Below are positions 1 through 64,000 of a DNA stretch of 64,000 nucleotides, one piece after another (position 1 is the first letter of the stretch; each line of letters begins with the position of its first letter). The notes below the pieces were generated by a model that searched no databases, had not been told where the DNA came from, and was given only the letters and a program-made list of their open reading frames with translations. Made by a program: the position numbers and the translations under genes. This stretch comes from Bacteroidales bacterium (GTDB taxonomy: Bacteria; Bacteroidota; Bacteroidia; Bacteroidales; UBA10428). Location of the stretch: assembly GCA_041737295.1 (NCBI GenBank), contig JBGSSA010000141.1, forward strand, positions 397 through 64,396. Direction: 5' to 3'.

Positions 1-1236
1 TGCCGGCTTCGCGAATGCGGGTTTCAATGCGGATAACCGGACGGATCTCCCCTGAAAGTCCAACCTCGGCACTAAAGCATGTCTTTTTTGTAATTGCTTT
101 ATCTACACCGGATGAAAGCACGGCCCCGATTACGGCAAGGTCGAGCGCCGGATCAGTAACCCGGAGTCCACCCGCCAGGTTGAGAAATACATCACGGGTA
201 GCCAGTTTGAATCCGGCTCTTCGCTCCAGTACAGCCAGCAGCATATTCAACCGCCTCACATCGTATCCTGTGGAAACCCGCTGGGGCATTCCATAAGCCG
301 CTGTGCTGACAAGTGCCTGGACCTCTATAAGAAAGGGGCGGATTCCGTCTATCGTGGCGGCTGTCGTTATCCCGCTGAGTCCCTCGTTGTTTTTGTTGAT
401 CAGCACTTCGGAAGGGTTGGAAACTTCTTTAAGTCCGTTCTGCTGCATTTCAAAGATACCCAGTTCAGCAGTTGCCCCAAAACGGTTTTTTGTAGCCCGG
501 AGGATCCTGTATAAATAATGCTGGTCACCTTCGAAAAGCAATACGGTATCGACAATATGTTCCAGCACCTTCGGCCCTGCCAGCGTTCCGTCCTTTGTAA
601 TATGACCGATAAGGAAAACCGGCGTTTCAGTTTCCTTGGCAAATTTCATCAGCTTTCCGGCACATTCACGTATCTGGGTTATACTTCCGGGAGATGATTC
701 AAGACCCTCATCCTGCAATGTCTGCACAGAGTCAACGATAAGGATATCGGGCTTAATATTTTCAATTTGTATAAAAATATTCTGAAGGGATACTTCGGGT
801 AATACGAAACAATTTTCGTTCACCTTTCCGATTCGGTCAGCGCGCATCCTGATCTGCTGGGAACTTTCCTCCCCGGATATATATAACACCCTGTAATTCA
901 CCATGGCCAGGGCAACCTGCAGAGCCAGGGTGGATTTCCCGATGCCCGGTTCCCCGCCGATCAACACTACAGATCCTTTTACAAGACCTCCGCCCAGAAC
1001 CCGGTTCAGCTCGCCGGTCTGTGTATCCAGCCTTGCCTGCGATTCGGTATTGATCTCATGTATCCTGACCGGAACCTGCGCACTCACGTGAAAGGCTGAA
1101 CTTTTGGCACCACCGGACTTGGGAACTACTTCTTCAACAAAAGTATTCCATTCGCTGCATGACGGGCATTTGCCGATCCATTTGGGTGATTCGGCACCGC
1201 AATTCCGACAGAAGAAAACAGTTTTTGATTTTGCCA
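1..1236 (-). CDS. radA: DNA repair protein RadA (partial; 3' end runs off the window, N-terminal 412 codons present)
   Basis: Absent from the ORF track because it is open at the window edge. Minus-strand translation from ATG (1236..1234) gives MAKSKTVFFCRNCGAESPKWIGKCPSCSEWNTF (C4 zinc ribbon), VVLIGGEPGIGKSTLALQ (Walker A) and the RadA KNRFG motif. The + ORFs 15..1292 are antisense shadows. Confidence 0.9.
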
Positions 1237-1734
1237 TTATTGCTTATCGGTTAGCTTACCGATTACCTGCGTGCTTGAGAATCCGGGGGTAAGGTCAACG
1301 GTGAGCACCTGTCCTCCCCAGGAGGTTACAAGGTCATGACCTACAATTTCAGTTGGGGTATAATCACTTCCTTTCACCAAAACATCCGGCTTAACCTTCC
1401 GGATAAGCTCCAGCGGAGTATCTTCGCCAAACAGGATAATGGCCGAGGTAAAACTCATGGAAGCAAGTATATAAGCCCTCGTTTCCTCATCAAGATAAGG
1501 CCTTGATGCACCCTTGAGCCTCTTTACCGATTCATCCGTATTCAGTCCGACAACCAGGAGGTCCCCCAATCCGGATGCACTCGCAAGGTAATCCACATGG
1601 CCCCTGTGAAGAACATCAAAGCATCCGTTTGTAAATACGATTTTTTGGTTTTTAAACCGCACCCGGGCCAGCCACCTGTCCAGTTCAGACCCCGACAGGA
1701 TCTTACTCCTGATTATGTCAGTTTTATGACTCAT
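1237..1734 (-). CDS. rfaE2: D-glycero-beta-D-manno-heptose 1-phosphate adenylyltransferase (RfaE domain II / cytidylyltransferase family)
   Basis: 165 aa with the FTNGCFDVLHRGHVDYL nucleotidyltransferase HxGH motif. Its stop abuts the radA ATG. Confidence 0.75.
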   Translation of the reverse strand: MSHKTDIIRSKILSGSELDRWLARVRFKNQKIVFTNGCFDVLHRGHVDYLASASGLGDLLVVGLNTDESVKRLKGASRPYLDEETRAYILASMSFTSAIILFGEDTPLELIRKVKPDVLVKGSDYTPTEIVGHDLVTSWGGQVLTVDLTPGFSSTQVIGKLTDKQ

Positions 1735-1743
1735 GCAGTTGCA

Positions 1744-2094
1744 TCATACTAACCTGTTGGTGATGCTATCCGGAAAAATGATTACAGGCCTGTGGCTTTT
1801 TGCTTCCTTCACCTCAACCATGGCATAGGACATAATGATCACAACATCTCCCACAACCACTTTTCGTGCAGCAGGTCCGTTGAGGCAAATGACCCCGGTG
1901 CCCCGTCCGCCGGTTATAACATACGTGTCAAGCCTCTCCCCGTTATTGATATTAACAACCTGTACTTTTTCATTTTCAATCAGGCCTGCCGCGTCCATCA
2001 GGTCTTCGTCGATTGTAATACTGCCAAGATAATTCAGGTTGGCTTCAGTGACCGTTACACGGTGGATTTTTGATTTAAGGACCTCTATATACAT
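1744..2094 (-). CDS. panD: Aspartate 1-decarboxylase
   Basis: 116 aa. [32 protein letters not shown] matches the PanD N-terminus, including the GS self-cleavage site. Confidence 0.92.
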
Positions 2095-2105
2095 ACAGGG
2101 CGAAA

Positions 2106-2951
2106 TTACAAAGAAAAATTGACATTGTCTATCAGCCTTACCTTGCCAACCTTAACTGCCACACAGCCAATCTTGCTCCCTGGTTCCTCCCACGATTTCA
2201 CGGGCTGAAGAGTTGTATCATCGGCAATCTCGAAATATTCAGTCTGTAAAAACAGATCTTCATCGATGCGGTCACGCACATATTTTCTGATTTCATCGGG
2301 AGTATGGGACCGTGCTAAATCCCTGGCCCGGAACAGTGTTTCGGAAATACGTGCGGCATGCTTACGCTCATCCGTTGTCAGGAGAGCATTTCTTGAACTC
2401 ATCGCCAACCCGTCATGTTCACGGATGATCGGACAGGATATTATTTCAACCGGAAGATTATAATCGCTGGTTACCTTTTTCAAAATGGCAAGCTGCTGAA
2501 AATCTTTGAGTCCAAAATAAGCCCGCCTGGGCTGCACAATCTCGAACAACCGTGTAACAACCTGGGCTACCCCATTAAAATGGCCCGGACGGTGCTTCCC
2601 TTCCATTACGGTACCAAGGCTGCCAAAATCGAAAACCCGGGTATCGGGTTCAGGGTAAACCTCGTTTACATCCGGCATAAAAACAACATCGCAACCGGCT
2701 TCCTCCAGTAACCGGATGTCCCTTTCCGGCATGCAGGGATAATTTTCCAGGTCCTTCTTGTCGTTAAACTGGTTGGGATTAACGAATATGCTGACAATGG
2801 TTACCTGATTTTCCCTTTTGCAGATATTTACAAGTGAAATATGGCCTTCATGCAATGCTCCCATGGTGGGTACAAATCCGGTTTCATATCCGGGTTCTTT
2901 TATGGAAGCGATGAATTGCCTGAGCTGTAATACGGATTGTGCAACTTTCAT
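2106..2951 (-). CDS. panC: Pantoate-beta-alanine ligase
   Basis: [10 protein letters not shown] motif. I place the start at internal ATG 2951 ([10 protein letters not shown]...), because the 60 upstream codons of ORF 2106..3131 are read through tandem repeats. Confidence 0.9.
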
Positions 2952-2956
2952 GGTTG

Positions 2957-2964
2957 CAAATATA
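2957..2964 (-). promoter_or_regulatory. Candidate Bacteroidota -7 promoter box (TATATTTG) 5 nt upstream of the panC ATG
   Basis: Minus strand reads TATATTTGcaaccATG, a perfect TAnnTTTG match. Confidence 0.3.
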
Positions 2965-2970
2965 AAAATG

Positions 2971-2990
2971 ATTTGTTGATTTGTTGATTG
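2971..2990. repeat. 8-mer tandem repeat (ATTTGTTG) x2.5
   Basis: Direct reading: atttgttg atttgttg attg. Confidence 0.9.
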
Positions 2991-2993
2991 TTT

Positions 2994-3056
2994 AGGCTGA
3001 AGGTTGAAGGCTGAAGGCTGAAGGCTGTAGGATGAAGGCTGTAGGATGAAGGTTTT
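2994..3056. repeat. 7-mer tandem repeat (AGGCTGA and variants AGGTTGA/AGGCTGT/AGGATGA) x9
   Basis: Direct reading shows nine contiguous heptamers. Confidence 0.95.
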
Positions 3057-3084
3057 TAGGGAGTCTTCTCCAGAAGAGGAACTG

Positions 3085-3140
3085 ACTGCAAGACTGCAAA
3101 ACTGCATAACTGCAAAACTGCAAAACTGCAAAACTTTCTC
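3085..3140. repeat. 8-mer tandem repeat (ACTGCAAA) x6, ending in the junction unit ACTTTCTC
   Basis: Direct reading: actgcaag actgcaaa actgcata actgcaaa x3 actttctc. Confidence 0.95.
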
Positions 3141-3171
3141 ACTCGTCCCTCGTCACTCGTCCCTCGTCACT
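3141..3171. repeat. 14-mer (two alternating heptamers, ACTCGTC/CCTCGTC) x2.2; minus strand reads GTGACGA/GGGACGA
   Basis: Direct reading. The repeat overlaps the last 6 codons and the stop of the histidine kinase gene. Confidence 0.9.
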
Positions 3172-4934
3172 TCTTTCGACAGGGTAAACAGAAATTCCAG
3201 TCCGCCCCCAACCCGGTTCCTTACAGAAATCTCCCCCTTGTGAAACTGAACGGCATTTTTTACAATAGCAAGTCCGAGGCCGGTGCCTCCGCTTTTACGG
3301 TCACGTCCTTTATCTACCCTGTAGAACCGTTCAAACAGCCGGGGCAGGTCACTGGCAGGCACACCGATACCTGTATCGGAAAATGAAAAGTAATAAAATT
3401 CCTTATCCTCAAGGTATTGATCGACCCTGATCGTAAGGTCATTCCCTCCATGACGTATGGCATTATCAAAAAGATTCCTGAAAATGGAATACAACAATAC
3501 CGGATTCCCGTTGATGGGCAAAAATTCCGGAAGGGCAAGTTCAAGGGATATATTTTTCTCCTTAAGCTGCAATTCAAGCTCAACGGAAATATCGCGTATG
3601 AGCTCATTGATATCGGCCTTTTCAACCAGGTAAAGGGTTGAAGCCTCTTCTATTTTTGTAAGCAGTGAGATATCATTGATAAGGTCCGCCAACCGGCTCG
3701 ACTGCAAATAGGCGCGTTGAAGGAAATCTGCTGTCTTTGCCTTATCGATATTGCCCTGCAGAATGGTTTCAAGAAATCCTTTTATCGAACTGACCGGGGT
3801 CTTAAGTTCATGGGCAATGTTTTCCGTGAGCTGTTGTTTCAGTATTTTGCGCTTTGCCGGTTTGGTAATATCGTTGATTGAAATTTCAAATGTCCGGTCA
3901 AGAAAAACTACGCTTTTCACCGAGAAAAACTTACCATTCCGGCTAATCACAATTTCATATGTAGGCAATGAACCAGCCTGGTTTGCCGGGTCAAACTTCA
4001 GATTTTTATCTACAAAATTTACGAGGGAAGCAAAATCTTCGATCCTGAAAAATTCTTCCCCGGAGATAACCCGTTTATCGCTGATCTGGTTAAGAAAACC
4101 GATAAAGTGGGCATTGCTTGTAATGATAAGTTTATCGGGTGAGAAAATGGCAATCCCTTCGTCAAGCAAATTCAGATGCCGGATCAGTTTGGCCTTTTCA
4201 GCAAGTAGTTCTTCCGTGGTTTTGTTTAACCGCTTATAAATATCGATTATGTCCTGCCCGATAACCCCAAGCTCATTACCCGGAAAATTCATTTCCTTGT
4301 CAATAGGCTCATTGGCCAATGCCTTCTTCGTGAATTGCCGCAAGGTCCGGATTGATTTGCCGAATTTATCGTTGATAAGGATGATTGAAAACGAAGTAAT
4401 GAAGAAGATCAACAGGATAAACAGGATAAAAACCCGGTCGGGCTGAATAAATTTTCTAACAGTGAAATCATAGACTTCCGAAACCCTGATGAATACATTG
4501 CTGAATTTACGTGCATAATAATAATACTCAACCTTCGTCGTATTCGATCTCCGGATATCGGTTCCGTAAATGCCGCCAATTGCCTGCTGCACCTCCGGCC
4601 TTTGGAAGTGATTCTCAATGCCGGAGGGATCCTTTACCCATGAATCATACAGTACCTTCCCGTCCCCGGCGATGAGGGTAATGCGCAGCGACTTTTTTGA
4701 AATGAGAGAATTCAGGGTATCCATCCGGGCAAAGTTCCCGGAAGCAATCATATTGTAGCGCCTGGTATAATTGTTTATGAGCACTGTATAGTTGTCGAGC
4801 TCCTTATTAAGTGCGTCAATACGGAATTTCTTCTCATGACGGAATTCCGAAACCAGCAATACTGTCGTGAAGAGCAATAAAAACGATACAATATAGAAAA
4901 GCCACTTCCTGCTGTAAGAGAATAATAAATTCAT
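3153..4934 (-). CDS. Sensor histidine kinase, PhoR-like by context
   Basis: H-box ENIAHELKTPVSSIKGF, and N/G boxes FRNLFDNAIRHG, DTGIGV, GGTGLGLAIV. N-terminal TM segments are present. ATG 4934 is preferred over TTG 4961. The gene is paired with an OmpR/PhoB-type regulator next to the pst operon. Confidence 0.8.
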   Translation of the reverse strand: MNLLFSYSRKWLFYIVSFLLLFTTVLLVSEFRHEKKFRIDALNKELDNYTVLINNYTRRYNMIASGNFARMDTLNSLISKKSLRITLIAGDGKVLYDSWVKDPSGIENHFQRPEVQQAIGGIYGTDIRRSNTTKVEYYYYARKFSNVFIRVSEVYDFTVRKFIQPDRVFILFILLIFFITSFSIILINDKFGKSIRTLRQFTKKALANEPIDKEMNFPGNELGVIGQDIIDIYKRLNKTTEELLAEKAKLIRHLNLLDEGIAIFSPDKLIITSNAHFIGFLNQISDKRVISGEEFFRIEDFASLVNFVDKNLKFDPANQAGSLPTYEIVISRNGKFFSVKSVVFLDRTFEISINDITKPAKRKILKQQLTENIAHELKTPVSSIKGFLETILQGNIDKAKTADFLQRAYLQSSRLADLINDISLLTKIEEASTLYLVEKADINELIRDISVELELQLKEKNISLELALPEFLPINGNPVLLYSIFRNLFDNAIRHGGNDLTIRVDQYLEDKEFYYFSFSDTGIGVPASDLPRLFERFYRVDKGRDRKSGGTGLGLAIVKNAVQFHKGEISVRNRVGGGLEFLFTLSKEVTRDE

Positions 4935-4942
4935 ATGTTCAG

Positions 4943-5638
4943 TTAATCCATTTCGAAGCAATATCCATATCCTTTGCGGGTAACCAGGAATTTCCCATAG
5001 TCTCCCAGCTTTTTCCGAAGACGGGTTACATGCACATCCACGGTCCTCTCTGTAACGGAAACATCCTTCCAGATAAAATCAAGGATCTGATCCCGGTCGA
5101 AAATTCTGCCCGGATTTTTGAGCAACATATATAGTAATTGAAATTCAATGGGGGTAAGGTCTTCCCGCTGACCGTCAATGGTGAGCCGTTTTTTTTCCAG
5201 GTCAAGCGATATGCCCTCAATCCGGATCGCATCCTCCGGATTCTCATGCTCTGATTTGCTTTCAGCCCTTCGGGCAACAGCTTTTACCCGGGCAATGATC
5301 TCCTTCACTGAAAAAGGCTTCGTGATAAAATCATCCGCCCCAAGAGAAAACCCTGTAAGCTTGTCATTTTCGGAGTTTTTAGCTGTGATGAAAATGATGG
5401 GGGTGGTGAGTTTTTTCCGTTTCCGGATCTCATCGGCCAGTTTGTATCCCGACATGCCTTTCATCATTACGTCAAGCAGGAAAAGCTGGTATCTTTCAAT
5501 TTTACGTGTCAGCGCCTCTTCCGCTGAATTTACCGTATCTGCAATAAATCCTTCCGACTCGAGATTGAATTTCAGGATCTCGCATATGTCCTCCTCATCA
5601 TCCACTATAAGAATACGGTACTTTTTGAGGTCTGTCAT
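4943..5638 (-). CDS. OmpR/PhoB-family response regulator, PhoB-like by context
   Basis: Receiver domain (ILIVDDEEDI, LFLLDVMM) plus a winged-helix domain (ERTVDVHVTRLRKKL). Divergent from the porin-pstSCAB-phoU block. Confidence 0.85.
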   Translation of the reverse strand: MTDLKKYRILIVDDEEDICEILKFNLESEGFIADTVNSAEEALTRKIERYQLFLLDVMMKGMSGYKLADEIRKRKKLTTPIIFITAKNSENDKLTGFSLGADDFITKPFSVKEIIARVKAVARRAESKSEHENPEDAIRIEGISLDLEKKRLTIDGQREDLTPIEFQLLYMLLKNPGRIFDRDQILDFIWKDVSVTERTVDVHVTRLRKKLGDYGKFLVTRKGYGYCFEMD

Positions 5639-5676
5639 GATCCTGTATAATAATTAACAAAAATACAGCTGTCGCA

Positions 5677-5790
5677 TTACAGCTATATTACAAATTTGTA
5701 ACAATATTATTACAATATGTTATGCATTTTTTACAATTTTTTGTAGCTACTTTGTAACATGATCTTAACTTTATTGTAATAAATGTGTAA
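5677..5790. promoter_or_regulatory. Candidate Pho-box-like arrays of 5-nt motifs phased at 11 bp
   Basis: + strand TTACA/TAACA starts at 5677, 5688, 5699 and 5710 (then 5731). + strand TGTAG/TGTAA starts at 5742, 5753, (5764 weak), 5775 and 5786. A perfect 14-bp palindrome TTACAAATTTGTAA sits at 5688..5701. Confidence 0.5.
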
Positions 5791-5815
5791 TAATCAATCC
5801 TCAAATTTGTACCTG

Positions 5816-7051
5816 ATGAAATCATCAAAATTATTCTGCTCACGGATGAGAAAAATGCTATTTACCGCCTGCGTAATCGTACCCTCATTTAAGGCATTTG
5901 CCCAACATCCTTCAGATACCCTTAATGAACAACTTTCCACAATAGATGGCAGGCTCAATTCGCTGGATGAACGGGTTGCGTTAACTGAAAATGACCTTGG
6001 CAAACTCACCAAAATAAAGGTTTCAGGGTATATCCAGTCCCAATTTGAAAATTACCAGGACGGCCTTTTAAAGCCGAATGATGCTGAAAATACATTTTAT
6101 ATAAGGCGTGCAAGGGTAAAATTCACCTACGAAGCTACGGACGGCTTGAAATTTGTATTGCAGCCTGATTTCAGCACTGGAAATCTTTCCCTGAAAGATG
6201 CCTATGCTGTGGTTTCCCTTCCCAAACTCCCTTCTCTCTCGTTATGGGCGGGCCAGTTCAACCGCCTCAATTATGAGGTTGAATATTCCTCTTCGCAGCG
6301 TGAAGTGATGGAAAGATCAAGAGTTATCCGCACCATTTATCCCGGTGAACGGGAGATAGGTGCCAAACTGGAATTCCACCCGGTTACCGTGCCGTTGAAA
6401 TTACAGGTTGCGGTTCTTAACGGAAATTTTACCGGCAGCCAGCCAAAAGATGCGGACACCAAAAAAGACCTCATGGCCCGTGCCACATGGTCGGCACAAA
6501 TACCTTCTGCAGGAATAGGAATTGATTTTGGAGCCCATGCCTATTATGGGGGTCTCATGGCTAAAAACAAGTATATCCTGAATTATGAAAATGTATTAGA
6601 TAGTTCCGCCACCAATACCGGATCTTATATGGATAAAAAATGGGCCGGAGCTGAAGTGCAGGTCTATTTTGATTTGTTGGGCGGGTTGGCACTGAAAGGT
6701 GAATACCTGGCAGGAAGTAATGCATTCAACGGGGATTCAAAAACAACCCCGAGCAGGATGAAAAAATTCTCCGGATACTATGCCTACCTGATCAAGAATA
6801 TTGGGTTGAAAAACCAATTTGTAACCCGGTATGACTATTTCGATCCAAACACTTCTGTATCTGGCGATGCCGCTCTTTCAGATGTCTATTATAAAACCTG
6901 GGTATTTGCCTGGCAATATTACCTGAATGATAACATCCGACTTTCGGCTCAATATGAAATGCCCAAAAACGAGATTAATAATAACAGTGTTGTATATAAC
7001 TCAGATGTTGCTGATAATGTGTTTACTGTCAGAATTCAAGCCAAATTCTGA
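5816..7051 (+). CDS. Phosphate-selective porin O/P family outer-membrane protein
   Basis: Signal peptide MRKMLFTACVIVPSFKAFAQ, an N-terminal coiled segment, then KVSGYIQSQFE and a C-terminal aromatic residue (AKF). Possible starts are 5783, 5816 or 5846 (the 5846 ATG fits the signal peptide best). First gene of the pst block. Confidence 0.75.
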   Translation: MKSSKLFCSRMRKMLFTACVIVPSFKAFAQHPSDTLNEQLSTIDGRLNSLDERVALTENDLGKLTKIKVSGYIQSQFENYQDGLLKPNDAENTFYIRRARVKFTYEATDGLKFVLQPDFSTGNLSLKDAYAVVSLPKLPSLSLWAGQFNRLNYEVEYSSSQREVMERSRVIRTIYPGEREIGAKLEFHPVTVPLKLQVAVLNGNFTGSQPKDADTKKDLMARATWSAQIPSAGIGIDFGAHAYYGGLMAKNKYILNYENVLDSSATNTGSYMDKKWAGAEVQVYFDLLGGLALKGEYLAGSNAFNGDSKTTPSRMKKFSGYYAYLIKNIGLKNQFVTRYDYFDPNTSVSGDAALSDVYYKTWVFAWQYYLNDNIRLSAQYEMPKNEINNNSVVYNSDVADNVFTVRIQAKF

Positions 7052-7054
7052 AAC

Positions 7055-7085
7055 AGGGACTAGGGACTAGGGACTAGGGACAAGG
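7055..7085. repeat. 7-mer tandem repeat (AGGGACT x3, AGGGACA, AGG)
   Basis: Direct reading. It starts 4 nt after the porin stop. Confidence 0.9.
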
Positions 7086-7155
7086 AAGAAGAATACGATA
7101 AATGATGGTAGAAACGAAATTTTAATAAGAAGATCAAAACGTAAAATAAAACAAA

Positions 7156-7989
7156 ATGAAAAACAGGAAATTAATAGTAATGCCATTGCTTGCACTGGTA
7201 TTAATCGTTGGTGGTGCTTTTATGGCAAACACCAAAATCACGGTGAAGGGTTCCGACACGATGGTCATCCTGGCTCAGCGGTGGGCTGAGATATACATGA
7301 AAGCACATCCCGAAACTTCTATACAGGTTACCGGCGGGGGATCAGGGGTTGGAATTGCCGCTCTCATCAATGGCACTACCGATATAGCCAATTCCAGCCG
7401 CCCCATTAAATCGACAGAAGTTGAAAAACTCAAAGCCCGGTATAATACATTGGGTGTTGAAATTCCCTGCGCCAAAGACGGGATTACGATCTTTCTGCAC
7501 GAAAGCAATAAGGTACAGGAGTTAACTATTAAGCAGCTGAGTGATATTTACCAGGCCAAAATCACCAACTGGAAACAACTGGGTGGCGAAGATGCCCCGA
7601 TCAGGTTGTATGGCAGGGAAAACAGTTCAGGTACATATGTATACTTCAAAGAAGAGGTAGTGATGGGTGATTATGCTGCCAGTTGCCAGACATTGCCGGG
7701 CACGGCTGCCGTTGTCAATGCAGTCAAAAAGGATAAAAATGGGATTGGATATGGCGGAGCTGCATATGCTGCAGGCGTAAAACACTGCAAGGTTAAGAAG
7801 GATGCGCAATCAGCCGGAGTTTTACCCACCCCTGAGTCGATAGCTAAAAACCAGTATCCGATTTCCCGGTACCTGTATATCTATCTTAAGAACCGGCCGA
7901 CCGGGGAGCTTAAGAAATATATCGACTGGATCCTCAGTCCGGATGGTCAGAAAGTGGTTGTTGAAGTGGGCTATTTCCCGGTAAAATAA
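7156..7989 (+). CDS. pstS: Phosphate ABC transporter substrate-binding protein
   Basis: 277 aa with a signal peptide. GSDTM...GGGSGVG motifs fit the PBP-like PstS family. Followed by pstCAB. Confidence 0.88.
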   Translation: MKNRKLIVMPLLALVLIVGGAFMANTKITVKGSDTMVILAQRWAEIYMKAHPETSIQVTGGGSGVGIAALINGTTDIANSSRPIKSTEVEKLKARYNTLGVEIPCAKDGITIFLHESNKVQELTIKQLSDIYQAKITNWKQLGGEDAPIRLYGRENSSGTYVYFKEEVVMGDYAASCQTLPGTAAVVNAVKKDKNGIGYGGAAYAAGVKHCKVKKDAQSAGVLPTPESIAKNQYPISRYLYIYLKNRPTGELKKYIDWILSPDGQKVVVEVGYFPVK

Positions 7990-8033
7990 TTTCCCTAAGA
8001 AGGTTTTCCGGTTTGAAAAATAAAAATATCAAT

Positions 8034-9191
8034 ATGGATTCCCCGGTTCCGGGACAGGCAACAGAATTTGCCAATTCAATTCTGAAGAGGAAGTTCCGTT
8101 TTTCAGACTGGTTTGCTGAAAGGGTGATCAAGACAATAGCGTTTCTTTCCATTACAATTGTCGTTCTTATTTTTATTTTTGTATTCAGGGAGACATTGCC
8201 CCTGTTCCAGAAGCAGAAACAGGTCACCGCATACGGGAATTCAGGCACAGGTTCGGCAAATGAACTGCAGCCGGAATCCTACTCCCCCGATGGAGAAGAA
8301 AGTGCCCCGCTGAAGCCGGAAACCTATGGTGTGACGCCGGATACAAATATGACACATGCCACGGAGGAGGTTATTCCGGAAGAGACCGGTTCCTATATTG
8401 CCGAATATGGTGAAAGCGAGAACCGAAAAGCAATCAATACATTTTTATCCAGGGATTGGCAGCCTGTTTCCGACAACCCTCGCTACGGCCTGGTACCCTT
8501 GTTTTTCGGCACGCTCAAAGTGACGATCATAGCCATATTGTTCGCGGCCCCCATATCCATCCTGGCCGCCTTGTATACGGCTATGTTCGCCCCAAAAAAA
8601 ATCCGTGAATTTATTAAACCGGCCGTCGAGCTGCTGGCTGGATTCCCATCGGTGGTGATCGGCTTTTTTGCCCTGATGATCCTTGCTTCTGCCTTTCAGG
8701 ACCTGTTTGGATATGCAGGTCGTTTAAATGCATTTGTGGGCGGTATCGCCATGGCCCTGGCCGCCATCCCGGTCATATACACCTTAACGGAGGATGCACT
8801 CAGTGCGGTGCCCAAAACATATATGGAAGCCAGCCTGGGTCTGGGAGCCAGCCTGCGGCAAACTGCTTTCAGTGTCATATTGCCGGCTGCAACCCCGGGA
8901 ATATTTGCCGCTATATTACTTGGCGTGGGACGTGTATTCGGCGAAACCATGATCGCACTTATGGCTACAGGAAATGCGGCCCTCATATCCCTCAACCCCT
9001 TCGATTCAATCCGGACCCTGTCGGCAACTATCGGAGCTGAAATGGCTGAAGTTGTTTTCGGCGACACACATTACAGCGTCCTGTTCCTTATCGGATCGCT
9101 GCTATTCATATTTACCTTTATCCTGAATGCCCTGGCTGAATTCTATTTCAGAAACAGGCTCATCAGGCGTTTCCAGGGCAAAAGAAGCTAA
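8034..9191 (+). CDS. pstC: Phosphate ABC transporter permease PstC, with an enlarged first loop
   Basis: The C-terminal 280 aa is typical PstC (EAS-GLGA permease signature EASLGLGASLRQT). ATG 8034 is preferred over TTG 8013. Confidence 0.88.
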   Translation: MDSPVPGQATEFANSILKRKFRFSDWFAERVIKTIAFLSITIVVLIFIFVFRETLPLFQKQKQVTAYGNSGTGSANELQPESYSPDGEESAPLKPETYGVTPDTNMTHATEEVIPEETGSYIAEYGESENRKAINTFLSRDWQPVSDNPRYGLVPLFFGTLKVTIIAILFAAPISILAALYTAMFAPKKIREFIKPAVELLAGFPSVVIGFFALMILASAFQDLFGYAGRLNAFVGGIAMALAAIPVIYTLTEDALSAVPKTYMEASLGLGASLRQTAFSVILPAATPGIFAAILLGVGRVFGETMIALMATGNAALISLNPFDSIRTLSATIGAEMAEVVFGDTHYSVLFLIGSLLFIFTFILNALAEFYFRNRLIRRFQGKRS

Positions 9192-9197
9192 AAGACC

Positions 9198-10097
9198 ATG
9201 GCACTTACCCGAAATACTAAAGATACAATTATCAAGAGCCTGACCGGCATGAGTGTAATACTTATACTTTTTATTACAATCTCCATGCTTTCAGTTATAT
9301 TCGTCGGGGGATGGAAGAGTCTGACCTGGGAATTTCTGAGCGAGTTTCCTAAGGAAGGAATGACAAAAGGAGGCATTTTTCCGGCTATTATCGGCACTGC
9401 ACTGATGACACTTATCATGACCATAGCGGCAGTTCCTTTCGGGGCCATCACTGCTGTGTACCTGGCCGAATATGCCTCCGAAAAATCTGTGGTGGCTAAA
9501 TCCATCCGGTTTGCCGTTAAAACGCTGGCTGTTGTTCCCTCCATTATTTTCGGCCTGTTCGGCCTTGGTTTCTTTATCAAATTCGTTGGGGTGAATATGG
9601 ACAATTTTCTTTTTAACGGCGATCTTCACTGGGGACAGCCCAATATTCTCTGGGCCAGTCTGACAATGGCCCTGCTAACATTGCCCATTGTAATTGTCTC
9701 TGTGGAAGAATCCATTCATACGGTTCCCCGTGAAGTCAGGGAGGCCAGCCTGGCCCTGGGGGCCACAAAATGGCAAACCATTAAAAAGGTCGTGTTACCC
9801 GGTTCCATTACGGGTATCCTGACAGGTACAATCCTTGCCATCAGCCGCGGTGCAGGCGAGGTTGCCCCGATTCTGTTTACCGGAGCCGCGTATTACCTGG
9901 CAGAACTGCCCCAGGCGCCTACATCGCAGTTTATGTCGCTTGGTTACCATATATATATCATGTCAACACAATCCACTAACGTGGATGAAACATTGCCAAT
10001 ACAGTTTGCCACAACCCTGGTTTTGTTGCTCCTTACCTTTTCACTCAGTATGATTGCTGTAACGTTGCGTTACCGGATCAGAAAAAAAGCTCGCTAA
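9198..10097 (+). CDS. pstA: Phosphate ABC transporter permease PstA
   Basis: 299 aa with [21 protein letters not shown], the PstA signature. Confidence 0.9.
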
Positions 10098-10101
10098 GTG
10101 T

Positions 10102-10860
10102 ATGAAAGACATTAAAGTAAACGTTAAACAACTTTCAATTTTTTATGGCAGTAACCAGGCCCTGAAAAAAATCGACATGGACATTCCCGATAAAAAGGTC
10201 ACAGCCTTTATCGGACCATCTGGGTGTGGTAAATCAACTTTTCTGAGAACCCTGAACCGGATGAACGACCTCATTGATAATGTGAGGGTTGAAGGTGAGG
10301 TCTTTATTGACGATGTAAATATTTACCAGAAAAATATTGATGTGGTCAACCTGCGGAAAAAAGTAGGAATGATATTCCAGAAATCCAATCCGTTTGCCAA
10401 ATCGATATATGAGAATATTGCATATGGCCCGAAAATTAACGGCATTACATCAAAAAAGGAACTGGACGAGATTGTGGAAACTTCACTCAGGCAGGCAGCC
10501 ATCTGGGATGAGGTAAAGGACAGGCTGAACAATTCTGCACTCGACCTGTCAGGCGGACAGCAACAACGGATCTGTATCGCCCGCACCCTCGCGGTAAATC
10601 CTGATATTATCCTGATGGATGAACCGGCCAGTGCCCTTGATCCCTTATCAACCGCAAAAATTGAGGAGCTCATTCATGAACTGAAGAAGTTCTTTACAAT
10701 TATTATTGTAACCCATAACATGCAACAGGCTGCCAGGACAAGCGATGTTACCGCCTTCTTTTACCTGGGGGAACTGATTGAAATAGATAAAACACGCACT
10801 ATCTTTACAAATCCCACAAAAAAGCAAACGGAAGATTATATTTCAGGAAGATTCGGATAA
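10102..10860 (+). CDS. pstB: Phosphate ABC transporter ATP-binding protein
   Basis: Walker [10 protein letters not shown], signature LSGGQQQR, Walker B ILMDEP. Confidence 0.95.
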
Positions 10861-10920
10861 TAGCGATTTTTCTTGTTGTGTTAAGAGACTAAAAAATTTA
10901 ATTTAAAATACGAAATTGTT

Positions 10921-11580
10921 ATGCAACCTTTTTTTCAGGAAGAACTCGATAAACTGCGGAAGAGATTGAACAAAATGTTCGTTCTCGTAACCATTCAGCT
11001 TGAAAATTCAAGCCAGTCGATTTCTAACACCGAATTTGAAACCACCGCGGTAGCCTTGAAAAATGAAAACCGCATTGATAAGCTGGATATTAAAATAGAT
11101 AAGCTCTGTCAGCGGATATTCGCACTGGCACAGCCTGTCGCCACGGATTTACGGTTTATAATGTCTTCCCTACGGATTGCAAATGAAATTGAACAGATCG
11201 GCGATATTGCATTTGATGTAATCGGCCGTTCTGAAACAGTGAGGCCTTTCCAGGAAACCCTCTCCGAATACCAGGTAACCGGTATATTTTCAGAAGTAAT
11301 AAATATAAGCAGACAGGCAACTGAAGCCTATATAAATAACAACAGCGAACTGGCGAAGGATATCGTCCGGCAAAGCAATAAAATCGAAGAAACATGCAAG
11401 GTAGGTTTTAATGAGGTGATTGCAAAAATGACCGAAAAATCGCAGGTTATCCTCATTGCCACTGACCTCATCCTCATCCTGCGCGATCTTGAACGCATCA
11501 CCAACCACTTTGAAAACATTGCCGATTCCATTGTTTTCATTGCAGAAGGGAAAAGGATACGGCATTCAGGGGGAGTGTAA
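10921..11580 (+). CDS. phoU: Phosphate signalling complex protein PhoU
   Basis: 219 aa with two PhoU repeats (IANEIEQIGDIA and DLERITNHFENIADS). Follows pstB. Confidence 0.88.
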   Translation: MQPFFQEELDKLRKRLNKMFVLVTIQLENSSQSISNTEFETTAVALKNENRIDKLDIKIDKLCQRIFALAQPVATDLRFIMSSLRIANEIEQIGDIAFDVIGRSETVRPFQETLSEYQVTGIFSEVINISRQATEAYINNNSELAKDIVRQSNKIEETCKVGFNEVIAKMTEKSQVILIATDLILILRDLERITNHFENIADSIVFIAEGKRIRHSGGV

Positions 11581-11582
11581 TT

Positions 11583-11662
11583 ATTTGTTGATTTGTTGAT
11601 TTGTTGATTGGCTTACGCGGCGGAATACTTATTGATTTGTTGATTTGTTGATTTGTTGATTG
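11583..11662. repeat. Two blocks of (ATTTGTTG)x3 separated by 24 bp
   Basis: Blocks at 11583..11610 and 11631..11662. The first starts 2 nt after the phoU stop. Confidence 0.92.
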
Positions 11663-11684
11663 GAGATTGAAGTCGGAAACGTTA

Positions 11685-11783
11685 AATCGAATGCAATGAG
11701 ATTTCTTCTCTGCGCCCTCAATAAAGCCTGGTAAACAAACCTTTAGCGTTCTTCGCGAAAACTCAGCGGCCTCTGCGTTAAAA
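11685..11783 (+). repeat. Dispersed ~100-nt core element, copy A
   Basis: AATCGAATGCAATGAGATTTCT...AAAGCCTGGTAAACAAA..CTTTAGCGTTCTTCGCGAAAACTC..CTCTGCGTTAAA. About 95% identical to copy C by hand alignment. Confidence 0.85.
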
Positions 11784-11843
11784 CGTTTGAGCGGATCTTT
11801 CCCGGCACTCGCAGATTAACAACACCCATTTCTGGAAAAGTTC

Positions 11844-12030
11844 AATCGAATGCAATGAGATTTCTCAGCGACCTACTTAAAGCCTGGTAAACAAAACTTT
11901 AGCGTTCCCTGCGAAAACTCTGCGACCTCTGCGTTTAAATTTTCCGGATATCTTATAATTATCCTGATCGATTTTTCCTGCACCCTGCAGAAGTAAAACT
12001 GCAAAACTGCAAAACTGCAGTGAACTGCAG
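11844..12030 (+). repeat. Core element copy B, plus CCGGATATCTTATAATTATCC hairpin segment, plus (AACTGCAA/G)x4
   Basis: Roughly 160 of 178 positions match the reverse complement of 45739..45913 by hand alignment. Confidence 0.85.
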
Positions 12031-12045
12031 AACATCCTTTTCTAC

Positions 12046-12987
12046 CTACACTGAATCCCTCAAGGGATTAATAAATTCAAGGTTCCGTTTCAATCCCGAA
12101 AATTTTGCCCGTTTGACAGGCGAATGAGCAAAGGTGGTCCGGAATTTTTCCTCATCCATACTGAACCAATCCCGGCGTGTCATTTCGAGTAATCCGGCCA
12201 GCGGCCTGAAATCCTCCTCGTCGTGTTGCACGGATTTACGGTTCCATGGGCATACATCCTGGCAAATGTCGCATCCGAATACCCTGTTCTGAAACTTACC
12301 TTTAAACTCCTGGCTGATCTCGCCCTTGTTCTCAATGGTCAGGTAGGATATACACCGATTGGCATTTATCGTGCGGCCCGGCAATATTGCATCGGTGGGA
12401 CAGGCCCGTAAACACCGGTTGCAATCGCCACAGAAGTCATTTATGGGGTTGTCGTATTGAAGCGGGATATCTACAATCAGGTTTCCGATAAAGAAAAAGG
12501 AACCCGACTCGGGAGAAATCAGGTTTGAATTTTTGCCGATCCAGCCGAGTCCCGACCTGGCAGCCCAGGCCCTGTCAAGCACCGGGGCCGAATCCACGAA
12601 ACCCCGGCCGCTGACCGGCCCCATCGAATGCTCCATAAACCGGAGAAGATCATTAAGCTTCTTCCTGATCACATCATGATAATCCTTGCCGTAAGCATAG
12701 GTTGAAATAACCGGAGCCTCCGGATCAAGGGGACGGGCATCGGAATAATAATTAAGGAGTACTGATATAACCGATTTTGCGCCTTCAACAAGGGTTGTCG
12801 GATCTGTGCGCTTGTCGAAATGGTTTTCCATATACGACATTCCGGCATGGTGTTTTTCCTCCAGCCATTGTCGGAGCCGCTGTGCGTCAACAGTCAAAAA
12901 GCCTGCCCCGGATATGCCGCAGCTGCTGAAGCCGAGCCTCACGGCCTCTGCCTTAATCATGGATGACCGTGAGAAAAGTTCATCCAT
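12046..12987 (-). CDS. queG: Epoxyqueuosine reductase
   Basis: 313 aa. Two 4Fe-4S ferredoxin motifs (CGDCNRCLRACP and CDICQDVCPWN) with QueG-type flanks. Confidence 0.88.
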   Translation of the reverse strand: MDELFSRSSMIKAEAVRLGFSSCGISGAGFLTVDAQRLRQWLEEKHHAGMSYMENHFDKRTDPTTLVEGAKSVISVLLNYYSDARPLDPEAPVISTYAYGKDYHDVIRKKLNDLLRFMEHSMGPVSGRGFVDSAPVLDRAWAARSGLGWIGKNSNLISPESGSFFFIGNLIVDIPLQYDNPINDFCGDCNRCLRACPTDAILPGRTINANRCISYLTIENKGEISQEFKGKFQNRVFGCDICQDVCPWNRKSVQHDEEDFRPLAGLLEMTRRDWFSMDEEKFRTTFAHSPVKRAKFSGLKRNLEFINPLRDSV

Positions 12988-13034
12988 TATAATAAATACT
13001 AAGTTTGTTTAGAGATGTTTCTTAATAAGATAAG

Positions 13035-13058
13035 GAGCATAGCCTGGAGGCTATGCTC
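13035..13058 (-). terminator. Candidate intrinsic terminator after infB
   Basis: 10-bp stem GAGCATAGCC/GGCTATGCTC with loop TGGA, 15 nt downstream of the infB stop. A moderately T-rich tract (CTTATCTTATT) follows on the minus strand. Confidence 0.45.
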
Positions 13059-13072
13059 AACTCCGGATGTTC

Positions 13073-16000
13073 TTACAGTCTCTTCTTTACTTCCGTGGTT
13101 TCATATCCCTCAATGATATCACCAGCCTGTATATCATTATAATTCTGGATATTAAGCCCGCACTCCTGTCCCACATAGGCTTCCTTCACGTCGTCCTTGT
13201 ATCGTTTCAGGGTTGCCAGGTGGCCGGCATGAATGACAATGCCTTCGCGGATGATCCTGATCTTGGTGTCGCGCTTGATCTTTCCTTCCTTAACCATACA
13301 GCCTGCAATGGTACCAACCTTCGTGATCTTAAAGGCTTCCATTACTTCAAGGGTGGCTACGATCTCTTCCCTGATCTCAGGTGACAACATGCCTTCCATG
13401 GCGGATTTGATCTCATTGATGGCATCGTATATGATCGAATACAACCGTATATCGATTTCTTCACGTTCCGCAATGCGCCTTGCCTGAACCGAAGGACGTA
13501 CCTGGAATCCGATTACAATGGCGTTGGATGCAGCAGCCAGGAGAATATCGCTTTCCGATATTTGTCCGACCGCTTTGTGAATTACATTAACCTGTATCTC
13601 TTCATTTGAAAGCTTGATCAGCGAATCGGACAGTGCTTCGATGGATCCGTCCACGTCACCCTTCACAATCACATTGAGTTCCTTGAAGTTTCCAATGGCG
13701 ATACGGCGGCCGATCTCATCGAGAGTGATGTGTTTCTGCGTACGCAGGCCCTGTTCACGCAACAGTTGCTCGCGTTTTGTAGCAATTTCCTTGGCTTCCT
13801 TCTCTGTAGAATATACATTGAATTTGTCACCGGCCTGGGGAGCGCCATTCAATCCGAGTACCAATACGGGATCAGACGGGCCGGCGGCCTCTATCTTCTT
13901 ACCACGTTCGTTGTACATGGCCTTTACCTTTCCAAAGTTGTGACCGGCCAGCACAATATCTCCAACCTTTAATGTACCGGACTGAACCAGCACTGTGGCC
14001 ACAAATCCCCTTCCCTTGTCCAGGGACGATTCAATGATTGTCCCATTGGCCAGCTTGTCGGGATTGGCTTTCAGATTCAGCAATTCAGCCTCGAGGTATA
14101 CTTTTTCGAGCAGGTCATATATATTCAATCCTGTTTTGGCGGAAATCTCCTGCGACTGGTATTTACCACCCCAGTCTTCCACCAGGATGTTCATTTGAGC
14201 AAGGGATTCCTTAATTTTTTCAGGATTTGCAGTAGGCTTGTCAATTTTATTGATGGCAAATACCATCGGAACACCGGCAGCCTGTGCATGGTTAATGGCT
14301 TCAATGGTCTGGGGCATGATGCCGTCATCGGCAGCGACCACGATTATGGCCACATCGGTGATCTGGGCACCCCGTGCACGCATGGCAGTAAACGCCTCAT
14401 GTCCGGGAGTATCCAGGAATGTAATCTGCCGGCCGTCTTTTAATATCACACCATACGCACCGATATGCTGGGTAATTCCACCCGCCTCACCGGCAATAAC
14501 ATTAGCCGAACGGATGTAATCAAGCAATTTTGTCTTTCCATGGTCAACATGGCCCATAACCGTAACAATCGGGGGCCTTGGTGCCAGGTCCTCAGGATCC
14601 TCAACTTCTTCTTCCTGCTCATCCTCAGCATCCACCGTAACAAACTCAACCTTATAGGCGAATTCTTCAGCCACGAGCACAAGGGCTTCAGCGTCAAGAC
14701 GCTGGTTGATGGATACAAAAAGGCCAAGGCTCATACAGGCTGCAATAACCTCGTTAACCGGAACGTCCATCAGCGTGGCCAATTCATTCACAGTAACGAA
14801 CTCGGTTACACGGAGGATATTCTTTTCGCTTTCCTTCTTTTCTTCTTCCTGTTGCATCCGCTGGCTGACAATATCACGCTTTTCACGGCGGTATTTGGCA
14901 CCCTTGGTCCTGCCTTTGGTACCTATCCTGGCGAATGTATCCTTTATCTGTTTGTCTACATCTTCCTCACTGATCTCAAAACGGTAGCCCTTTCTCTTCT
15001 TCTTTTTCTTTTTATCCTTTATCACTTCAAGATCAGCGGTTCGTGGTGGTTTTTCCACACTGACCCGCTGTGTATCTTTCTTGATCCTTTTCCTCTTCTT
15101 CTTTTCTGCACTGTCATCCTTATCGGCCCCGGCCGGTTCAAGACTCATTTTACCCACTACGGTAGGACCAGCCAGTTTATCAGCTTTTGCCTTGATCACT
15201 TCAGGAAGCCTGCCGCCAGTTCTGGGCTTTACATCCTGCGGGTCATTTGCCTGGGTTCTGTCTGCCGTTTCGCGTTGCTGTGTGGATGTACGGGTCCTTC
15301 TTTCGACTTCAAGCTGTTCCCTGGTCTTTTTGGGAGGACGCGTCCGCTGGTTCATGGCATCCAGGTCGATTTTCCCTACTACCTTAACTTCCACATCCTT
15401 GATTTCCTGCTTATAGAAATTTTCTTCCGGCTTAGCAGGTATGGTTTCCTGCGACGGCACCGGAATAACTTCTTCCTCAGGTTCAGGAATAATATCGACG
15501 GGTGGTTCTGCGACCGGTACAACGGGTTCTTCCTTAACCACCTCTGGCTCTGCAATTTTTTCCGCTACCACGGGAGTGGGAGGAGGAGGTGCAGGGACTG
15601 GAGCAGGGGGAGGAGGAGGAGGAGGCAGGACTTCTTCCTTTTTGGGAGGTGGCGGTGGCGGCGGGGTAACCTTTTTAGGCGGATTCAGATCGATCTTCCC
15701 GATAACGTTAATCCGGATGGTTTCTTTCTCTGCCGGGTGTTCAACTTCCGGTTCATGGTGAACTGCAGAGGCACGCAAATCTTTAACAAGCAATTCTTCC
15801 TCGAATTCCGTTACCTCAGCTTCTTTTTCATGATGCATATCGCCTATCGATATACTTTCAAGCTTCTCACGTTTATTCCGGAGATTGAGTTTCTCCGATT
15901 CCTTTTTCACATTCAGGTCAGAACTAAACTCCTTTAACAGCATATCAACCTGCTCGGAGGTGATCTTCTCATTCGGATTCGAATCGATCTTCACCCCTTT

Positions 16001-16087
16001 TTTATGCAGGTATTCCACAATGGTGGATATTCCCACATTGAGCTCTCTGGCTATTTTGCTTAATCTTGTTGTTTTCGTATCTGACAT
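13073..16087 (-). CDS. infB: Translation initiation factor IF-2
   Basis: 1004 aa. GTPase motifs [13 protein letters not shown] and NKID. Long K/E/P-rich N-terminal region. Confidence 0.97.
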
Positions 16088-16157
16088 TCGTGAACTATAG
16101 TTGTTTTTAAACGGTCAAAAATAGTAATTCCGACTCATATTAATTGTATACGGTCGT

Positions 16158-17396
16158 TTATTCAAATTCCGAACGCAGAATCTTAAGTACTTCCCGGATT
16201 GTTTCTTCTTCCAGGTCAGTACGTTTCACCAGGTCTTCAGCATTCAGGTTCAACACGCTCCGTGCAGTGTCGCAACCGATGGATTTGAGTTCATCTATGA
16301 TCCAGCCATCAATTTCATCGGCAAATTCTTCAAGGTTTACATCTTCCTCATCGGCATAATCAGTTTCACGGTATACATCAATCTCATACCCTGTAAGCTG
16401 TCCGGCCAGCTTGATATTAAGCCCGCCTTTTCCAATAGCCAGCGAAACCTCGTTTGGTTTCAGGTAAACATCCGCCTTTTTAGTCTTCTCATCAATTTTG
16501 ATGGAGGAAATCTTGGCGGGACTCAATGCCCTTGTGATGTATAGCTGAAGGTTATTTGTATAATTGATAACATCAATATTTTCATTTTTCAATTCCCTGA
16601 CAATACCATGGATACGGGATCCCTTCATTCCCACGCAGGCCCCCACCGGGTCGATCCGTTCATCGTACGACTCGACGGCAACTTTTGCCCTTTCCCCCGG
16701 TATCCGGACGATCTTTTTGATCGTGATCAGGCCATCGAAAATTTCAGGAACTTCAAGTTCAAATAATCGTTCCAAAAATACCGGAGACGTACGCGAAAGA
16801 ACAATAAGCGGGGTATTGTTGCGCATCTCAACCTTGATGACTACCGCACGGATATTGTCACCCTTGCGAAAATAATCAGTGGGTATCTGCTCACTCTTGG
16901 GAAGGATGAGTTCATTCCCTTCCTCATCGAGAACGAGTATCTCGCGTTTCCAAACCTGGTATACTTCCCCGGTGATGATGTCCCCGATGCGTTCCTTATA
17001 CTTTTGGAAAATGTTGTTCTTCTCCAGATCAAGGATTCGTGCAGTCAGATTTTGCCTGAGGGCCAATATGGCCCTTCTTCCAAAATCAACCAGCTTAACC
17101 TCATCCGTAACCTCTTCGCCTTCTTCGTAATCAGCATCGATCAACTTGGCCTCAGAAAGGGAAATCTGCTTGTTTGGATCTTCAACCATTCCGTCGGCAA
17201 CGACTTCACGGTTACGCCAAATCTCAAAATCTCCCTTGTCAATGTTAATGATCACGTCGAAATTATCAGCTGAAGTAAACATCTTCACAAGCATACCGCG
17301 GAATACATCTTCCAGAACACTCATCATGGTAGCCCGGTCAATGCTCTTCAGATCTTTAAATTCTGAAAAAGTTTCGATCAAGTTAAGGTTTTCCAT
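16158..17396 (-). CDS. nusA: Transcription termination/antitermination factor NusA
   Basis: 412 aa with S1 and KH domains (ACVGMKGSRI, LAIGKGGLNIKLA). Sits between rimP and infB. Confidence 0.95.
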   Translation of the reverse strand: MENLNLIETFSEFKDLKSIDRATMMSVLEDVFRGMLVKMFTSADNFDVIINIDKGDFEIWRNREVVADGMVEDPNKQISLSEAKLIDADYEEGEEVTDEVKLVDFGRRAILALRQNLTARILDLEKNNIFQKYKERIGDIITGEVYQVWKREILVLDEEGNELILPKSEQIPTDYFRKGDNIRAVVIKVEMRNNTPLIVLSRTSPVFLERLFELEVPEIFDGLITIKKIVRIPGERAKVAVESYDERIDPVGACVGMKGSRIHGIVRELKNENIDVINYTNNLQLYITRALSPAKISSIKIDEKTKKADVYLKPNEVSLAIGKGGLNIKLAGQLTGYEIDVYRETDYADEEDVNLEEFADEIDGWIIDELKSIGCDTARSVLNLNAEDLVKRTDLEEETIREVLKILRSEFE

Positions 17397-17405
17397 GTGT
17401 ACACA

Positions 17406-17876
17406 TTATTTTTTTAAACTAATTACAATTTTCGCGGCTTTAATTTCATCAATCCGCTTTTCCCACATTTTTTTTACGACGACCTTTTTACGTGTAAGGG
17501 CATCTTTTTCAATTGATTCCGTTTCCAGCGTGATGGACGATCCTGACGCATTTACAAGCTTTCCTGTAGTTTTTAACCCGTCAAAAGTGATCACATCAAG
17601 CCACCGGCCCAGACTCTTCAGGTATTGCTCCGGCTGTTTTAACGGATTCTCCAGTCCCGGTGAGGATACCTCCAGTTCATAGTCCTCCGTTTCACGATTG
17701 AACTGCGATTCAATAAACCGGCTGACCCCGATGCACTCTTCGACTGTGATCCCCTTCATGCTGTCTGCATGTACCGTAATCCGGTTTCCCGGACTCACCG
17801 TAACATCCACGAGGAAAAGTCCGCGCTTCGGCAATTCATCCTGAAGGCATGACCTCACTAAATCTACCTGTATCAT
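17406..17876 (-). CDS. rimP: Ribosome maturation factor RimP
   Basis: First gene of the conserved rimP-nusA-infB order. ATG 17876 (MIQVDLV...) is preferred over TTG 17888. Confidence 0.8.
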   Translation of the reverse strand: MIQVDLVRSCLQDELPKRGLFLVDVTVSPGNRITVHADSMKGITVEECIGVSRFIESQFNRETEDYELEVSSPGLENPLKQPEQYLKSLGRWLDVITFDGLKTTGKLVNASGSSITLETESIEKDALTRKKVVVKKMWEKRIDEIKAAKIVISLKK

Positions 17877-17896
17877 CGATCTGTTCAAGTAACAAA

Positions 17897-17919
17897 ATAG
17901 GGGACAACTTGTCCCCTAT
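17897..17919 (-). promoter_or_regulatory. Leader hairpin (possible attenuator) of the rimP-nusA-infB operon
   Basis: Minus strand reads ATAGGGGACA-AGT-TGTCCCCTAT (stem of about 10 bp), followed by TTTGTTACTT. It lies between the candidate -7 box and the rimP start. Confidence 0.4.
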
Positions 17920-17933
17920 GGTGTAATTCAGCG

Positions 17934-17941
17934 CAAAGATA
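17934..17941 (-). promoter_or_regulatory. Candidate -7 promoter box TATCTTTG for rimP-nusA-infB
   Basis: Perfect TAnnTTTG match on the minus strand, about 58 nt upstream of ATG 17876. Confidence 0.4.
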
Positions 17942-18023
17942 AAAATAATAATTTACAAAACAATACCTTTTATTATACAAACGGAAAATTGGTTTTGCCG
18001 AAGATTATTCGGTAATTTGCAGT

Positions 18024-19274
18024 ATGTCTGTCATCTTTAACAAGCGGAAGATTATAAACGACCCTGTTCACGGGTTTATTATCATTCCTACCCCATTCAT
18101 TTTTGATTTGCTTGAACATCCTTATGTACAGCGGTTGCGGCGGATAAAACAGCTTGGACTTACAAGCCTTGTCTATCCGGGTGCTACTCACACCCGTTTC
18201 CAGCACGCCCTGGGTGCGATGCATCTGATGGGACTTGCCATTGAGAATATCCGGCAGAAAGGCACGGAGATCACGGAGGAAGAAGCAGAAGCGGTGACAG
18301 TAGCCATTCTGTTGCATGACATCGGCCACGGGCCATTCTCGCATGCACTTGAAGAAAGCATGATCGCCAACGTGAGCCATGAGGAACTCTCGATGCTGCT
18401 GATGAATGACCTGAACAGGGAATTTGGCGGAAAACTTACAACGGCCTTATCAATTTTCCGGAATCTGTACCCCAAAAAATTTCTGCACCAGCTGGTTTCG
18501 GGACAACTCGACATGGACCGGATGGATTACCTGATGCGCGACAGTTTTTTCGCGGGGGTGATTGAGGGCGCCATTGGAACCGAACGGATCATAAAAATGC
18601 TGAATGTGTCGGACGACCAATTGGTGGTGGAAGCCAAGGGAATCTATTCAATTGAAAAATTCCTCATTGCCCGCCGGTTGATGTACTGGCAGGTATATTT
18701 TCATAAAACTGTGATCTCTGCTGAAAATCTGCTCGTAAAATTATTGCAGCGGGCCGGGGAAGTAGCCGAAAGGGATCCGTCACTTGCCGCAACCCCTCCC
18801 CTGGCGTATTTTCTCAGGAACAGGATCACCCGCCGCACCCTGGAAGAAACTCCGGAAGAAACCCTTGGTTACTTTGCCGCTCTCGATGACGATGACATCA
18901 TGGTTTCTGCCAAGGCATGGACCGGTCATCCCGACAGGCTGCTATCGCTCCTGGCGGATCACCTGATCCGTCGGATCCTGCCAAGGGTGAAAATTCTGGA
19001 AACACCTGTTCTTCCTGAAATGATTGTAACGCTACGACAACAAGCGGCTGACATCTTTAAACTCGACCCGGATAGTGCTGAATATCTTGTATATGCTGGC
19101 ACTATCGCCAACAAAGCATACAGTATAACCACGGATACAATTAAGATTCTATACAATACAGGAGAGGTCAGGGACCTGGCTGAAGCATCCGATATCTTCC
19201 AGATACAGAATCTGAATGAGACGCGGAAAAAATATTTTATATGCTATCCCAAAGATTTTGGCTTAAATTATTAA
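18024..19274 (+). CDS. HD-domain phosphohydrolase (SAMHD1/dGTPase-like superfamily)
   Basis: 416 aa. THTRFQHALG...LLHDIGHGPFSH...DMDRMDYLMRD are HD-domain metal ligands. Confidence 0.8.
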   Translation: MSVIFNKRKIINDPVHGFIIIPTPFIFDLLEHPYVQRLRRIKQLGLTSLVYPGATHTRFQHALGAMHLMGLAIENIRQKGTEITEEEAEAVTVAILLHDIGHGPFSHALEESMIANVSHEELSMLLMNDLNREFGGKLTTALSIFRNLYPKKFLHQLVSGQLDMDRMDYLMRDSFFAGVIEGAIGTERIIKMLNVSDDQLVVEAKGIYSIEKFLIARRLMYWQVYFHKTVISAENLLVKLLQRAGEVAERDPSLAATPPLAYFLRNRITRRTLEETPEETLGYFAALDDDDIMVSAKAWTGHPDRLLSLLADHLIRRILPRVKILETPVLPEMIVTLRQQAADIFKLDPDSAEYLVYAGTIANKAYSITTDTIKILYNTGEVRDLAEASDIFQIQNLNETRKKYFICYPKDFGLNY

Positions 19275-19279
19275 TTTTG
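19272..19279 (+). promoter_or_regulatory. Candidate -7 promoter box TAATTTTG for lpxD
   Basis: TAnnTTTG match overlapping the HD-gene stop, 25 nt upstream of the lpxD ATG. Confidence 0.35.
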
Positions 19280-19304
19280 TGCCCACTGAAAATGTCATGA
19301 CCGA

Positions 19305-20348
19305 ATGAAGTTCACAGCCAGAATTATTGCTGATTTTACCAAAGGTGAAATAATCGGTAACCCGGATGAAGTTATCACAGATATATCAAGAATAGAAGAA
19401 GGGAAGAAGGGTACCCTTGCTTTTCTTGCTAATCCCAAGTATGAAAAATATTTATACAGCACCGGTGCTTCCGTTGTGCTGATAAACAAGGATCTTCAGT
19501 TAAGCGGGCAGCTGAACAGCACCATTATCAGGGTAGATAATGCTTATGATGCATTTACCTCCCTGCTTGAATTGTATGCTCAGCTTACTCCTCCCAAAGT
19601 GGGCATTGAACAGCCTTCCTTTATCAGCCCCACCGCTAAAATCGGTGAAAATGTATACATCGGTGCCTTTGCCTACATTGGTGACGGCGCAGTGATCGGA
19701 AAAAATGTGAAGATCTATCCCCAGACATACATTGGCGATTTTACGCAGATCAAGGACAATTCTATCATTTACCCGGGTGTAAAGGTTTATCATGGATGCG
19801 TGATCGGTTTCGACTGTATCATCCATTCGGGCACCGTGATCGGAGCGGACGGATTTGGCTTCGTTCAGCAGCCTGACCGCCAGTACAGGAAAATACCCCA
19901 GGTTGGAAACGTGATCATCGAAGACCTGGTGGAAATCGGGTCAAATGTCACGGTAGACAGGGCAACCATGGGATCAACCATTATCCGAAGGGGATCGAAA
20001 TTTGATAATCTTATCCAGATCGGACATAATGTTGAAATCGGTGAAAATACGGTTATCGTCTCACAGGCAGGCGTTGCCGGATCCACAAAGGTCGGAGGCA
20101 ACTGTATGATCGGCGGACAGGTTGGACTGGCTGGTCATCTTAAAATAGGTGATAATGTAAAGATCGGAGCACAATCCGGTGTCAGCAATAATCTGAAAGA
20201 CGGAGAAACCGTTCTTGGTTCTCCTGCGCTTGATGCCTCAAAACAGATTAAGGCGATGATTGTGTATAAATCCCTCCCCGAGATGAGCAAGAAACTGGCT
20301 GAATTAGAAAAGGAAATAAAGGAATTGAAAAAAAAGCTTCCATCGTAA
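19305..20348 (+). CDS. lpxD: UDP-3-O-(3-hydroxyacyl)glucosamine N-acyltransferase
   Basis: 347 aa. Left-handed beta-helix hexapeptide repeats and an LpxD N-terminal domain. Sits in the lpx cluster. Confidence 0.92.
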   Translation: MKFTARIIADFTKGEIIGNPDEVITDISRIEEGKKGTLAFLANPKYEKYLYSTGASVVLINKDLQLSGQLNSTIIRVDNAYDAFTSLLELYAQLTPPKVGIEQPSFISPTAKIGENVYIGAFAYIGDGAVIGKNVKIYPQTYIGDFTQIKDNSIIYPGVKVYHGCVIGFDCIIHSGTVIGADGFGFVQQPDRQYRKIPQVGNVIIEDLVEIGSNVTVDRATMGSTIIRRGSKFDNLIQIGHNVEIGENTVIVSQAGVAGSTKVGGNCMIGGQVGLAGHLKIGDNVKIGAQSGVSNNLKDGETVLGSPALDASKQIKAMIVYKSLPEMSKKLAELEKEIKELKKKLPS

Positions 20349-20450
20349 TCCCAATCAATCCTCACTAATTAACTGCTCATTTTCTTGAGATTAAATATTT
20401 TTTTATAATTTCGCCGTTGTTTTTAAGGGAATTTACTTAGTATTATAATA

Positions 20451-21851
20451 ATGGCTGATAAGCAAAGAACGGTTGCCAAACCGGTAAGTCTTAAAGGTAG
20501 AGGATTACATTCAGGAGTCGAAGTTGAGGTTAAAATTTGCCCCGCCCCCGAAAATCACGGATATCAGTTTAAGCGGATGGATTTGGAAGGCACCCCGGTT
20601 ATCAGGGCACTGGCCGATTATGTAAAGATCACTGAACGCAGTACGACCATTGTAGACAAAGGCGCTTCAATTACAACCGTTGAACATTTGCTTGCTGCCC
20701 TTTATGGGATGGGTGTTGACAATGCACTCATGGAAATTAACGGTCCCGAAGTTCCCATCATCGATGGCAGTGCAAAACCATTCGTGGAAGCCATTCTGTC
20801 TGCCGGAATAGTCAGTCAGCAGGCTGATCGTGTTTATTTCCAGGTGAGGGAAAAAATTGAGTTCCGCGACGAGGCAACCGGCATTAACATAACGGCTTAT
20901 CCCGATGACGAATTCCTTGTGGATGTGCATATTGATTACAATTCAAAGGTGCTTGGTCACCAATATGCTTCCATGAAAAATATTAACCAGTTCGAAAAGG
21001 AATTTTCAAGCTGCCGTACGTTTGTTTTCCTCCATGAAATTGAATTTTTACAACGGAATAACCTGATCAAGGGAGGCGACCTTGATAATGCCATCGTGAT
21101 CATTGACCGCCAGGTTTCACAGGATGAACTCGACAGGATGGCCGAGGTAATGAATAAGCCAAAGATCAAGGTCAAACCCGAAGGCATTCTAAACAACGTG
21201 GATCTTGCCTTCAGCAATGAACCCGCCCGGCATAAACTGCTGGATGTCATCGGAGATCTGGCACTTTGCGGTGTCCGGCTGAAAGGCCGCTTTATCGCCA
21301 ATAAGCCCGGTCATCATGCCAATGTTGAATTTGCAAAACTGCTCCGGAAGAGCATCAGGATCAACCACCATAAGCCCCTGGCACCGGCATATGATCCGGA
21401 AAAAGAACCGCTTTTCGATATCAACCAGATCATGAAACTGTTGCCCCACCGGAATCCGTTCCTGATGGTTGATAAGATCATGGCAATGGATAAATGGACC
21501 ATCAGCGGCATTAAAAATGTCACCATGAACGAGGCCTTTTTCGTGGGACACTTTCCCGATGAACCGATTATGCCCGGAGTTTTGCAGATTGAAGCGCTTG
21601 CCCAGGTGGCCGGAATTCTGCTGCTGTGCACCGTGCCTGACCCGGAAAATTTTCATTTATACTTTATGCGGATAGATTCCGTTAGATTTAAACGCAAAGT
21701 GGTTCCCGGCGATACCCTGAATATCCGGATGGAATTGAAGGAGCCGATCAAACGGGGGATCGGACTTTGCAAAGGCGAGGGTTATGTGGGTGACCAGCTT
21801 GTTATCGAGGCGGAATTTATGGCCCAGATTGCACGCAAACCTGCCCCCTGA
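20451..21851 (+). CDS. lpxC/fabZ: Bifunctional UDP-3-O-acyl-GlcNAc deacetylase / 3-hydroxyacyl-ACP dehydratase (LpxC-FabZ fusion)
   Basis: 466 aa. The N-terminal part is LpxC (GRGLHSG, TTVEHLLAAL, HHANVEF). The C-terminal part is FabZ (LPHRNPFLMVDKI, FFVGHFPDEPIMPGVLQIEA). This fusion is typical of Bacteroidota. Confidence 0.95.
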   Translation: MADKQRTVAKPVSLKGRGLHSGVEVEVKICPAPENHGYQFKRMDLEGTPVIRALADYVKITERSTTIVDKGASITTVEHLLAALYGMGVDNALMEINGPEVPIIDGSAKPFVEAILSAGIVSQQADRVYFQVREKIEFRDEATGINITAYPDDEFLVDVHIDYNSKVLGHQYASMKNINQFEKEFSSCRTFVFLHEIEFLQRNNLIKGGDLDNAIVIIDRQVSQDELDRMAEVMNKPKIKVKPEGILNNVDLAFSNEPARHKLLDVIGDLALCGVRLKGRFIANKPGHHANVEFAKLLRKSIRINHHKPLAPAYDPEKEPLFDINQIMKLLPHRNPFLMVDKIMAMDKWTISGIKNVTMNEAFFVGHFPDEPIMPGVLQIEALAQVAGILLLCTVPDPENFHLYFMRIDSVRFKRKVVPGDTLNIRMELKEPIKRGIGLCKGEGYVGDQLVIEAEFMAQIARKPAP

Positions 21852-21883
21852 TTTTATGATTTTCTAAACTATAAATTCTTTTC

Positions 21884-22675
21884 ATGAGCAATCAACCGCT
21901 TTATTCTCTTCACCCAAATGCCAAAATCGGTAAACAGGTTGAAATAGGACCGTTTACTACAATATATGGAGATGTGGAAATTGGTGATAATACCTGGATC
22001 GGACCGAGTGTTACAATAATGGATGGCGCCAGGATTGGCAAAAACTGCCGGATTTTTCCGGGAGCTGTCATTTCCGGTATACCCCAGGATCTGAAATTCC
22101 AGGGAGAAGTTACCACAGCAAGGATAGGCGACAATACAACTATCCGTGAATATGTTACCGTGAACCGCGGAACCAAGTCAAAGGGTACAACTACTGTCGG
22201 GGACGACTGCCTGATCCAGTCCTATGTTCACATCGCCCACGACTGCGCGGTAGGAAACCATTGCATTCTGTCAGGCTACGTTGGCCTGGGCGGAGAAGTG
22301 GTGATTGAAGACTGGGCAATCCTTGGCGGCGGAAGCCTCGTTCACCAGTTCGTACGTATCGGTTCCAACGTGATGATCCAGGGTGGCTGTAAAGTAGTGA
22401 AGGATGTGCCTCCCTATATCATGGCCGGCAGAGACCCGGTTGTTTATGCCGGACTTAACCTTGTCGGACTGAGAAGAAGAAATTTCTCTTCGGAAAAGAT
22501 CCAGGAATTGCAGGAGATCTATCGTACCTTATATATGAAGGGATTTAATAATTCGGATGCGCTCAGAAATATAGAGGCCAGTTTTCCAACTTCGGCAGAG
22601 CGCGATCATGTGATCGCTTTCGTTCATAAATCTGAAAGAGGCATCATCAAGGGCTTGCTGGATGATGCAGATTAG
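21884..22675 (+). CDS. lpxA: Acyl-ACP--UDP-N-acetylglucosamine O-acyltransferase
   Basis: 263 aa. Hexapeptide repeats plus a C-terminal helical domain (GLNLVGLRRRNFS). Confidence 0.93.
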   Translation: MSNQPLYSLHPNAKIGKQVEIGPFTTIYGDVEIGDNTWIGPSVTIMDGARIGKNCRIFPGAVISGIPQDLKFQGEVTTARIGDNTTIREYVTVNRGTKSKGTTTVGDDCLIQSYVHIAHDCAVGNHCILSGYVGLGGEVVIEDWAILGGGSLVHQFVRIGSNVMIQGGCKVVKDVPPYIMAGRDPVVYAGLNLVGLRRRNFSSEKIQELQEIYRTLYMKGFNNSDALRNIEASFPTSAERDHVIAFVHKSERGIIKGLLDDAD

Positions 22676-22679
22676 ACAA

Positions 22680-22792
22680 CGTCATTGCGAAGGAGGAACG
22701 ACTGAAGCAATCTCCTAATAGCAGATTGCTTCGCTTCGCTCGCAATGACGGTGGCTTCGCTTCGCTCGCAATGACGCTCCTTCGCAATGACG
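22680..22792. repeat. Palindromic repeat cluster (one CGTCATTGCGA arm, three TCGCAATGACG arms); probable bidirectional terminator
   Basis: 22680..22695 is the perfect inverted complement of 22777..22792. The 23-mer GCTTCGCTTCGCTCGCAATGACG occurs twice (22728..22750 and 22754..22776). It fills the gap between convergent lpxA and thiL. Confidence 0.8.
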
Positions 22793-22793
22793 T

Positions 22794-23834
22794 TTACCGA
22801 AGCGGGTTCCAACCCTGCGCCTCAATCGTGATTTCCCCACCCCCCGATGCAACCATAATGATGCCTGCAGGGGTATCCGTCATATGCCCTATAATGGATA
22901 TCTCGCTGAGGCTGCTGATCTTTTCATAGCGTGCAACGGGCACTGTGAAAAGCAGTTCATAATCCTCTCCCCCGTTGAGGGCCGTAATGATGGGATCAAT
23001 TTCAAATTCGCCGGCTGCCTTTTTCGTATCCATATGAATGGGAATCTTATCGGCATATATCCTGCATCCTTTTTGGGATGCCTGTGCGATATGCATCAAC
23101 TCGGACGATAATCCGTCCGAAATATCGATCATCGACGTAGGTTTGATCTCCAGCTTCCTGAATAATTCAATAATATCCCTTCGTGCTTCCGGCTTCAGCT
23201 GACGTTCAAGTATATAATCATATCCTTCCAGAGCCGGTTGCTGCACATTGTGCTTTTCAAATAACAGCCGTTCCCGTTCCAACACCTGGAGACCCATATA
23301 GGCTCCCCCAAGATCGCCCGAAACGCAGATCAGATCATTGATCCCGGCACCATTCCTGTAAGTGAGGTCCTCTTCCTGCCCTTCTCCGATCGCCGTGCAT
23401 GAAATGATCAGCCCGGTCATTGAAGAGGTGGTATCCCCTCCCACCAGGTCAACTCCGTAAGCATTGCAGGCCAGCCGAATTCCTGAATATATCTCCTCCA
23501 TCATGCTGATGGTGAACTTCCGGGAAATGGCCAACGAAACCAGCAACTGCCGGGGAGATGCATTCATGGCATACACATCGGAGAAGTTGACTACCGCCGC
23601 CTTATAACCCAAATGCTTCAGGGGAGTGTATACAAGATTGAAATGAATACCTTCTGCCAGGAGATCAGTGGTTACCACTACACTTCCCGAACCATATTCA
23701 AGCACGGCAGCATCATCGCCTATCCCCACCTTCGTGGAAGGATTAATATGGCGGATTTCCCGGGTCAGATGCCGGATCAGTCCAAACTCCCCCAGACTTG
23801 AAATTTCGTCGCGCTCGCGTTCCTTTTCACTCAT
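22794..23834 (-). CDS. thiL: Thiamine-monophosphate kinase
   Basis: LGEFGLIRHL...IGDDAAVL... fits AIR-synthase-related ThiL. The start is set at ATG 23834 (MSEKERE...), trimming 46 codons from the ORF. Confidence 0.88.
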   Translation of the reverse strand: MSEKERERDEISSLGEFGLIRHLTREIRHINPSTKVGIGDDAAVLEYGSGSVVVTTDLLAEGIHFNLVYTPLKHLGYKAAVVNFSDVYAMNASPRQLLVSLAISRKFTISMMEEIYSGIRLACNAYGVDLVGGDTTSSMTGLIISCTAIGEGQEEDLTYRNGAGINDLICVSGDLGGAYMGLQVLERERLLFEKHNVQQPALEGYDYILERQLKPEARRDIIELFRKLEIKPTSMIDISDGLSSELMHIAQASQKGCRIYADKIPIHMDTKKAAGEFEIDPIITALNGGEDYELLFTVPVARYEKISSLSEISIIGHMTDTPAGIIMVASGGGEITIEAQGWNPLR

Positions 23835-23896
23835 ACCAATGGATACAGATATATATAAACCCCGGCAAATATCAGGATAAATTGATTTAGAATTAG

Positions 23897-23904
23897 TATA
23901 TTTG
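23897..23904 (+). promoter_or_regulatory. Candidate -7 promoter box TATATTTG for the suf operon
   Basis: Perfect TAnnTTTG match 66 nt upstream of the sufB ATG. Confidence 0.45.
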
Positions 23905-23908
23905 CCAT

Positions 23909-23929
23909 TATTTAGAATTATTCTAAATA
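23909..23929. promoter_or_regulatory. 21-bp perfect palindrome TATTTAGAAT-T-ATTCTAAATA (candidate operator)
   Basis: Direct reading. It begins 5 nt after the -7 box. The half-site ATTTAGAATTA is repeated at 23885..23895. Confidence 0.45.
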
Positions 23930-23970
23930 CACTAATATCATGAGGATCATAGAAATTAATTTTTGGTACC

Positions 23971-25419
23971 ATGGAAGAGAATAAGGATCAAATATTGACG
24001 GAGGTTACCAAAGGAGACTATAAATACGGCTTTTTTACTGACATCGAAACAGATACTATCCCCAAAGGATTGAGCGAAGATGTGGTACGCCTGATCTCTG
24101 AAAAAAAGAATGAACCTGAATTCATGCTTGAATTCAGACTTAAGGCATACAGGCACTGGCTTACGATGAAGATGCCCCATTGGGCGCATCTCCGTATTCC
24201 GGACATCCGCTATGAGGATATTATTTTTTACGCGGCGCCTAAACAGGTTGTTGGCCCCAAGAGCTTATCGGAAGTGGATCCTGAATTGATAGCCACCTTT
24301 AATAAACTGGGCATCCCCCTCGAGGAACAGAAACACCTTACCGGTGTCGCGGTGGATGCAGTTATGGACAGCATTTCGGTGAAAACAACCTTCAGGGAAA
24401 ACCTCGCTGAACTGGGTATTATTTTCTGCTCCATGAGTGAGGCCATCCGGGAATACCCCGACCTTGTCAAAAAATACCTTGGGTCGGTTGTACCCTATAC
24501 TGACAACTATTTTGCTTCCCTGAATTCGGCTGTATTTAGTGATGGCTCGTTTTGTTATATTCCAAAAGGAGTAAGATCCCCCATGGAACTGTCCACTTAT
24601 TTCCGCATCAATGCAGCTAATACAGGCCAGTTCGAGCGTACACTGCTGATTGCCGAAGACGACAGCTATGTCAGTTACCTGGAAGGATGTACGGCTCCCA
24701 TGCGGGATGAAAATCAACTGCATGCGGCGGTGGTTGAAATCGTGGCGCTTGAAAATGCAGAAGTAAAATATTCCACGGTCCAGAACTGGTATCCCGGGGA
24801 CAAGAACGGCAAAGGAGGGGTTTTCAATTTTGTCACCAAACGCGGGATATGCAAGGGAGACAATTCAAAAATCTCCTGGACACAGGTGGAGACCGGGTCG
24901 GCCATCACCTGGAAGTACCCAAGCTGTATCCTTCGCGGGAACAATACAACGGGCGAGTTCTATTCGGTTGCGGTTACTAACAATTACCAGCAGGCAGATA
25001 CGGGTACGAAAATGATCCATATCGGCAAAAACAGCAAGAGCACGATCATTTCAAAAGGGATTTCAGCCGGCCATGGCCAGAATAGTTTCCGCAGCCTTGT
25101 AAAGGTTATTAAAACCGCGGATAAGGTGAGGAATTTCACGCAATGCGATTCCCTGCTCATGGGCGATAAATGCGGGGCACATACATACCCGTATATCGAA
25201 GTGGAAAATGATTCTGCCATTATAGAACATGAGGCCACCACTTCCAAGATCGGCGAAGACCAGATTTTTTATTGCAACCAGCGCGGTATTGATACGGAAA
25301 ATGCGGTGGGACTAATCATTAATGGTTACGCCCGCGAAGTGCTCAACAAATTACCCATGGAATTTGCAGTTGAAGCACAGAAGCTGCTGCAGATAAGCCT
25401 GGAAGGAAGCGTCGGGTAG
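23971..25419 (+). CDS. sufB: Fe-S cluster assembly scaffold SufB
   Basis: 482 aa with highly conserved SufB sequence ([22 protein letters not shown]...). Confidence 0.97.
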
Positions 25420-25463
25420 TGACGGTGTCCCCCGCTGGCGGGGGCAGGGGGTGGATTAGAAGA

Positions 25464-25530
25464 ATTTACGATTTACGATTTACGATTTACGATTTACGAT
25501 TTACGATTTACGATTTACGATTTACGATTG
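25464..25530. repeat. 7-mer tandem repeat (ATTTACG) x9.5
   Basis: Direct reading shows nine perfect contiguous units. Confidence 0.97.
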
Positions 25531-25598
25531 CGCGTAGTCATATTCTTCAAGCGATCGAAGACCTTTGAAGGGTTAAATTAGAAGAGAAAATTGAACAG

Positions 25599-25654
25599 TG
25601 AACTATCAACAATCAACAATCAACTATCAACTATCAACAATCAACTATCAACAA
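25599..25654. repeat. 7-mer tandem repeat (TCAACAA/TCAACTA) x8
   Basis: Direct reading. It ends 10 nt before the sufC ATG. Confidence 0.95.
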
Positions 25655-25664
25655 TAATGATATC

Positions 25665-26414
25665 ATGCTTGAAATAAAAGATTTACATGTCAGCATAGAT
25701 GGCCGGGAAATCCTGAAAGGGATCAACCTTGAGGTTAAGGCCGGTGAAGTGCATGCCATAATGGGCCCGAACGGCTCCGGCAAAAGTACATTGGCTGCTG
25801 CACTGGCCGGAAAAGACAGCTTTGAGATCACACAGGGGAGCATCACTTTTTTGGGGGAAGACCTCATCGAAATGAAACCCGAGGATCGTGCCCGCAAGGG
25901 ATTATTCCTTGGATTTCAATACCCGGTTGAAATTCCCGGAGTGTCCATCGTCAATTTTATGAAGACGGCCATTAACGAACAACGAAAATTCAGAGGCCTC
26001 GACCCGATTTCCGCTTCCGATTTCCTGAAAAAAATGCGCGACAAAAAAGAACTTGTCGGGTTAACTACCAACCTCGCTAACCGGTCGGTCAACGAAGGTT
26101 TCTCAGGAGGAGAGAAAAAAAAGAACGAGATTTTTCAGATGGCTATGCTCGAACCCTTGCTGGCCATTCTGGATGAAACCGATTCGGGACTGGATATTGA
26201 TGCCCTGAAAACAGTGGCGAACGGGGTGAACAAGCTCCGCCGGAAAGAAAATGCAACCATTGTTATCACCCACTATCAGCGACTCCTTGAGCATATCATA
26301 CCCGACTTTGTACATGTACTTTATAAGGGCCGTATTGTAAAATCAAGCGGCAAAGAACTGGCCCTCGAACTGGAGGAAAAGGGATATGAATGGATGGAAC
26401 AGGAAGCTGAATAA
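25665..26414 (+). CDS. sufC: Fe-S cluster assembly ATPase SufC
   Basis: Walker A GPNGSGKST, signature FSGGEKKK, Walker B ILDETDSGLD. Confidence 0.96.
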   Translation: MLEIKDLHVSIDGREILKGINLEVKAGEVHAIMGPNGSGKSTLAAALAGKDSFEITQGSITFLGEDLIEMKPEDRARKGLFLGFQYPVEIPGVSIVNFMKTAINEQRKFRGLDPISASDFLKKMRDKKELVGLTTNLANRSVNEGFSGGEKKKNEIFQMAMLEPLLAILDETDSGLDIDALKTVANGVNKLRRKENATIVITHYQRLLEHIIPDFVHVLYKGRIVKSSGKELALELEEKGYEWMEQEAE

Positions 26415-26435
26415 AACAATATTACCGCATCTTCA

Positions 26436-27800
26436 ATGAATGAAGCTCATTATGCCATGGATATTAAACAGGATCTGATCAGTTTATTTAAACAAAATAC
26501 CGGTGTGCTCGAATCAGGTTCGGGACACATACTCAATACATTCAGGGAACAGGCCTTTCGTGATTTTGACCGGTTGGGGATACCTACAATTAAAAATGAA
26601 GCCTATAAATATACCCCTCTTGACAAATACATGCAGGGGAATTATGAGGTTGAGCTGAATGCAAATCCTTTCAAGGTGGACCTGAAGGATATTTTTAAAT
26701 GTGATATTCCTGAACTTGAAACACAGGTAGTGCTGGTTCTTAACGGGTTCTTTTATTCTGTCAACCAGGTGGAACAATTGCCCAAAGGGGTAATCGTTTG
26801 TGGTCTGAATGAGGCCTCGGAACGGTATCCCGACCTGTTTCACCAGCATTATTCACATTATGCCGATACCTCTGCAGACGGACTGGTTGCATTGAATACC
26901 CTTTTTGCCCAGGATGGGGTATTTATATATGTGCCCAAAAATACGGTGGTGGAAAAACCCATCCAGATCATAAATCTGAGCCATTCTTATAAGAACCTCC
27001 GCATTACCAGGCGTAACCTGATTGTGGCTGCCGAAAATTCACAGGTTAATATTGTTGTGTGTGACCATACTCTGTGTCACCAAAGCTACCTGGCGAACTC
27101 ACTCACAGAAATATACGCCGGTAAAGGCGCTGTTATTGACTATCACCGGCTGCAGAATGAAAATAACCTTTCCACTCAGATCAATCATCTTTTCATTCAC
27201 CAGGAAGAGGGCAGCCGATTTACTGAAAACAGCATTTCCCTGCATGGCGGATTAATCCGGAATAACATTTATGCAAGCCTCCAGGGCCCATATTGTGAAA
27301 CAAATCTATACGGCCTTTTCCTGTGTGATGAGAAACAGCATGTAGCCAACTATATCCTTGTGGATCATGCCTATCCGAACTGTACCTCCAGCCAGCTGTT
27401 CAAGGGGATCCTGGATCATGATGCCACAGGCTCGTTTAACGGCAAGATCCTCGTGCGGAAAGACGCCCAGAAAACCCTGGCCTACCAGAAAAATAACAAT
27501 ATTTTGCTTTCTTCCGCTGCCCGCATGAACACAAAACCGCATCTCGAGATCTATGCTGATGACGTAAAATGCAGCCATGGTGCAACCATCGGACAACTCG
27601 ACATGGAAGCCATGTTCTATCTCCGTTCCCGGGGTATCGGTGAAAAAGAAGCCAGGCACCTGCTGATGTATGCATTTGCCAATGAAATTGTCGGAAAAAT
27701 TGCCATTCCCGTTTTAAAAGACCGCATGATTGAACTGGTGGATAAAAGACTTAGGGGTGAACTTTCCAGGTGCAACAATTGCGATATTCGCTGTGCGTGA
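26436..27800 (+). CDS. sufD: Fe-S cluster assembly protein SufD
   Basis: 454 aa of the SufB/SufD beta-helix family. Position in the operon supports the call. Confidence 0.9.
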   Translation: MNEAHYAMDIKQDLISLFKQNTGVLESGSGHILNTFREQAFRDFDRLGIPTIKNEAYKYTPLDKYMQGNYEVELNANPFKVDLKDIFKCDIPELETQVVLVLNGFFYSVNQVEQLPKGVIVCGLNEASERYPDLFHQHYSHYADTSADGLVALNTLFAQDGVFIYVPKNTVVEKPIQIINLSHSYKNLRITRRNLIVAAENSQVNIVVCDHTLCHQSYLANSLTEIYAGKGAVIDYHRLQNENNLSTQINHLFIHQEEGSRFTENSISLHGGLIRNNIYASLQGPYCETNLYGLFLCDEKQHVANYILVDHAYPNCTSSQLFKGILDHDATGSFNGKILVRKDAQKTLAYQKNNNILLSSAARMNTKPHLEIYADDVKCSHGATIGQLDMEAMFYLRSRGIGEKEARHLLMYAFANEIVGKIAIPVLKDRMIELVDKRLRGELSRCNNCDIRCA

Positions 27801-27813
27801 TAAAAATTTTTTC

Positions 27814-29034
27814 ATGAATTATGATATTAATAAAATTCGCGGGGATTTTCCCATACTTCAGCAACAGGTATATAACAAACCCCTGATCTACCTCGATAAT
27901 GGCGCTACCACACAAAAACCTCAACAGGTTATCGATAGTGTGCATGACTATTATACAATGAAAAACAGCAGTATTCACAGGGGAGTCCATTATCTCAGTG
28001 AAATGGCCACCGGGGAATACGAGGAAGCCCGCAAAACAATTCAGCATTATATACACGCGGCGCATTCCCACGAGGTTATCTTTACCCCCGGTACAACAGC
28101 CTCTATTAACGGGATAGCGTTTTCTTTCGGGGAAAGATATATTCATGAAGGAGACGAGATCCTTGTGACAGAAATGGAGCATCACGCAAATATCGTTCCC
28201 TGGCAAATGCTTTGTGAACGAAAGAAAGCCATCCTGAAAGTGATCCCTTTCGATGATAACGGGGAACTCGAACTGGAAAAGCTGGATACCCTGATCACCG
28301 CCAAAACCAGGTTGATAGCGGTTATCCACGTTTCCAATGCACTCGGTACGGTGAATCCGGTGGAACATATTATTCATAAAGCCCATCAGCATAATATCCC
28401 GGTACTTGTGGATGGAGCACAGTCGGTTCAGCACCTTGCCATCGACGTTCAGAAAATGGATTGTGACTTTTATGTATTTTCGGGTCACAAAATATACGGA
28501 CCGACCGGAATCGGCATATTGTATGCCAAAGAAAAATGGCTCGAGGAGATGCCCCCGTTCCAGGGAGGCGGGGATATGGTGGACACCGTGACCTTTACTA
28601 AGACTACCTATAATACTCTTCCTTTTAAATTTGAGGCGGGAACACCGAATTACATCGGTGCGGTCGGCATGGCCATCGCGTTGAAGTATGTATCCTCAAT
28701 AGGTCTCGAAAATATAGCCCGGTATGAGCAATCACTTCATGAATATGGAACAGAAAGCCTTTCCGGTATGGAATTTGTTACACTATACGGTAAAGCAAAG
28801 AGGAGGAGTTCAATTCTGTCCTTTCTTATTGAGGGGGTACATCCATATGATGCAGGAATGGTTATGGATAAAATGGGAATTGCCGTTCGTACAGGAACAC
28901 ATTGTGCCCAGACAGTAATGCAGCATTTTGGTATACAAGGCACAATCCGGGCTTCACTGGCCATGTACAATACACGGGAAGAACTGGATAATCTTGTTGA
29001 AGCCATAAAGAAAGTCAAAACTATGTTCAGTTGA
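27814..29034 (+). CDS. sufS: Cysteine desulfurase SufS
   Basis: Class V aminotransferase. PLP lysine context FSGHKIYGPTG and active-site RTGTHCAQ. The start is trimmed to ATG 27814 (MNYDINKIRGDFP). Confidence 0.93.
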   Translation: MNYDINKIRGDFPILQQQVYNKPLIYLDNGATTQKPQQVIDSVHDYYTMKNSSIHRGVHYLSEMATGEYEEARKTIQHYIHAAHSHEVIFTPGTTASINGIAFSFGERYIHEGDEILVTEMEHHANIVPWQMLCERKKAILKVIPFDDNGELELEKLDTLITAKTRLIAVIHVSNALGTVNPVEHIIHKAHQHNIPVLVDGAQSVQHLAIDVQKMDCDFYVFSGHKIYGPTGIGILYAKEKWLEEMPPFQGGGDMVDTVTFTKTTYNTLPFKFEAGTPNYIGAVGMAIALKYVSSIGLENIARYEQSLHEYGTESLSGMEFVTLYGKAKRRSSILSFLIEGVHPYDAGMVMDKMGIAVRTGTHCAQTVMQHFGIQGTIRASLAMYNTREELDNLVEAIKKVKTMFS

Positions 29035-29076
29035 ATTTCGTATATTCAACGAATACTAATTTAACAGGTAAGATCA

Positions 29077-29514
29077 GTGAAAAACATGCAGGATATACAG
29101 CAGGAGATAGTGGATGAATTCGAAGTATACGATGACTGGATGGATAAATACAATTACCTGATCGAATTGAGCCGTAACCTTCCATTGATCGATCCAAAAC
29201 TGAAGATCAATGAAAATATAATAAACGGCTGCCAGTCCAAAGTATGGCTAAGCGCCGAATACAAGGAAGGCCTGGTTTGGTTCAAAGCTGACAGCGATGC
29301 TATAATAACCAAGGGTATTATTGCCCTGCTTATCCGCGTATTATCCGGAAGGTCCCCTGAAGAACTCATGCAAAGCGAATTGTGGTTTATTGACAAAATC
29401 GGCCTTCGTCAGAATTTATCGCCTACGCGATCGAATGGCCTGCTGTCAATGGTAAAACAAATGAAATTATACGCGTTGGCGTACCACACGAAGAAAGTGA
29501 CGAGTGACGAGTGA
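29077..29514 (+). CDS. sufE: Cysteine desulfuration protein SufE
   Basis: GCQSKVWL active-site motif. The start is GTG 29077 or ATG 29086. The last 5 codons plus the stop lie in a GTGACGA repeat. Confidence 0.88.
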   Translation: MKNMQDIQQEIVDEFEVYDDWMDKYNYLIELSRNLPLIDPKLKINENIINGCQSKVWLSAEYKEGLVWFKADSDAIITKGIIALLIRVLSGRSPEELMQSELWFIDKIGLRQNLSPTRSNGLLSMVKQMKLYALAYHTKKVTSDE

Positions 29515-29531
29515 CAAGGAGGAAGTGACCT
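29497..29531. repeat. 7-mer tandem repeat (GTGACGA x2, GTGACAA, GGAGGAA, GTGACCT)
   Basis: Direct reading. It supplies the sufE stop codon (GTGACGAGTGA). Confidence 0.85.
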
Positions 29532-29545
29532 GTTTAAAAGATAAT

Positions 29546-29633
29546 AAATGTAGAGGCGACTCTCAGAGTCGCCTTAACCGTAACTAAATAAATGCAGAGA
29601 CGACTCTCAGAGTCGCCTCAACCGTATCTAAAT
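29546..29633. repeat. 44-bp tandem duplication x2, each carrying a hairpin (GGCGACTC-TCA-GAGTCGCC)
   Basis: Units at 29546..29589 and 29590..29633 differ at a few positions. Hairpins are at 29555..29573 and 29599..29617. Confidence 0.9.
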
Positions 29634-29657
29634 TAAAGCCGCTAAAAAATTACCATA

Positions 29658-29981
29658 ATGGAAAACGAAAGATCATTGTTGTCGATTGAGGCAGAAGTGG
29701 TAAATGTGTTGAAAACTACATATGATCCCGAAATACCGGTCAATATTTACGATCTCGGACTGATCTATGATATTGAAGTGGATGATACTAAGAAGGTACG
29801 TGTTACGATGACACTGACCGCCCCTAACTGTCCGGTCGCCGACAGTCTCCCCCAGGAGATCCGCGACAGGATTGCCTCTCTTGAAGGAATAACCGGAGTG
29901 GATATCAATCTTGTGTTTGATCCGCCCTGGAATCAGTCGATGATGTCGGAAGAAGCACTTCTCGAACTAGGCATGTTATAA
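29658..29981 (+). CDS. DUF59/MIP18-family Fe-S assembly protein (SufT-like)
   Basis: 107 aa with DPEIPVNIYDLGLIY...LTAPNCPVA, a typical DUF59 pattern. Last gene of the suf cluster. Confidence 0.85.
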   Translation: MENERSLLSIEAEVVNVLKTTYDPEIPVNIYDLGLIYDIEVDDTKKVRVTMTLTAPNCPVADSLPQEIRDRIASLEGITGVDINLVFDPPWNQSMMSEEALLELGML

Positions 29982-30056
29982 ATTTATTGTGTTTATATCA
30001 AAATAAATGTTCATTGGAACGATTTTTGATTATTTTTGTGATATAATTACCCGTTT

Positions 30057-30428
30057 ATGAAGAAATTTTTACCCTTATTTGCGATGTTTTTTGTCTGGGC
30101 TGCTTTGGTGACTGCCAATGGCTTACCCGCTGCAGAGATGAATTCTATGGAACGTACGTTTTTTCAACCCGGACAGGACCCATTGTCCCGGGAAATTGAA
30201 CTATACCCCAATCCGATTACTGAAGGACGTCTGACAATCACTTCCACAGAAAGTATTCTATCGGTACAGATACTGAATATTACCGGTAAAATTGTCTTTA
30301 ACCAGGAATTTCAATCCAATACAAATGCAGTAGACCTGCAACTGGATAAACTTGAAAATGGCATTTACCTGGTCAGGATTGGTTTCGCCGGCAAAGAAAC
30401 CCATACCGAAAAGGTAATGGTAAAATAA
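30057..30428 (+). CDS. Small secreted protein: signal peptide, ~26-aa passenger, then T9SS type-A C-terminal sorting domain
   Basis: MKKFLPLFAMFFVWAALVTA signal peptide. ELYPNPITEGRLTI...GIYLVRI...KVMVK matches the Por_Secre_tail pattern. Confidence 0.75.
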   Translation: MKKFLPLFAMFFVWAALVTANGLPAAEMNSMERTFFQPGQDPLSREIELYPNPITEGRLTITSTESILSVQILNITGKIVFNQEFQSNTNAVDLQLDKLENGIYLVRIGFAGKETHTEKVMVK

Positions 30429-30432
30429 TTCA

Positions 30433-30470
30433 CTTCGCGCCCTTTGCGTATACCTCTGCGCCCTTTGCGG
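30433..30470. repeat. Direct repeat CT(T)C(T)GCGCCCTTTGCG x2
   Basis: Copies at 30433..30448 and 30454..30470. They lie between convergent genes and resemble the CTCTGCG(A/C)CC motifs of the ~100-nt core element. Confidence 0.7.
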
Positions 30471-30494
30471 TTAAGAAGATTTCTCCTGAAATCC

Positions 30495-31115
30495 TTATAA
30501 TATAAAGGTAAGACCAAAAATAAAACTGTCCGGGGAAAGATCGATCCCGAATGAATTCTGAATGTCCCTGTTGTCATCCCCCTGTCCGGTAACATCGGTC
30601 CGGAATCCGAACCAGCCGAATTTCGCTTCGATGGCAATTTTCGGGGTAACATAATAATAAACTCCGGGAGAAAGAAGGGCTGAAAAACCGAATACATTGT
30701 CGGTTTCTGTCGCCTCATCACTGAAAGTTTTATTCTTTCCGAAGGAAAAGCCCATGGATGCCTCGGCAAAGATGCCCCCCTGACCATATATAAGGTAATA
30801 CCTTCCAAACGGGTTCAACACCATGTTGGAATACGTCCGTTTTTCAATTGTAGACTGGGGATCCTTATCAATCTGAAGGTCAAAACCGACTCCGGCGCCG
30901 ACAGCAACCCGGTCATTTAAGAAATAACCGCCCACAGGCATGACGGTAAAATAGGTGGTAGATCCATCCTTTTCGGTTGTACTGCCATCTTTAGATTTAT
31001 CGACGGTGCCGTATAAACTGAAATGTCCGCCGATAAAAAATTTATTCCCGGTCGGCTGGGCCATCAGCTGAATGCTTAACAGCCATGCAATTACAATGAA
31101 CGTTACTTGTTTCAT
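30495..31115 (-). CDS. Outer-membrane beta-barrel protein (OmpW/porin-like small barrel)
   Basis: 206 aa. Signal peptide MKQVTFIVIAWLLSIQLMAQ, alternating beta-strand pattern, and a C-terminal FGLTFIL. Confidence 0.65.
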   Translation of the reverse strand: MKQVTFIVIAWLLSIQLMAQPTGNKFFIGGHFSLYGTVDKSKDGSTTEKDGSTTYFTVMPVGGYFLNDRVAVGAGVGFDLQIDKDPQSTIEKRTYSNMVLNPFGRYYLIYGQGGIFAEASMGFSFGKNKTFSDEATETDNVFGFSALLSPGVYYYVTPKIAIEAKFGWFGFRTDVTGQGDDNRDIQNSFGIDLSPDSFIFGLTFIL

Positions 31116-31199
31116 CTGGATGGGTATTAAAGTTTATACAAAGATACATCACTTGATATAAAATGATATTATCTTTGACGCACGTTCATTATTTTATTG

Positions 31200-31304
31200 C
31201 TTATCCAGAAAGGTGGAGGGTATGGCCCTGTGAAACCTTAGCAACCCTTTCAGATTTTGAAAGAAGGTGCTAACTCCTGCTCCGGCTTGCCGGGGATAGA
31301 TAAG
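31200..31304 (+). promoter_or_regulatory. SAM-I (S-box) riboswitch
   Basis: CUUAUCCAGAAAGGUGGAGGGUAUGGCCCUGUGAAACCUUAGCAACC...AAGGUGCUAACUCCUGC...GAUAAG. It matches the conserved S-box core and P1 (CUUAUC/GAUAAG), and lies upstream of hom. Confidence 0.9.
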
Positions 31305-31316
31305 TCGGACATCGTG

Positions 31317-31353
31317 ATCCCTTTTGACTTATCAGAAGGGATTTTTTATTTTT
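31317..31353 (+). terminator. Riboswitch expression-platform terminator
   Basis: Stem ATCCCTT/AAGGGAT followed by TTTTTTATTTTT. The loop contains CTTATC, which can alternatively pair with the P1 3' strand GATAAG (antiterminator logic). Confidence 0.8.
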
Positions 31354-31401
31354 GGCCTCCTGGCAAACCAGCGGGCAGTAATAACTATTAATTTTTCAAT
31401 C

Positions 31402-32589
31402 ATGGAAAAAACTATCAAGCTTGGCATTTTCGGATTTGGCTGTGTGGGCCAGGGGTTGTATAATGTGTTACACCATACCCGGGGTATTAATGCCGAGATT
31501 AAAAAAATCTGCATCAAACACCCCGATAAGAAAAGGCCAATTGATGCCTGTTTTTTTACAACTGACCGTAATGAAATCCTGAATGATCCTGAAATTGATG
31601 TTGTTGTGGAACTCATTGATGAGGTGGATGCCGCATTTGAAATAGTCTCTGCAGCGCTTAAGAAAAGGAAAGCGGTAGTCTCAGCCAATAAAAAAATGAT
31701 CGCCGAAAATTTCGAAACCCTGCTTAACCTCCAGCGTGAATACAATACATCCTTCCTGTATGAAGCCTCCTGTTGTGCCAGTATTCCCGTAATACGAAAC
31801 CTTGAAGAATATTATGATAATGATTTGCTTACCAGCGTGGAAGGCATTCTTAACGGATCAACAAATTATATTCTCACAAACATTTTCCAGCATAACCAGC
31901 CATTTGATGCGGCGCTTAAAAGAGCACAGGAACTTGGTTTTGCAGAGAGTGACCCCAGCCTTGACATCAAAGCCCTCGATCCCAAGTATAAACTGCTGAT
32001 CATCCTGGTCCATGCATTCGGCATCATCCTCAAACCTGATGATATTTTCAACTATGGCATCATGAATCTGAAGGATACAGATATCCGGTATGCCCGCGAA
32101 AAAAATGCAAGCATCAAACTTATTGCCAAATGCAGGAAGACGGATAATAAGGTGATTGCCTATTGTATGCCGCGGTTTGTGGCACATGAAGATACACTCA
32201 ACAAGGTGACCTATGAATATAACGGTCTGCTTGTGGAAGGTGCATTTTCCGAGCACCAGTTTTTTATGGGCAAAGGTGCCGGCGGAAATCCTACCGGTTC
32301 AGCCGTGCTTTCCGACATATCTGCATTGACCTATAATTACAGGTATGAATATAAAAAGATAAGCCAGCATTTGAATTATGGTTTCTCGCAGGATATAAAC
32401 CTTGAAATCTTTGTCAGTTACACCGGAAACACAAAACCTGAATTATCCGATTTTAACACTATTTCTGTAAAACACGAATCGCCTGATTTCAATTATGTGA
32501 TCGGAAACATTAACCTGGAAACGCTCAGGCAATGCGCATGGATACATGAAGAAAACATCAGTATTGTGCTAACCGAAAATAACTTATGA
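31402..32589 (+). CDS. hom: Homoserine dehydrogenase
   Basis: KLGIFGFGCVGQG NAD-binding fold and ANKKMIA. The start is trimmed to ATG 31402, because the ORF-track N-terminus runs through the riboswitch terminator. Confidence 0.85.
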   Translation: MEKTIKLGIFGFGCVGQGLYNVLHHTRGINAEIKKICIKHPDKKRPIDACFFTTDRNEILNDPEIDVVVELIDEVDAAFEIVSAALKKRKAVVSANKKMIAENFETLLNLQREYNTSFLYEASCCASIPVIRNLEEYYDNDLLTSVEGILNGSTNYILTNIFQHNQPFDAALKRAQELGFAESDPSLDIKALDPKYKLLIILVHAFGIILKPDDIFNYGIMNLKDTDIRYAREKNASIKLIAKCRKTDNKVIAYCMPRFVAHEDTLNKVTYEYNGLLVEGAFSEHQFFMGKGAGGNPTGSAVLSDISALTYNYRYEYKKISQHLNYGFSQDINLEIFVSYTGNTKPELSDFNTISVKHESPDFNYVIGNINLETLRQCAWIHEENISIVLTENNL

Positions 32590-32731
32590 CAGGATCAGCA
32601 AAAGAGATTTTGTTATTAAAAAAATATTTGTTTTTTTAGCAAAAAATATACGGAACAGCTTTTGCAATTAAGATTAAAATTTATATAAATTTACCCCAGT
32701 CAGATGATACAACCTAATTACTCTTAAAATC

Positions 32732-33025
32732 GTGGGAAAGAAAAGAATAATCAAATCTTATGAGCAACTGTCGGAAGAAATGGTTGAACGGTTAAAAGCG
32801 AAGTACCCCGACGGATATGAAGACAGAACCATCACCTTCACTAACCCCAGGGGTGAGATCGAAGTTGCTATTCCCTTCGAAACGGAAGAAATTTATTATC
32901 TTATCAAACTTCCCCGTACGAACGCTGCGGAAGAAGAGGAAGAAGTTGAATCATCTTCTTTTGATGAATTCGACAATTTCGAAAGCCTTGAAATAGGAGA
33001 TGATGTCTCCGAAGACGAAGAGTGA
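32732..33025 (+). CDS. Hypothetical small protein with an acidic C-terminal tail
   Basis: 97-aa ORF with a GTG start. The N-terminal 60 aa looks globular, followed by a D/E-rich tail. No family recognised. Confidence 0.5.
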   Translation: MGKKRIIKSYEQLSEEMVERLKAKYPDGYEDRTITFTNPRGEIEVAIPFETEEIYYLIKLPRTNAAEEEEEVESSSFDEFDNFESLEIGDDVSEDEE

Positions 33026-33050
33026 TCAATAATCGGTAATCTTCATTGAG

Positions 33051-33209
33051 ATTGGATACTGGATATTGGATACTGGATACTCGATATACCAGCATCCAGT
33101 ATCCAGCATCCAGTATCCAGCATCCAGTATCCAGTATCCAGCATCCAGCATCAAGCATCCAGCATCAAGCATCCAGTATCCAGCATCCAGCATCCAGTAT
33201 CCGACTACC
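33051..33209. repeat. Inverted heptamer arrays: (AYTGGAT)x5, then the complementary (AGYATCC)x17
   Basis: Units tiled by hand across 33051..33085 and 33091..33209. The last degenerate unit contains the ung stop codon. Confidence 0.95.
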
Positions 33210-33885
33210 TGCCCAAATCCCAGTTAATCTCTTCCAATCCGTGTTTCCTAAGGATTTCGTTGGTTTTGGAAAAATGCCGGCATCCGAAAAATCCGTTATA
33301 GGCTGAAAAAGGAGAAGGATGAGCTGCCTTTAAAATATAATGCCGGTTTGTATCGATCAATGACTCTTTTTCCTGAGCAAATTTTCCCCAAAGAAGGAAT
33401 ATTAATCCCACTCTTTTTTCCGATAACCCTGAGATTACAGCGTGTGTGAAATTTTCCCACCCTCTGCGCTGATGAGAGCCCGGTTGATTGGCCCTTACCG
33501 TTAATGTGGCATTCAGCAGCAATACCCCCTGCCTGGCCCATTTTTCAAGATTTCCGCCTGCAGGTACCTTAATGCCCAGGTCCTTTTCAATTTCCTTGAA
33601 TATATTCACAAGCGACGGAGGCGGACTGATGCCCTGCGGAACGGAAAAGCACAGGCCATGCGCCTGTCCCGGCCCGTGATACGGATCCTGTCCCAGTATA
33701 ACCACCTTAACCTGGTTGAAAGGAGTAAGCTGAAAGGCATTGAAAATCTGCGATCCCGGAGGGTACACTGGATATTTTGCCTTTTCTTCAGTCAAAAATT
33801 CCTTCAGCTCCATAAAATAGGAGCTGCCGAACTCAGATGCAAGAACCTCCTTCCAGCTTTCTTCAATTTGTGGATTTACCTGCAT
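33205..33885 (-). CDS. ung: Uracil-DNA glycosylase
   Basis: VVILGQDPYHGPGQAHGLCFSV and HPSPFSA motifs. Confidence 0.96.
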   Translation of the reverse strand: MQVNPQIEESWKEVLASEFGSSYFMELKEFLTEEKAKYPVYPPGSQIFNAFQLTPFNQVKVVILGQDPYHGPGQAHGLCFSVPQGISPPPSLVNIFKEIEKDLGIKVPAGGNLEKWARQGVLLLNATLTVRANQPGSHQRRGWENFTHAVISGLSEKRVGLIFLLWGKFAQEKESLIDTNRHYILKAAHPSPFSAYNGFFGCRHFSKTNEILRKHGLEEINWDLGR

Positions 33886-33932
33886 TCCCCGTAAGCATAT
33901 GAATTAGGAAATAAAAATAGTAAAAGATTTCT

Positions 33933-33940
33933 TATTTTTG
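33933..33940 (+). promoter_or_regulatory. Candidate -7 promoter box TATTTTTG
   Basis: TAnnTTTG match 24 nt upstream of ATG 33965. Confidence 0.35.
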
Positions 33941-33964
33941 GGCCTTCATCAACCCCTCCGGTGC

Positions 33965-36742
33965 ATGCCGAAAAATAAAAGGATTATTATACCCTTCATT
34001 GTCATTGCTTCCCTCATCGTAGTCTTTTTGTATTATTTTACGGTGCATAAAAGGATTACTCCTGCCGAACCTTTAAAAGCAGTACCGAATAATGCTATGG
34101 TGATAATCCGGGTGAATGATTTCAATGCCCTTTTTGAAAAAACATCAGTCAATAATCTCATCTGGAATGAATTGAAGGTTATCCCCGGCTTTGATAAATT
34201 AGACAGGCAGCTTCACTTTCTTGACTCTATAATGCAATCGGTTCCCGAGGCGGAAAGTATACTGAACAATCCCCCCTCCTTCATATCCGCGCATATCACC
34301 GGTAAGGACAGGATCAGCCTGCTTCATGTACTCAAGCTGCCCCCCGGGTACGGCGAAAACAGCGTAAATACCCTTATCACCGGACTCGTGGGAAACTCGG
34401 CGAACATAGCAACCCGTGATTACGAAGGAATTACAATCCATGAAATTGTATTCAAAAAGACTTCCGGTCTGGATAATTTTCTGTGGGCGGCATCCCGGAA
34501 TATTCTTATGGTCAGCTTTTCTCCCATTATCCTTGAAGACGCCATCCGCCAGGTAAACTCGGATGAGTCACCGGTCAATCTGAAAGGGTTCCCCGAAATA
34601 TATGCCACTGCCGGAAAGAATGTGGATGCCAATGTATTTGTCAATTTTTCAAGATTTCCATTGGGAATTGCCACATTTACAACACCCGACTTTAAAGGGA
34701 AAGCCCGGTCGGCGAAGAATTTTGCCCAATGGGCGGGAATGGACCTGAATTTATTGTCCGACATGCTGCTGATGAATGGCTTTGTTATTCCCCCCGATTC
34801 GGTCCCGTCACTCGCAACATTATTTGTAAATCAAAGTCCCCAGAAAATTACCGCGGACAAAATACTTCCCGGTTCCGTTGCTTCCTTTATATCCATTTCA
34901 ATGTCCGACCCGGAATTATACATGAACACGTATAAATCCTACCTGCAGGAATTGGGGAAGCTGACTGCCTATAATAATACATTTCAGACACTTAATGAAA
35001 TTTATAATACCGATTTACCGTCCGATTTTGCAGGTTTAATGGATAACGAACTCACCCTTGCTTATGACGCATCATCCCCCACCGCAGATTCGACCCAGGT
35101 ATTTGTGCTGATCCGTGTAAAGAGCCAGGGCCTGGCATCTGATAAAATGATGGACCTTCTGCAAAAGGCGGCGGCCTATGAATCCAAACCCTTATCTGAC
35201 TTTACATTCAATTATCAGCTCGACAACGAATTGCATTACAACATCTACAGGCTTCCTATTTATAACCTTACGGCAAATTTGTTTGGTTCTGTTTTCTCTC
35301 CCCTGGGAGAGCATTTTTTTGTGCTGATCGATAACTATCTTGTTTTCGGATCCTCTGTTCAATCTCTTCGTTCCCTTATCCATAACCAGGTTCTGAACAA
35401 GACCCTCGAAAACGATGCAGCCTTTACCCAGTTTAAGAACAGCCTGTCGCCCCGTTCCAATATTCTTTTTTACAATAACCTGAGCAAGAGCCGCAAGGTT
35501 TTTTCTCCTTTTCTGAAAAAGGAGCTGGCAAGAAACTGGGAAAAATACGAGACTGTATTTCAAAAAATTCCGGTTATGGGATTTCAGATGTACTCGAATA
35601 ACAAGATGCTTTACAGCAACTTCCTGCTAAAATACTTCCCGGTGTATGACAAGGAGACTCAAACTGTCTGGGGAAGCAAACTTGATACCCTCGCTGCCTG
35701 CAAGCCTGTTTTTGTTGTCAATCAGCAAACCGGGCAGAATGTTGTATTTGTGCAGGACATGAAGTATAACATTTACCTGATTAACCAGGTAGGCCGCATA
35801 CTATGGAAATTGCAGCTGCCTGAGCTGATCAACAGTGAGATCTTCCAGGTTGATTATTTCCGTAATGGCAAAAAACAGTTGCTCTTTAGTACCCGCAACA
35901 GTTTATACCTGGTTGACAGGATGGGCAATTTTGTTGACAGGTACCCGGTTAATCTCCGGTCACCGGCCACCTGCGGCGTATCCGTCTTTGATTATGACAA
36001 TACGCGTGACTACAGGTTATTTATCGCGGGGGAAGACAAAAAAATATATGCCTATACAAAAGAAGGGATCCTTGTGAACGGATGGTCCTTCGGTCAGTCG
36101 GAAAGTGAAGTGACCCGGCCGGTAAACCATTTCAGGATCGGGGACAAGGATTTTCTTGTTTTCGGGGATCACTTCCGCACATACATACTCGACAGGAAGG
36201 GCAATACCCGGGTGAACACCGACGTGTTTTTTCCCAGGTCGGTCTTAAATAACTATTATCTTGATCTGCCCCGGGACGGGTCCTCCCCCGGTGTCATCAC
36301 AACGGATACCACGGGCAAGGTATATAATATACAGTTCAATGGAGAGGTTAAAACCATTGAGCTCGATAAGTTCACCGGGAATCACCATTTTGATTACAGG
36401 GATCTGACCGGCGACGGTGTAATGGAATATATCTATCTTGACAGGAACAGGCTCTCCGTATTTACCCGTGATAAAAAACTGCTCTTTACCTATTCGTTCA
36501 CCGAAACCATGGATACACGTCCCTCAGTATACCAGTTTTCGTCAGGCGATCGCAAACTGGGGATGGTATCCCGGAAAGATGACCGCGTCTACCTTTTTAA
36601 CAGTGACGGTAAGGTATATGACGGATTTCCGCTTCGCGGAAATACTCCGTTCAGCATTGGCAATTTCGGCGATTCCCTTTCGAGATTTAACCTGGTAGTG
36701 GGAAGCAGGGACAATTTTCTTTACAATTACCGGGTACATTAA
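33965..36742 (+). CDS. Hypothetical N-terminally anchored protein with a C-terminal beta-propeller-like repeat region
   Basis: 925 aa from ATG 33965. TM helix IIIPFIVIASLIVVFLYYF. The last ~330 aa show about 7 repeats of the pattern h-h-h-h-D/N-x-x-G-x-h (e.g. SLYLVDRMGNFV, KIYAYTKEGILV, RVYLFNSDGKVY). It lies directly upstream of porP-gldKLMN. Confidence 0.7.
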   Translation: MPKNKRIIIPFIVIASLIVVFLYYFTVHKRITPAEPLKAVPNNAMVIIRVNDFNALFEKTSVNNLIWNELKVIPGFDKLDRQLHFLDSIMQSVPEAESILNNPPSFISAHITGKDRISLLHVLKLPPGYGENSVNTLITGLVGNSANIATRDYEGITIHEIVFKKTSGLDNFLWAASRNILMVSFSPIILEDAIRQVNSDESPVNLKGFPEIYATAGKNVDANVFVNFSRFPLGIATFTTPDFKGKARSAKNFAQWAGMDLNLLSDMLLMNGFVIPPDSVPSLATLFVNQSPQKITADKILPGSVASFISISMSDPELYMNTYKSYLQELGKLTAYNNTFQTLNEIYNTDLPSDFAGLMDNELTLAYDASSPTADSTQVFVLIRVKSQGLASDKMMDLLQKAAAYESKPLSDFTFNYQLDNELHYNIYRLPIYNLTANLFGSVFSPLGEHFFVLIDNYLVFGSSVQSLRSLIHNQVLNKTLENDAAFTQFKNSLSPRSNILFYNNLSKSRKVFSPFLKKELARNWEKYETVFQKIPVMGFQMYSNNKMLYSNFLLKYFPVYDKETQTVWGSKLDTLAACKPVFVVNQQTGQNVVFVQDMKYNIYLINQVGRILWKLQLPELINSEIFQVDYFRNGKKQLLFSTRNSLYLVDRMGNFVDRYPVNLRSPATCGVSVFDYDNTRDYRLFIAGEDKKIYAYTKEGILVNGWSFGQSESEVTRPVNHFRIGDKDFLVFGDHFRTYILDRKGNTRVNTDVFFPRSVLNNYYLDLPRDGSSPGVITTDTTGKVYNIQFNGEVKTIELDKFTGNHHFDYRDLTGDGVMEYIYLDRNRLSVFTRDKKLLFTYSFTETMDTRPSVYQFSSGDRKLGMVSRKDDRVYLFNSDGKVYDGFPLRGNTPFSIGNFGDSLSRFNLVVGSRDNFLYNYRVH

Positions 36743-36962
36743 AATCAAACAGAGCGGTAGACCGGAAAAATTTAGAAAAAAGAGGGAGATCACAGTAACA
36801 TTTAAGAACCATTTCAGTATAATGTCTGGATGCAAAAGGTTATTAACAGGCTGAGGTTAATTTAGATTTGTGGTTATACAATATTTTTACTTATTTTACC
36901 TTTTATATAGGCTTAATTGGTGCTATCTGTAGGTAATTCATTAAAAGTAGGATAGTAGAAAT

Positions 36963-37928
36963 ATGAAAAAAATTCTATTGGTATTTTTAGCCTCCATCCT
37001 GTGGATAGGGGCATATTCTCAACAAGAACGACAGGTAAGCCAGTATATGTTTGATCTGATTTCAGTTAACCCCGGTTCAGCCGGCAGCACAGATATGATT
37101 TCCACCCACGCTATTTTACGGCAACAGTGGGTGGGCATAGAAGGTGCGCCCCAGGACTTTGTTGTAAATCTGGACGCCCCTTTCAAGCTTTTTAAAGCGC
37201 ATCATGGTGTGGGCCTGTCCATTTCAGATGATAAATGGGGTTTTAATGATGATATCAACCTTACACTGTCTTATGCGTATCAGTTCCAGCTGGGAAACGG
37301 AAAACTCGGGCTTGGCCTCAGCGGCAGTTTTATAAACAGGAAACTGGACCCGGAATGGAGTATACCCACGTCAGCACCGCATGTGCCTGCTGCCAGTGAT
37401 GGGGCTATTCCCGAAGGGAAGCAAAGTAAAAATGTCTTTGACATGGGAGCCGGATTGTTTTACCGGACGGATGATTTATATATCGGGGTATCTTCCACGC
37501 GCCTGCTTGAGGGTGAATTTGTATACACGGAAGGCACTACGGTTGGATCGCCTGAATCAACGGATAAACTGGCACGGCATTATTATCTCACAGCGGGCTA
37601 TACAATGCAACTATCCAATCCTGCTTTTGAATTATTGCCTTCCATGATGCTGCAGTCTGACCTGTCTGCAACAAAAATTGATCTGAATGCGACGGTCATG
37701 TACAATAAAAAGTTCTGGGCCGGCGTTTCCTATAGGGTCGGTGCCGCAGTAGTGGGAATGATAGGGATTGACATTCTGAATGGTGTGAAAATCGGGTATT
37801 CCTACGACTTTGATACATCGGCTCTGGATAATTTTTCAAAGGGTTCTCATGAAGTGATGGTGGGGTACAGCTTCACGCTGGGCATAGAAAAAACGCCCCA
37901 AAAATATAAGAGTATTAGATTTCTGTAA
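36963..37928 (+). CDS. porP: Type IX secretion system membrane protein PorP/SprF
   Basis: QQERQVSQYMFDLISVNPGSAG matches the PorP/SprF N-terminal signature. Precedes gldK. Confidence 0.88.
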   Translation: MKKILLVFLASILWIGAYSQQERQVSQYMFDLISVNPGSAGSTDMISTHAILRQQWVGIEGAPQDFVVNLDAPFKLFKAHHGVGLSISDDKWGFNDDINLTLSYAYQFQLGNGKLGLGLSGSFINRKLDPEWSIPTSAPHVPAASDGAIPEGKQSKNVFDMGAGLFYRTDDLYIGVSSTRLLEGEFVYTEGTTVGSPESTDKLARHYYLTAGYTMQLSNPAFELLPSMMLQSDLSATKIDLNATVMYNKKFWAGVSYRVGAAVVGMIGIDILNGVKIGYSYDFDTSALDNFSKGSHEVMVGYSFTLGIEKTPQKYKSIRFL

Positions 37929-37988
37929 CAAAAACAAGAATTCAATAGTATAAAAGTCTTGTTGAATAGGATTAACATCTTTTAAAAT

Positions 37989-39332
37989 ATGAAAAAGTTA
38001 CTTTCTTTTGGTTTTGCGATGGCGCTGTTCATTATCAGTAGTTGCTCTGGTGGCTCTAATAGCGGTGAGCTTGAGGGTGTCCAGGGAAGGCCGAAGGCTG
38101 TTGGTGAAGCCGATCCTTTTGGCATGGTTTTCATTCCCCAGGGCAGTTATAATATGGGCGGAAACGACCAGGATGCAGCGTGGGCGCAAACATCGGTTAC
38201 AAAAACCGTTACTGTGGATCCGTTCTGGATGGATGAAACGGAAATCACAAACAATGAGTACAGACAATTCGTATTCTGGGTGCGTGACTCAATCATGCGC
38301 AAGATGCTTGGAGACCAGATCCCTGACGATTATTTGATCTCCGAAGACAGGGATGGGAATCCTATTGACCCTCCGGCGATTAACTGGGAAACCAGGATCG
38401 ACACCCGTGATGAAGAGGTAAACCAGGTTTTAAGTGACCTTTACCTGAATCAGCAGGAGCGTTTCTATAATAAAAAAGAAGTGGATACCCGCAAACTGAT
38501 GTATGAATATTTTTGGATTGACCTGAAACAGGCAGCCAAAAAATCGAACCGGTATAACTTCGATACAAAAAAATATGAAGGGTTTATTGTAAACAACCAG
38601 GGTGAAAAAGTTGAGGTCAAGGACCGTTCCTCTTTCGTAATCCGCGACGTGGTTAATGTTTATCCCGATACCCTTGTATGGATTGCCGATTTCACCTACT
38701 CGTTCAACGAGCCTTATACTACTATGTATTTCTGGCATCCGTCATACGATAACTATCCTGTGGTAGGCGTTTCCTGGAAACAGGCTTCCGCTTTCTGCAT
38801 CTGGAGATCGATGCTGCTCAATGCAGCCATGCGTGCCGATGGGAACCCCGGCGTACATGATTACAGGCTTCCGCTTGAATCGGAATGGGAATATGCAGCC
38901 CGTGGCGGTCTGGAAAATTCAATGTATCCCTGGGGAGGTTATTATACCCGTAACAAGGATGGTTGCTTCCTGGCCAATTTCAAACCCCTGCGTGGAAATT
39001 ATGCCGACGACGGTGGCGTAACCGCTGTAAAAGTCGGAACCTATCAGCCGAATGAATATGGACTGTATGATATGTCGGGTAACGTTGCAGAATGGACATC
39101 CAGTGCCTTTGACGAATCCTCCTATATGTTCACACATGACCTGAACCCGGACTACCGCTATAATGCACGTCCCGACGATCCTCCGGTTATGAAGAGAAAA
39201 GTAATCAGGGGTGGTTCATGGAAAGACATCGGGTACTTCATGCAAAATGCAACCCGTAGTTATGAATACCAGGATACATCAAAATCATATATCGGTTTCC
39301 GTTGTGTAAGACCCGTCATGGGCGGCGTGTAA
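37989..39332 (+). CDS. gldK: Gliding motility/T9SS lipoprotein GldK (PorK)
   Basis: Lipoprotein signal ...IISSCSG. SUMF1/FGE-type domain (RGGSWKD, IGFRCV). Confidence 0.93.
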   Translation: MKKLLSFGFAMALFIISSCSGGSNSGELEGVQGRPKAVGEADPFGMVFIPQGSYNMGGNDQDAAWAQTSVTKTVTVDPFWMDETEITNNEYRQFVFWVRDSIMRKMLGDQIPDDYLISEDRDGNPIDPPAINWETRIDTRDEEVNQVLSDLYLNQQERFYNKKEVDTRKLMYEYFWIDLKQAAKKSNRYNFDTKKYEGFIVNNQGEKVEVKDRSSFVIRDVVNVYPDTLVWIADFTYSFNEPYTTMYFWHPSYDNYPVVGVSWKQASAFCIWRSMLLNAAMRADGNPGVHDYRLPLESEWEYAARGGLENSMYPWGGYYTRNKDGCFLANFKPLRGNYADDGGVTAVKVGTYQPNEYGLYDMSGNVAEWTSSAFDESSYMFTHDLNPDYRYNARPDDPPVMKRKVIRGGSWKDIGYFMQNATRSYEYQDTSKSYIGFRCVRPVMGGV

Positions 39333-39380
39333 TACACAGTGATTAAACAAAAATAAATTACTACTAAACGAACAACAATT

Positions 39381-40316
39381 ATGGCAAGCATAACAGACAT
39401 CGTTGAAAGTTCCGGCTGGAAAAAATTTATGGCCAAACTATACGGATGGGGAGCCTCTATAGTAATTGTGGGTGCCCTGTTCAAGATTCAGCACTGGAAA
39501 TTTGCCGGACTGCTGCTTACAATCGGACTTTTGACAGAAGCCACCATCTTTTTCTTTTCAGCTTTCGAACCCCTGCATGAAGAACTTGACTGGACACTGG
39601 TGTATCCTGAACTTGCCGGAATGTCTGAACAGGACGAAATGGATGAACTGAAACAGGTAAATGCCGGTGTCGGCAGCCGTCCGCTGGAACGGATCGAGGA
39701 CCTGTTAGGCGACAGCTCAATCAGTGAAGCTACCATCAAAGGAATTGGTGCCGGTTTGGAAAAACTAAACACCGCGGCCTCAGGTATTGCCGAAATTTCC
39801 GGTGCTACCGCTGCCACCCGTGAATTCCTGAAAAATATACAAACAGCCGCCACTTCCGTGGGCAGTATGAACGACACTTACAACGCGACGGCCCTTACAA
39901 TTAAAGAATCGGCAGGAAACCTGGCCAGCGCCTATCTGCAATCTGCAGATCAGATCGCCAAATCAGGCTCGGAAGTTGCCGGTTCGTATCTTAAAATCGC
40001 GGACACGCTCAAAGGCGAACAGGATGTTATTGCACAGAGTGGCCGTGTTCACGAACAGCATCTCGAGGCACTGAACAAGAATCTGTCTGCCCTGAATGCC
40101 GTGTATGAATTGCAGGTTAAGGAAGGAAGCGACCACCTGAAAGGTTCACAGAAGGTGTATGCAGGCATTGAGGATATGGTTCTCCGATTGAAAGACTCAA
40201 TTGATGAAACCGGCCGTTACAAGGACGAAATTGTAAAACTCAGGGATAATTTATCCTCGCTTAACAACATCTATGGCAATATGTTGTCGGCTATGAATGT
40301 GATCATTAAAAAGTAA
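39381..40316 (+). CDS. gldL: Gliding motility/T9SS protein GldL (PorL)
   Basis: YGWGASIVIVGALFKIQHW...TEATIFFFSAFEP are the conserved GldL TM helices. Confidence 0.92.
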   Translation: MASITDIVESSGWKKFMAKLYGWGASIVIVGALFKIQHWKFAGLLLTIGLLTEATIFFFSAFEPLHEELDWTLVYPELAGMSEQDEMDELKQVNAGVGSRPLERIEDLLGDSSISEATIKGIGAGLEKLNTAASGIAEISGATAATREFLKNIQTAATSVGSMNDTYNATALTIKESAGNLASAYLQSADQIAKSGSEVAGSYLKIADTLKGEQDVIAQSGRVHEQHLEALNKNLSALNAVYELQVKEGSDHLKGSQKVYAGIEDMVLRLKDSIDETGRYKDEIVKLRDNLSSLNNIYGNMLSAMNVIIKK

Positions 40317-40338
40317 TTTCTCTTATCCTTTCATAGAT

Positions 40339-42012
40339 ATGGCACACGGCAAAGAGACTCCAAGACAAAAAATGATCGGTATGATGTATTTGGTGCTGAC
40401 AGCATTGCTGGCACTGAATGTATCAACGAGTGTATTGGATGCCTTCAAGATCATCGATGAAGGACTCGAGAAAACGGGCGTAACATTAAATAATAAGAAT
40501 AACGATATTTATACTGAGTTCTATAAGGCTAACCAGGTAAATCCGACAAAAACGGCCATTTGGAATAACCGTGCACTTGAAGTTAAAGAACACGCGGATA
40601 AATTGAATACCTATATCCAGGATCTGAAATTGAAAGTGCTTTCCGATGCGGAAAAGGGCAAATCCAAGGCCATTAATGGCAAAGTCATTGACCGTGATGA
40701 GATCGTGGCCATTGATAATTATGACACCCCTCACCAGGTGATGATCGGGAATGAACTCACCGATAAAAGTGAGGCCCGTAAGCTGAAGAAAGAAATCGCT
40801 GATTTCAGGGAATTCCTCCTGACCCTTGTTAAGGAAAAGGAACTTCCCAAAGAACTGAAAGAAACCATATCGAAAAGTCTGGATACAGAACCCCCGACTC
40901 CAAAAAAAGGCAAGAAACAGGATCCCGAACACGCTACCTGGGAATACCATAAATTTGGTCATTCACCGCTGATGGGCTTTCTGGCAATCATGTCGTCATT
41001 ACAGATCGATACCCGGAATGCTGAATCGGATATGATCAATTACCTGTATTCACAGATCAGTGCAGGGGAGGTAAAATTCAACAGGCTCGATGCAGTGGTG
41101 ATCCCGAAATCGAATTATGTAATCAAAGGACACGACTATGAAGCCGCTATCTACCTGGCAGCCAGGGATACGACGCAGGATCCGGAGATCTTTGTGGTTG
41201 AAGGTGTAAAAGAACCCTGGGTAGAAGTTACCGATGCATCCGGCACAATACGATATGAGCAGAAAAAAGAGCTGAACTACAGGAAACTTGATGTTGAAAA
41301 AGGTACCGGAAAAGGAATATATAAAGTGGGTGGCGGTTCCGTTGGCTCACGCATATGGGGTGGCATTATCAAGATCAAAGGCCCGGGCGGCGACCCCATC
41401 ATTAAGCCGTTTTCATCCGAATATACAGTGGCAGAAGGAAGTGTGGTTGTTTCCCCTACCAAGATGAATGTGTTTTACCTGGGAGTTGATAATCCCGTGG
41501 AGATCTCTGTATCCGGGGTTGCCGGCAACAAGATCAGGGCAAATGCATCCAATGGAACACTCGATCCCCGTGGGAACAGCTTTGTCATGCATCCAAAAAG
41601 GGTGGGAAATTGCCAAATATTCGTTTCTGCTGAACTCGATGGAAAATGGACGCAGGTGGGAACAAAAGAATTCCGGGTTAAACCGGTACCTGATCCGGAG
41701 GCCAAGGTCAACAACCAGAAAGGCGGAGGAATTGCCAAGAACGTATTGATGGCTCAGAGTGGTGTGATCGCTGCTATGCCTCCCGATTTTGATTTTGACC
41801 TTAAATTTACGGTCACTGAATTTTCTGTAGGGGCAATCGTCCAGGGTTTTTATCAGGAGAGAAGGGTAAAAGGAAACCAGTTTAACCAGGAAGTCAGAAA
41901 CCTGATCAATACCCTGAGTAAAGGTAATCCTGTCTGGATACAGGACATCAGGGCTGTAGGACCCGACGGTTCCGTCAGAACATTATCCACGATAAATTTT
42001 AAACTGAATTAA
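40339..42012 (+). CDS. gldM: Gliding motility/T9SS protein GldM (PorM)
   Basis: N-terminus PRQKMIGMMYLVLTALLALNVS is the GldM signature. 557 aa. Confidence 0.92.
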   Translation: MAHGKETPRQKMIGMMYLVLTALLALNVSTSVLDAFKIIDEGLEKTGVTLNNKNNDIYTEFYKANQVNPTKTAIWNNRALEVKEHADKLNTYIQDLKLKVLSDAEKGKSKAINGKVIDRDEIVAIDNYDTPHQVMIGNELTDKSEARKLKKEIADFREFLLTLVKEKELPKELKETISKSLDTEPPTPKKGKKQDPEHATWEYHKFGHSPLMGFLAIMSSLQIDTRNAESDMINYLYSQISAGEVKFNRLDAVVIPKSNYVIKGHDYEAAIYLAARDTTQDPEIFVVEGVKEPWVEVTDASGTIRYEQKKELNYRKLDVEKGTGKGIYKVGGGSVGSRIWGGIIKIKGPGGDPIIKPFSSEYTVAEGSVVVSPTKMNVFYLGVDNPVEISVSGVAGNKIRANASNGTLDPRGNSFVMHPKRVGNCQIFVSAELDGKWTQVGTKEFRVKPVPDPEAKVNNQKGGGIAKNVLMAQSGVIAAMPPDFDFDLKFTVTEFSVGAIVQGFYQERRVKGNQFNQEVRNLINTLSKGNPVWIQDIRAVGPDGSVRTLSTINFKLN

Positions 42013-42024
42013 TTCAATTAACAT

Positions 42025-42888
42025 ATGAAACGAGTTGCTTTATTATGCATCGGATTGGCGATGATTGCTGTTGTACCGCAGAAGTTGAAATCCCAGGATA
42101 TCTTAACTGAAGTATATACCCGCGAACATATTCCGAACAAAGCCCCGGTACCTTATGCCTATACAAGGGAAGCCGATGTTATGTGGGCAAAGGATATCTA
42201 CAGGATCATTGACCTGAAGGAAAAACAGAATCTTCCCCTGTATTATCCCACAAACCCTATTAACGACAGGTATAACCTGGTTCAGCTGATCCTGTGGGGT
42301 ATAGATAATGAAGGCATCCGCGCTTTTTCACAGGATGATCCGAAAAATGAATTTACTGTTCCCCTCGATAGGGCAAAGGTTGATGAGGCACTGGGTGCCG
42401 GTACGGTCACAATTAAAAAACCGGATATTAATACCGGGTTGATGACGGACACCACCATTCAGAACGACAGGAAAACGGATGAGGTAAAACAGGTGCTTGT
42501 CAAGGAAAAATGGTTTTTTGATAAAAACCTTTCGACAATGAACGTGCGCATTGTAGGCGTTTGCCCGATCCGCGTATACTATAAAACAGATGACCAGGGA
42601 TTGCCTACGGATGCTATTATCAAACAGAAGACTTTCTGGGTATATTTTCCCGAGATCAGGCCGTTGCTGTCACGTCATGAAATATTCAATGACAATAACG
42701 ATGCACAACGCATTTCATTTGATGACTACTTCATGCAGAGACGCTTCAGCAGTTATATTTTCGCTGAATCAAACGTGTATTCAAACCGCGCCATCAATTC
42801 ATATGCCCTCGGCATGGATGCATTGCTCGAAGCAGAAAAGGTGAAGGAATACCTCTTCAACATGGAACACGACCTGTGGGAATACTAG
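42025..42888 (+). CDS. gldN: Gliding motility/T9SS protein GldN (PorN)
   Basis: 287 aa with a signal peptide, in the conserved position after gldM. Confidence 0.88.
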   Translation: MKRVALLCIGLAMIAVVPQKLKSQDILTEVYTREHIPNKAPVPYAYTREADVMWAKDIYRIIDLKEKQNLPLYYPTNPINDRYNLVQLILWGIDNEGIRAFSQDDPKNEFTVPLDRAKVDEALGAGTVTIKKPDINTGLMTDTTIQNDRKTDEVKQVLVKEKWFFDKNLSTMNVRIVGVCPIRVYYKTDDQGLPTDAIIKQKTFWVYFPEIRPLLSRHEIFNDNNDAQRISFDDYFMQRRFSSYIFAESNVYSNRAINSYALGMDALLEAEKVKEYLFNMEHDLWEY

Positions 42889-42901
42889 ACGGGTAAAACA
42901 T

Positions 42902-42937
42902 AAAAAAAAACCCCGCCAGTTGGCGGGGTTTTTTTTT
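42902..42937. terminator. Bidirectional intrinsic terminator
   Basis: A9-CCCCGCC-AGTT-GGCGGGG-T9, between convergent gldN and manC. The T-tract overlaps the manC stop. Confidence 0.9.
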
Positions 42938-44030
42938 AGATATACTCCTCCCCTTTCTCAATCTTCACATCATTCACATAATTTTTTATCTTCTGCTCAT
43001 CCTGTTTTTTACAGATCAGGAGAATATTATCGGATTCCACAACGATAAAGTCGTCAAGTCCCTGGATCACGGCCAGCTTGTTATCAGGCAGATTGATCAG
43101 GCAGTTTTGCGTGTTGTAGGTAAATACGTTTGAACCGCTGATTGTATTGTTATCCTCATTCTTATTCAGAATATCATATAAGGAACCCCATGTTCCCAGG
43201 TCAGACCATCCGAAATCAGAGCAAAGCACATGCACATTATCTGCTTTTTCCATGATGCCGTAGTCAATCGAAATATTTTTACAGTTCGGATACGCCCTGG
43301 CAATAAAGTCAACTTCCTTATCGGTATTGTAAAATTCTTCCCCTTCCTTGAACAATTGATCCACATCAGGCAAAAATACATTGAAAGCCTGCATGATGGA
43401 TTTTAGAGACCAGAAAAACATCCCCGAGTTCCAGAAAAAATCACCGCTTTGAATAAATACCTCGGCCATTTCCAGATCCGGTTTTTCAGTGAATGTTTTC
43501 ACTTTTCTGAAACTCTTGTTGAACTCAATCCGGGTTTTATCGCCGTTGATCTGTATATAACCATATCCCGTTTCAGGTCGGCTGGGCCTGAGGCCCAGGG
43601 TAAGCATCCGGTCATTGCCGGTGACAAATTCAAGTCCCTTGGTCACCACATCCAGAAAATCGGCTTCGTTAAGGATAACATGGTCAGAGGGAGCCACCAT
43701 GATATTTGCCTCCGGGTTCAGGCGCATGATCTTATAGTTGGCATAGGCAATACAGGGGGCAGTATTACGGCGCATCGGTTCGAGCAACACCTGGTCGCTC
43801 TTGATTTCAGGCAGCTGTTTTGCTACCAGTGCTTCATAGTCCTCGTTGGTTACTATAAAAATGTTTTCCACCGGGAATACTTTCCGCAGGCGATCAAAGG
43901 TTTGCTGAATCAGGGTCCGCCCGGTTCCCAGGATATCCAAAAACTGTTTGGGCTTGCGGGTACGGCTCAGAGGCCAGAATCGACTGCCGATGCCACCGGC
44001 CATAATAATGCAATAATGGTTTTTATTCAT
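42936..44030 (-). CDS. manC: Mannose-1-phosphate guanylyltransferase
   Basis: IIMAGGIGSRFWPLSR nucleotidyltransferase motif. 364 aa. Confidence 0.88.
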   Translation of the reverse strand: MNKNHYCIIMAGGIGSRFWPLSRTRKPKQFLDILGTGRTLIQQTFDRLRKVFPVENIFIVTNEDYEALVAKQLPEIKSDQVLLEPMRRNTAPCIAYANYKIMRLNPEANIMVAPSDHVILNEADFLDVVTKGLEFVTGNDRMLTLGLRPSRPETGYGYIQINGDKTRIEFNKSFRKVKTFTEKPDLEMAEVFIQSGDFFWNSGMFFWSLKSIMQAFNVFLPDVDQLFKEGEEFYNTDKEVDFIARAYPNCKNISIDYGIMEKADNVHVLCSDFGWSDLGTWGSLYDILNKNEDNNTISGSNVFTYNTQNCLINLPDNKLAVIQGLDDFIVVESDNILLICKKQDEQKIKNYVNDVKIEKGEEYI

Positions 44031-44158
44031 GAAAATCAGCTTTGTAGTTGTATTAGAGAGTTTACGAATTTACTAAAATAACCTGAGTATGGTTCAATAT
44101 TTTGATATAGAATAGCAAACTGGCGATCAACGAGGATATTATTTTGATTTTATATCAC

Positions 44159-44166
44159 TATTTTTG
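44159..44166 (+). promoter_or_regulatory. Candidate -7 promoter box TATTTTTG 5 nt upstream of the mlaE ATG
   Basis: TATTTTTGcggacATG, a perfect TAnnTTTG match. Confidence 0.3.
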
Positions 44167-44171
44167 CGGAC

Positions 44172-44912
44172 ATGAAATTCTTCAGCATTTTTGGCCGGTA
44201 TATCCTTCTGTTAAGACGGGTTTTTTCAAAGCCTGAAAAATCCAAAATTTACTTCCAGCAGATTTTTAAAGAAATAGAAAATCTTGGCCTGAATTCCATT
44301 GGAATCGTTATTCTCATCTCCATATTCATTGGAGCCGTAATTACTCTCCAAACACGATATAACCTGGAAAGTTCATGGATTCCCCTTTATCTGATCGGAC
44401 TTACAGCACGCGATACAATCCTGCTTGAGTTTTCATCCACCATGGTAGGACTTATTCTGGCGGGCAAGGTGGGATCAAACATTGCCTCTGAAATAGGGCA
44501 TATGCGCATTACAGAACAAATCGATGCGTTGGAAATGATGGGCATCAACTCGGCCAGTTATCTCATCCTGCCAAAAGTTATTGCGGCCATGGTTTTCAAC
44601 CCGTTCCTTACCCTGATCAGCATGGGTGTTGGTATCTTCGGGGGGTGGTTAGCCTCGGTCGTGACGGGCGCCCTTTCATCAGCAGATTATATTTATGGGA
44701 TACAATATCTGTTTGTACCCTTCTATATAACCTATGCCCTCGTAAAAACGGTTGTATATGCCTTCATCATCACCTCGGTCTCTGCTTTTTATGGCTATTA
44801 TGTGCAGGGCGGTGCATTGGAAGTGGGCCGCTCCAGTACACGCGGTGTTGTTTACAGCAGTATACTTATCCTTCTGGCCGACCTTGTACTTACACAACTT
44901 ATGCTCGCCTGA
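44172..44912 (+). CDS. mlaE: MlaE-family ABC transporter permease
   Basis: 246 aa with the MlaE/Ttg2B topology and motifs (EIGHMRITEQIDALEMMG). Confidence 0.82.
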   Translation: MKFFSIFGRYILLLRRVFSKPEKSKIYFQQIFKEIENLGLNSIGIVILISIFIGAVITLQTRYNLESSWIPLYLIGLTARDTILLEFSSTMVGLILAGKVGSNIASEIGHMRITEQIDALEMMGINSASYLILPKVIAAMVFNPFLTLISMGVGIFGGWLASVVTGALSSADYIYGIQYLFVPFYITYALVKTVVYAFIITSVSAFYGYYVQGGALEVGRSSTRGVVYSSILILLADLVLTQLMLA

Positions 44913-45673
44913 TGATCACTGTGAATAACCTGCATAAATCCTTCAACGGCGTACCGGTTCTCAAGGGAATATCCGTCAGTTTCGAGAAGGGCAAAACCAA
45001 CCTTATCATCGGCCGGAGCGGATCGGGAAAAACCGTCCTCGTCAAATGCCTCGTCGGACTTCATGAGGTAGACCAGGGAACTATCTTTTATGACAAACGG
45101 AATTTTGTGGAAATGGACTTTGAATCCCGTAAAGAGATCCGCCGTGAAATCGGCATGCTTTTCCAGGGAGGCGCCCTCTTTGATTCACTGACGGTTGAAG
45201 AGAATGTGATGTTCCCACTCAATATGTTTACCGAAATGAGTTTGCGTGAAAAACTCGAACATACCAACTTATGCCTGAAACGGGTGGATCTTGTGAATGT
45301 GAACAAACTCTATCCCGGGGAATTAAGCGGGGGAATGAAGAAAAGGGTGGCCATTGCAAGGGCGATCGTGGAAAATCCCAAGTACCTCTTTTGTGATGAA
45401 CCCAACTCCGGCCTCGATCCTAAAACCGCACTCGTTATCGATGATCTTATCAGTGAAATTACCCATGAATATGACATCACCACCGTTATCAATACCCATG
45501 ATATGAACTCGGTGATGGAAATCGGTGAAAAAGTGATTTTCATTCATGATGGACATAAGTCGTGGGAGGGCACACGGGAGGAAATCCTCGACAGCGATGA
45601 TGAGAACCTCAACGACTTTGTTTTCGCATCCAATTTTGCTAAAAAAATCAAGTCCCTTACCGGTAACCAGTAG
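44912..45673 (+). CDS. mlaF: MlaF-family ABC transporter ATP-binding protein
   Basis: Walker A GRSGSGKT, signature LSGGMKKR, Walker B LFCDEP. The start ATG overlaps the mlaE stop (TGATG). The 89 upstream codons of ORF 44645 overlap mlaE and are rejected. Confidence 0.88.
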   Translation: MITVNNLHKSFNGVPVLKGISVSFEKGKTNLIIGRSGSGKTVLVKCLVGLHEVDQGTIFYDKRNFVEMDFESRKEIRREIGMLFQGGALFDSLTVEENVMFPLNMFTEMSLREKLEHTNLCLKRVDLVNVNKLYPGELSGGMKKRVAIARAIVENPKYLFCDEPNSGLDPKTALVIDDLISEITHEYDITTVINTHDMNSVMEIGEKVIFIHDGHKSWEGTREEILDSDDENLNDFVFASNFAKKIKSLTGNQ

Positions 45674-45687
45674 TCAGTAATCGGTAG

Positions 45688-45714
45688 TAGAGACAAGGCA
45701 ATGCCTTGTCTGTA
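45688..45714. terminator. Hairpin repeat of the TAGAG-stem-loop class after mlaF
   Basis: AGACAAGGC-AAT-GCCTTGTCT (9-bp perfect stem, 45691..45711) with partial extension. It has the same TAGAG 5' flank as the hairpins at 29551 and 29595. Confidence 0.55.
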
Positions 45715-45738
45715 AGATTTCCAACATATCAATGAATA

Positions 45739-45913
45739 CAGTTTTGCAGTTTTGCAGTTTCCTTCAGCAGGGTATAGGAAAATCGATCAGGATATTTATA
45801 AGATATCCGGAAAATTTAAACGCAGTGGTCGCAGAGTTTTCGCGAAGAACGCTAAAGTTTTGTTTACCAGGCTTTATTGAGGTCGCAGAGAAGAAATCTC
45901 ATTGCATTCGATT
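45739..45913 (-). repeat. Core element copy C, plus hairpin segment, plus (AACTGCAA)x2.5, in minus orientation
   Basis: Its reverse complement aligns with 11844..12020 over the full length, at about 89% by hand alignment. Confidence 0.85.
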
Positions 45914-45932
45914 TATATTTCCGGAATCAGAT

Positions 45933-46004
45933 CAACCAATCAACCAATCAACCAATCAACAAATCAACAAATCAACAGATCAACAAATCAACAAATCAAC
46001 AAAT
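45933..46004. repeat. 8-mer tandem repeat x9 (CAACCAAT x3, CAACAAAT x2, CAACAGAT, CAACAAAT x3)
   Basis: Direct reading. The last T is the first base of the complement of the DUF4834 stop codon. Confidence 0.95.
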
Positions 46005-46267
46005 TACTTCACCTCCTCATAATCCACATACACTCCGCTTCTGGGCTTATTTTTATTATTCTGCTGAGGTGAATAATCGATAGAAACTTCCCCTTCCTGC
46101 TTCTTTGCCTTTTGCGATTTCTGGTATTCCTTTTTATGCTGTTTGGCAAATTCCCTTGCTTTGTCATCCATAAAATTGAAAAACAACGCAGGCATAATGT
46201 ACCTCATAAATAACCGGATAATATAGGTTATTATTATTATGATCAGTATAGTCCTGAGTACCGCCAT
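46004..46267 (-). CDS. DUF4834-like small membrane protein
   Basis: N-terminal TM helix LRTILIIIIITYIIRLF, a K/Q-rich linker, and the C-terminal GEVSIDY...YVDYEEVK typical of this family. ATG 46267 is preferred over TTG 46288. Confidence 0.6.
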   Translation of the reverse strand: MAVLRTILIIIIITYIIRLFMRYIMPALFFNFMDDKAREFAKQHKKEYQKSQKAKKQEGEVSIDYSPQQNNKNKPRSGVYVDYEEVK

Positions 46268-46285
46268 ATCAATACTATTTTTGTA

Positions 46286-46293
46286 CAAAGATA
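46286..46293 (-). promoter_or_regulatory. Candidate -7 promoter box TATCTTTG for the DUF4834 gene
   Basis: Perfect TAnnTTTG match on the minus strand, 18 nt upstream of ATG 46267. Confidence 0.4.
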
Positions 46294-46302
46294 CTAATTT
46301 GT

Positions 46303-46337
46303 AGTTGAAAGTTGATGGTTGATGGTCGATAGTTTTA
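46303..46337. repeat. 7-mer tandem repeat (AGTTGAA, AGTTGAT, GGTTGAT, GGTCGAT, AGTTTTA)
   Basis: Direct reading. It is the complement of the TCAACNA family. Confidence 0.85.
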
Positions 46338-46351
46338 CACGGTAACGGACA

Positions 46352-46431
46352 GATTGCATGACTGCACGACTGCGCGACTGCCGAACTGCCGAACTGCTAA
46401 ACTGCTAAACTGCAAAACTGCAAAACTTTCT
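46352..46431. repeat. 8-mer tandem repeat x10 with stepwise unit drift, from GATTGCAT to AACTTTCT
   Basis: gattgcat gactgcac gactgcgc gactgccg aactgccg aactgcta x2 aactgcaa x2 aactttct. Confidence 0.95.
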
Positions 46432-46459
46432 TGTCCCTTGTCCCTTGTCCCTCGTCCCT
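46432..46459. repeat. 7-mer tandem repeat (TGTCCCT x3, CGTCCCT)
   Basis: Direct reading, followed by T8. The module order matches 3085..3171. Confidence 0.92.
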
Positions 46460-46508
46460 TTTTTTTACTACCTTTACGGGCGTTAAAAAATAAATCCCAA
46501 AAAAACAC

Positions 46509-47561
46509 ATGAAAGGCGACAAAATCATACTCGGGATAACCCATGGTGATATCAACGGGATCAGCTACGAGGTGATCATGAAATCATTGGCCGATAGCCG
46601 CATATTTGACTATTGCATCCCCGTGGTATATGGTTCGCCTAAAGTCGCAGCATATCACCGGAAGGCCCTGAACCTCGAAAATTTCAGTTTCAACACCATC
46701 CGGACGGTGGATGAGGCTCAACCGCGCAAGGCCAATATTATTAATTGCATTGATGATGCAGCCCGCGTGGAATTAGGAAAATCTACCGGGTATGCCGGGG
46801 AATCTTCACTCCAGGCGCTTGAGGCAGCTGTACAGGATATGTCCGATGGAAAACTGGATGCCCTTGTCACTGCCCCGCTGAACAAGTCAAATGTTAAAAC
46901 CGACAAGTTCAACTTTACGGGCCATACCGAATACCTCGAGAACCAGTTCAAATGCGATGGGGTACTGATGCTTATGGTAAATGAGCTTATGCGTATTGGG
47001 GTTGTAACATCGCACATTCCGCTCGCCAAAATCCCGGAGTACATTACCCGCGACACCCTGCTCAATAAGCTTAAAATACTCAACAAGTCTCTCCTGGAGG
47101 ACTTTGTTATCCGTAAACCGCGGATTGCCGTGCTGGGATTGAATCCGCATGCCGGTGACAACGGGTTGCTCGGCGATGAAGAGGAAAAAGAGATCATCCC
47201 CGCCATCCGCCAGGCACAGGAGGAAAATATGATGGTGTTCGGCCCCTACCCGGCTGACGGATTTTTTGGCGCCGGCACTTACAAGCAGTTTGATGCGGTT
47301 CTGGCCATGTACCACGACCAGGGGTTGGTTCCATTTAAAGCACTTTCAACGGAAGGGGGAGTAAACTATACGGCCGGACTTCCGATAGTGCGTACCTCGC
47401 CTGCCCATGGTACAGCTTTTGAATTAGCCGGTAAAAACGAAGCGTTGCCGGATTCATTCCGCCAGGCTATCTATCTTGCCTGTGATATTTATCAGAACAG
47501 GCAACGTTATAAAGAAATGTCGGCTAATCCCCTCAAATCCGTCGATGTTTCTGATACCTGA
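46509..47561 (+). CDS. pdxA: 4-hydroxythreonine-4-phosphate dehydrogenase
   Basis: 350 aa with GHTE, LNPHAGDNG and HDQGL motifs. Confidence 0.92.
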   Translation: MKGDKIILGITHGDINGISYEVIMKSLADSRIFDYCIPVVYGSPKVAAYHRKALNLENFSFNTIRTVDEAQPRKANIINCIDDAARVELGKSTGYAGESSLQALEAAVQDMSDGKLDALVTAPLNKSNVKTDKFNFTGHTEYLENQFKCDGVLMLMVNELMRIGVVTSHIPLAKIPEYITRDTLLNKLKILNKSLLEDFVIRKPRIAVLGLNPHAGDNGLLGDEEEKEIIPAIRQAQEENMMVFGPYPADGFFGAGTYKQFDAVLAMYHDQGLVPFKALSTEGGVNYTAGLPIVRTSPAHGTAFELAGKNEALPDSFRQAIYLACDIYQNRQRYKEMSANPLKSVDVSDT

Positions 47562-47590
47562 TCCGGGATCCCGGTACTTATTCATAAGCC

Positions 47591-48175
47591 ATGTACGAAT
47601 ATATAGAAGGTGTACTGAAAGAAAAGAATCCTGCCTATTGTGTCATTGAAGCAGGCGGCTTGGGATATTTCATTCAGATTTCTCTTACAACATACTCACA
47701 ACTCGAACCTCATACCCAGGCCAAGGTATACCTGCACCAGGTGGTTCGGGAAGATGCGCATCTCCTCTTTGGTTTTTTTACACGATCGGAGCGTGAAATG
47801 TTCAGGCTTTTACTTACCGTTTCCGGCATAGGGGCAAATACAGCCCGCATGATGCTTTCATCCATGTCGGCAGATGACATAAGGCAGCACATTCTGCTGG
47901 GCAATACAGCCCCTCTGCAGGCAATAAAGGGAATCGGGGCAAAAACGGCACAACGGCTGATTATTGAACTTCGTGACAAAGTAGGAAAAGAAAAACCAGG
48001 TGCCGGTGATTTATTTCCAATTCAAAACAATAGATTAAAAGAAGAAGCGTTATCAGCATTGGTAATACTGGGTTTCAATAAAGGTGATGCCGATAAGGTG
48101 ATAAGCAAAATTCTGGTAGCTGAATCATCATTAACACTTGAGGAGTTGATTAAGAAAGCCCTGAAACAGTTTTAA
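47591..48175 (+). CDS. ruvA: Holliday junction branch migration complex subunit RuvA
   Basis: MYEYIEGVL...GGLGYFI; HhH motifs VSGIGANTA and IKGIGAKTAQR. Confidence 0.95.
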   Translation: MYEYIEGVLKEKNPAYCVIEAGGLGYFIQISLTTYSQLEPHTQAKVYLHQVVREDAHLLFGFFTRSEREMFRLLLTVSGIGANTARMMLSSMSADDIRQHILLGNTAPLQAIKGIGAKTAQRLIIELRDKVGKEKPGAGDLFPIQNNRLKEEALSALVILGFNKGDADKVISKILVAESSLTLEELIKKALKQF

Positions 48176-48198
48176 AAAAAGCTTAAAATAACCTGAAT

Positions 48199-51100
48199 TT
48201 GGTCGCAGCAAGGGAAAAACATATCATCTTACAGCCTTTATTAAAAATCCTTTTGCGCAGTGCCTTCGGTATGCTTATATCCGGGACTGTGATGCCCGTT
48301 TTCTCGCAGGGTATCCAATCACCGTCGGATACCACTAAACTGGCCTACCCGTTCCGTGACGATACGAATTTTCCGTTTTCAACATCCGGCGTTACCTCTC
48401 CCCTGTACCTGAATAATCCGTCCAATGTGGTACAAACCATTGTGTATGACCCGGTAACCAACCAGTATATTTTCTCTGAAAAAGTAGGCAGGCTCGACTA
48501 CAGGCCGCCTACATCCATGTCGCTTAAGGAATATCTTCAGTACGACCGCCAAACCTCAGTGCAGAACTACTGGCAGCAAAAATCAAGGGAAAATCTAGCC
48601 CCGTCAAAATCACCGCTCCTGGGCAATATTAAAATGGGCGATTCATTCGACAAGATCTTCGGAACGGATGCCATCAGCATTGTCCCCCAGGGATCAGCGG
48701 AATTGATATTCGGATATAATATGTCGCGCATTGACAATCCCGCCCTGTCTGAAAAAAACAGGAAAAACGGATCCTTCCTGTTCAAGGAAAAGATCCAGAT
48801 GAATGTGACCGGGAGCATAGGCGACAAAATGCAACTCGGGATTAATTACAACACGGAAGCATCCTTTGATTTTGAGAACAAAACCAAGCTGGAATATACA
48901 GGCAAGGAAGATGAAATTATTAAAAAAATAGAAGCCGGAAATGTGACTTTCTCACTTCCCGGTACCCTGATCACGGGCAGTCAGAGCTTATTTGGATTGA
49001 AAACCGACCTCCAGTTCGGAAAATTATTTGTGAGCTCTGTCGTCAGCCACCAGAGGGGCCAGTCACAGCAGATCGAAGTGAAAGGCGGCGCACAGGTGAG
49101 TAAATTTGAAGTGGATGCTGCCGATTATGATGCCAATAAGCATTTTTTTCTTTCCCATTTTTTCAGGAATAATTACAACTCCTGGCTGGAGTCCCTGCCT
49201 TATGTAAATTCAGGCGTCCGCATTCAGCAAATAGAGGTATGGATCACCAACAAATCGAGCAGTACTACCGATACCCGGAATATCCTGGCCCTGCAGGACC
49301 TCGGTGAAGGGTACGGACCCCAGGGGCAGCCGGATTTTGGCGGCCAGAAGGAGTTCATTGGTCCTGTCAGTACGTTTAACGCGGCAGCCGATAATAATAC
49401 AAACAAGCTGTATTCGAACATGGTGGAACAGTATGCCGGGATCCGGACGTTCAACCAGATTGCCGCGCTGCTTGCCCCCCTTGAATCATCCTATAATTTT
49501 TACGGCGGAAGGGATTTTGAAAAAATTGAAAACTCCCGTAAACTGAGCCAGACTGAATACTCCCTCAATGAGCAATTGGGTTATATCTCACTGAATTCTG
49601 CCCTGCGTGCGGATGAAGTCCTTGCAGTTGCCTATGTATATACATACCAGGGAAAGACCTACCGCGTGGGTGAATTGTCATCGGATGGTGTCAGCGCCCC
49701 GAAAACACTCGTAGTTAAACTGTTGAAAGGAACCAGCCTGACTCCGAAACTGAAAACCTGGGACCTGATGATGAAGAACGTTTATGCCATCGGCGCATAC
49801 CAGGTTTCAAACAGCGACTTCATTCTCGATGTCCTTTACCGGAAAGATGAAACCGGGGTACCTGTGAATTATATTTCCGAGCCCCTGGCTGACAGTGCTT
49901 TTAACCGTAAAATCCTGCTCAGGGTATTGAAAATGGACAACCTGGATTCAAGGAATGAACCGAATCCCGACGGACGGTTTGACTTTATTGACGGAACCAC
50001 CATCAATCCGCGCGACGGGAGGGTATTCTTCACCCAGGTTGAACCCTTCGGCAAAGACATGAAATATACAATAATGGGCGGAGATACGTCTGCAAGCAAT
50101 ACGGTACAGGAAAAAATTGCCCGGAAGTATATATTCGAAGAATTGTATGATTCTACCCAAACAAAGGCAAGGCAGATCTCTAAAAAGAACAAATTTTTCC
50201 TCGCCGGGGAATACGAGTCCTCCTCCAGTTCTGAAATCCAGCTGAATGCCATGAATGTGCCACAGGGATCCGTTAAGGTTTCTTCCGGGGGAATTGCCCT
50301 CGTGGAAGGGCAGGATTATACCGTGGATTATACGCTGGGAAGGGTAAAGATTTTGAACCAGGGCCTGATCGAATCGGGCGCCCCGCTTTCCGTTTCACTG
50401 GAAAACAATGCACTCTTCAACCTCCAGACAAAAACATTGCTTGGAACCCATATGGATTACAAATTCTCTGATAATTTCAATCTTGGAGGGACTGTAATGC
50501 ATCTGACGGAAAGACCCCTCACACAAAAAGTAAACGTGGGCGACGAACCCATATCAAATACGATCTGGGGATTGAATACAAGTTACCGTACCGATTCCAG
50601 GATGCTGACAAAATGGATTGATGCACTTCCCCTGATTGAAACCAAGGAAACTTCATCAATCTCGGTAGATGCGGAATTTGCACAGATGATACCGGGTCAG
50701 GCCAAAATCATCGGGGAAGGCGGGGTGGCTTACATTGATGACTTTGAAGGCACTGAAACTACAGTTGAACTGAAAACCATTCAATCCTGGTTTTTGTCGA
50801 GCACACCGCGCAAATTCCGCAATTCGGGACTCCTGAATAACCTTCAGTACGGCTATAACCGGTCCAAGCTGGCCTGGTATACGATCGATCCCCTTTTCAC
50901 CCGGAATGAATCCCGGACACCTAAAAACATTACCGAGGAGGAACAGAACGATCCTTATGTACGTGAGGTACTTGAAACGGAAATTTATAAAAACAGGGAA
51001 AGCGGTACCGGGTTTCAGAATACCCTGATGATCATGAACCTTGCCTACTTTCCCGAGGAAAGGGGCCCGTATAATTTTGATCCCTCACTGAGCGACGACT

Positions 51101-54100
51101 ATAAATTACCATTCCCCCGAACGAGATGGGGCGGCATTATGCGCGAAATTCAAACCAGTGATTTCGAAACCTCCAATATCGAATACATCGAATTCTGGCT
51201 TATGGATCCGTTTCTCAAGGATTCCCTTTCACAGGGCGGAGATTTGTTTTTCAACCTCGGTGAAATCTCGGAAGATGTGCTGAAGGATTCCCGTAAGTCA
51301 TTTGAAAACGGTCTTCCCACCTCGGATTCAATTGCCAGGATTGATACCAATTCAGTCTGGGGTCGTGTTCCCACCGCCCAGTCTATCGTAAACTCGTTTG
51401 ACTCGGATCCGAATAACAGGGAACTCCAGGATGTGGGAATGGACGGGATGAATGATGAACAGGAATTAGCCAAGTATGCATCCTATGTGAATCTGAAGAC
51501 TCCCGGTTCCCCTGCATGGTCAAGAATCAATGAAGATCCCTCAGCGGATAATTTCCTGTATTTCCTGGCACCGGAATATAACGATACGGCCGGCGTAATT
51601 ACACGGTATAAGGATTATAATAATACACAGGGCAATTCCCCAACCACCGAACAAAGCGGGGGCGATTTCGCCGCTTCCACCACACTTCCGAACACCGAGG
51701 ATATTAACAGGGACAATACACTGAATGAGACCGATGCCTATTACGAGTACCATGTTCCACTGAGTCCCGATGAACTGAACACGGATAATAGCTATATAAC
51801 CGATATCGTAGACGGCAAAGTAAATCCTGAAACCAACCTGCCGGTAAAGTGGTACCAGTTCCGTATCCCGATCGATGACTATGCAGGTAAATATGGAAAT
51901 ATCGAAGATTTCAAATCCATCCGCTTCATGCGAATGTACCTCACCAATTTTGAGAAGCCGGTTATCCTCCGGTTTGCCGAATTGCACCTGGTTCGCTCGG
52001 AATGGCGGAAATATGACAATACGCTCGCTTCAGGAAGTCCATCCGTCACCGACCAGTATGACAAGGGGGGATTCGAGATCAGCTCCGTGAATATCGAGGA
52101 AAACGCCCTTAAAACGCCTGTAAATTATATCCTGCCCCCCGGCATTGACCGCGTTGTTGACCCAAGTCAGCCCCAGGTGGCACAGCTGAATGAACAATCC
52201 ATCGTTTTTAAGGTGCATGACCTGGCTGACGGAGATGCACGGGCCGCTTACAAGACGCTGGGAATGGACCTGCGCCAGTACAAAAAGCTCAAAATGTTCG
52301 TTCATGCCGAACAACCGGTCGGACAGGTGCTGAATGATTATGAAATAACCGCCTTTATTCGCCTGGGTGCAGACCAAACCGACAACTATTATGAATATGA
52401 GGTTCCCCTGGCCCTAACTCCCGCGGGACAATACGGCGATGGTCAGCGATCCGTTGTATGGCCTGATGAGAATGCTATCGAAGTCATCCTTGACGAACTT
52501 GTGGACCTTAAAGTGGAGCGTGATGATGCCATCGACGGGCAGCCCGATCTGTATGATATTACTAAGATCTATAAAAAAAGGGTGGGCAAGAATCTCATCA
52601 AAATCAAGGGGACTCCGAATCTGAGTAACGTCAGGAATGTTGTGGTCGGGGTGCGGAATGCCGGTGACCTGGATAATGAATATCAAAACGACGGTCTCCC
52701 TAAATCAGCGGAAATATGGTTCAATGAATTGCGGCTCACTGATTTCAACAATAAGGGAGGATGGGCAGCCAACGCCAGGACGCAGCTAAGACTCGCCGAC
52801 CTCGGCATATTGTCCGTGGCCGGAAGCACTTCTAAACCCGGATTCGGAAGCATTGAACAAAAAGTAAATGCCAGGAATAAGGAAGAGACTAACCAGATTG
52901 ATGTTTCCACTAACCTCGAACTCGGAAAACTGCTGCCCGAAAAGGCAAAGGTGTCCGTGCCCTTGTATGTGGCTGTGTCGAAGACTACAGTTACCCCTGA
53001 ATATTCCCCCGCTGAACCCGACAGGCTGATGAAGGATGTGCTCGACCAGACTGCCACATCCTCGGAACGTAAGGCAGCCAAGGAGCTTTCTCAGGATGTT
53101 ATTAAAAGGAACAGCGTCAATTTCACCAATGTAAGGGTGAACAAGGACCTGGAGAAATTCAAAATAATCTCTCCCTCTAACTTCTCCATCACGGCCGGGT
53201 ATAGCGAAACCCAGGCGCATAGTTACGAAGTGGAACGAAACAATTCGATAAAATACGGCCTGTCACTGAACTATATATACAATACCCGTACGAAAAGCAT
53301 TACTCCCTTCAGAAAGTCAAAGGGATTGAAATCACCCTACCTGAGATTCATCAAGGATTTCAATTTTTCACCCCTGCCAAGCCGGCTGTCATTCCAGACT
53401 GCCTTTGACCGGTTTTACAATGAAATGAAATTAAGGAATGTATATGCGGATCGGGATGTACTTATCGACTCGACAGTCAGCAAGGACTTTTTGTGGAACA
53501 GGCGGTACGAGCTCAACTGGGACCTGACAAAGTCACTTAAATTCGACCTGTCGGTCAACAACCACGCACGGATTGACGAAGCCGCCGGCGCTTATGACCT
53601 GTTCAGGCAGGGCAATAAAAGCGAGTGGTCGAAATCCGTTTGGCAAAGTATCAAAAAAGGCGGCCGGCCGGTGAATTATAACCATAGTCTGAATGCAACC
53701 TATAATGTTCCGCTGAACAAATTCCCGATATTAAGCTGGACTTCCTTATCACTCCGCTACAATTCAACCTATGATTGGAGTGAAGGCCCGATATTTGAAG
53801 GTTCACGCACCCTGGGAAATTCAATTGCCAATTCCAACACGATGCAGGCCAGCACTACATTTAACCTGGCCGGACTTTATAACAAGACAAAATACCTGAA
53901 AGCGCTGGAATCAAAATATTCAGGGACCCAGAAGAGCAAGACCGAAAAGAAAATGAAAACGATAACTTTTACAAAGGAAAACGTTTTTCTTCGGCCTAAT
54001 ACGCCCCGGAACATTTCACATAAACTCAAAACCCAGGAATTAATTGTAAAAGTAACGGATGAAAGCGGGGCTGAAATTCCCGCCAAAGTGCAAATACTGG

Positions 54101-55626
54101 ACGACAACAGGATCAGCCTCACCGCAGATACGAATTATACAGGATTGCTGGTCGTTATAGAAGGCCAGGTGGTAAAGGCAAGTCCCCTGCTCTTTATCGG
54201 TGAGAATTCAATCCGTTTTCTGACGGGACTGAAAAATATTTCGGTTACCTATTCCCTTACAGGGGGAACCAAACTGGGTGGTTTTATGGCCACCCCGAAT
54301 ATTATCGGATTCAATACAGGAGACCAGTATAACGGGGCACCCGGACTTCCTTTCCTGTTGGGCTTACAGGATGACAAATTTGACAGGTATGCGGCAGACC
54401 AGGGATGGCTAACCACCAACCAGGCATTTAATGACCCGTATACAATGTCAAGAACCGAAAACTTCAATGTTAAAGGAACTTTTGAACCGTTCAAGGGATT
54501 CCGTATTGAAATATCCGGATTGCGTACCTATACCGATTTCCGGAGCGAGTATTACCATTACAGCGATACGACGGCCAACAACAACGGGTTTTCATTCGGT
54601 AACCAGACTGTCAACGGCGGATATTCAATATCCATTATCAGCATTGGTACCGGTTTTGAGAAACTGAAAAGCAGCAATGGTTTCAACTCGGTGTATTTTG
54701 AACGGTTTAAAACCTACCGTCAGATCATCTCCCACCGGCTCTATAACGACAGGCTAAATTCAAACGCGTCCAATTACCAGGGTTCCATACAACAAACTAT
54801 TGAACCGGGATATACCGACGGGTATGGATCCACATCGCCCGATGTAATCATACCTGCATTCCTGGCAGCCTATACGAACAAAGATCCGATGGCGGTAACA
54901 CTTGAAACATTTCCGGGTTTCAAAAATATAATGCCTAACTGGAGACTAACCTTTGATGGCCTGAGCAAACTCGATTTCGTAAAACGGTATATCAAAACCA
55001 TTGTTATTAACCATTCCTATAAATCCACCTATAACATCAATTCGTTCTCGACGAACTTATTGTATGAAGAAGATCCCATGGACGGATTTGGCTATGTAAG
55101 GGATTTTCAGGATAATTTCGTTCCGGAATTGCAGCTCAATACAGTTTCTATCAGGGAAGACATGAATCCGTTATTTGGTATTGACGCAACCTGGGTGAAT
55201 AGCCTGCTTACCCGTCTGGAATTCCGCAAATCACGGATCCTTGCCCTGAGCCTGGCCAATAACCAGCTCACGGAAAGCCGCAATGATGAAATGATCATCG
55301 GTGCAGGATATCGGTTTAAGGAGGTGCCCCTTAAAATCGGGCAAAAAGCTTATGAAAGCGATCTCAATCTGAAATTCGACCTGTCTGTGAGGGACAATAA
55401 AACCATCATCAGGTATCTTGCCCAGACTGAAGCAGATGAGGTGGACCAGATAACATCCGGGGACAGGATCTTTAAAATCCTGTTTACAGCAGATTACCTG
55501 CTTTCACCCCGATTCAACCTGCAATTCTTTTTCGACCGCACCCTTAACAAACCCCATACTTCCAGATCGTTCCTCAGGGTGGATACAAACATAGGCTTCA
55601 GCCTTCGTTTCACGCTTTCGCAATAA
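48199..55626 (+). CDS. sprA: T9SS outer-membrane translocon SprA (Sov)
   Basis: 2475-aa ORF in the conserved ruvA-sprA-gcvH neighbourhood. Huge beta-barrel-type sequence ending in a C-terminal aromatic-rich strand. The start is uncertain (TTG 48199 or ATG 48271). Confidence 0.9.
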   Translation: MVAAREKHIILQPLLKILLRSAFGMLISGTVMPVFSQGIQSPSDTTKLAYPFRDDTNFPFSTSGVTSPLYLNNPSNVVQTIVYDPVTNQYIFSEKVGRLDYRPPTSMSLKEYLQYDRQTSVQNYWQQKSRENLAPSKSPLLGNIKMGDSFDKIFGTDAISIVPQGSAELIFGYNMSRIDNPALSEKNRKNGSFLFKEKIQMNVTGSIGDKMQLGINYNTEASFDFENKTKLEYTGKEDEIIKKIEAGNVTFSLPGTLITGSQSLFGLKTDLQFGKLFVSSVVSHQRGQSQQIEVKGGAQVSKFEVDAADYDANKHFFLSHFFRNNYNSWLESLPYVNSGVRIQQIEVWITNKSSSTTDTRNILALQDLGEGYGPQGQPDFGGQKEFIGPVSTFNAAADNNTNKLYSNMVEQYAGIRTFNQIAALLAPLESSYNFYGGRDFEKIENSRKLSQTEYSLNEQLGYISLNSALRADEVLAVAYVYTYQGKTYRVGELSSDGVSAPKTLVVKLLKGTSLTPKLKTWDLMMKNVYAIGAYQVSNSDFILDVLYRKDETGVPVNYISEPLADSAFNRKILLRVLKMDNLDSRNEPNPDGRFDFIDGTTINPRDGRVFFTQVEPFGKDMKYTIMGGDTSASNTVQEKIARKYIFEELYDSTQTKARQISKKNKFFLAGEYESSSSSEIQLNAMNVPQGSVKVSSGGIALVEGQDYTVDYTLGRVKILNQGLIESGAPLSVSLENNALFNLQTKTLLGTHMDYKFSDNFNLGGTVMHLTERPLTQKVNVGDEPISNTIWGLNTSYRTDSRMLTKWIDALPLIETKETSSISVDAEFAQMIPGQAKIIGEGGVAYIDDFEGTETTVELKTIQSWFLSSTPRKFRNSGLLNNLQYGYNRSKLAWYTIDPLFTRNESRTPKNITEEEQNDPYVREVLETEIYKNRESGTGFQNTLMIMNLAYFPEERGPYNFDPSLSDDYKLPFPRTRWGGIMREIQTSDFETSNIEYIEFWLMDPFLKDSLSQGGDLFFNLGEISEDVLKDSRKSFENGLPTSDSIARIDTNSVWGRVPTAQSIVNSFDSDPNNRELQDVGMDGMNDEQELAKYASYVNLKTPGSPAWSRINEDPSADNFLYFLAPEYNDTAGVITRYKDYNNTQGNSPTTEQSGGDFAASTTLPNTEDINRDNTLNETDAYYEYHVPLSPDELNTDNSYITDIVDGKVNPETNLPVKWYQFRIPIDDYAGKYGNIEDFKSIRFMRMYLTNFEKPVILRFAELHLVRSEWRKYDNTLASGSPSVTDQYDKGGFEISSVNIEENALKTPVNYILPPGIDRVVDPSQPQVAQLNEQSIVFKVHDLADGDARAAYKTLGMDLRQYKKLKMFVHAEQPVGQVLNDYEITAFIRLGADQTDNYYEYEVPLALTPAGQYGDGQRSVVWPDENAIEVILDELVDLKVERDDAIDGQPDLYDITKIYKKRVGKNLIKIKGTPNLSNVRNVVVGVRNAGDLDNEYQNDGLPKSAEIWFNELRLTDFNNKGGWAANARTQLRLADLGILSVAGSTSKPGFGSIEQKVNARNKEETNQIDVSTNLELGKLLPEKAKVSVPLYVAVSKTTVTPEYSPAEPDRLMKDVLDQTATSSERKAAKELSQDVIKRNSVNFTNVRVNKDLEKFKIISPSNFSITAGYSETQAHSYEVERNNSIKYGLSLNYIYNTRTKSITPFRKSKGLKSPYLRFIKDFNFSPLPSRLSFQTAFDRFYNEMKLRNVYADRDVLIDSTVSKDFLWNRRYELNWDLTKSLKFDLSVNNHARIDEAAGAYDLFRQGNKSEWSKSVWQSIKKGGRPVNYNHSLNATYNVPLNKFPILSWTSLSLRYNSTYDWSEGPIFEGSRTLGNSIANSNTMQASTTFNLAGLYNKTKYLKALESKYSGTQKSKTEKKMKTITFTKENVFLRPNTPRNISHKLKTQELIVKVTDESGAEIPAKVQILDDNRISLTADTNYTGLLVVIEGQVVKASPLLFIGENSIRFLTGLKNISVTYSLTGGTKLGGFMATPNIIGFNTGDQYNGAPGLPFLLGLQDDKFDRYAADQGWLTTNQAFNDPYTMSRTENFNVKGTFEPFKGFRIEISGLRTYTDFRSEYYHYSDTTANNNGFSFGNQTVNGGYSISIISIGTGFEKLKSSNGFNSVYFERFKTYRQIISHRLYNDRLNSNASNYQGSIQQTIEPGYTDGYGSTSPDVIIPAFLAAYTNKDPMAVTLETFPGFKNIMPNWRLTFDGLSKLDFVKRYIKTIVINHSYKSTYNINSFSTNLLYEEDPMDGFGYVRDFQDNFVPELQLNTVSIREDMNPLFGIDATWVNSLLTRLEFRKSRILALSLANNQLTESRNDEMIIGAGYRFKEVPLKIGQKAYESDLNLKFDLSVRDNKTIIRYLAQTEADEVDQITSGDRIFKILFTADYLLSPRFNLQFFFDRTLNKPHTSRSFLRVDTNIGFSLRFTLSQ

Positions 55627-55733
55627 ATGCCCGATAAAATCGCCGGAAGCAAACTTTCAAATCAGGAATATTGCTTACTTTTATGCGGAATTTGTTTTTT
55701 GCATAATGATACTTATATCAATCATATATCGTC

Positions 55734-55784
55734 AATCGTAAATCAAATATATCAGCAATCGTAAATCGTAAATCGTAAATTTTT
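55734..55784. repeat. 7-mer repeat (AATCGTA): three perfect units at 55757..55777 plus degenerate flanking units
   Basis: Direct reading. It is the reverse complement of the ATTTACG family at 25464, and ends about 7 nt before the gcvH ATG. Confidence 0.8.
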
Positions 55785-55790
55785 AACATT

Positions 55791-56171
55791 ATGAACTTTC
55801 CTGCCGATCTGCGCTACACATCCGATCATGAATGGATTCGACTAACCGGTAAAACTGCCGAAGTGGGTATTACAGAGTTTGCCCAGGGTGAACTCGGGGA
55901 TATCGTATTTGTTGAAATTGAAACGGTAGATAGTCACATCGAAAAGGGCGGCACTTTTGGAACCATTGAAGCAGTAAAAACAGTTTCCGATCTGTTTATG
56001 CCTGTTTCCGGCAAAGTGACCGGTCTCAATGAGCGGATCAATGATTCTCCGGATCTGATAAATAAAGATCCTTACGGAGACGGGTGGCTTATAAAAATGG
56101 AGGTGGACGATCCCTCACAGGTAAATCAGCTTATGGATGCTGCAGGGTATGCAGCCATGATCAATGCATAA
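55791..56171 (+). CDS. gcvH: Glycine cleavage system protein H
   Basis: 126 aa with the lipoyl-lysine motif IEAVKTVSD. Confidence 0.95.
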   Translation: MNFPADLRYTSDHEWIRLTGKTAEVGITEFAQGELGDIVFVEIETVDSHIEKGGTFGTIEAVKTVSDLFMPVSGKVTGLNERINDSPDLINKDPYGDGWLIKMEVDDPSQVNQLMDAAGYAAMINA

Positions 56172-56234
56172 CTGTACCCGGCTGTTTACGGGAACAGGCA
56201 AAACAGATTCAAATCATATTAAAACTTTTGTTGT

Positions 56235-57167
56235 ATGAAACCTATTATACCCCCGGTTGACCGTGAACTCATAGAGAAAGAGCTGTCGGAGGATAAGCTG
56301 CTGCGACGTACCAACAATGGGAATAATATGTTGTATGTTGTTACCCATCAGGATTCTCCGAATATCATGACCGAAATTGGCAGGCTCAGGGAATTGTCCT
56401 TCCGGGTCGCCGGCGGAGGAACAGGTAAAGAAGTGGACATCGATGCCTATGATACAATGCCCAATCCCTATAAACAACTTATTGTCTGGGATCCGGCTGA
56501 AAAGGAAATTCTCGGCGGCTACCGGTACTTTGTATGTTCTGAAGTATTCAATGATGACGACGGAAACTGCAACCTTGCTACTGCCAGGCTTTTCAGATTT
56601 TCAAAGAAGTTCAGGGATGATTATATTCCCTATATGATTGAACTCGGACGATCCTTCGTTCAGCCTGCATACCAGTCAACCAACCGGAAAGGAAAGGGAC
56701 TTTATGCCATGGACAATCTGTGGGACGGCCTGGGCGCTGTATGGCTCAAACATCCGCATATCAAGTATTTTTTCGGCAAGGTTACCATGTATACAACCTA
56801 TGACAAGGAAGCCCGCGACCTGATCCTGTATTTTCTTAAAAAATATTTCCCTGACCGGGATAACCTCGTACTGCCTTTTGAACCCCTTGAGTTTAGCACG
56901 GATACCAGCCTGCTCGCAAGGATCCTGAATGGCCAGAATTACAGTGATGACTATAAACAGCTATCGGTTAATGTACGTGCACGCGGTGAAAATATTCCGC
57001 CCCTGATCAACGCGTATATGAATCTTTCCCCCACCATGAAAGTCTTTGGAACAGCAATGAATTATTCATTCGGGGATGTGGAGGAAACCGCGCTGATGGT
57101 GACGCTGAATGATATGTACGACGAAAAGATCGAAAGACATTTGAAAACCTATATCCGCAGGTCATAA
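56235..57167 (+). CDS. Hemolysin-like GNAT N-acyltransferase (OlsB/GlsB-type lipoamino-acid synthesis family)
   Basis: 310 aa. EIGRLRELSFRVAGGGTGKEVDID...GGYRY pattern is typical of this acyltransferase family. Confidence 0.6.
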   Translation: MKPIIPPVDRELIEKELSEDKLLRRTNNGNNMLYVVTHQDSPNIMTEIGRLRELSFRVAGGGTGKEVDIDAYDTMPNPYKQLIVWDPAEKEILGGYRYFVCSEVFNDDDGNCNLATARLFRFSKKFRDDYIPYMIELGRSFVQPAYQSTNRKGKGLYAMDNLWDGLGAVWLKHPHIKYFFGKVTMYTTYDKEARDLILYFLKKYFPDRDNLVLPFEPLEFSTDTSLLARILNGQNYSDDYKQLSVNVRARGENIPPLINAYMNLSPTMKVFGTAMNYSFGDVEETALMVTLNDMYDEKIERHLKTYIRRS

Positions 57168-57176
57168 TTACTTCTC

Positions 57177-58034
57177 ATGCCGGGCGATATTGAAACAGTT
57201 GACCATCGCGAGTATACCTGGAGTTCAGCAGACAGACTGAAACTGTTTGCCCAAAGCTGGATGCCTGTAAATAATCCCCGTGCAGTGGTAAATTATGTGC
57301 ATGGATTCAAGGATCACAGCAGCCGGTTTTCCCATTGGGCTGTAAAATTGGCAAAAGAGGGAATCGGGGTGATTGCCATCGATCTGCGTGGTCATGGACG
57401 TTCGGAAGGCAGGCGGGGTTATGCCGACTCGTTTGAGCGTTACATTCAGGACGTCAGGGTAATGTGCGATTATTCACACCAGCACTATCCCGGCATACCC
57501 CGGTATTTGTACGGCCACAGCCTGGGCGGGAATATCGTCACAAATTATCTTATATATGGCAATGAGTTGCCCGATGCTGCCATAATTGCCTCTCCCTGGT
57601 TCAAGCTTGCCTTTGAACCTTCAGTTTTAGCCTCGGCCCTGGGTATCCTTCTCCGGTATACCCTGCCCCGTATGCTTGTAAAATCGAAACTCGATACAAA
57701 AGGATTGTCACGCAATCCAAAAATAGGTGAGGACTATATGAAGGACCCTTTGGTCCATAACAGGATATCCCCGAAACTGTTTTTCGATATTAAAAAACAT
57801 GGCGCCAAGGCATCCCACAGCATCTATAAAATTAATATTCCCCTGCTTGTGATGCATGGAACAGCGGATGTCATCACATCCATCAGGCAAACCAGGGCCT
57901 TTGTTCTGCATGCCGGCTGCCGCACCCTTTATAAAGAATGGCCGGGATGCCTTCATGAATTGCATAATGAGGAAGGTTCCGATGAAATTTTCGATTTTCT
58001 TCTCTGCTGGCTAAACGAGCAAATAGCTCAGTAA
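57177..58034 (+). CDS. Alpha/beta hydrolase (lysophospholipase / monoacylglycerol lipase-like)
   Basis: HGFKDHS oxyanion region, GHSLGG nucleophile elbow, and a C-terminal HGTAD...H triad. Confidence 0.75.
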   Translation: MPGDIETVDHREYTWSSADRLKLFAQSWMPVNNPRAVVNYVHGFKDHSSRFSHWAVKLAKEGIGVIAIDLRGHGRSEGRRGYADSFERYIQDVRVMCDYSHQHYPGIPRYLYGHSLGGNIVTNYLIYGNELPDAAIIASPWFKLAFEPSVLASALGILLRYTLPRMLVKSKLDTKGLSRNPKIGEDYMKDPLVHNRISPKLFFDIKKHGAKASHSIYKINIPLLVMHGTADVITSIRQTRAFVLHAGCRTLYKEWPGCLHELHNEEGSDEIFDFLLCWLNEQIAQ

Positions 58035-58039
58035 GAAAT

Positions 58040-59029
58040 ATGGACAAATTCCGCACCATTGTAGAATTTCCCGCACCCGGGGAAAAAATCGGCTACACCA
58101 GCCGCTGCCTGTTTATGGGTTCCTGTTTTACCGAAGAAATCGGCGGGAGAATGCTCAGCCATAAGTTTCCTGTACTCATAAACCCCTTTGGAACCCTTTT
58201 TAATCCGGGCTCTGTTTGTGATAACCTTGAAATGCTGATTGAAGGAAGGGTATTCACAGAAGATGACCTGTTCCGGCATAACGGAATGTGGTTCAGCTTC
58301 AGTCATTATACGGGATTTGACCGGTATGACAAGCAGGAATGCCTTTCCCTTGTTAATGATTCAATGAAGTCTGCATCCTCCCTTATCCGCCAGTGCAATT
58401 ATATACTGATTACCCTGGGAACTGCATGGTCCTTTATATACAATGCCACCGGCAAACGGGTGGCCAATTGCCACAAACTTCCTTCCGGGGATTTTACCCG
58501 CAACCTGGCCGATCCGGAGGAGATTTGTGACCAGGTTGAACACATGCTCGCAGCGCTTGCAAAGATAAACCCCCGGGCACAGCTGATATTTACAGTAAGC
58601 CCCGTACGCCACTGGAAAGATGGGGCCGTAAACAATCAGCTGAGCAAATCAATACTGCTTTACAGCATTCACCGGTTGATGAAAAAACACTCAGCAATCC
58701 ACTATTTCCCGGCGTATGAAATTTTCATGGATGAATTGCGCGATTACAGGTTTTATGCCGCCGATATGCTGCATCCCTCAGAAACGGGAAGTGCTTACGT
58801 GTGGGAAAGATTTTGTGATTCATGGCTTGATGAGGCCGCGAAAAAAACAATGGCCGGCGTGACCGCTATTGTAAAAGCGCTTGCACACCGGCCGAAGCAA
58901 ACAGACCTGCCTAACCTGAAGAAATTTACCGAAAACCTCCTGAAACAGATTGATCAATTAACATTATCTAACCCAACTCTTGATTTTACACCTGAAATCG
59001 AAATTCTTACCCGACGGCTCTCCTCATAA
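58040..59029 (+). CDS. GSCFA domain-containing protein
   Basis: N-terminal MGSCFTEEIG matches the eponymous GSCF(A) motif. 329 aa. Confidence 0.75.
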   Translation: MDKFRTIVEFPAPGEKIGYTSRCLFMGSCFTEEIGGRMLSHKFPVLINPFGTLFNPGSVCDNLEMLIEGRVFTEDDLFRHNGMWFSFSHYTGFDRYDKQECLSLVNDSMKSASSLIRQCNYILITLGTAWSFIYNATGKRVANCHKLPSGDFTRNLADPEEICDQVEHMLAALAKINPRAQLIFTVSPVRHWKDGAVNNQLSKSILLYSIHRLMKKHSAIHYFPAYEIFMDELRDYRFYAADMLHPSETGSAYVWERFCDSWLDEAAKKTMAGVTAIVKALAHRPKQTDLPNLKKFTENLLKQIDQLTLSNPTLDFTPEIEILTRRLSS

Positions 59030-59078
59030 TCGAATCCTGCAAATTTCTCAGATAAACATTTATGATTCAGGAACTGCT

Positions 59079-59186
59079 AATCGAATGCAATGAGATTTCT
59101 CAGCAACCTCAAAAAAGTATAGCGTCATAAAAAATAACGTTGTGAACTTTGCGCAATTCCTCCGCGTCCTCTGCGTTAAATTTTTT
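59079..59186 (+). repeat. Core element copy D (diverged)
   Basis: It shares the 5' end AATCGAATGCAATGAGATTTCTCAGC.ACCTC and the 3' end CCTCTGCGTTAAATTTT with copies A-C. The middle has diverged. Confidence 0.65.
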
Positions 59187-59207
59187 ACCTATTCCGTAAA
59201 AAGTCTG

Positions 59208-60488
59208 CTAATGCTGCAAATCAATAATAGGAATTACACTCAGCTGGTGAATGTTCCCCGGATCTGAATATTCATACTGATACAGCCCGTCTGTGCCAAT
59301 CATAACCAGCACATCACCCAGCGGTATCACATCAAAAGCGTGAATATCTTCATATTGTGCCAGCTTGTGCTGGTCGATCTTTTTTGGATCAGCTGCATTG
59401 TAAATTTTCAGTCCTGCTGCCCCGTCACACACAAATAAAAGTGTATCATCGATCCCGAGCCCGTAAGGCTCCTCCATCTCATATTCCGCGATCTGCACGG
59501 GGTTATGGATATCGGTAATATCAATTACATCGAGCTGACTCTTGATATCGCCGCACAAGTTACCGGCCCGCAGGGTAACATATGCATAATTACCCTCCAC
59601 TACAACAGGATCACAACTGGTTGCATGACTGAACTGGGAAATAAACAACGGATTGGAAGGATCTTCAAGACTGTAAATAATCATTCCGGTTGTACTGCCC
59701 AGGAATAATTTGTTTTCATACGGATAAAGCGTTTCGATATTCCATCCGATATACAATTCCTTTACCATGATTGGATCCGCGGGTGTTGAAATGGCAAATA
59801 ACCGCAGGGAACTGTAATCAACTGTATATAAAAAGTCCTCGTAAACCGTGAAACGAGCCAATGATCCTCCCGTCCCGGTGTTTGTGGCGCCGGTCTTGTT
59901 GCCTGCGGAATTGTAATCGGCCATAAGCATGAAATCCTCTCTCCAGCTGGGATAATAGGGATATGGATTGTCTTTTTGTGCATCCACGGTACGCTCGGTT
60001 TCCTTCCAGCTTACCACAACTCCCCGGGTCATGTCAACCCCTTCAACAACCCCGTTCTCGCAATCCGGTATCATGTAAGGGAACACATTCTGAATGCGTT
60101 TTACCTCGCGGATGTCATCCAGGTTGCTGATGTCGATGGCCACAAGGTCAACATAACTGTCGGCATATAAAATATTATCCCGGATGGCTAAATCCACACT
60201 TCCCGGGATTTCAATGAACTTTATGATCTGCGGTGATTCGGGATCGGTATTGTTAACTACATGAATGCCCTTCTGGTATTCATTCACAAAAATAAAATGA
60301 TCCTTGAAATAGATTTTCCCCGGGTGAACGATCTCTTGTCCTTCAGCTACTTTGAAAGAACTGCGCAGTTCACTGTAGGTCAAATATACCGGTTCGTTGA
60401 CAGTATATACCTGCTCAATTTTGTCTTTGCACGAAATGAACAGGGCAGGAATTGCCAAAAAAGCAATTAAGTACATACTTTTTTTCAT
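59208..60488 (-). CDS. LVIVD-repeat beta-propeller lipoprotein
   Basis: Lipoprotein signal LFISCKD. Repeated motifs (NILYADSY, NYAYVTLRAG, LLFVCDGAAGLKIY, VLVMIGTDGLYQY) are typical of LVIVD repeats. Confidence 0.6.
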   Translation of the reverse strand: MKKSMYLIAFLAIPALFISCKDKIEQVYTVNEPVYLTYSELRSSFKVAEGQEIVHPGKIYFKDHFIFVNEYQKGIHVVNNTDPESPQIIKFIEIPGSVDLAIRDNILYADSYVDLVAIDISNLDDIREVKRIQNVFPYMIPDCENGVVEGVDMTRGVVVSWKETERTVDAQKDNPYPYYPSWREDFMLMADYNSAGNKTGATNTGTGGSLARFTVYEDFLYTVDYSSLRLFAISTPADPIMVKELYIGWNIETLYPYENKLFLGSTTGMIIYSLEDPSNPLFISQFSHATSCDPVVVEGNYAYVTLRAGNLCGDIKSQLDVIDITDIHNPVQIAEYEMEEPYGLGIDDTLLFVCDGAAGLKIYNAADPKKIDQHKLAQYEDIHAFDVIPLGDVLVMIGTDGLYQYEYSDPGNIHQLSVIPIIDLQH

Positions 60489-60610
60489 GGAGTTGATTTT
60501 TGGGTTTATCTTTAGATGAAGACAAGCCGGATTAGGTTGCGTGATGATTTATTTTTATTTCCACGCAACCCATTATTAAACTTGACCATCCTTTTACAAA
60601 TACACCTGTC

Positions 60611-61327
60611 ATGGCAAAAATCATTCTCATTTTTCTCACCCTGGTATTTCTTTTCCAGCCGGGCATATCCCAAAAAACCTGCGATGCAGTGTATACTGCC
60701 AATGGAAGCATTATCCGGGGCACCATCACGGAACAAAATGATTCAGTCATAAAAATACAAACGTGCTGCGGAAGCGTATTTGCTTTCCTTCAACGTGAGA
60801 TCCTGCAGGTAACCACTGAAAAATGCGTATCCGCAAAGGCCATGATTTCCCGGAAAGGATACATGAACTTCACTACTATGGGAGTACTTATAGGGTCAAC
60901 CGAAAATCAGCGATCCGCTCCGATCAGTTTGCTTATGGATCACAATTACCGGTTTGATAAATCGATTGCCCTCGGCGGCTTTATTGGTTTTGAACAATTG
61001 AATGAAAGCGTGATGCCGCTGGGGGGGAACCTCAAGCTGTTTATCCCGGCCGGCAATACCGACATATATATCGGCTCCTCGGCCGGCTATTCAGTTTCCC
61101 TGGGAAAACCTGAAGATATCGGTATAAAAAAAGCCAACGGGGGATTCCTGTTCAGCTCGGAAATAGGCATTATTATCCCTTTTTCGGCTGGCTCGGCATT
61201 TTCAATCGCCATTGGGTACAGGCACAACGTATTGCATTATGAGTTAAATAACTTCTATTATGGCGATTATGAACAAAAAAATACATATAACCGGTTGATG
61301 CTCCGGTTTGGTATTACAATCTATTAA
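60611..61327 (+). CDS. Hypothetical secreted/outer-membrane protein
   Basis: 238 aa. Signal peptide, a Cys-containing N-terminal module, and a C-terminal beta-strand-rich half ending LRFGITIY. Confidence 0.55.
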   Translation: MAKIILIFLTLVFLFQPGISQKTCDAVYTANGSIIRGTITEQNDSVIKIQTCCGSVFAFLQREILQVTTEKCVSAKAMISRKGYMNFTTMGVLIGSTENQRSAPISLLMDHNYRFDKSIALGGFIGFEQLNESVMPLGGNLKLFIPAGNTDIYIGSSAGYSVSLGKPEDIGIKKANGGFLFSSEIGIIIPFSAGSAFSIAIGYRHNVLHYELNNFYYGDYEQKNTYNRLMLRFGITIY

Positions 61328-61419
61328 GATGATTTTCTCTTTTTTGTTTAATTTTTCACCTCTGTTATTAAACAATTCTGCTAATTAATCGTTAGTCCTG
61401 AATCAATATCTCAAAAAGG

Positions 61420-63852
61420 ATGAAACGAATTAAACTTACATTTTTCATTTTACTGGTTTTTTTTTCCCCGAAAGCCATTGGTCAGCAATCAGCACAGGGA
61501 ATAATTGAAGGAAGGGTGGCTGATGCTGCCAGCAACAACCCTGTTCCCTTTGCCAGTGTTGTTATTTATGGAACTACCGTGGGTACATTGACCGATGACA
61601 ATGGATACTTTACCCTGAATAATATTGAACCCGGATACGTTAAAATTGCCGTTTCCTCCATTGGATTTGAATCCTATTTTTCGGAGGATATTTATGTTAC
61701 AAATGCAAAAAAGGCGACGATAGAAATCCCCCTGCAGGAAACCCAGGTGAAACTTGAGGAAGTGACCGTGAAAGCCTCTGTTTTCCGCCGCCAGGAAGAA
61801 AGCCCGCTTTCACTCCGGAGAATTGAAATTTCCGAAATTGAAAAAAATCCGGGCGGGAACCGCGACATATCAAAGGTTATCCAGTCCTTTCCCGGTGTTG
61901 GATCCGGGGTGTCTTTCCGGAATGATTTGATCGTCAGGGGGGGCGGACCGGCAGAAAACCGATTTTACCTCGATGGGATCGAGATCCCGAACCTGAACCA
62001 TTTTGCAACCCAGGGAGCGTCGGGCGGTCCGGTGGGCATCATCAATGTAGATCTCATTCGCGGGGTTGACTTTTTTTCAGGCGCATTTCCGGCCAACCGG
62101 GGCAATTCCCTGAGTTCTGTGCTTGAATTCAGGCAGATCGACGGAAACACTGAAAAAATGAAATTCAAGGTATCTGTCGGTTCTTCAGACCTGGCCCTTA
62201 CCCTGGACGGTCCGGCGGGAAAAAATACCACGTTCATTGCTTCAGCCCGCCGCTCCTATCTCCAGTTATTGTTCAGTGCCCTCAACCTGCCCTTTTTGCC
62301 TACCTATAACGATTTTCAGTTTAAGGTACGGACACGGTTCAATCCTAAAAATGAAATATCTTTTATTGGCCTGGGGGCTTATGATAAATCGGTACTTAAC
62401 CTGAAAGCGGATGATACGCCGGAGCAGCGATATATCCTGGGTTATCTTCCGGAAAACACACAATGGAATTATACGTTCGGGGCCAACTATAAACATTACC
62501 TTGAACATGGCTATGTATCGGTGGTACTCAGCCGGAATTACCTCAACAACCAGGCCTATAAGTACATAGATAACCAGGCTGAATTAGGCAAAACCTATGA
62601 TTACAAATCCACGGAAGCCGAAAATCACCTCAGGATCGAACACAACGGCCATATGAAGGGGGTAATGAAATATGTATACGGAATAGGGCTTGGTTATTCA
62701 GAATATACAAACCAATCACAGTATTCGGTTTTCCTCAACGATTCGCTGAATGACATACTGATCCGTTCTGATCTTTCTATGCTGAATTACGGGTTCTTTG
62801 GCCAGGCCAGCAGGGGATTCTTCAGCGAAAAACTCACTGTCTCACTGGGTTTGAGAGCGGATGGCAACAATTATGCCTCTACTATGAATAATCCTCTGAA
62901 ACAGTTTTCTCCCCGCATCTCCCTGTCCTATGCGCTGTTTCCCGGCTGGTTCCTGAATGCCAATGCCGGAACCTACTACCAGCGCCCGCCTTACACGATG
63001 CTTGGATACAGGAACAATGAAGGAGAGCTGGTGAATCGGGGCAACGATATCCGTTACATCCGGGCCGATCACCTGGTTGCCGGAATTGAATTCCGGAAAG
63101 ACGAAGATTACCAGGTTACTTTTGAAGCCTTCTATAAACGGTACAACCATTATCCATTTTCTCTCACGGACAGCATTTCGCTGGCCAGCAAGGGGGATGA
63201 TTTCGGGGTATACGGATCTGAACCGGTCAGTTCAGTTGCCCGGGGCAGGGCCTATGGATTCGAGGTATTGGGGAGGGTCAGGAATTTTGCCAGGACAAAC
63301 CTCATCCTGTCCTATACCTTTGTGATCAGTAAATCGCTGAATTCCGACCAGGCCCTTTCTGCCCTGCCTTCGGAAGTTTCCACGACATGGGACAACCGGC
63401 ATATTCTGAATGTGACAGCGACAAAAAAATTCAATCATAACTGGTCAACAGGGTTTAAATGGCGACTGGTGGGGGGTGCCCCGTATTCACCCTATGATTA
63501 TGAAAAATCATCCATAAAGGCAGCCTGGGATGTAAGGGGCATGGCCTACCCTGATTATGCACTTTATAATACCCAGCGCCTTAAGACGTTCCATCAGCTG
63601 GATATCCGCGTTGACAAGCAATACTTTTTTTCCAAATGGTCGCTTAATTTTTACCTCGACATTCAAAACGTTTATAATTTCAAGTCGGATGCGCAGGATA
63701 TGCTGATCCGGACAGAAACACTGGAAGGCCGGCCCGTTGATAACGATCCGTATACAGATGCAAATGGAATAGAAAGGTACAGGTTGAGCTATTTGTCTTC
63801 CGGGGGACAGGGGACCATCTTGCCCACCATTGGTATTATTGCAGAGTTTTAA
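61420..63852 (+). CDS. TonB-dependent receptor with an N-terminal carboxypeptidase-regulatory-like domain
   Basis: 810 aa. GRVADAASNNPVPFASVVIYGT (CarbopepD_reg-like), plug region (NPGGNRDISKVIQSFPGV), and a beta-barrel ending in ...GIIAEF. Confidence 0.8.
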   Translation: MKRIKLTFFILLVFFSPKAIGQQSAQGIIEGRVADAASNNPVPFASVVIYGTTVGTLTDDNGYFTLNNIEPGYVKIAVSSIGFESYFSEDIYVTNAKKATIEIPLQETQVKLEEVTVKASVFRRQEESPLSLRRIEISEIEKNPGGNRDISKVIQSFPGVGSGVSFRNDLIVRGGGPAENRFYLDGIEIPNLNHFATQGASGGPVGIINVDLIRGVDFFSGAFPANRGNSLSSVLEFRQIDGNTEKMKFKVSVGSSDLALTLDGPAGKNTTFIASARRSYLQLLFSALNLPFLPTYNDFQFKVRTRFNPKNEISFIGLGAYDKSVLNLKADDTPEQRYILGYLPENTQWNYTFGANYKHYLEHGYVSVVLSRNYLNNQAYKYIDNQAELGKTYDYKSTEAENHLRIEHNGHMKGVMKYVYGIGLGYSEYTNQSQYSVFLNDSLNDILIRSDLSMLNYGFFGQASRGFFSEKLTVSLGLRADGNNYASTMNNPLKQFSPRISLSYALFPGWFLNANAGTYYQRPPYTMLGYRNNEGELVNRGNDIRYIRADHLVAGIEFRKDEDYQVTFEAFYKRYNHYPFSLTDSISLASKGDDFGVYGSEPVSSVARGRAYGFEVLGRVRNFARTNLILSYTFVISKSLNSDQALSALPSEVSTTWDNRHILNVTATKKFNHNWSTGFKWRLVGGAPYSPYDYEKSSIKAAWDVRGMAYPDYALYNTQRLKTFHQLDIRVDKQYFFSKWSLNFYLDIQNVYNFKSDAQDMLIRTETLEGRPVDNDPYTDANGIERYRLSYLSSGGQGTILPTIGIIAEF

Positions 63853-64000
63853 CCTTTCGAACGAAGGCCTCCGTATAGCCCATCGACCGGATTTGTGCCA
63901 GGGCATTCCGGGCATCATCCTTTGATTCGAACCATCCGGTAGTGTAACGGCAGAAGGTGTCCTTGTCCCTTCTCACCGATATCTCGGGTAAATTGGCAAA
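63836..64000 (-). CDS. SPOR-domain protein (partial; only the last 54 codons are in the window)
   Basis: Minus-strand frame open to the window edge: ...FCRYTTGWFESKDDARNALAQIRSMGYTEAFVRKVKTLQ*. This is a typical SPOR C-terminal beta-alpha-beta pattern. It overlaps the receptor 3' end by 17 nt. Confidence 0.5.
   Translation of the reverse strand, partial: FANLPEISVRRDKDTFCRYTTGWFESKDDARNALAQIRSMGYTEAFVRKVKTLQ

Follow-up and report, generated by a model that had tools for sequence, protein, structure and literature searches.

The STRR elements of heterocystous cyanobacteria and the LSSR consist of intergenic 7-nt units in tandem, present in many copies per genome; canonical STRR units include CCCCAGT, TTGGTCA and CAACAGT. 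The REP/BIME elements of enterobacteria are likewise intergenic, lie after stop codons or between the genes of an operon, and are hairpin-forming, dispersed and variable between strains. As far as the summary of Mrazek et al. (2007) in PMC4679880 indicates, heptamers are the commonest LSSR unit in bacteria, and units that are not a multiple of 3 are excluded from genes. Two sets of heptamers are oriented with respect to the neighbouring genes. Rehm et al. (2015, PLoS One, PMC4692102) described G-rich intergenic tandem heptamers in Xanthomonas (GGGAATC) and Nostoc/Anabaena (GGGGAYT), in which the G-rich strand is coding within 50 bp after stops and non-coding within 50 bp before starts, whatever the ORF orientation. 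These repeats frequently form convergent inverted pairs, vary extensively in length and sequence between close relatives, show no replication-strand preference and have housekeeping neighbours (PMC4692102). MacGregor (2015, Front Microbiol, PMC4679880) reported TAACTGA heptamer direct repeats in Beggiatoaceae, cyanobacteria and five Bacteroidetes; they are intergenic and mostly 'forward' just upstream of start codons, with no Shine-Dalgarno sequence (SD). Of the 14 sets in Flexibacter litoralis, 12 point toward a start, and one set directly behind a stop has the opposite orientation; other heptamers occupy the same gaps in Gramella, Aequorivita and Elizabethkingia, the repeats are missing from the orthologous gaps of relatives, and contigs break at them (PMC4679880).

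Here we analysed a stretch of 64,000 nt (JBGSSA010000141.1:397-64396, hereafter the window), whose host was placed in the Bacteroidales via SufB and PdxA relatives. Its arrays are a real, new representative of an already described class of oriented intergenic repeats. The original prediction was aware of no description of such a polar, modular system in Bacteroidota; however, the same polarity and inverted pairs are already found in the work of Rehm et al., and oriented Bacteroidetes heptamers in that of MacGregor. The latter study covers one unit and, unlike the present analysis, does not report trailer polarity, composites or the G-first inverted-pair rule; a search of the window for two units of TAACTGA, allowing up to 1 mismatch, gave 0 matches. 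As in the Rehm heptamers, the arrays analysed here are polar and form convergent inverted pairs, and one family (family C, GGGACNA, often four units) is their direct counterpart. In contrast to the Rehm heptamers, (i) at least six unit families coexist, most of them without a G3 tract (ATTTGTTG, TTTGCAGT, ATTTACG, CCTTCAG, GGATRCT, CGGTATT), (ii) half of the families are octamers, (iii) families are joined in recurring composites and (iv) the host is an SD-less Bacteroidales. The arrays fall outside STRR: the phylum differs, and none of the TRF units of the window matches the three canonical units cited above. Polarity to gene ends is no part of the definition of STRR or LSSR.

Results and Discussion

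Short-unit arrays of the window

Ten intergenic gaps of the window contain tandem arrays with a period of 7 or 8, 19 in total, which were identified by TRF and read directly. Every array listed previously was recovered at its position, and TRF added AGGCTGA x8.4 at 2994-3052 and the inverted pair TGGATAC x4.9 / CCAGYAT x16.3 at 33053-33202. Pfam agreed with the proposed identities of the flanking genes (PanC, histidine kinase, porin O/P, PhoU, QueG, SufB, SufC, SufE, MlaF-type ABC ATPase, DUF4834, PdxA, SprA and GcvH). The arrays and their remnants are the following, with the evidence in brackets.

2969..2989, - strand: CAACAAAT x2.6, leader reading of family A, with the panC start 17 nt downstream (TRF, sequence, PanC Pfam)
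2994..3052, - strand: CCTTCAG x8.4, C-rich in panC sense (TRF; G-C skew +0.36 on the + strand; MFE 0.0 sense vs -8.4 antisense)
3085..3135, - strand: TTTGCAGT x6.4, trailer reading of family B behind the histidine-kinase stop, within the C-B composite (TRF, sequence, GC skew)
3139..3171, - strand: GTGACGA/GGGACGA x4, family C, encoding the last kinase codons and the kinase TGA stop (3153-3155) (TRF, sequence, Pfam)
7055..7085, + strand: AGGGACT x4.4 of family C, with four GGG tracts and the porin stop 3 nt upstream (TRF, sequence, GC skew)
11583..11661, + strand: two ATTTGTTG arrays (x3.4, x3.8) behind the phoU stop, trailer reading of family A; they form the left end of the composite A / 150-bp element / B (TRF, sequence)
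11995..12019, - strand: TTTGCAGT x3.1, trailer reading of family B, separated from the queG stop by 26 nt; it forms the right end of this composite (TRF, sequence, Pfam)
25464..25529, + strand: ATTTACG x9.4, trailer reading of family D, separated from the sufB stop by 44 nt (TRF, sequence; replaced in relatives)
25594..25655, + strand: AACAATC/AACTATC x8, G-free leader reading resembling family A, with 9 nt between its end and the sufC start (TRF, sequence, folding)
29496..29515, + strand: GTGACGA x2.9, family C, supplying the sufE stop codon (TRF, sequence, Pfam; orthologous arrays in L063 and L170)
33022..33044, + strand: degenerate TAATCGG-type heptamers at the stop of a 97-aa ORF, remnant array (sequence; the orthologous gap in L063 has CGGTATT x7.9)
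33053..33202, no strand assigned: arrays TGGATAC x4.9 and CCAGYAT x16.3 as an inverted pair within a convergent gap, long predicted hairpin on either strand (TRF, sequence, RNA fold)
45661..45690, + strand: degenerate CGGTAAY/CAGTAGT heptamers that include the mlaF stop and are left from an array that is GGTATTC in relatives (sequence; x11.6 in L176 and x7.6 in L177 at the orthologous site)
45739..45760, + strand: TTTGCAGT x2.8, trailer reading of family B, separated from the mlaF stop by 65 nt (TRF, sequence)
45931..46004, - strand: TTGTTGAT/TTGGTTGA x9.2, family A trailer reading, abutting the DUF4834 stop (TRF, sequence, Pfam)
46311..46334, - strand: CATCAAC x3.4, leader reading of family A, with the DUF4834 start 22 nt downstream (TRF, sequence)
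46355..46427, + strand: ACTGCNNA x9, leader reading of family B, with the pdxA start 81 nt downstream, within the B'-C' composite (TRF, sequence; same composite in L160, before panC, and L176)
46430..46460, + strand: CTTGTCC x4.4, leader reading of family C with four CCC tracts and the pdxA start 48 nt downstream (TRF, sequence)
55720..55780, + strand: imperfect AATCGTA x8, leader reading of family D, with 10 nt between its end and the gcvH start (TRF, sequence, Pfam; same family, same flip in Bacteroides sp. L099)

As in LSSR, these are head-to-tail direct repeats of a 5-11-nt unit that are longer than chance: the A/B-type pattern of three units occurs 4 times in the window, compared to 0.00 expected from shuffles. 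Arrays occupy 18% of the intergenic DNA of the window, where gaps have a median length of 201 nt if they contain arrays and 88.5 nt if they do not. The unit length, predicted to be always 7 or 8, is so for all 19 tabulated intergenic short-unit arrays. Over all Bacteroidota loci, intergenic arrays have period 7 (n = 85) or 8 (n = 31), any other period being represented at most 8 times, whereas genic repeats are mostly of period 6 (n = 22) and 9 (n = 9), with fewer of period 7 (n = 7). These counts agree with the LSSR/heptamer class, in which units that are not a multiple of 3 are restricted to non-coding DNA.

Comparison of orthologous gaps showed that close relatives hold different units in the same gap and that more distant relatives have no arrays in these gaps. 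The sufB-sufC gap contains ATTTACG and AACWATC in the window, GGGACRA and TTTTGCAG in relatives with 96-97% SufB identity, ATGAATT at 94% identity, and no array in L175. The mlaF-DUF4834 gap measures 330 nt in the window, 91-119 nt in the 94% relatives and 24-35 nt in the 87% relatives. Individual arrays are exchanged for unrelated units between genomes whose flanking proteins are 94-97% identical. Copy number also changes by whole units between strains, as expected of LSSR slippage: at the same site, L176 and L177 (two samples of one species) have x11.6 and x7.6, a difference of exactly 4 units, or 28 nt.

Orientation relative to gene ends

A single rule describes the orientation of the arrays: they are G-rich and C-poor in the sense of the gene whose stop precedes them, and C-rich and G-poor in the sense of the gene whose start follows. 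By the sign of the GC skew, 18/19 arrays of the window fit, the remaining one (ATTTACG) being a tie. As composites recur, the arrays are not independent observations; when composites were counted as single modules, 12/12 fit (two-sided p = 5e-4). The polarity had been predicted in terms of T/G-rich and A/C-rich readings: the polarity itself holds, but G versus C is the more accurate description, CTTGTCC being C/T-rich. The divergent gap 46303..46459, previously considered ambiguous, in fact conforms, with CATCAAC reading toward DUF4834 and ACTGCAAA and CTTGTCC toward pdxA; the same divergent gap of L176 contains the whole inverted composite. The proposal that arrays place stops in all three frames applies to 3 of the 7 trailer unit types (ATTTGTTG, GTGACGA and AGGGACT) but not to TTTGCAGT, GGGACRA, ATTTACG and GGATRCT.

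Viewed on the + strand, the left arrays of a gap are G>C and the right arrays C>G. The rule can thus be restated as 'gap left end G-rich, right end C-rich on either strand'; it is dyad-symmetric, so that the rule alone does not prove a transcription-linked role. That orientation is no leading/lagging-strand artefact was borne out: the + strand of the window carries 9 G>C and 9 C>G arrays, orientation flips inside single gaps and the GC skew is flat, which refutes the strand hypothesis within the window. A slippage by-product oriented by the replication strand, or classical phase-variation (contingency) loci, would account for the whole-unit changes in copy number and would suit the prevalence of heptamers among the long SSRs of bacteria, as far as the summary of Mrazek et al. 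goes; nonetheless, we find such an origin hardly credible. As for phase variation, the neighbours are housekeeping genes (suf, panC, pdxA, gcvH, pst/phoU) rather than surface or antigen genes, and the arrays lie outside ORFs, bar the last few codons.

We surveyed 119 de-duplicated arrays from other Bacteroidota, in which genes were called with a simple purpose-made ORF-based caller. The polarity extends to these genomes: 54 arrays are G>C and 18 G<C after stops, compared to 12 and 21 before starts (Fisher p = 2e-4), and flanks without arrays show no bias (399/437 and 337/365). Among the arrays no more than 40 nt from a stop, 45 are G>C and 7 G<C. From the gene end outward, the bias goes from 28:3 to 16:4 (4-40 nt) and then to 10:11 beyond 40 nt; it peaks at the gene end and is absent beyond 40 nt, which matches the prediction of a local selective filter. 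It persists without the sufB hot-spot gap (33:5) and without the arrays that overlap the stop (27:4). On the leader side, the GC-skew bias is weak in the anchored Bacteroidota loci alone (5:9 within 40 nt of a start); in phage-type contigs, 15 arrays with a GC skew lie no more than 40 nt from a start, of which 0 are G>C, and the trailer bias is absent (14:12).

Trailer arrays contain 10.5% C and 24.6% G in sense; being C-depleted in sense, they are C-rich in antisense. Among the 33/78 trailer arrays that abut or contain the stop, three-frame stops occur in 16 in sense and 5 in antisense. For arrays off the stop (16:4, 4-40 nt), stop-codon content does not account for the bias (16 vs 14), and neither does predicted folding account for the trailer bias (21 vs 20 on inversion). 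Rho favours RNA that is rich in C, poor in G and unstructured. The composition of the trailers and the absence of G from leader arrays of 55-74 nt could point to Rho-based insulators, in which the strand entering a gene from either end would be rut-like, antisense and read-through polymerases would be terminated and sense transcripts would be rescued by prompt translation. The dyad symmetry of the rule fits this arrangement, as does its equal strength in convergent (14:5) and co-directional (33:7) gaps. We nevertheless judge it very improbable: the C-rich leaders should then attenuate their own genes too, the trailer bias is absent from phage-type contigs and, to our knowledge, a 7-8-nt period has no relation to Rho binding.

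Leader arrays and translation initiation

The suggestion that A/C-rich leaders would suit SD-independent initiation gained in-silico support from folding and inversion. Predicted folding is weaker in sense for 20 leader arrays and weaker in antisense for 9; when leader arrays were inverted in place, the predicted accessibility of the -20..+15 region dropped in 37/51 cases (p = 0.001). For the sufC leader (AACAATC/AACTATC), the MFE is 0.0 in sense and -12.6 in antisense, and the unpaired fraction of the TIR is 0.51 in the native and 0.26 in the inverted arrangement. Like the TAACTGA repeats, leader arrays are located a few nt upstream of the start in one orientation and without SD, the distances being 9 nt for sufC, 10 nt for gcvH and 17 nt for panC. 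Ribosome profiling in Flavobacterium shows that an open, A-rich initiation region is important in this class (PMC6847099). The closing of the start region upon inversion fits initiation without Shine-Dalgarno pairing in Bacteroidia. The omega leader of tobacco mosaic virus, with its ACAAUUAC direct repeats and poly-CAA tract, is a CAA-rich unstructured translational enhancer. The leader units CAACAAAT, ATCAACAA and AACWATC presumably resemble such G-free, CAA-rich direct-repeat enhancer leaders, which work without Shine-Dalgarno pairing, and may serve as a lead; unlike these enhancers, the arrays are dispensable and variable.

These leader data would also agree with dedicated UTR modules, CAA-type C-rich arrays being translation enhancers or bS1 landing pads for SD-less initiation, and G-rich arrays 3'-end elements (e.g. 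putative G-quadruplexes of GGGACNA x4) that stop or insulate transcription or protect the mRNA end. Unit families do hold their polarity in distant genomes and other gaps (family D in Bacteroides sp. L099 as in the window; families B and C across at least six gaps), and the sufB-sufC gap attracts arrays with unrelated units across Bacteroidota. Family C, the only one with a G3-4 tract, often has exactly four such tracts, as in the G4-forming heptamers of Rehm et al.: four G3/C3 tracts are present at 7055, 46430, two sites of L063 and L176, but only two at the kinase stop, L160 and L170. On balance we hold dedicated modules to be doubtful. The arrays are dispensable, being replaced by unrelated units next to proteins that are 94-97% identical; the genes concerned are unrelated housekeeping genes; one sequence family would need a separate function for each orientation; and the transcriptome data of Rehm et al. 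gave no regulatory effect (PMC4692102).

The explanation that we consider probable, although not securely so, is that the arrays are hypervariable simple-sequence satellites of the LSSR/STRR-like heptamer class, oriented by selection on transcript ends. Arrays would arise and change copy number by replication slippage, composite modules would be copied between intergenic gaps, often as inverted pairs able to form hairpins, and no individual array would be required. Orientation would be the residue left by selection on transcript ends rather than the work of the insertion mechanism. Beside a start codon, only the C-rich/G-poor strand would be tolerated as sense strand: because it is unfoldable and holds few G-containing start codons, it would keep the initiation region open, which would matter in Bacteroidia because Shine-Dalgarno pairing is not used. 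The arrays may in this way affect translation physiologically. Beside a stop codon, the sense strand would be G-rich/C-poor; arrays overlapping the CDS end would read C-poor because they must supply the stop codon, and stop codons contain no C. A further pressure would act on arrays up to about 40 nt downstream of the stop.

Composites and inverted pairs

Modules are copied between gaps. The C-B composite, with a conserved junction, is found downstream of the kinase stop, upstream of pdxA and, in relatives, downstream of sufB. L160 and L176 have it in both orientations and contain full inverted composites. The spacers of these two inverted composites look unrelated by eye, unaligned. Two copies of the composite A / 150-bp element / B are present, which have opposite orientations and are an insertion relative to other genomes. 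Among 59 adjacent array pairs, 18 are reverse-complementary, compared to about 2 expected, and in 0 of these 18 inverted pairs does the C-rich arm come first.

These observations also suit a palindromic MITE- or REP-like insertion with array arms (G-rich arm, spacer, C-rich arm), of which solitary arrays would be decayed halves. Such an element is G-first on both strands, so that polarity would be a structural by-product. We regard this origin as unlikely, as most arrays are solitary, many left and right arrays of one gap are non-complementary and fold no better than shuffles (z = +1.15, +0.34), and the seemingly unrelated spacers of L160 and L176 speak against it; it would also leave the G-first exclusivity across unrelated unit families and phyla unaccounted for. 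Orientation by selection, on the other hand, has to face the few unit families that recur in one genome and the lack of C-first pairs, which could indicate a copying mechanism with built-in geometry. The arrays could also form a modular lexicon of UTR elements, spread as G-first inverted composites by a copy-and-paste mechanism, with C-rich modules as SD-independent translation enhancers and G-rich modules as 3'-end/antisense insulators. We give this proposal a small chance; if true, the 'G-rich outward, C-rich inward' rule, common to Xanthomonas and Nostoc, would amount to a general undescribed insulation of bacterial genes.

The inverted array pairs and the CCCCCGCTGGCGGGGG hairpin of the window recall REP/BIME, although REPs are single imperfect palindromes and not tandem direct repeats. 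No RAYT-type transposase was noticed in the window. The pair at 33053-33202 has a predicted RNA fold of -57.8 kcal/mol (z = -6.9).

Heptamer and octamer arrays in the gaps of the window

The original prediction held that T/G-rich arrays follow stop codons (trailer arrays) and that A/C-rich arrays precede start codons (leader arrays). All the arrays it had placed were recovered by Tandem Repeats Finder, every gap being also read directly, and Pfam agreed with the identities of the flanking genes (PanC, histidine kinase, phosphate porin, PhoU, QueG, SufB/C/E, MlaF-type ATPase, DUF4834, PdxA, SprA and GcvH). From the relatives of SufB and PdxA, the window was assigned to an uncultured Bacteroidales. 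Tandem Repeats Finder identified three additional arrays:

2994-3052, AGGCTGA x8.4
33053-33202, inverted pair TGGATAC x4.9 / CCAGYAT x16.3

In total, the window carries 19 arrays spread over 10 gaps. They constitute 18% of its intergenic DNA, and the median length of a gap is about twofold higher with arrays (201 nt) than without (88.5 nt). The period is 7 or 8 in all 19 short-unit intergenic arrays. It is also 7 (n = 85) or 8 (n = 31) for intergenic arrays in a survey of other Bacteroidota, with at most 8 of any other period, whereas genic repeats there mostly have periods of 6 and 9. This survey covered about 1.4 Mb and used Tandem Repeats Finder and our own simple ORF caller, intergenic arrays being de-duplicated. 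Its phylum-wide part was anchored on SufB and, among the matches listed, the relatives were all at ≤83% identity and none was of the same lineage; a scan of metagenomes with the histidine kinase as anchor yielded one close relative (locus L160).

Polarity of the arrays at gene ends

The sign of G minus C was the best separator of trailer and leader arrays: it agreed with the predicted orientation relative to stops and starts in 18 of the 19 arrays of the window, the last one being a tie. The rule of T/G after stops and A/C before starts is the same as a gap with a G/T-rich left end and an A/C-rich right end, on either strand and for any gene direction; the polarity thus belongs to the gaps and has dyad symmetry. 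The arrays of the window are not independent of each other, as two composites are each present twice: ACTGCAAA-CTYGTCC (3085-3171 and 46355-46460), and an assembly of ATTTGTTG, a dispersed, roughly 150-bp element and AAAACTGC (11583-12019 and, reversed, 45739-46004). The four copies of the 150-bp element all lie in convergent gaps, with ATTTGTTG and AAAACTGC arrays flanking it in two of them:

11662-11830, 150-bp element
11822-11994, 150-bp element
45761-45930, reverse strand, 150-bp element
59040-59200, 150-bp element, degenerate

When modules were counted in place of arrays, 12 of 12 fitted the polarity (p = 5e-4). The orientation could instead have tracked the replication strand, an alternative that the original prediction had proposed to check. 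It fails: on the + strand of the window nine arrays have G>C and nine C>G, opposite signs occur within a single gap and no slope is seen in the GC skew, which rules out the replication strand as the cause there.

The survey showed the same contrast between stops and starts (Fisher p = 2e-4).

Table. Number of arrays by sign of G minus C on the coding strand of the nearest gene
Survey, nearest a stop, all: G>C 54; G<C 18
Survey, nearest a start, all: G>C 12; G<C 21
Survey, after a stop, abutting or overlapping it: G>C 28; G<C 3
Survey, after a stop, 4-40 nt away: G>C 16; G<C 4
Survey, after a stop, >40 nt away: G>C 10; G<C 11
Survey, after a stop within 40 nt, without the sufB-sufC gap: G>C 33; G<C 5
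Survey, after a stop within 40 nt, entirely 3' of it: G>C 27; G<C 4
Phage-type contigs (selected solely for the presence of an A/B-type array), within 40 nt of a start: G>C 0; G<C 15
Phage-type contigs (same selection), within 40 nt of a stop: G>C 14; G<C 12

Trailer arrays of the survey contain 10.5% C and 24.6% G, and leader arrays 24% C and 15% G. The polarity is confined to the 40 nt or so next to gene ends and is independent of the unit family, being found with G-tract and non-G-tract units and with heptamers and octamers. Background composition is ruled out as its cause by the survey flanks without arrays, which show no bias; in the window itself, leaders are poor in G (23 vs 9).

The leader and trailer halves of the rule

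Leader and trailer arrays differ in behaviour, and so the two halves of the rule probably have different causes. The predicted folding of leader arrays is weaker for the sense than for the antisense reading (20 vs 9), and their in-place inversion decreases the predicted accessibility of the -20..+15 region in 37 out of 51 cases (p = 0.001). These results fit the mode of initiation described for Bacteroidia, which proceeds without SD pairing and depends on open, A-rich initiation regions (PMC6847099). The need for an open initiation region as the basis of the leader half is thus supported in silico, and it predicts that in Bacteroidia translation should fall if a leader array is inverted. Most leader units lack a start codon in the leader reading, and comparison by eye of the TTTG-containing units with the Bacteroidetes -7 TAnnTTTG promoter motif gave no match.

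At the other end of the gaps, arrays overlapping the end of a coding sequence must provide stop codons, none of which has a C. In the stop-abutting arrays of the survey, stops in all frames are found in 16 in sense vs 5 in antisense. For arrays clear of the stop, it is ruled out that the trailer bias comes from stop-codon content alone (16 vs 14 at 4-40 nt). A structure located just after the stop (RTS, PMC7518266) is also ruled out as the cause of trailer polarity, in-silico inversion making no difference (21 vs 20), and operon versus convergent context does not account for the 16:4 bias at 4-40 nt. The bias at this distance might come from the loading of Rho onto the C-rich strand, which faces inward, or from a quadruplex or R-loop on the G-rich strand, which faces outward. 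As a third candidate, the arrays may originate as inverted pairs that are then subject to the leader constraint, the trailer polarity being a by-product.

Module copying and inverted pairs

Reverse-complementary units are present in 18 of the 59 adjacent array pairs, for about 2 expected and a maximum of 8 in 2000 shuffles. The C-rich arm came first in none of these 18 inverted pairs, and 15 have a G-rich left and a C-rich right arm. The pair at 33053-33202 has a predicted fold of -57.8 kcal/mol (z = -6.9). Hairpins formed by non-complementary arrays are ruled out, the sufB-sufC and kinase-panC gaps folding no better than shuffles.

A conserved junction characterises the GGGACRA-TTTGCAGT composite. 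In the window it follows the stop of the kinase and, in reversed form, lies ahead of pdxA; in relatives it follows sufB. It is also present in both orientations within one gap: in L160 (kinase-panC) the G-rich copy adjoins the stop and the C-rich copy precedes the start, and in L176, another compared locus (DUF4834-pdxA), the G-rich copy is antisense to the leader of the diverging gene, with the C-rich copy before the start. The rule therefore also holds for the divergent gap (46303..46459), which had been considered ambiguous.

Four IMG/VR contigs (L008, L010, L036 and L043; GC about 0.5) are dense in inverted pairs of octamer arrays, a AATGTGCA-type array being followed 13-48 nt away by a TGCACATT-type array, with the G-rich arm first.

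Turnover of the arrays

At 94-97% identity of the flanking proteins, genomes already have entirely different arrays. The sufB-sufC gap contains a GC hairpin, ATTTACG x9.4 and AACWATC x8 in the window, GGGACRA x4 then TTTTGCAG x4.5 in relatives with 96-97% identical SufB, and ATGAATT x4.6 in a 94% relative; in locus L175 it is 27 nt long and array-free. Similarly, the mlaF-DUF4834 gap measures 330 nt in the window but only 91-119 nt in relatives at 94% identity and 24-35 nt in those at 87%. The GGTATTC array containing the mlaF stop differs by exactly four units between L176 and L177, which represent one species from separate samples. The final codons and stop of the upstream gene are often array-encoded (kinase, sufE, mlaF). 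The 3' side of sufB is an array hot spot across Bacteroidota, with unrelated heptamer or octamer units in L074, L076, L090, L094, L106, L116, L118, L120, L121 and other loci; in several of these arrays the first bases are those of the stop codon (TAGTAAT, TAAATGA, TAATTAGT, TAATTCA).

In Bacteroides sp. MI.10_1 (L099, 5586-5901 and 9263-9287), GATTTAC follows a stop and AATCGTA precedes starts, as in the unit family of the window. SufB of this strain is only 77% identical to that of the window, and the common unit family suggests that units are shared, or have converged, across families.

Relation to known repeats

The same polarity was reported for the GGGAATC (Xanthomonas) and GGGGAYT (Nostoc) repeats, which form convergent inverted pairs, have housekeeping neighbours, vary between relatives and show no replication-strand bias, and to which the authors assigned no function (Rehm et al. 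2015, PMC4692102). The window arrays resemble them in polarity and inverted pairs; however, among the unit families found here G tracts are limited to family C (GGGACNA). Start-facing TAACTGA arrays were described in Beggiatoaceae, cyanobacteria and five Bacteroidetes, with one reversed set directly after a stop, as were mixed heptamer assemblages in gaps of Bacteroidetes (MacGregor 2015, PMC4679880); in contrast, the TAACTGA unit has no match in the window. Mrazek's LSSR work is cited in PMC4679880 for heptamers being the commonest long SSR. The window arrays belong to this known class of oriented heptamer repeats, and their novelty is limited; they extend it in that polarity holds irrespective of unit family or length, and they clearly show that modules are copied and that arrays turn over rapidly. 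Taken together, the family-independent polarity, its local effect, the G-first inverted pairs and the fast turnover argue for an orientation-dependent tolerance at transcript ends rather than a sequence-specific function. The observation behind the original prediction is confirmed, and its interpretation is partly supported.

In practice, such arrays break short-read assemblies, and gene callers extend ORFs through stop-free C-rich arrays. The L062 Logan contig stops 36 nt past the sufB stop, and several JGI contigs (L178-L182) start inside arrays upstream of pdxA. In L176 (5415-6602, protein P0122), the public PdxA call has 395 aa instead of 350, the 45 extra codons being an annotation artefact caused by stop-free C-rich leader arrays.

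Other elements in the gaps

The 150-bp element had no Rfam match at E <= 1 and showed no covariation. Relatives lack it in their orthologous mlaF-DUF4834 gap, so it is an insertion. Small palindromes are mobile between gaps as well, since a REP-like hairpin of the window has a reverse-complement copy in the sufE gap of a relative (L170, about 15470-15500). Other elements of the window are:

25426-25452, this REP-like GC-rich hairpin, CCCCCGCTGGCGGGGG, directly 3' of the sufB stop
29543-29633, 44-bp tandem repeat, x2.1, 91% match, downstream of sufE, with hairpin GCGACTCTCAGAGTCGC in each unit
31198-31306 (+), SAM riboswitch (RF00162, 89 bits), upstream of a homoserine-dehydrogenase-like gene (31402-32589)

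What the first reader, a model, noticed from the sequence alone, without database searches (positions are those of the whole stretch)
2971..3171. A 200-bp same-strand gap built almost entirely from four repeat modules
The gap between the kinase stop and the panC start contains four arrays in series. They are (ATTTGTTG)x2.5, (AGGCTGA-type)x9, (ACTGCAAA)x6 ending in the junction unit ACTTTCT, and (CGTCCCT/CGTCACT)x4. Only about 45 nt of the gap is non-repetitive. The sub-order (ACTGCAAA)n-ACTTTCT-(NGTCCCT)n recurs exactly at 46352..46459. The modules therefore travel together, or are generated together, rather than arising by independent slippage. The AGGCTGA family appears only here in this window.
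Basis: seen in the sequence. Interest (0 to 1): 0.6.

Follow-up and report, generated by a model that had tools for sequence, protein, structure and literature searches.

The report
Mosaic polar repeat arrays between genes
The 200-base gap between a sensor-kinase gene and panC in an uncultured Bacteroidales bacterium is one copy of a modular, recently spread family of 7-8-base tandem repeats that sit against gene ends in a fixed orientation; this kind of bacterial DNA is known but unexplained, and here it follows an unusually clear order of modules.

Summary
Tandem arrays cover 164 of 221 nt, against a mean of 1 nt in shuffles. The genes lie on the minus strand, and the kinase's TGA stop and last five codons lie inside the CGTCCCT/CGTCACT array.

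The four arrays are not one series. They form two opposed stacks that point inward from the flanking genes:
- panC side: A (TGATTTGT) then B (AGGCTGA).
- Kinase side: D (NAGKGAC) then C (TTTGCAGT).

B-linker-C recurs at 13-16 intergenic loci in this genome. The linker was not found in 30 other genomes of the genus, including the sister species, so this block was copied between loci recently.

Genome-wide, about 1,500 intergenic arrays obey one rule: one strand always reads away from the nearest gene. 169 of 175 multi-array regions comply. D arrays start on stop codons, peak at four units, and persist at orthologous gene ends across species.

The closest known cases are the polar heptamer repeats of Xanthomonas and Nostoc, and REP/BIME mosaics. 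A Y1 transposase gene elsewhere in the genome is bracketed by D units plus a REP-like hairpin. No function is shown. I classify this as a new variant of a known kind.

The parts
2106..2951 (-). panC (pantoate-beta-alanine ligase), the gene downstream of the gap
   Evidence: Translation. Pfam Pantoate_ligase, 1.9e-97.
2957..2964 (-). Candidate Bacteroidota-type -7 promoter box TATATTTG, ending 5 nt before the panC ATG. This leader is unique to this genome. G001, G024 and G045 share a different one (TATCTTTG..GGAGGTAAAC).
   Evidence: Read from sequence. The sigma-70 scan marks the same site, TATATT. Relatives. Uniqueness. The TAnnTTTG consensus is from my own knowledge and was not tested here.
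2969..2989 (+). Array A, TGATTTGT x2.6. Its polar (P) strand is the + strand, so it reads away from the panC 5' end.
   Evidence: TRF. Family polarity. Family present in 24 of 31 genomes of the genus.
2994..3056 (+). Array B, AGGCTGA x9. The last units are degenerate (AGGCTGT/AGGATGA/AGGTTTT). The P strand is the + strand.
   Evidence: TRF. 42 such arrays in the genome. 76 pattern hits here against 0 in the sister genome G001.
3060..3084 (.). Conserved linker GGAGTCTTCTCCAGAAGAGGAACTG, where the two stacks meet.
   Evidence: 13 loci at up to 7 substitutions, plus 3 more with indels. B-type arrays always lie on one side and C-type arrays on the other. No hit at up to 3 mismatches in 30 other genomes of the genus. 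No exact match to the pattern, with its two free positions, in metagenome contigs.
3085..3132 (-). Array C, ACTGCAAA x6 on the + strand, which is TTTGCAGT on its P strand (minus). It reads away from the kinase 3' end.
   Evidence: TRF. 114 arrays of this unit in the genome. Polarity.
3133..3139 (-). Junction ACTTTCT (AGAAAGT on the minus strand). This is the purine-rich cap that ends D elements and begins C arrays.
3140..3172 (-). Array D, read on the minus strand as AAGTGAC GAGGGAC GAGTGAC GAGGGAC GAGTG (unit NAGKGAC, about 4.6 units). It encodes the kinase's last five codons and its TGA stop (3155..3153).
   Evidence: The offset of -19 falls in one of the quantised classes. A D array sits at the same kinase end in G001.
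3153..4961 (-). Sensor histidine kinase (HisKA + HATPase_c). The catalytic domain ends at residue 596 of 602, so the array-encoded tail lies outside it.
46311..46466 (.). Second composite, in the divergent DUF4834/pdxA spacer: GTTGATG x3.4 (46311-46334), then ACTGCNNN x9 (46353-46424), ACTTTCT (46425-46431), YGTCCCT x4 (46432-46459) and a T run.
   Evidence: The same architecture occurs in G001, G024 and G045, which also keep a left-hand D x4 that G000 has lost.

Best explanation
The gap is one copy of a species-specific mosaic intergenic element. That element belongs to a genus-wide system of strand-polar 7-8-nt tandem arrays.

Anatomy (shown). Two stacks of arrays point inward from the two flanking genes and meet at a conserved linker.
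- Kinase stack: a D element (NAGKGAC x4.6) that overwrites the end of the kinase ORF and supplies its stop codon, then a purine cap, then C (TTTGCAGT x6).
- panC stack: A (TGATTTGT x2.6), starting 4 nt beyond a -7-type promoter box, then B (AGGCTGA x9).

Origin (inferred from distribution).
- B-linker-C is a young block that was copied between loci in this lineage. The route is either a non-autonomous mobile element or ectopic recombination guided by resident arrays. Here it probably joined a resident D-C set, because the sister species already has that set at this kinase stop.
- D and A are old boundary elements. They are length-quantised at about four units and persist at orthologous gene ends.

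Dynamics (shown as a pattern; cause inferred). Arrays have a sharp, homogeneous gene-proximal end and a decayed distal end. This fits local slippage or unit addition concentrated at the gene-facing end, limited by selection at the stop codon or the promoter.

Effects at this locus (inferred). The array sets the kinase C-terminus and stop. D and C make up the first part of the kinase 3' UTR. The composite has replaced the ancestral panC leader and promoter context. I see no evidence of a dedicated function here.
For: Arrays and strands.

Genome-wide census: about 2,660 arrays with periods 7 and 8 dominant. The top families are close to 100% intergenic, although only about 14% of the genome lies outside my ORF calls.

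Polarity:
- Every major family has one strand that reads away from the nearest gene end.
- Adjacent pairs by direction: +- 71, ++ 63, -- 60, -+ 2. 169 of 175 multi-array regions fit the inward pattern '>..><..<', against a mean of 97 and a maximum of 114 in 1,000 shuffles.
- Arrays are dense in convergent spacers and sparse in divergent ones.

Stop anchoring of D: 112 of 182 arrays start within -24..+10 of a same-strand ORF stop, at quantised offsets of -2, -5, -12 and -19. Stop usage at these genes is TAG 43%, TGA 42%, TAA 15%, against 21%, 27% and 52% genome-wide.

Module order.

Linker block: 13-16 loci in this genome, none in 30 genus relatives, no exact match in metagenome contigs.

Burst of B: 76 hits here against 0 in the sister genome.

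Orthologous loci:
- The kinase-panC gap differs in every species, but D stays at the kinase end.
- In the nadE/recQ spacer all four species keep D-type units at the recQ stop, and three of the four at the nadE stop (G001 has a different array there); the interiors are unrelated.
- The pdxA-upstream composite is conserved in four species.

Unit-divergence gradient: proximal half 0.39 mismatches per unit, distal half 0.70; 147 arrays against 55, p = 7e-11 (one search agrees).

Copy number: D peaks at 4 units (140 of 232) and A at 4-5, while B and C are broad.

Possible mobiliser: a Y1 (HUH) transposase gene is bracketed by inverted D-plus-hairpin units. The hairpin has 63 copies, with the same polarity and with arrays on its 5' side.
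Against: - No transposition hallmarks were found. There are no target-site duplications around D..D' pairs, and only 44 of 232 D elements are paired.
- The arrays in this gap carry no hairpin, and the RNA fold is no better than shuffles (z = 0.04). A REP/RAYT route is therefore not shown for A, B, C or the linker.
- The Y1 gene scores as IS200-type, and is below cut-off for the RAYT model.
Among genomes of 3.0-4.5 Mb it is only p = 0.05.
- Zero spacing to stop codons, the four-unit peak and the strict polarity could equally reflect a function.
- The gradient depends on method. One variant, whose register choice I judge flawed, did not show it.
- Gene calls are my own crude ORF calls.
- No read-level or RNA data could be obtained.
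Confidence: 0.6

Rival explanations
1. Functional gene-boundary punctuation. The arrays act in RNA or DNA at gene edges. After a stop codon, the G/T/A-rich sense strand gives stop codons in all three frames and an unstructured or protein-binding 3' UTR. Before a start codon, the A/C-rich sense strand gives an unstructured leader suited to Shine-Dalgarno-independent initiation in Bacteroidota. On this reading selection, not mutation, sets the polarity, the zero spacing and the roughly four-unit length.
For: - D starts on the stop codon in most cases.
- D and A show a sharp peak at about 4 units.
- D persists at orthologous gene ends while the interiors turn over.
- In G024, where D has shrunk to one unit, the kinase ORF runs on for 35 codons.
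- 5'-adjacent arrays often end 1-10 nt before the ATG.
- The same polarity, four-unit preference and transcription were reported for Xanthomonas and Nostoc repeats (PMC4692102). A translational role was proposed for TAACTGA repeats (PMC4679880).
Against: - More than 20 unrelated unit families coexist, and they burst and vanish between sister species.
- C units carry no stop codon on either strand (read from sequence).
- G-quadruplex selection is excluded: all-T elements (30) are as common as all-G elements (32).
- ORFs enter D in all three frames at similar rates: 14, 10 and 17. That looks like encroachment on the ORF rather than design.
- The gap RNA has no structure above shuffles, and no terminator was found.
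- No expression data are available.
Confidence: 0.2
2. A dedicated repeat-writing activity. An enzyme extends arrays directionally from a seed, by templated or cleavage-and-rejoin addition of 7-8-nt units. Candidates are the Y1/HUH transposase linked to the REP-like hairpin, or a reverse transcriptase or primase-type polymerase. The polarity and the homogeneous growing end would then be signatures of that enzyme.
For: - Intrinsic strand polarity, and sharp homogeneous proximal ends against decayed distal ends.
- The same consensus unit at more than 100 loci.
- Family bursts within one species.
- Arrays of any family sit on the 5' side of hairpin-1, in one orientation.
- The Y1 gene is bracketed by D-plus-hairpin units.
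- Genomes without a strong Y1 hit have few or no D arrays.
Against: - The homogeneous end is the end far from the hairpin, not next to it.
- Consensus AAA units in C arrays show no outer-side bias: 22 against 23.
- To my knowledge no known HUH enzyme adds tandem units.
Confidence: 0.12
3. Independent local slippage. Each array arose on the spot from a chance short duplication, and the shared units and order are coincidence or composition bias.
For: - Copy numbers of B and C vary widely.
- Units drift along arrays, for example at 46353-46424.
- Heptamers are the commonest long simple-sequence repeats in bacteria (Mrazek et al. 2007, as cited in PMC4679880).
Against: - A conserved non-array linker at 13-16 loci.
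- Identical units at dozens to more than 100 loci, with zero hits for the reversed control patterns.
- The strict order of modules and the inward rule.
Confidence: 0.03
4. Assembly artefact. The arrays are collapsed or expanded products of short-read metagenome assembly.
For: Many contigs of this 258-contig assembly end 130-150 nt from an array. The arrays do disturb the assembly, and copy numbers of the longest arrays could be wrong.
Against: - The arrays here are 21-63 nt, shorter than a read.
- The same families lie at orthologous positions in independent assemblies with far fewer contigs: G001 with 20 contigs and G045 with 4.
Confidence: 0.02

Closest known systems
G-rich heptamer repeats GGGAATC (Xanthomonas) and GGGGA(C/T)T (Nostoc PCC 7120), Rehm et al. 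2015, PMC4692102
   Same: - Dispersed intergenic tandem heptamers.
- On the sense strand within 50 nt of, or overlapping, the stop codon.
- On the antisense strand upstream of starts.
- Rare between divergent genes.
- A clear preference for four units.
- Function unknown.
   Different: - That work describes one unit family in the xanthomonads and one in Nostoc. Here more than 20 families are stacked in a fixed order and joined by conserved linkers.
- The units are not G-quadruplex formers as a class. AGTGAC elements are as common as AGGGAC elements.
- Different phylum.
REP / BIME / REPIN elements with RAYT (Y1) transposases (PMC3733652, PMC3116915)
   Same: - Extragenic, mostly after genes and between convergent or co-directional genes.
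- Mosaic combinations of oriented modules with specific linkers.
- Species-specific bursts.
- A Y1 transposase gene bracketed by inverted repeat units.
   Different: - The modules in this gap are tandem 7-8-mers, not palindromes, and the gap has no fold above shuffles.
- The Y1 gene scores as IS200-type, below the RAYT cut-off.
- No link between the Y1 gene and arrays A, B, C or the linker is shown.
TAACTGA direct repeats of marine Beggiatoaceae, some Cyanobacteria and Bacteroidetes (MacGregor 2015, PMC4679880)
   Same: - Intergenic heptamer arrays of 2-6 or more units.
- They abut start codons, sometimes overlap upstream stop codons, and give stops in all frames.
- Patchy phylogenetic distribution.
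   Different: - A single unit sequence, mostly oriented toward the downstream start.
- No stacking order or linker was described.
- The unit is absent from this gap.
Cyanobacterial STRR heptamers and 'long simple sequence repeats' (Mazel 1990 and Mrazek 2007, as cited in PMC4692102 and PMC4679880)
   Same: Families of tandem heptamers at about 100 copies per genome, intergenic and lineage-specific. Slippage was proposed as their origin.
   Different: As far as those citations go, polarity, stop-codon anchoring, module order and a dispersed linker block were not described. I did not read the original papers.

Membership tests
Polar intergenic heptamer/octamer repeats (Rehm 2015 type; LSSR) | Tandem units of 5-11 nt, dispersed at many intergenic loci | tested here: met
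   About 2,660 arrays, with periods 7 and 8 dominant. The top families are about 100% intergenic.
Polar intergenic heptamer/octamer repeats (Rehm 2015 type; LSSR) | Fixed strand relative to the neighbouring gene: sense strand after stops, antisense strand before starts | tested here: met
   In this gap D and C follow the kinase stop in sense, and A and B lie antisense upstream of panC.
Polar intergenic heptamer/octamer repeats (Rehm 2015 type; LSSR) | Preference for about four units | tested here: met
   D: 140 of 232 elements have exactly 4 units. A peaks at 4-5 units. B and C are broad.
Polar intergenic heptamer/octamer repeats (Rehm 2015 type; LSSR) | G-tracts able to form a G-quadruplex | tested here: not met
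   Of 140 four-unit D elements, only 32 have four GGG units and 30 have none. A, B and C have no G-tracts.
REP / BIME / REPIN | The unit is an imperfect palindrome (hairpin) | tested here: not met
   The gap RNA fold gives z = 0.04, and the arrays are direct repeats. Hairpin elements exist elsewhere in the genome but not in this gap.
REP / BIME / REPIN | Mosaic of oriented modules joined by conserved linkers, in extragenic positions | tested here: met
REP / BIME / REPIN | A cognate RAYT gene flanked by the repeats | tested here: inconclusive
   The Y1 gene at C118:18123-18590 is flanked by inverted D-plus-hairpin-1 units. It scores 65 bits on the IS200 model (cut-off 55) and 40 bits on the RAYT model (cut-off 80).
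MITE (cut-and-paste non-autonomous transposon) | Terminal inverted repeats plus target-site duplication | tested here: not met
   There are 22 D..D' inverted pairs, but they have no flanking direct repeats. The B-linker-C block has unlike arms.
Phase-variable contingency locus (SSR in a promoter or ORF) | Copy-number heterogeneity within a population that switches expression | not testable with these tools
No same-strain contigs were found.
Intrinsic terminator | G+C-rich stem-loop followed by a U tract on the transcribed strand | tested here: not met

The most novel reading that the evidence does not exclude
The arrays are the visible output of a directional repeat-writing and repeat-copying system that marks gene boundaries. 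A short core (here the roughly 50-nt AGGCT..linker..ACTGC block) lands in a spacer. Its two ends are then extended outward unit by unit until they meet the stop codon or the promoter. Old four-unit D and A elements act as fixed boundary markers. The Y1/HUH transposase that is bracketed by D-plus-hairpin units is part of the machinery. That would be a new class of genome-shaping activity in bacteria, and it could explain the unexplained polar heptamer repeats seen in several phyla.
Probability: 0.15. Interest if true: 0.85.

Novelty: new variant of a known kind. Interest (0 to 1): 0.5.

Why it matters
Polar heptamer and octamer arrays at gene ends have been noted in Xanthomonas, cyanobacteria and Beggiatoa without explanation. 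This genome adds three things:
- A strict, testable rule: all arrays point inward from the flanking genes, with D outermost and B facing C.
- A dated event: a linker-bearing block found at 13-16 loci in one species and not detected in its sister. This shows that whole composites are copied between loci.
- A candidate enzyme link: a Y1 transposase bracketed by the same units.

The arrays also rewrite gene ends. Here they supply the stop codon and last five codons of a sensor kinase, and they replace the leader of panC. They are therefore a source of fast change in 3' ends and promoters. They also cause assembly breaks in metagenome-assembled genomes.

Tried and rejected
- G-quadruplex selection for D: rejected. 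GGGG 32 and TTTT 30, against binomial expectations of 7 and 10. This is homogenisation within elements, not selection for G-tracts.
- Classical MITE: no target-site duplications around the 22 D..D' pairs.
- D..D' long hairpin as the general function: only 44 of 232 D elements are paired.
- Structured RNA or a known RNA family in the gap: fold z = 0.04; the only Rfam hit in the window is a SAM riboswitch elsewhere.
- Covariation in the linker: none seen by eye among the 13 copies.
- Concerted change toward ACTGCAAA at the outer ends of C arrays: 22 against 23, rejected.
- Import of the panC promoter together with the composite: the leader is unique in the genome.
- One variant of the gradient analysis gave no signal: 95 against 80. 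It used family-level consensus units, and its register choice favoured fewer units, so I regard it as flawed. Searches agree with each other.
- The exact panC protein is not on record elsewhere.
- Two metagenome scans for the spacer and linker found nothing.

Full report
**What is there.** The window is C101:397-64396 of a 5.42-Mb, 258-contig, 43% G+C assembly. Its panC is closest to that of uncultured Bacteroidales MAGs, and more distantly to Prolixibacteraceae and Draconibacterium. Both genes at the finding are on the minus strand:
- A two-component sensor kinase at 3153..4961 (HisKA + HATPase_c), preceded by its response regulator.
- panC at 2106..2951, followed by panD.

TRF confirms four arrays. 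Arrays cover 164 of 221 nt, against a mean of 1 nt and a maximum of 43 nt in 300 dinucleotide shuffles. The kinase TGA (3155..3153) lies in the third unit of the last array, so the protein's last five residues (VTRDE) and its stop are array-encoded. The Pfam domain ends at residue 596 of 602.

**Genome-wide picture.** TRF finds about 2,660 non-overlapping arrays, dominated by periods 7 (732) and 8 (660). The four unit families of the gap are all among the ten commonest:
- ACTGCAAA: 114 arrays.
- ATTTGTTG: 82 arrays.
- AGGCTGA: 44 arrays.
- The four GTCMCT variants: 171 arrays together.

With my own crude ORF calls (at least 100 aa, greedy choice, 86% coding), the top families are almost entirely intergenic. 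The GTCMCT ('D') families often straddle gene ends.

**Polarity and anchoring.** For every major family, one strand (here called P) reads 5'->3' away from the nearest gene end. This holds whether that end is a 3' end (the majority, at a median of 0-10 nt) or a 5' end.
- Adjacent arrays by direction: +- 71, ++ 63, -- 60, -+ only 2.
- 169 of 175 multi-array spacers fit the inward pattern '>..><..<', against a mean of 97 and a maximum of 114 in shuffles.
- Arrays are densest in convergent spacers and sparsest in divergent ones.

D arrays (NAGKGAC on P) start on the stop codon. Of 182 arrays, 112 begin within -24..+10 of a same-strand ORF stop. The offsets are quantised at -2 (the TAG of the first unit) and at -5, -12 and -19 (the TGA of unit 1, 2 or 3). 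TAG and TGA are strongly over-used as stops at these genes. The three frames are hit about equally (14, 10, 17). This looks like ORFs running into an array, not designed stops.

At 5' ends, many arrays stop 1-10 nt before the ATG or just beyond a -7-type box.

**Order of modules, and the linker.** At the class level:
- D is outermost: before C 33 to 8, before A 13 to 0, before the TAGGGAG class 10 to 1.
- A precedes B 11 to 6.
- B and C almost always face each other: 24 facing, 1 in the same direction.

The gap is therefore the canonical form A>B> <C<D. The stretch between B and C, which looked unique, is a conserved linker: GGAGTCTTCTCCNGAAGRGGAACTG. It is found at 13 loci, plus 3 with indels. 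B-type arrays always lie on one side and C-type arrays on the other. The block occurs in either orientation relative to the flanking genes.

At up to 3 mismatches the linker has 8 hits in this genome and none in 30 other genomes of the genus, including the sister G001, whose panC is 86% identical. Two exact-match metagenome scans found nothing.

**Distribution in the genus, and orthologous loci.**
- D x3 occurs in 21 of 25 genomes of the genus and essentially nowhere in 16 other families of the order.
- A x3 occurs in 24 of 31 genomes.
- C x3 occurs in 5 of 25.
- B x3 occurs in 5 of 31, with 76 hits here and 0 in G001.

The kinase-panC gap differs between species:
- G001: D x4 at the same kinase end, a decayed C, then an inverted C-ACTTTTTCT-D' x4 just before a conserved promoter.
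- G024: one D unit, a decayed hairpin and D' x2. The kinase ORF runs on for 35 codons.
- G045: one D unit and a clean hairpin.

In the convergent nadE/recQ spacer all four species keep D-type units at the recQ stop, and three of the four at the nadE stop (G001 has a different array there), while the interiors are unrelated. Only G000 has A-B-linker-C inside.

Upstream of pdxA, the composite D>A>..<C-cap-<D'-T run is conserved in G001, G024 and G045. G000 has lost the left D.

So D, and the C-cap-D pair, are old and positionally stable. B-linker-C is young and dispersed.

**Internal structure of arrays.**
- Using each array's own modal unit, the gene-proximal half is more uniform than the distal half: 0.39 against 0.70 mismatches per unit, in 147 arrays against 55, p = 7e-11. 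Excluding D the count is 130 against 44.
- One search agrees. A variant with a poorer register choice did not.
- D peaks sharply at 4 units (140 of 232) and ends in a degenerate cap, RAGGAAGAA.
- A peaks at 4-5 units. B and C are broad.
- Within four-unit D elements, all-G (32) and all-T (30) forms are both far above binomial expectation. This argues for homogenisation and against G-quadruplex selection.

**Link to hairpin repeats and a Y1 transposase.** After D, the commonest neighbours are C arrays (44), a REP-like 'hairpin-1' (31) and A arrays (22).
- Hairpin-1 (ATCCC-N-GGGAT..CGGTAGA) has 63 strict copies. It is preceded by P-oriented arrays of several families, and 37 of 44 copies point away from the nearest gene.
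- The 155-aa Y1/HUH transposase gene at C118:18123-18590 is the stronger of two Y1 matches in the genome. It is bracketed REPtron-style. Upstream lie D x4 and three hairpin-1 copies. Downstream lie two inverted copies of D units plus hairpin-1.
- The protein passes the IS200 model and fails the RAYT cut-off.
- Genomes of the genus with a strong Y1 hit have more D arrays (median 81 against 0.5, p = 0.002). Genome size confounds this.

**Comparison with the literature.**
- Rehm et al. 2015 (PMC4692102) describe the same polarity, stop overlap, four-unit preference and scarcity between divergent genes. Their repeats are GGGAATC in Xanthomonas and GGGGAYT in Nostoc.
- MacGregor 2015 (PMC4679880) describes TAACTGA arrays that abut start codons.
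- Di Nocera et al. 2013 (PMC3733652) and the REPIN papers describe extragenic mosaic palindromes tied to Y1 transposases.
- None of the papers I read describes the stacking order, or a dispersed linker block flanked by two different arrays.
- Earlier notes of this scan report similar polar arrays in several phyla. I reached the polarity rule before reading them, and I treat them as agreement only.

**Reading.**
- Most likely (0.6): the gap is a mosaic of selfish or near-neutral repeat modules. An old D-C set sits at the kinase stop. A young A-B-linker-C block was copied in, possibly by recombination through the resident C array. Local slippage then concentrated at the gene-facing ends, limited by selection. 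The effects on the kinase C-terminus and the panC leader are incidental.
- A functional 'punctuation' reading (0.2) and a dedicated repeat-writing activity (0.12) are not excluded.
- Independent slippage and assembly artefact are effectively excluded.

**Limits.**
- Gene calls are crude.
- P orientation was defined per family from the same data used in some of the tests.
- No reads, RNA data or conspecific genomes were available (closed; empty).

Noticed in passing
G000 contig C118:17900-19000 (outside the window): A 155-aa Y1/HUH transposase gene (IS200-type by NCBIfam) is bracketed by inverted copies of D units plus a REP-like hairpin (ATCCC..GGGAT..CGGTAGA). The upstream side has D x4 on a stop codon followed by three tandem hairpin units.
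   Followed up: partly
window 45688-45714: The hairpin TAGAGACAAGGCAATGCCTTGTCTGTA lies 15 nt after the stop at 45673. The same hairpin family sits in the kinase-panC gap of relatives G045 and G024, and at several other loci. Its 5' arm resembles 1.5 D units.
   Followed up: partly
window 29496-29633: A D array (AGTGACG x2.9) overlaps a gene's TGA stop. It is followed by a 44-nt hairpin-containing unit repeated 2.1 times.
   Followed up: no
L083 (G024) 1330-1465: In relative G024 the D array at the kinase end has shrunk to one unit. The kinase ORF then reads on for 35 codons, to a TAA immediately upstream of the panC ATG.
   Followed up: no
window 45931-46006: (ATCAACAA)x9 on the + strand is, on the minus strand, TAA-(TTTGTTGA)n starting exactly on the stop codon of the DUF4834 gene (46004-46288, minus).
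   Followed up: partly
genome-wide, e.g. C187:12466-12593: Arrays of TAAGGAG (a stop codon plus a Shine-Dalgarno-like AAGGAG) lie directly after stop codons in 9 of 12 cases. This is odd for a phylum that largely does without Shine-Dalgarno sites.
   Followed up: no
contig ends, e.g. C100, C144, C159, C232, C256, C101:135-265: Many contigs end 130-150 nt from an array or from a linker copy. The repeats appear to break the short-read assembly.
   Followed up: no
window 31198-31306: SAM riboswitch (RF00162, 89 bits) on the + strand.
   Followed up: no
window 48199-55626: A very long ORF (2,475 aa) on the + strand. Not examined.
   Followed up: no

Follow-up and report, generated by a model that had tools for sequence, protein, structure and literature searches.

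Why should two unrelated pairs of convergent genes be separated by one and the same composite stretch of non-coding DNA? The question was raised by a 64,000-nucleotide stretch of an uncultured Bacteroidales genome (contig JBGSSA010000141.1, analysed in full and hereafter called the window), in which the spacer between phoU and queG (locus 1) and, on the minus strand, the spacer between DUF4834 and mlaF (locus 2) carry related sequences. A preliminary description of this DNA had taken them for copies of a composite, non-coding cassette common to both gene pairs, and our re-examination agrees with that view.

Composite cassettes of the window

At locus 1, TRF and inspection of the sequence recovered every part of the cassette in the order and at the coordinates first described, including the gap between the two (ATTTGTTG) arrays, which measures 22 nt instead of the 24 nt originally given. 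Locus 2 displays the same module order on the minus strand, with 9.2 left units and 2.8 right units (TRF). The similarity between copies had been estimated by hand at about 160 of 178 positions for B and C and at about 95% over the core for A and C; global alignment yielded 159/178 and 93/99, respectively, and 84 matches of ~100 for A and B. A repeat search paired 11862-11975 with 45779-45892 at 92% and 11683-11783 with 45815-45915 at 94%. The right array of locus 1 does end 16 nt short of the stop of queG, whose ORF spans 12046..12987. The hairpin at 45691-45711 that had been called the mlaF terminator is a genuine 10-bp palindrome, but it lacks a T-run and was not called by the terminator scan.

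The 18-mer AATCGAATGCAATGAGAT was found four times in the window (0.14 expected from shuffles), which indicated a fourth full core, and the box2 pattern occurred five times (0.01 expected). This core (copy D) and a 3' fragment, both missed in the preliminary description, were located by profile search. The parts of these copies are listed below, box1 and box2 being the conserved boxes of the core and STR standing for short tandem repeat.

11583..11663, + strand: left STR module of locus 1, (ATTTGTTG)x3.4 (11583-11609), 22-nt gap, x3.8 (11632-11661); TRF
11664..11684, + strand: linker GGAGATTGAAGTCGGAAACGTTA with AGATT and GGAAAC motifs, preceding box1 family-wide (alignment columns 1-16)
11685..11791, + strand: core A (compared with C over 11685-11783), nhmmer E=3e-22; box1 11685-11706, box2 11762-11782, type-III middle with GCCTGGTAAAC
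11792..11843, + strand: A-B junction, a degenerate post-box2 segment, the relic STR unit CTCGCAGATT (11808-11817) and GGAAAAGTTC
11844..11943, + strand: core B, nhmmer E=2e-24; box1 11844-11865, box2 11918-11938
11944..11994, + strand: post-box2 hairpin CCGGATATCTTATAATTATCC with GGATA/TATCC (11944-11964), then linker TGATCGATTTTTCCTGCACCCTGCAGAAGTA
11995..12030, + strand: right STR module of locus 1, (AACTGCAA)x3.1, perfect over 11995-12019, then degenerate units; TRF
30431..30474, + strand: 3'-half fragment with only two CTYNGYG units and box2, nhmmer E=1e-3
45739..45810, - strand: hairpin (GGATAT/ATATCC, 45810-45790), linker and right STR module of locus 2, (AACTGCAA)x2.8 (45760-45739)
45811..45930, - strand: linker and core C (core 45913-45811), nhmmer E=1e-21; box1 45913-45892, box2 45836-45816
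45931..46004, - strand: left STR module of locus 2, (ATTTGTTG-type)x9.2; TRF
59079..59190, + strand: copy D, fourth full copy, a diverged subtype with no flanking STR arrays, nhmmer E=2e-20

The left module of locus 1 begins 3 nt past the phoU stop codon; copy D occupies a convergent spacer, 50 nt past the stop codon of a + strand gene, and the 3' fragment comes directly behind the stop of another + strand gene.

The A-B junction keeps a relic STR unit, CTCGCAGATT, at the canonical spacing (26 nt before box1 of B), and we therefore regard A and B as two head-to-tail units of one family. Core C is a mosaic whose first ~75 nt follow A and whose remainder, including hairpin, linker and right array, follows B. 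The octamer arrays bordering the cassettes are not private to them and belong to genome-wide STR families, the same two unit types being found without any core at 2969-3171 and 46311-46460.

Extent, anatomy and placement of the repeat family

In one-genome-per-species collections, the exact 22-mer of box1 was detected at 58 loci, 57 of them in four related uncultured Bacteroidales long-read MAGs and the last in a degenerate copy from a MAG labelled Flavobacteriales; it was also present on 33 metagenome contigs. Single genomes carry ~10-25 exact-box copies. When up to 3 mismatches were accepted within the first 18 nt of box1, the core family comprised 107 copies in 95 spacers, none of them inside a gene. 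The preliminary description had recognised no described family in the cassette, and our searches bear this out: an Rfam scan of the whole window at gathering thresholds returned a SAM riboswitch elsewhere as its sole match, a scan of 11500-12100 at E<=10 returned only noise matches (<=16 bits), the viral contigs, plasmids and phages searched held no match to the element, and a literature string search gave none for box1.

Reading of ~100 copies together with a 60-sequence alignment allowed us to define the anatomy of the unit: an STR array, ~27 nt, box1, a variable middle, box2, a short hairpin or linker, and a second STR array. Both boxes and a tight length distribution are evident in the 60-sequence alignment. 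Box1 is an invariant 22-nt sequence, AATCGAATGCAATGAGATTTCT, this invariance being in part an effect of ascertainment, as the collections were searched with box1 itself; box2 reads CTCTGCGTTAAAATTTTGG. The middle is constrained in length and variable in sequence, and falls into at least three types, each made of CTYNGYG motifs. The upstream array is most often (TCGCAGAT)n and is often doubled around a ~25-nt segment ending in CGGGGCTTTTTT, the ~27-nt stretch that precedes box1 holds AGATT...AATCT and YTGAAAYGGTT, and box2 is followed by ATCTC, a short hairpin, TTGTTTTC and the second array. In 20 copies the (CGCAGAT)n array stops 25-30 nt before box1, most commonly 27 nt; because this distance is fixed, the upstream array is part of the unit and not a chance neighbour. 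The left module of locus 1 occupies the position of the (TCGCAGAT)n arrays of relatives, which likewise stop 25-30 nt before box1, and CYGCARA-type arrays related to its right module come after box2 in three loci (L056, L077, L089). Units are either single or, as in L047 (three), L046 (three), L029 (two) and the window's A-B pair, arranged head-to-tail.

One of these loci, L056, which belongs to another species and is not orthologous to either window locus, carries a core of the window type with GCCTGGTAAAC; its GGATA/TATCC stem and its linker are those of the window as well, an (ACTGCAA)n array is present, and the array farther upstream differs from that of the window. Copy D has a similar counterpart at a non-orthologous locus in L077 (84% identity). 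One recurring unit is thus found across ~100 copies, and the composite structure first described in the window is therefore the norm of the family. We conclude that the cassette belongs to a hitherto undescribed family of intergenic repeats, modular (mosaic) and non-coding, which is restricted to one lineage and occurs in a few uncultured Bacteroidales.

Each of the four window loci is a convergent spacer in which the element lies in sense behind one of the two flanking genes. The placement of the family was surveyed in 8-kb genome pieces picked for carrying box1, which are not whole genomes, with genes called by our own, crude, codon-usage-scored ORF caller; merging of spacers with orthologous flanks left 73 independent clusters, 54 of them with both neighbouring genes called. 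Of these 54 spacers 27 were convergent and 10 divergent, and the co-directional remainder had the element in sense in 13 cases and in antisense in 4. The element thus lay downstream of a gene, in sense, in 40/54 and upstream of a gene or in antisense in 14/54. Since only 8/49 spacers of the window are convergent, convergent spacers are enriched about three-fold over this baseline, and the 13 to 4 split between sense and antisense corresponds to a one-sided binomial p of ~0.02. The census of copies thus sustains the idea of a dispersed family with conserved module order and a preference for convergent spacers. Clustering of 160 flanking proteins revealed no transposase-like gene, and only orthologous sets and TonB-dependent receptors recurred.

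History and constraint of the cassettes

At each of the two loci the core is missing from more distant relatives and present in closer ones. The phoU-queG spacer is devoid of core in four relatives with PhoU 80-89% identical (L061, L062, L063/64 and L065), where it measures 43-194 nt and consists solely of STR arrays of other unit types, some of which enter the phoU frame. In L066 and L067 (MlaF 86-90% identical), mlaF and DUF4834 overlap or are separated by 1 nt; the window places 330 nt between the two genes, and there DUF4834 has lost its last codon to a stop supplied by the abutting left array of locus 2. Closer relatives, with flanks 93-94% identical, harbor a type-III core at both loci, L099 between phoU and queG and L076 between mlaF and DUF4834, these two coming from different samples and not necessarily from one genome. 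L099 has a single core; L076 has (GTAATCR)x4 to the left of its core, (TCGCAGAT)x3 to the right, and neither the arrays nor the hairpin-linker of the window. When empty and filled sites were compared at the two loci, no target duplication stood out, although short ones might escape notice in relatives so diverged and spacers so rearranged, and a repeat search detected no terminal inverted repeats bounding any window copy; this agrees with the preliminary description.

Core identity amounts to 91% for A-C within the window and to 77-79% for each window copy against its orthologue, and in the right flank B and C are 85% identical as compared to ~53% against the orthologue. The window copies thus resemble each other more than they resemble their orthologues, and the shared cassette therefore points to copying within the window's genome. 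The near-identity of the two cassettes appears best explained, from these sequence comparisons, by recent copying or gene conversion within the genome between members that were already resident, and the mosaic form of C is compatible with recombination involving the A-B tandem.

Over evolutionary time spacers gain, keep and swap cores, and the flanking STR arrays turn over far faster than the cores: orthologous cores are 75-86% identical, against a practically unalignable 45-57% in the spacer to either side. In several orthologous pairs the middle of the core is better conserved than the four-fold sites of the flanking genes (82 vs 50, 74 vs 44 and 71 vs 59); in L008 and L022, which carry a type I and a type II core in the same spacer, the middles are 46% identical vs 73% at four-fold sites. 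Copy D keeps 22/22 positions of box1 and most of box2 with a middle only ~60% identical to those of A-C. Because the boxes are retained in D while its middle has diverged, box1 and box2 are probably the parts under selection.

Possible roles and relation to known repeats

In the 60-sequence alignment RNAalifold predicted one helix, in which AAUGC and GAG of box1 pair with GCGUU and CUC of box2. Pairing holds in 99% of cells, and each of the 27 changes converts G-C to G-U, with no double changes. This is not proof of the helix, because box1 is invariant and was the search key; nor does the variability of box2 lend specific support, since the internal CTYNGYG unit shows the same C/T/N variability. 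A 5-bp match between two boxes of ~20 nt is, moreover, expected by chance. An alternative pairing of GAGAU in box1 with a downstream AUCUC reaches 73% of cells with no covariation. Hairpins following box2 exceeded shuffles by a slight margin (mean score 8.7 vs 7.0), and some of their stems look compensatory (GGTAA/TTACC, GGGCA/TGCCC, GGATA/TATCC); the folds specific to each subtype disagree with one another. Neither box1 nor box2 is palindromic, and the alignment contains no GTAG- or CGTC-tagged hairpin.

Three further candidates were considered and set aside. In-frame ORFs of 10-12 aa (ATG AGA TTT...) occur in the four window copies, and across the family they range from 4 to >50 aa with shifting frames, which does not suit a small peptide. 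A long hairpin between an upstream (CGCAGA)n and a core (TCTGCG)n was suggested by single-sequence folds, and the G/C and A/T flavours of its two sides do not co-vary (20, 7, 3 and 0 in the four classes). The GTTAAAC and GTTAAAA motifs recall an integron attC-like or dif-like site, for which cassette ORFs, an integrase-adjacent array and proper inverted core sites were all missing.

We give slightly better than even odds (about 0.55) to the reading that the elements form a lineage-restricted modular intergenic repeat family, copied within the genome and co-transcribed as a unit at the 3' end of genes, and several other explanations have to be set against it. That they are classical non-autonomous transposons (MITEs, or palindrome-associated elements of the IS200/IS605 type) mobilized by a transposase encoded elsewhere, with no host function and a placement that merely reflects tolerated insertions, is unlikely. 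The elements are small, non-coding, multi-copy, dispersed and polymorphic for presence or absence at orthologous loci, as MITEs are; one MAG carries near-identical 240-nt copies at >10 sites with sharp left ends at CTCCTATATAAC, head-to-tail multimers exist, a nested 24-nt mini-insert indicates that small insertions do occur here, and the opposed motif arrays on either side of box1 (TCGCAGAT upstream, CTCTGCG downstream) recall multiple subterminal binding sites. However, we saw neither convincing terminal inverted repeats nor target duplications, and even the young 240-nt copies have ends (CTCCTATATAAC... and ...GAGGACTC) that are not inverted and share only a weak resemblance in a T-run and CGCAGA. 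The flanking proteins include no transposase-like or recurrent neighbour, the 13 to 4 bias towards the sense orientation is unexpected for neutral insertions, some orthologous cores are conserved beyond four-fold sites, and the motif flavours upstream and within the core vary independently. The sense bias would likewise not be needed for a DNA-level protein-binding array, in which the CTYNGYG/CGCAGA repeats would be recognised by a protein such as gyrase or a nucleoid protein, a role of the kind suggested for BIME-2. The core does hold 3-4 direct motif copies at ~9-10 nt spacing, with inverted copies upstream, each copy shows the same position-specific variability, and box2 includes a AAAATTTT tract; the window copies, however, carry ATTTGTTG in place of the upstream motif array and no candidate protein is known, which makes this reading very improbable.

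The preliminary description had offered two readings, a terminator or insulator module and an sRNA gene, neither of which fared well. A transcription terminator or insulator between convergent genes would account for the enrichment in convergent spacers, and the same spacers of relatives hold inverted STR arrays able to form long hairpins; REPs, most of which follow a gene where neighbouring ORFs are unidirectional or convergent, are similarly placed (PMC3733652). Yet neither window cassette contains a single terminator-like site (hairpin and T-run), the conserved boxes are not GC-rich stems, and co-directional or divergent placement is reported for 23/54 independent spacers, and we give this reading very little credence. 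A family of paralogous trans-acting small RNAs with box1 as their shared seed seems quite improbable: an invariant 22-nt stretch beside variable sequence, the importance of orientation and the confinement to one lineage all speak for it, but the Bacteroidetes -7 motif TAnnTTTG has no fixed position before box1 (2 matches among 89 copies in the 100 nt upstream, with no positional signal on either strand), no terminator follows the window copies, no conserved structure with compensatory covariation was found, and no complementary target exists in the window besides the copies themselves. In addition, the copies follow stop codons closely, an arrangement easier to reconcile with read-through than with separate genes.

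The reading that we prefer thus rests for its transcriptional part on position and orientation bias and on the lack of an own promoter, which together favour an mRNA tail: the unit would be co-transcribed within the 3' untranslated region of the upstream gene. Pairing of box1 with box2 (AAUGC/GCGUU and GAG/CUC) could then close the variable middle, and the boxes may influence the mRNA 3' end in cis, through its stability or processing, or serve as a binding platform. One cassette with its STR flanks might have been copied onto another resident member of the genome by gene conversion or duplicative transfer, the STR arrays might grow in place by slippage from seed units, and spread to new spacers would require a trans-acting or recombinational mechanism. 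A bolder version, distinctly unlikely in our estimation, would make the units a new class of RNA modules of 3' untranslated regions, in which a small RNA or an RNA-binding factor peculiar to the lineage is recruited by an invariant, single-stranded 22-nt box and perhaps by the octamer arrays. Expression would thereby be linked across dozens of unrelated housekeeping genes, and frequent gene conversion would keep the modules uniform in each genome with the STR arrays as recombination handles.

The elements constitute a new family among mosaic intergenic repeats such as BIME, BOX and BrickBuilt. What is unusual here is the presence of fast-evolving short tandem arrays as fixed modules, together with clear within-genome homogenisation. 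BIMEs are mosaics of motifs, BIME-2 having been proposed to bind gyrase or nucleoid proteins. As with BIMEs and REPs, we are dealing with small, non-coding extragenic mosaics of conserved motifs, sometimes iterated head-to-tail, mostly located downstream of genes in unidirectional and convergent spacers and plausibly transcribed. REPs are defined by an imperfect palindrome of 20-40 nt whose head, GTAG or CGTC, is unpaired (PMC3733652). No such headed palindrome is found here, where two linear boxes and not a hairpin are conserved; in contrast to BIMEs and REPs the units include tandem arrays with a period of 7-10 nt, no RAYT-like gene was seen beside any copy in the 8-kb pieces, and exact-box copies number ~10-25 per genome instead of hundreds.

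The BrickBuilt MITE of Porphyromonas gingivalis is intergenic, has a narrow host range with ~19 copies per genome (PMC4596501), and has one 23-nt minisatellite enclosed by a leader and a tail subunit; its ends are small inverted repeats, and it carries promoter activity (PMC4596501). Both families come from the same bacterial order, combine unique subunits with a tandem array and are always intergenic. The description of BrickBuilt sets it apart from our elements, in which 7-10 nt arrays surround a central unique core, and in which neither inverted-repeat ends nor a promoter motif was found. The BOX elements of Streptococcus pneumoniae, arranged as boxA-(boxB)n-boxC, are intergenic, transcribed with their neighbours and without a transposase of their own, and the complementary boxA and boxC ends fold into a stable stem. 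Their modular design with a variable number of internal units is shared here, in another phylum and with another sequence; unlike BOX, only an interrupted 8-bp pairing between box1 and box2 is possible. Heptamer arrays (STRR) of heterocystous cyanobacteria were reportedly described by Mazel et al. in 1990. Our flanking modules are likewise intergenic 7-8 nt tandem arrays of a few unit families common to related species, but they differ in phylum and units, stand at fixed positions from a conserved core and are replaced between close relatives.

The alignment and HMM now define a repeat family matching no library searched, hosted by an uncultured Bacteroidales lineage of environmental metagenomes, and offer a clear example of dispersed non-coding modules evolving in concert. 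They also suggest a style of genome in which spacers are packed with 7-8 nt arrays that evolve fast and alter even the C-termini of proteins. To our knowledge the phylum lacks Hfq and CsrA; if the boxes act in RNA, they would offer a handle on its post-transcriptional control. Finally, the family accounts for the breaks just past genes in short-read assemblies of these organisms: L059 and L060 stop 27 nt after phoU, and six metagenome contigs stop just upstream of box1.

Tandem arrays in intergenic spacers

Tandem arrays with units of 7-8 nt occupy approximately 10 of the 49 spacers of the window, and their units include ATTTACG (x9), CCAGCAT (x16), AGGCTGA (x8) and AACAATC (x8), among others. 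The same unit families were found again in related MAGs, where the arrays of orthologous spacers differ from those in the window.

Short-tandem-repeat (STR) features:
Window 2969-3171, 7055-7085, 25464-25655, 29496-29515, 33046-33202, 46311-46460 and 55720-55780: spacers with STR arrays
Window 33046-33202: (TGGATAC)x5 followed by (CCAGCAT / CCAGTAT)x16
Window 3085-3171, window 46377-46460, L062 and L027: composite (ACTGCAA)n-ACTTTCT-(CTYGTCC)n
L061 3638-3760, L062 3656-3930, L063 709-910 and L065 3638-3770: STR-filled phoU-queG spacers
L056 about 1000-1090: long (AGGGGTTT)n array

The recurrent composite has a constant layout, with ACTTTCT between (ACTGCAA)n and (CTYGTCC)n; order and orientation stay the same across spacers that are not related to each other and across species, suggesting an array grammar. 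With about 83-91% complementarity between them, the two arrays at window 33046-33202 could pair into a hairpin of ~40 bp. The G-rich, telomere-like units of the L056 array lie upstream of a core of the window type.

In the four relatives L061, L062, L063 and L065, arrays make up nearly the whole phoU-queG spacer; they are often inverted and could potentially fold into a long hairpin. These arrays also enter the phoU reading frame and, as a consequence, PhoU measures 219-231 aa with differing tails in these relatives. Assemblies are broken by the arrays and by the repeat: the short-read contigs L059 and L060 end 27 nt past the phoU stop, and six metagenome contigs (L073, L084, L086, L088, L090 and L099) stop no more than ~30 nt upstream of box1, the invariant 22-nt segment of the core.

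Architecture of the core

Minimal elements were found at two loci:
L006 about 2014-2035, - strand: box1 joined directly to box2 (…GAGATTTCTTTGCGTTGAAATTTTGG)
L029 7037: element with a middle of just ~20 nt

The box1-box2 fusion and the ~20-nt middle indicate that the core middle is dispensable. Box1 contains a mini-ORF, ATG CAA TGA (window 11691-11699), at an equal offset in every copy. The ORFs that begin at another ATG (ATGAGATTT...) vary greatly in length and display no conservation as coding sequence. A weak profile match to the box2 region at window 21668-21706, - strand (nhmmer E=0.21), is probably noise.

A nested insert and other window features

Other repeats:
Inside cores of L087, L090 and L091, and inside STR units of L012, L036, L068, L072 and L094: mini-insert TGCCGAAGGCATCCCTTCGGGAAA
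Window 29543-29633: 44-nt unit x2.1

The mini-insert, of ~24 nt, forms a pair of small hairpins, one of which has a UUCG loop, and occupies TTTTC^GCA contexts in both orientations; it looks like a second repeat family nested in the first. Each 44-nt unit carries the palindrome GGCGACTC-TCA-GAGTCGCC. Unrelated to the repeat family, a SAM riboswitch (RF00162, 89 bits) is located at window 31198-31306.

Follow-up and report, generated by a model that had tools for sequence, protein, structure and literature searches.

A dispersed heptamer repeat probably supplies the last residues and stop codons of SufE and a histidine kinase in a Bacteroidales genome

The window analysed here, a 64,000-nucleotide stretch of a Bacteroidales genome, carries a sufE gene on its plus strand (29077..29514) that encodes 145 residues, with the SufE domain at residues 13-130. 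Gene callers place the start at the ATG at 29086, which gives a protein of 142 amino acids, and the public gene call has the same final residue as the window ORF. The 3' end of the gene reads ACG AAG AAA GTG ACG AGT GAC GAG TGA, that is, T K K V T S D E followed by a stop. This end runs into an array of three plus-strand heptamers: GTGACGA (29497-29503), GTGACGA (29504-29510) and GTGACAA (29511-29517). The codons for VTSDE (29497-29511) lie within these units and the TGA (29512-29514) lies within the third; the last 15 coding bases and the stop codon fall within three repeat units. Past the stop the array degenerates (29518..29531, plus strand) into GGAGGAA, a form of the GGAAGAA-type flank usual in this family, and then GTGACCT. 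It contains no GGG tract.

The next gene is an Fe-S assembly gene (29658..29981, plus strand; PF01883 in orthologous contigs). The enlarged spacer before it is filled by 2.1 copies of a 44-base unit (29543..29633, plus strand), each with the hairpin GGCGACTCTCAGAGTCGCC. From the sufE stop to the next gene we measured 143 nt in the genome under study (G000), 151 nt in its closest relative (G001) and 103 nt in a third genome (G024), as compared to a median of ~12 nt in the relatives, which indicates that modules were inserted into a tight operon junction. A terminator scan around sufE found no clear plus-strand terminator, only minus-strand consensus matches at the 44-nt repeat. In an Rfam search of the window the arrays matched no family; the sole hit was a SAM riboswitch (RF00162, 89 bits, 31198-31306, plus strand). 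The GGCGACTCTCAGAGTCGCC hairpin is also present, as one copy, behind the sufE array of a relative at 87% identity (metagenome contig L059), and strains at 98% protein identity carry a AATCCCGTCAGGGATT module instead.

The second gene is a histidine kinase on the minus strand (3153..4961), with HisKA at residues 375-439 and HATPase_c at residues 486-596 of 602. Its 3' end, TCG AAA GAA GTG ACG AGG GAC GAG TGA, encodes S K E V T R D E and a stop. Four minus-strand heptamers (GTGACGA GGGACGA GTGACGA GGGACGA, 3143..3170, read from 3170 down to 3143) contain the VTRDE codons (3170-3156) and, within unit 3, the TGA (3155-3153), and a degenerate fifth unit, GTGAGAA, follows (3136..3142, minus strand). 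An earlier note on this DNA had claimed that both tails and their TGA stops are encoded by one heptamer family whose arrays continue past the genes, and in the sequence this is exact to the base. The array chain goes on at 2969..3135 (minus strand) up to the start of panC, with (AGTTTTGC)n at 3135-3085, (CCTTCAG/CCTACAG)n at 3052-2994 and (CAAATCAA)n at 2989-2969, all on the minus strand. The spacer from the kinase stop to panC is almost entirely four successive arrays of different families, and the order GKGACRA, then AGTTTTGC, then others recurs. Elsewhere in the window the heptamer family is represented by (GGGACTA) x4.4 (7055..7085, plus strand) and (GGGACAA/GGGACGA) x4 (46430..46460, minus strand), and the pattern GTGACGAGTGA occurs six times with at most one mismatch, 0.47 being expected.

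The assembly (5.42 Mb, 258 contigs) contains 2976 tandem arrays, 771 of period 7 and 693 of period 8. All genome-wide counts given here rest on a crude greedy ORF set (n = 4070) and not on a curated annotation. Most array bases (33,223 of 39,797) fell outside these ORFs. Considering any 7- or 8-base array, a gene stop lay inside it for 206 genes and within 10 nt of it for 158 more; the corresponding numbers for starts were 38 and 53. Across the whole genome 27 proteins ended in T[SR]D[EK], as compared to the 0.24 predicted by how often these 4-mers occur internally. The carriers that we examined belong to unrelated families (SufE, the kinase, PhoH, HAD, aldolase II, HypB, MORN and SDF) and include cytoplasmic, membrane and secreted-type proteins.

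We counted the heptamer family itself as runs of G[TG]GACNA / G[TGA]GACNA (n = 242). The stop of a long ORF fell within the first three units in 93 runs, deeper in 23 (116 of 242 in total) and 0-10 nt upstream in a further 45. Altogether 161 of the 242 runs were at or within 10 nt of the stop of a long ORF, and many runs touched no gene. The two-gene scope of the earlier note was thus too narrow: both genes were confirmed, but ~116 genes meet the same repeat family. The placement is polar. On the 5' side of a run, the adjoining gene had its 3' end toward the run in 159 cases and its 5' end in 27 (p = 6e-24). Among co-directional contexts, sense runs numbered 73 and antisense runs 21 (p = 7e-8), and only 2 of 199 runs were in divergent spacers.

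The three reading phases were used 63, 24 and 27 times, which is not uniform (p = 4e-6). The excess lies in the class where TA and the first G of the array form a TAG stop at the 5' edge of the array (39 cases). The base before the run was A in 95% of all runs, and TA preceded ~42%. Either arrays nucleate on stop codons, or selection favors junctions that leave no tail. Of the 27 runs entered in the same phase as SufE and the kinase, 22 stopped by unit 3, as compared to 45% expected from unit composition (p = 1e-4). This excess of early stops suggests that long read-throughs are pruned, presumably by selection. Recoding of TGA is not a viable explanation, as TGA ends 1097 of the 4070 crude ORFs. 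One membrane protein (C82:13938-14711, minus strand) has an acidic C-terminal stretch of ~30 residues, ..EEGTSDEGQISDEGQETNDEKGRGTRDE, that resembles several units read through; the N-terminus of this crude ORF also enters an antisense array.

To compare C-termini we located SufE in 39 of 41 related genomes. In nearly all of the 39, homology ended at residue 139-141 of 145. Within the genus, array-less SufE proteins end in AY[HQK]TKY followed by 1-6 variable residues, as in AYQTKYQ*, AYHTKYESPN*, AYKTKYEKET* and QTKYGH*. In G001, where SufE is 85% identical, the units GTGACAA GTGACGA GTGACGA GTGACAA give KRVTSDE*. In G024 the units GGGACAA GGGACTA GTGACAA GAGACAA are entered in another phase with no in-frame stop, and the protein ends HT-RDKGLVTRDKEIKSR*; in a further genome (G002) SufE reads through a degenerate array. 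The 120 closest SufE homologues in a large metagenome protein collection displayed a wide spread of array-translation tails (VTSDK, MTSDK, VTSDR, VTSDEGQAGRL, RDKGQGTRDQLVHL, AQQKKVTSDK and RDKGRDE), and beside them were array-less tails such as TKYAGSA, TKYSEK and TKAQAK. Well over a dozen different C-termini occur among close relatives of this one housekeeping protein.

Similar results were obtained for the kinase. Its conserved end is F[TS]Lx[KR][DN], after which a variable tail begins, and in the 13 array-less orthologues these short tails all differed from each other (for example LAKDISLTSTL*, LARDLRSSQD* and LFRNLK*). The G001 kinase (89% identical) ends LSKE-GTRDE* because its first unit is GGGACAA. 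The G002 kinase (69% identical; units GTAACGA GTAACGG GTGACGA) ends LSKE-VTSNG* because its units are of the GTAACGA form. The comparison indicates that the kinase tail is repeat-derived and that the junction of array and kinase is older than the split of the three species. Orthologues of SufE and the kinase without adjacent arrays had no VTxDE terminus, so the repeat-capture interpretation survives the comparison that the earlier note had proposed for it. Its broader claim that the arrays remodel coding 3' ends was also borne out: array-less orthologues lack the tail, and array-bearing relatives have variants dictated by their arrays.

Two further genes follow the same pattern. PhoH ends AYE-SDKGRVTRDE* in the genome under study and AYEKNP* or AYEKII* in array-less relatives. 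HypB ends GTRDK*, and in G001 another array family, GGTAATC, is found at the same gene end. The Pfam domains of PhoH (residues 108-311 of 321) and of the SDF symporter (73-460 of 472) end before the tails. The ends that were replaced or extended are short and naturally variable ones only, with the conserved domains intact. The earlier note had left open whether arrays expanded over the original stops or whether genes were truncated or extended by insertion; replacement or extension of a short unconserved tail stood, while truncation did not, since the Pfam domains end before the tails.

Variation is also seen between strains. Two metagenome contigs (L057 and L058) match the window at 404 of 411 sufE coding bases (98.3%) up to the junction, with 98% protein identity, and there the units GTGACAA GTGACAA GTGACGA GGGACGA encode VTSDK. 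Their spacer is 382 nt, as compared to 143 nt in the window, and it is filled by 3-4 copies of a module made of four heptamers and a AATCCCGTCAGGGATT hairpin. In L059 and L060 unit 3 is of the GGGAC type; the TGA is lost and six residues are added. The sufE array has three units in the window and four in G001 and L057, yet the stop is in the same position. The in-frame TGA is always in unit 3, so copy number does not move it, and given at least three GTGAC units the tail does not depend on copy number. The earlier note had suggested a check for copy-number variants that shift the stop. In the independent assemblies the stop is moved in other ways: either a unit has G for T at its position 2, or the junction itself is displaced.

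The arrays have a preferred length. Runs of 2, 3, 4, 5, 6 and 8 units numbered 43, 33, 148, 12, 4 and 2, respectively. Runs free of GGG displayed the same mode (9, 13, 34, 2 and 1 runs of 2 to 6 units). Among the 148 four-unit runs 34 lacked GGG and only 36 had four GGG tracts. G-quadruplex formation therefore cannot be the general reason for the four-unit mode. In about a third of runs the 3' flank was GGAAGAA or a near variant, and beyond the array there were often hairpins, terminator-like stems or other arrays. Origin by slippage only was rejected, since copy number is quantised at four instead of decaying with length as expected. Phase variation was rejected as well: the arrays are 3' of the gene and leave the upstream frame untouched, unlike contingency simple-sequence repeats.

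A protein family is associated with arrays of this kind. The genome under study has six PF05635 genes (Avd-like four-helix-bundle proteins), at C212:2519-2830, C156:26041-26355, C167:197-514, C52:42392-42709, C14:52585-52890 and C72:56108-56395. All six have inverted arrays on both sides, of a different family each, although a strict automated test caught three and the other three, with short or more distant arms, were judged by eye. The arm families are GGGACT[AG] (followed by GGAAGA), TAGTTGA, GAAGGCT, GGAGTAG, AATCGTA and TTGATCTG, and each is abundant genome-wide. The strict test found inverted flanks of one family at 7 of 4070 genes, three of which were the PF05635 genes (p = 6e-8). Over this genome and 60 relatives from the genus and order, inverted bracketing was found at 18 of the 30 best PF05635 loci and at 0 of 94 control loci taken from those genomes (p = 4e-14).

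GKGAC-type arms were present at 13 of the 18 bracketed loci, including C212:2519-2830. The GKGAC-armed proteins, that one included, all fall in one supported clade, which could be a single locus passed on by vertical descent. Within the genus, PF05635 copy number correlated with the number of GNGACNA x3 matches (rho = 0.63, p = 4e-5), and the four genomes that lack PF05635 had 0, 0, 2 and 0 such arrays. The arms point inward, so each is sense to the outer gene that ends there, and array pairs with no gene between them are also mostly inward in the genome under study (21 inward, 3 outward). On the other hand, the sufE and kinase arrays are solo copies with no inverted partner and no PF05635 gene in their spacers; their link to the cassette is correlative and is one of family resemblance only.

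The most likely explanation for these data, to which we assign a probability of roughly 0.85, is that VTSDE and VTRDE, with the TGA stops that follow them, are not ancestral coding sequence but the part of a dispersed heptamer module into which the reading frame runs. In this genus the module has the consensus (G[T/G]GAC[A/G]A)x4 followed by GGAAGAA, and is found at stop codons or directly behind them, in sense orientation to the preceding gene. With a period of 7 and a TGA in the GTGAC units, a ribosome in any frame meets a stop within three units. This leaves room for only three classes of short tail: zero or one added residue (TAG at the junction, or xAG TGA); x[S/R/G]D[E/K]; and [V/G]T[S/R]D[E/K], with SufE and the kinase having entered in the third phase. 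A GGGAC unit in place of GTGAC lacks the stop, and the tail then continues. For sufE and the kinase gene, the orthologue comparison shows that the module replaced a short unconserved native tail together with the native stop, and its coding part drifts with the same polymorphisms as the non-coding units. Since the evidence consists of ORFs, translation of the tails in the uncultured host is inferred; most likely they would be tolerated by-products. We are less sure of the origin of the solo modules, which may be copies of the heptamer arms that flank PF05635 genes and point inward. The cassette may be the source of the arrays, or the PF05635 protein may recognize them.

One alternative is that the arrays function as all-frame translation stops at gene ends, guarding against read-through or frameshifted ribosomes before hairpins and terminators, and that the tails are the price. 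The GTGACRA units do have stops in all three frames (TGA, period 7), and 161 of the 242 modules are within -inf to +10 nt of a stop codon. The modules are polar and in sense orientation, most of the abundant families have stops on the sense strand and none on the other, the array is often followed by hairpins or terminator-like stems, and the cassette arms place the same stops just before PF05635 genes. However, GGGAC[AG]A units do not provide such stops: GGGACAA and GGGACGA, which make up 360 of the 877 units, have no stop on either strand, and neither does the commonest 8-mer, AGTTTTGC. The sufE array also lies within an operon junction that measures ~12 nt in relatives, and we know of no read-through-prone feature of this organism. 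We consider this explanation unlikely, though it fares better than the other rivals.

It could be speculated that the module confers a selected C-terminal tag on many proteins, as a signal for degradation, sorting or interaction. A small, discrete set of tails does recur on more than 27 proteins, and early stops are commoner than unit composition predicts. Several observations make a tag quite improbable, however. The carriers are functionally unrelated and differ in location, from cytoplasmic to membrane and secreted-type; the tails of a single orthologue flip between E and K or V and G, lengthen or are lost between strains or species; all three phases and the no-tail class occur; and the variation mirrors that of non-coding units.

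Another possibility is that the tail is ancestral and that the gene seeded the repeat, with replication slippage extending the array outward from the gene's final codons. Ahead of the junction the native sequence is rich in A and in part resembles a unit: ACGA, at the end of the ancestral ..CAT ACG A.., equals unit positions 4-7, and the ..AAA GA. of the kinase is like the usual 5' flank. This is nevertheless very hard to reconcile with one unit family at 242 loci, many of them away from genes, with a tail common to 27 unrelated proteins, with array-less orthologues that lack it, or with runs quantised at four without the length decay expected of slippage products, and we give it almost no weight. 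Finally, an artefact of assembly or gene calling in a fragmented metagenome-assembled genome, whose 258 contigs repeats could have broken or mis-joined, can be dismissed: at 21-28 nt the arrays would fit inside a typical sequencing read, the final residue is the same in the public gene call, and identical junctions recur in independent assemblies (G001 and the JGI/ENA metagenome contigs L057-L061) from other species and samples.

Within the preferred reading, a read-in module, it is conceivable that PF05635 genes and the tandem heptamers make up a two-part system: every protein subfamily would have a 7-nt unit of its own, the gene would lie between inward-pointing arms, and solo four-unit copies of the arm would be seeded on, or recruited to, translation stops across the genome. 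We regard this proposal as tentative and rather doubtful. If it were true, the C-termini and stops of ~3-5% of genes would be rewritten as a side effect and operon junctions expanded, and the four units would be the footprint of a multimeric reader and not a G-quadruplex. The association offers a concrete candidate protein partner for the puzzle of common intergenic heptamer repeats in bacteria.

Short repeats downstream of genes are known from other bacteria. The REP/BIME elements of Enterobacteria are intergenic mosaics of imperfect palindromes that form modular chains downstream of genes, turn over fast and vary between strains. The arrays described here are likewise modular chains of short repeats that change quickly between strains, but their units are non-palindromic tandem heptamers, polar relative to the gene. 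The reverse complement of GTGACGA is TCGTCAC, so a unit cannot pair with itself and the REP/BIME stem-loop is lacking.

A closer resemblance is to the GGGNATC / GGGGA(C/T)T heptamers of Xanthomonas and Nostoc, which are genome-wide tandem 7-nt units with a preference for four units; they are rare between divergent genes, and downstream copies are on the coding strand at most 50 bp away from the stop codon or overlapping it (Rehm et al. 2015, PMC4692102). Our arrays share all of this, being dispersed, mostly non-coding 7-nt tandems with a four-unit mode, on the sense strand near stops and rare between divergent genes. They differ in unit sequence and in phylum. The four-unit preference in Xanthomonas and Nostoc was attributed to G-quadruplex formation (Rehm et al. 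2015, PMC4692102); four G-tracts are not a general feature of our arrays, and a four-unit rule without them argues against that explanation. Shared protein tails and comparative turnover of C-termini are not reported in that study.

TAACTGA direct repeats occur in marine Beggiatoaceae, Cyanobacteria and five Bacteroidetes (MacGregor 2015, PMC4679880). Read forward they have stops in all three frames, and in 13 cases they overlap the stop of the upstream gene; the author noted that insertions survive at protein ends (MacGregor 2015, PMC4679880). The all-frame stops are shared by our GTGACRA units and not by GGGAC[AG]A. In contrast to GKGACRA arrays, TAACTGA repeats have 2-6 copies with no fixed number and lie mostly just upstream of start codons, where they were read as translational regulators (MacGregor 2015, PMC4679880); 7/8-base arrays here overlap 206 stops and 38 crude ORF starts. 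That study contains no orthologue comparison of tails.

Among long prokaryotic simple-sequence repeats, heptamers were the commonest class in a statistical survey that proposed polymerase slippage (Mrazek, Guo and Shah 2007, as cited in PMC4679880). The dominance of 7- and 8-nt units outside coding regions in our genome agrees with the survey as described there, a description in which quantised copy number, stop-codon docking and cassette arms do not appear. A literature search for the exact units found nothing relevant. A search for PF05635 together with repeats found no link to heptamer arrays, only the relation of PF05635, or 23S rRNA intervening-sequence protein, to Avd-like four-helix bundles (PMC10053308). 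The PF05635 genes in our genome resemble an ORF in the stem of a flanking inverted sequence; unlike 23S rRNA intervening sequences, they are not inside rRNA genes.

The GKGACRA arrays thus belong with the stop-hugging heptamer repeats of Xanthomonas, Nostoc and Beggiatoaceae. To these our analysis adds comparative proof of array-rewritten C-termini, a process ongoing between strains, a four-unit rule without G-tracts and a statistical tie to PF05635. It is routine in this bacterial genus for stop codons and terminal residues to come from a non-coding repeat, which is a source of measurable variation in protein ends. Annotation pipelines and orthologue alignments will take such tails for real sequence divergence.

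Two additional observations concern the surroundings of these genes in relatives. In G001 a GKGAC-armed PF05635 gene (G001:C7:100390-100704) is located ~9 kb from the kinase orthologue. Synteny would put the corresponding site of the genome under study past the start of contig C101, so the assembly may lack a second cassette. In two other relatives (G010 and G014) the sufE stop and the ATG of the following gene are both covered by an array of a different heptamer, GTAATGA/GTGATGA, and in G014 the arms of a PF05635 gene consist of this unit family too.
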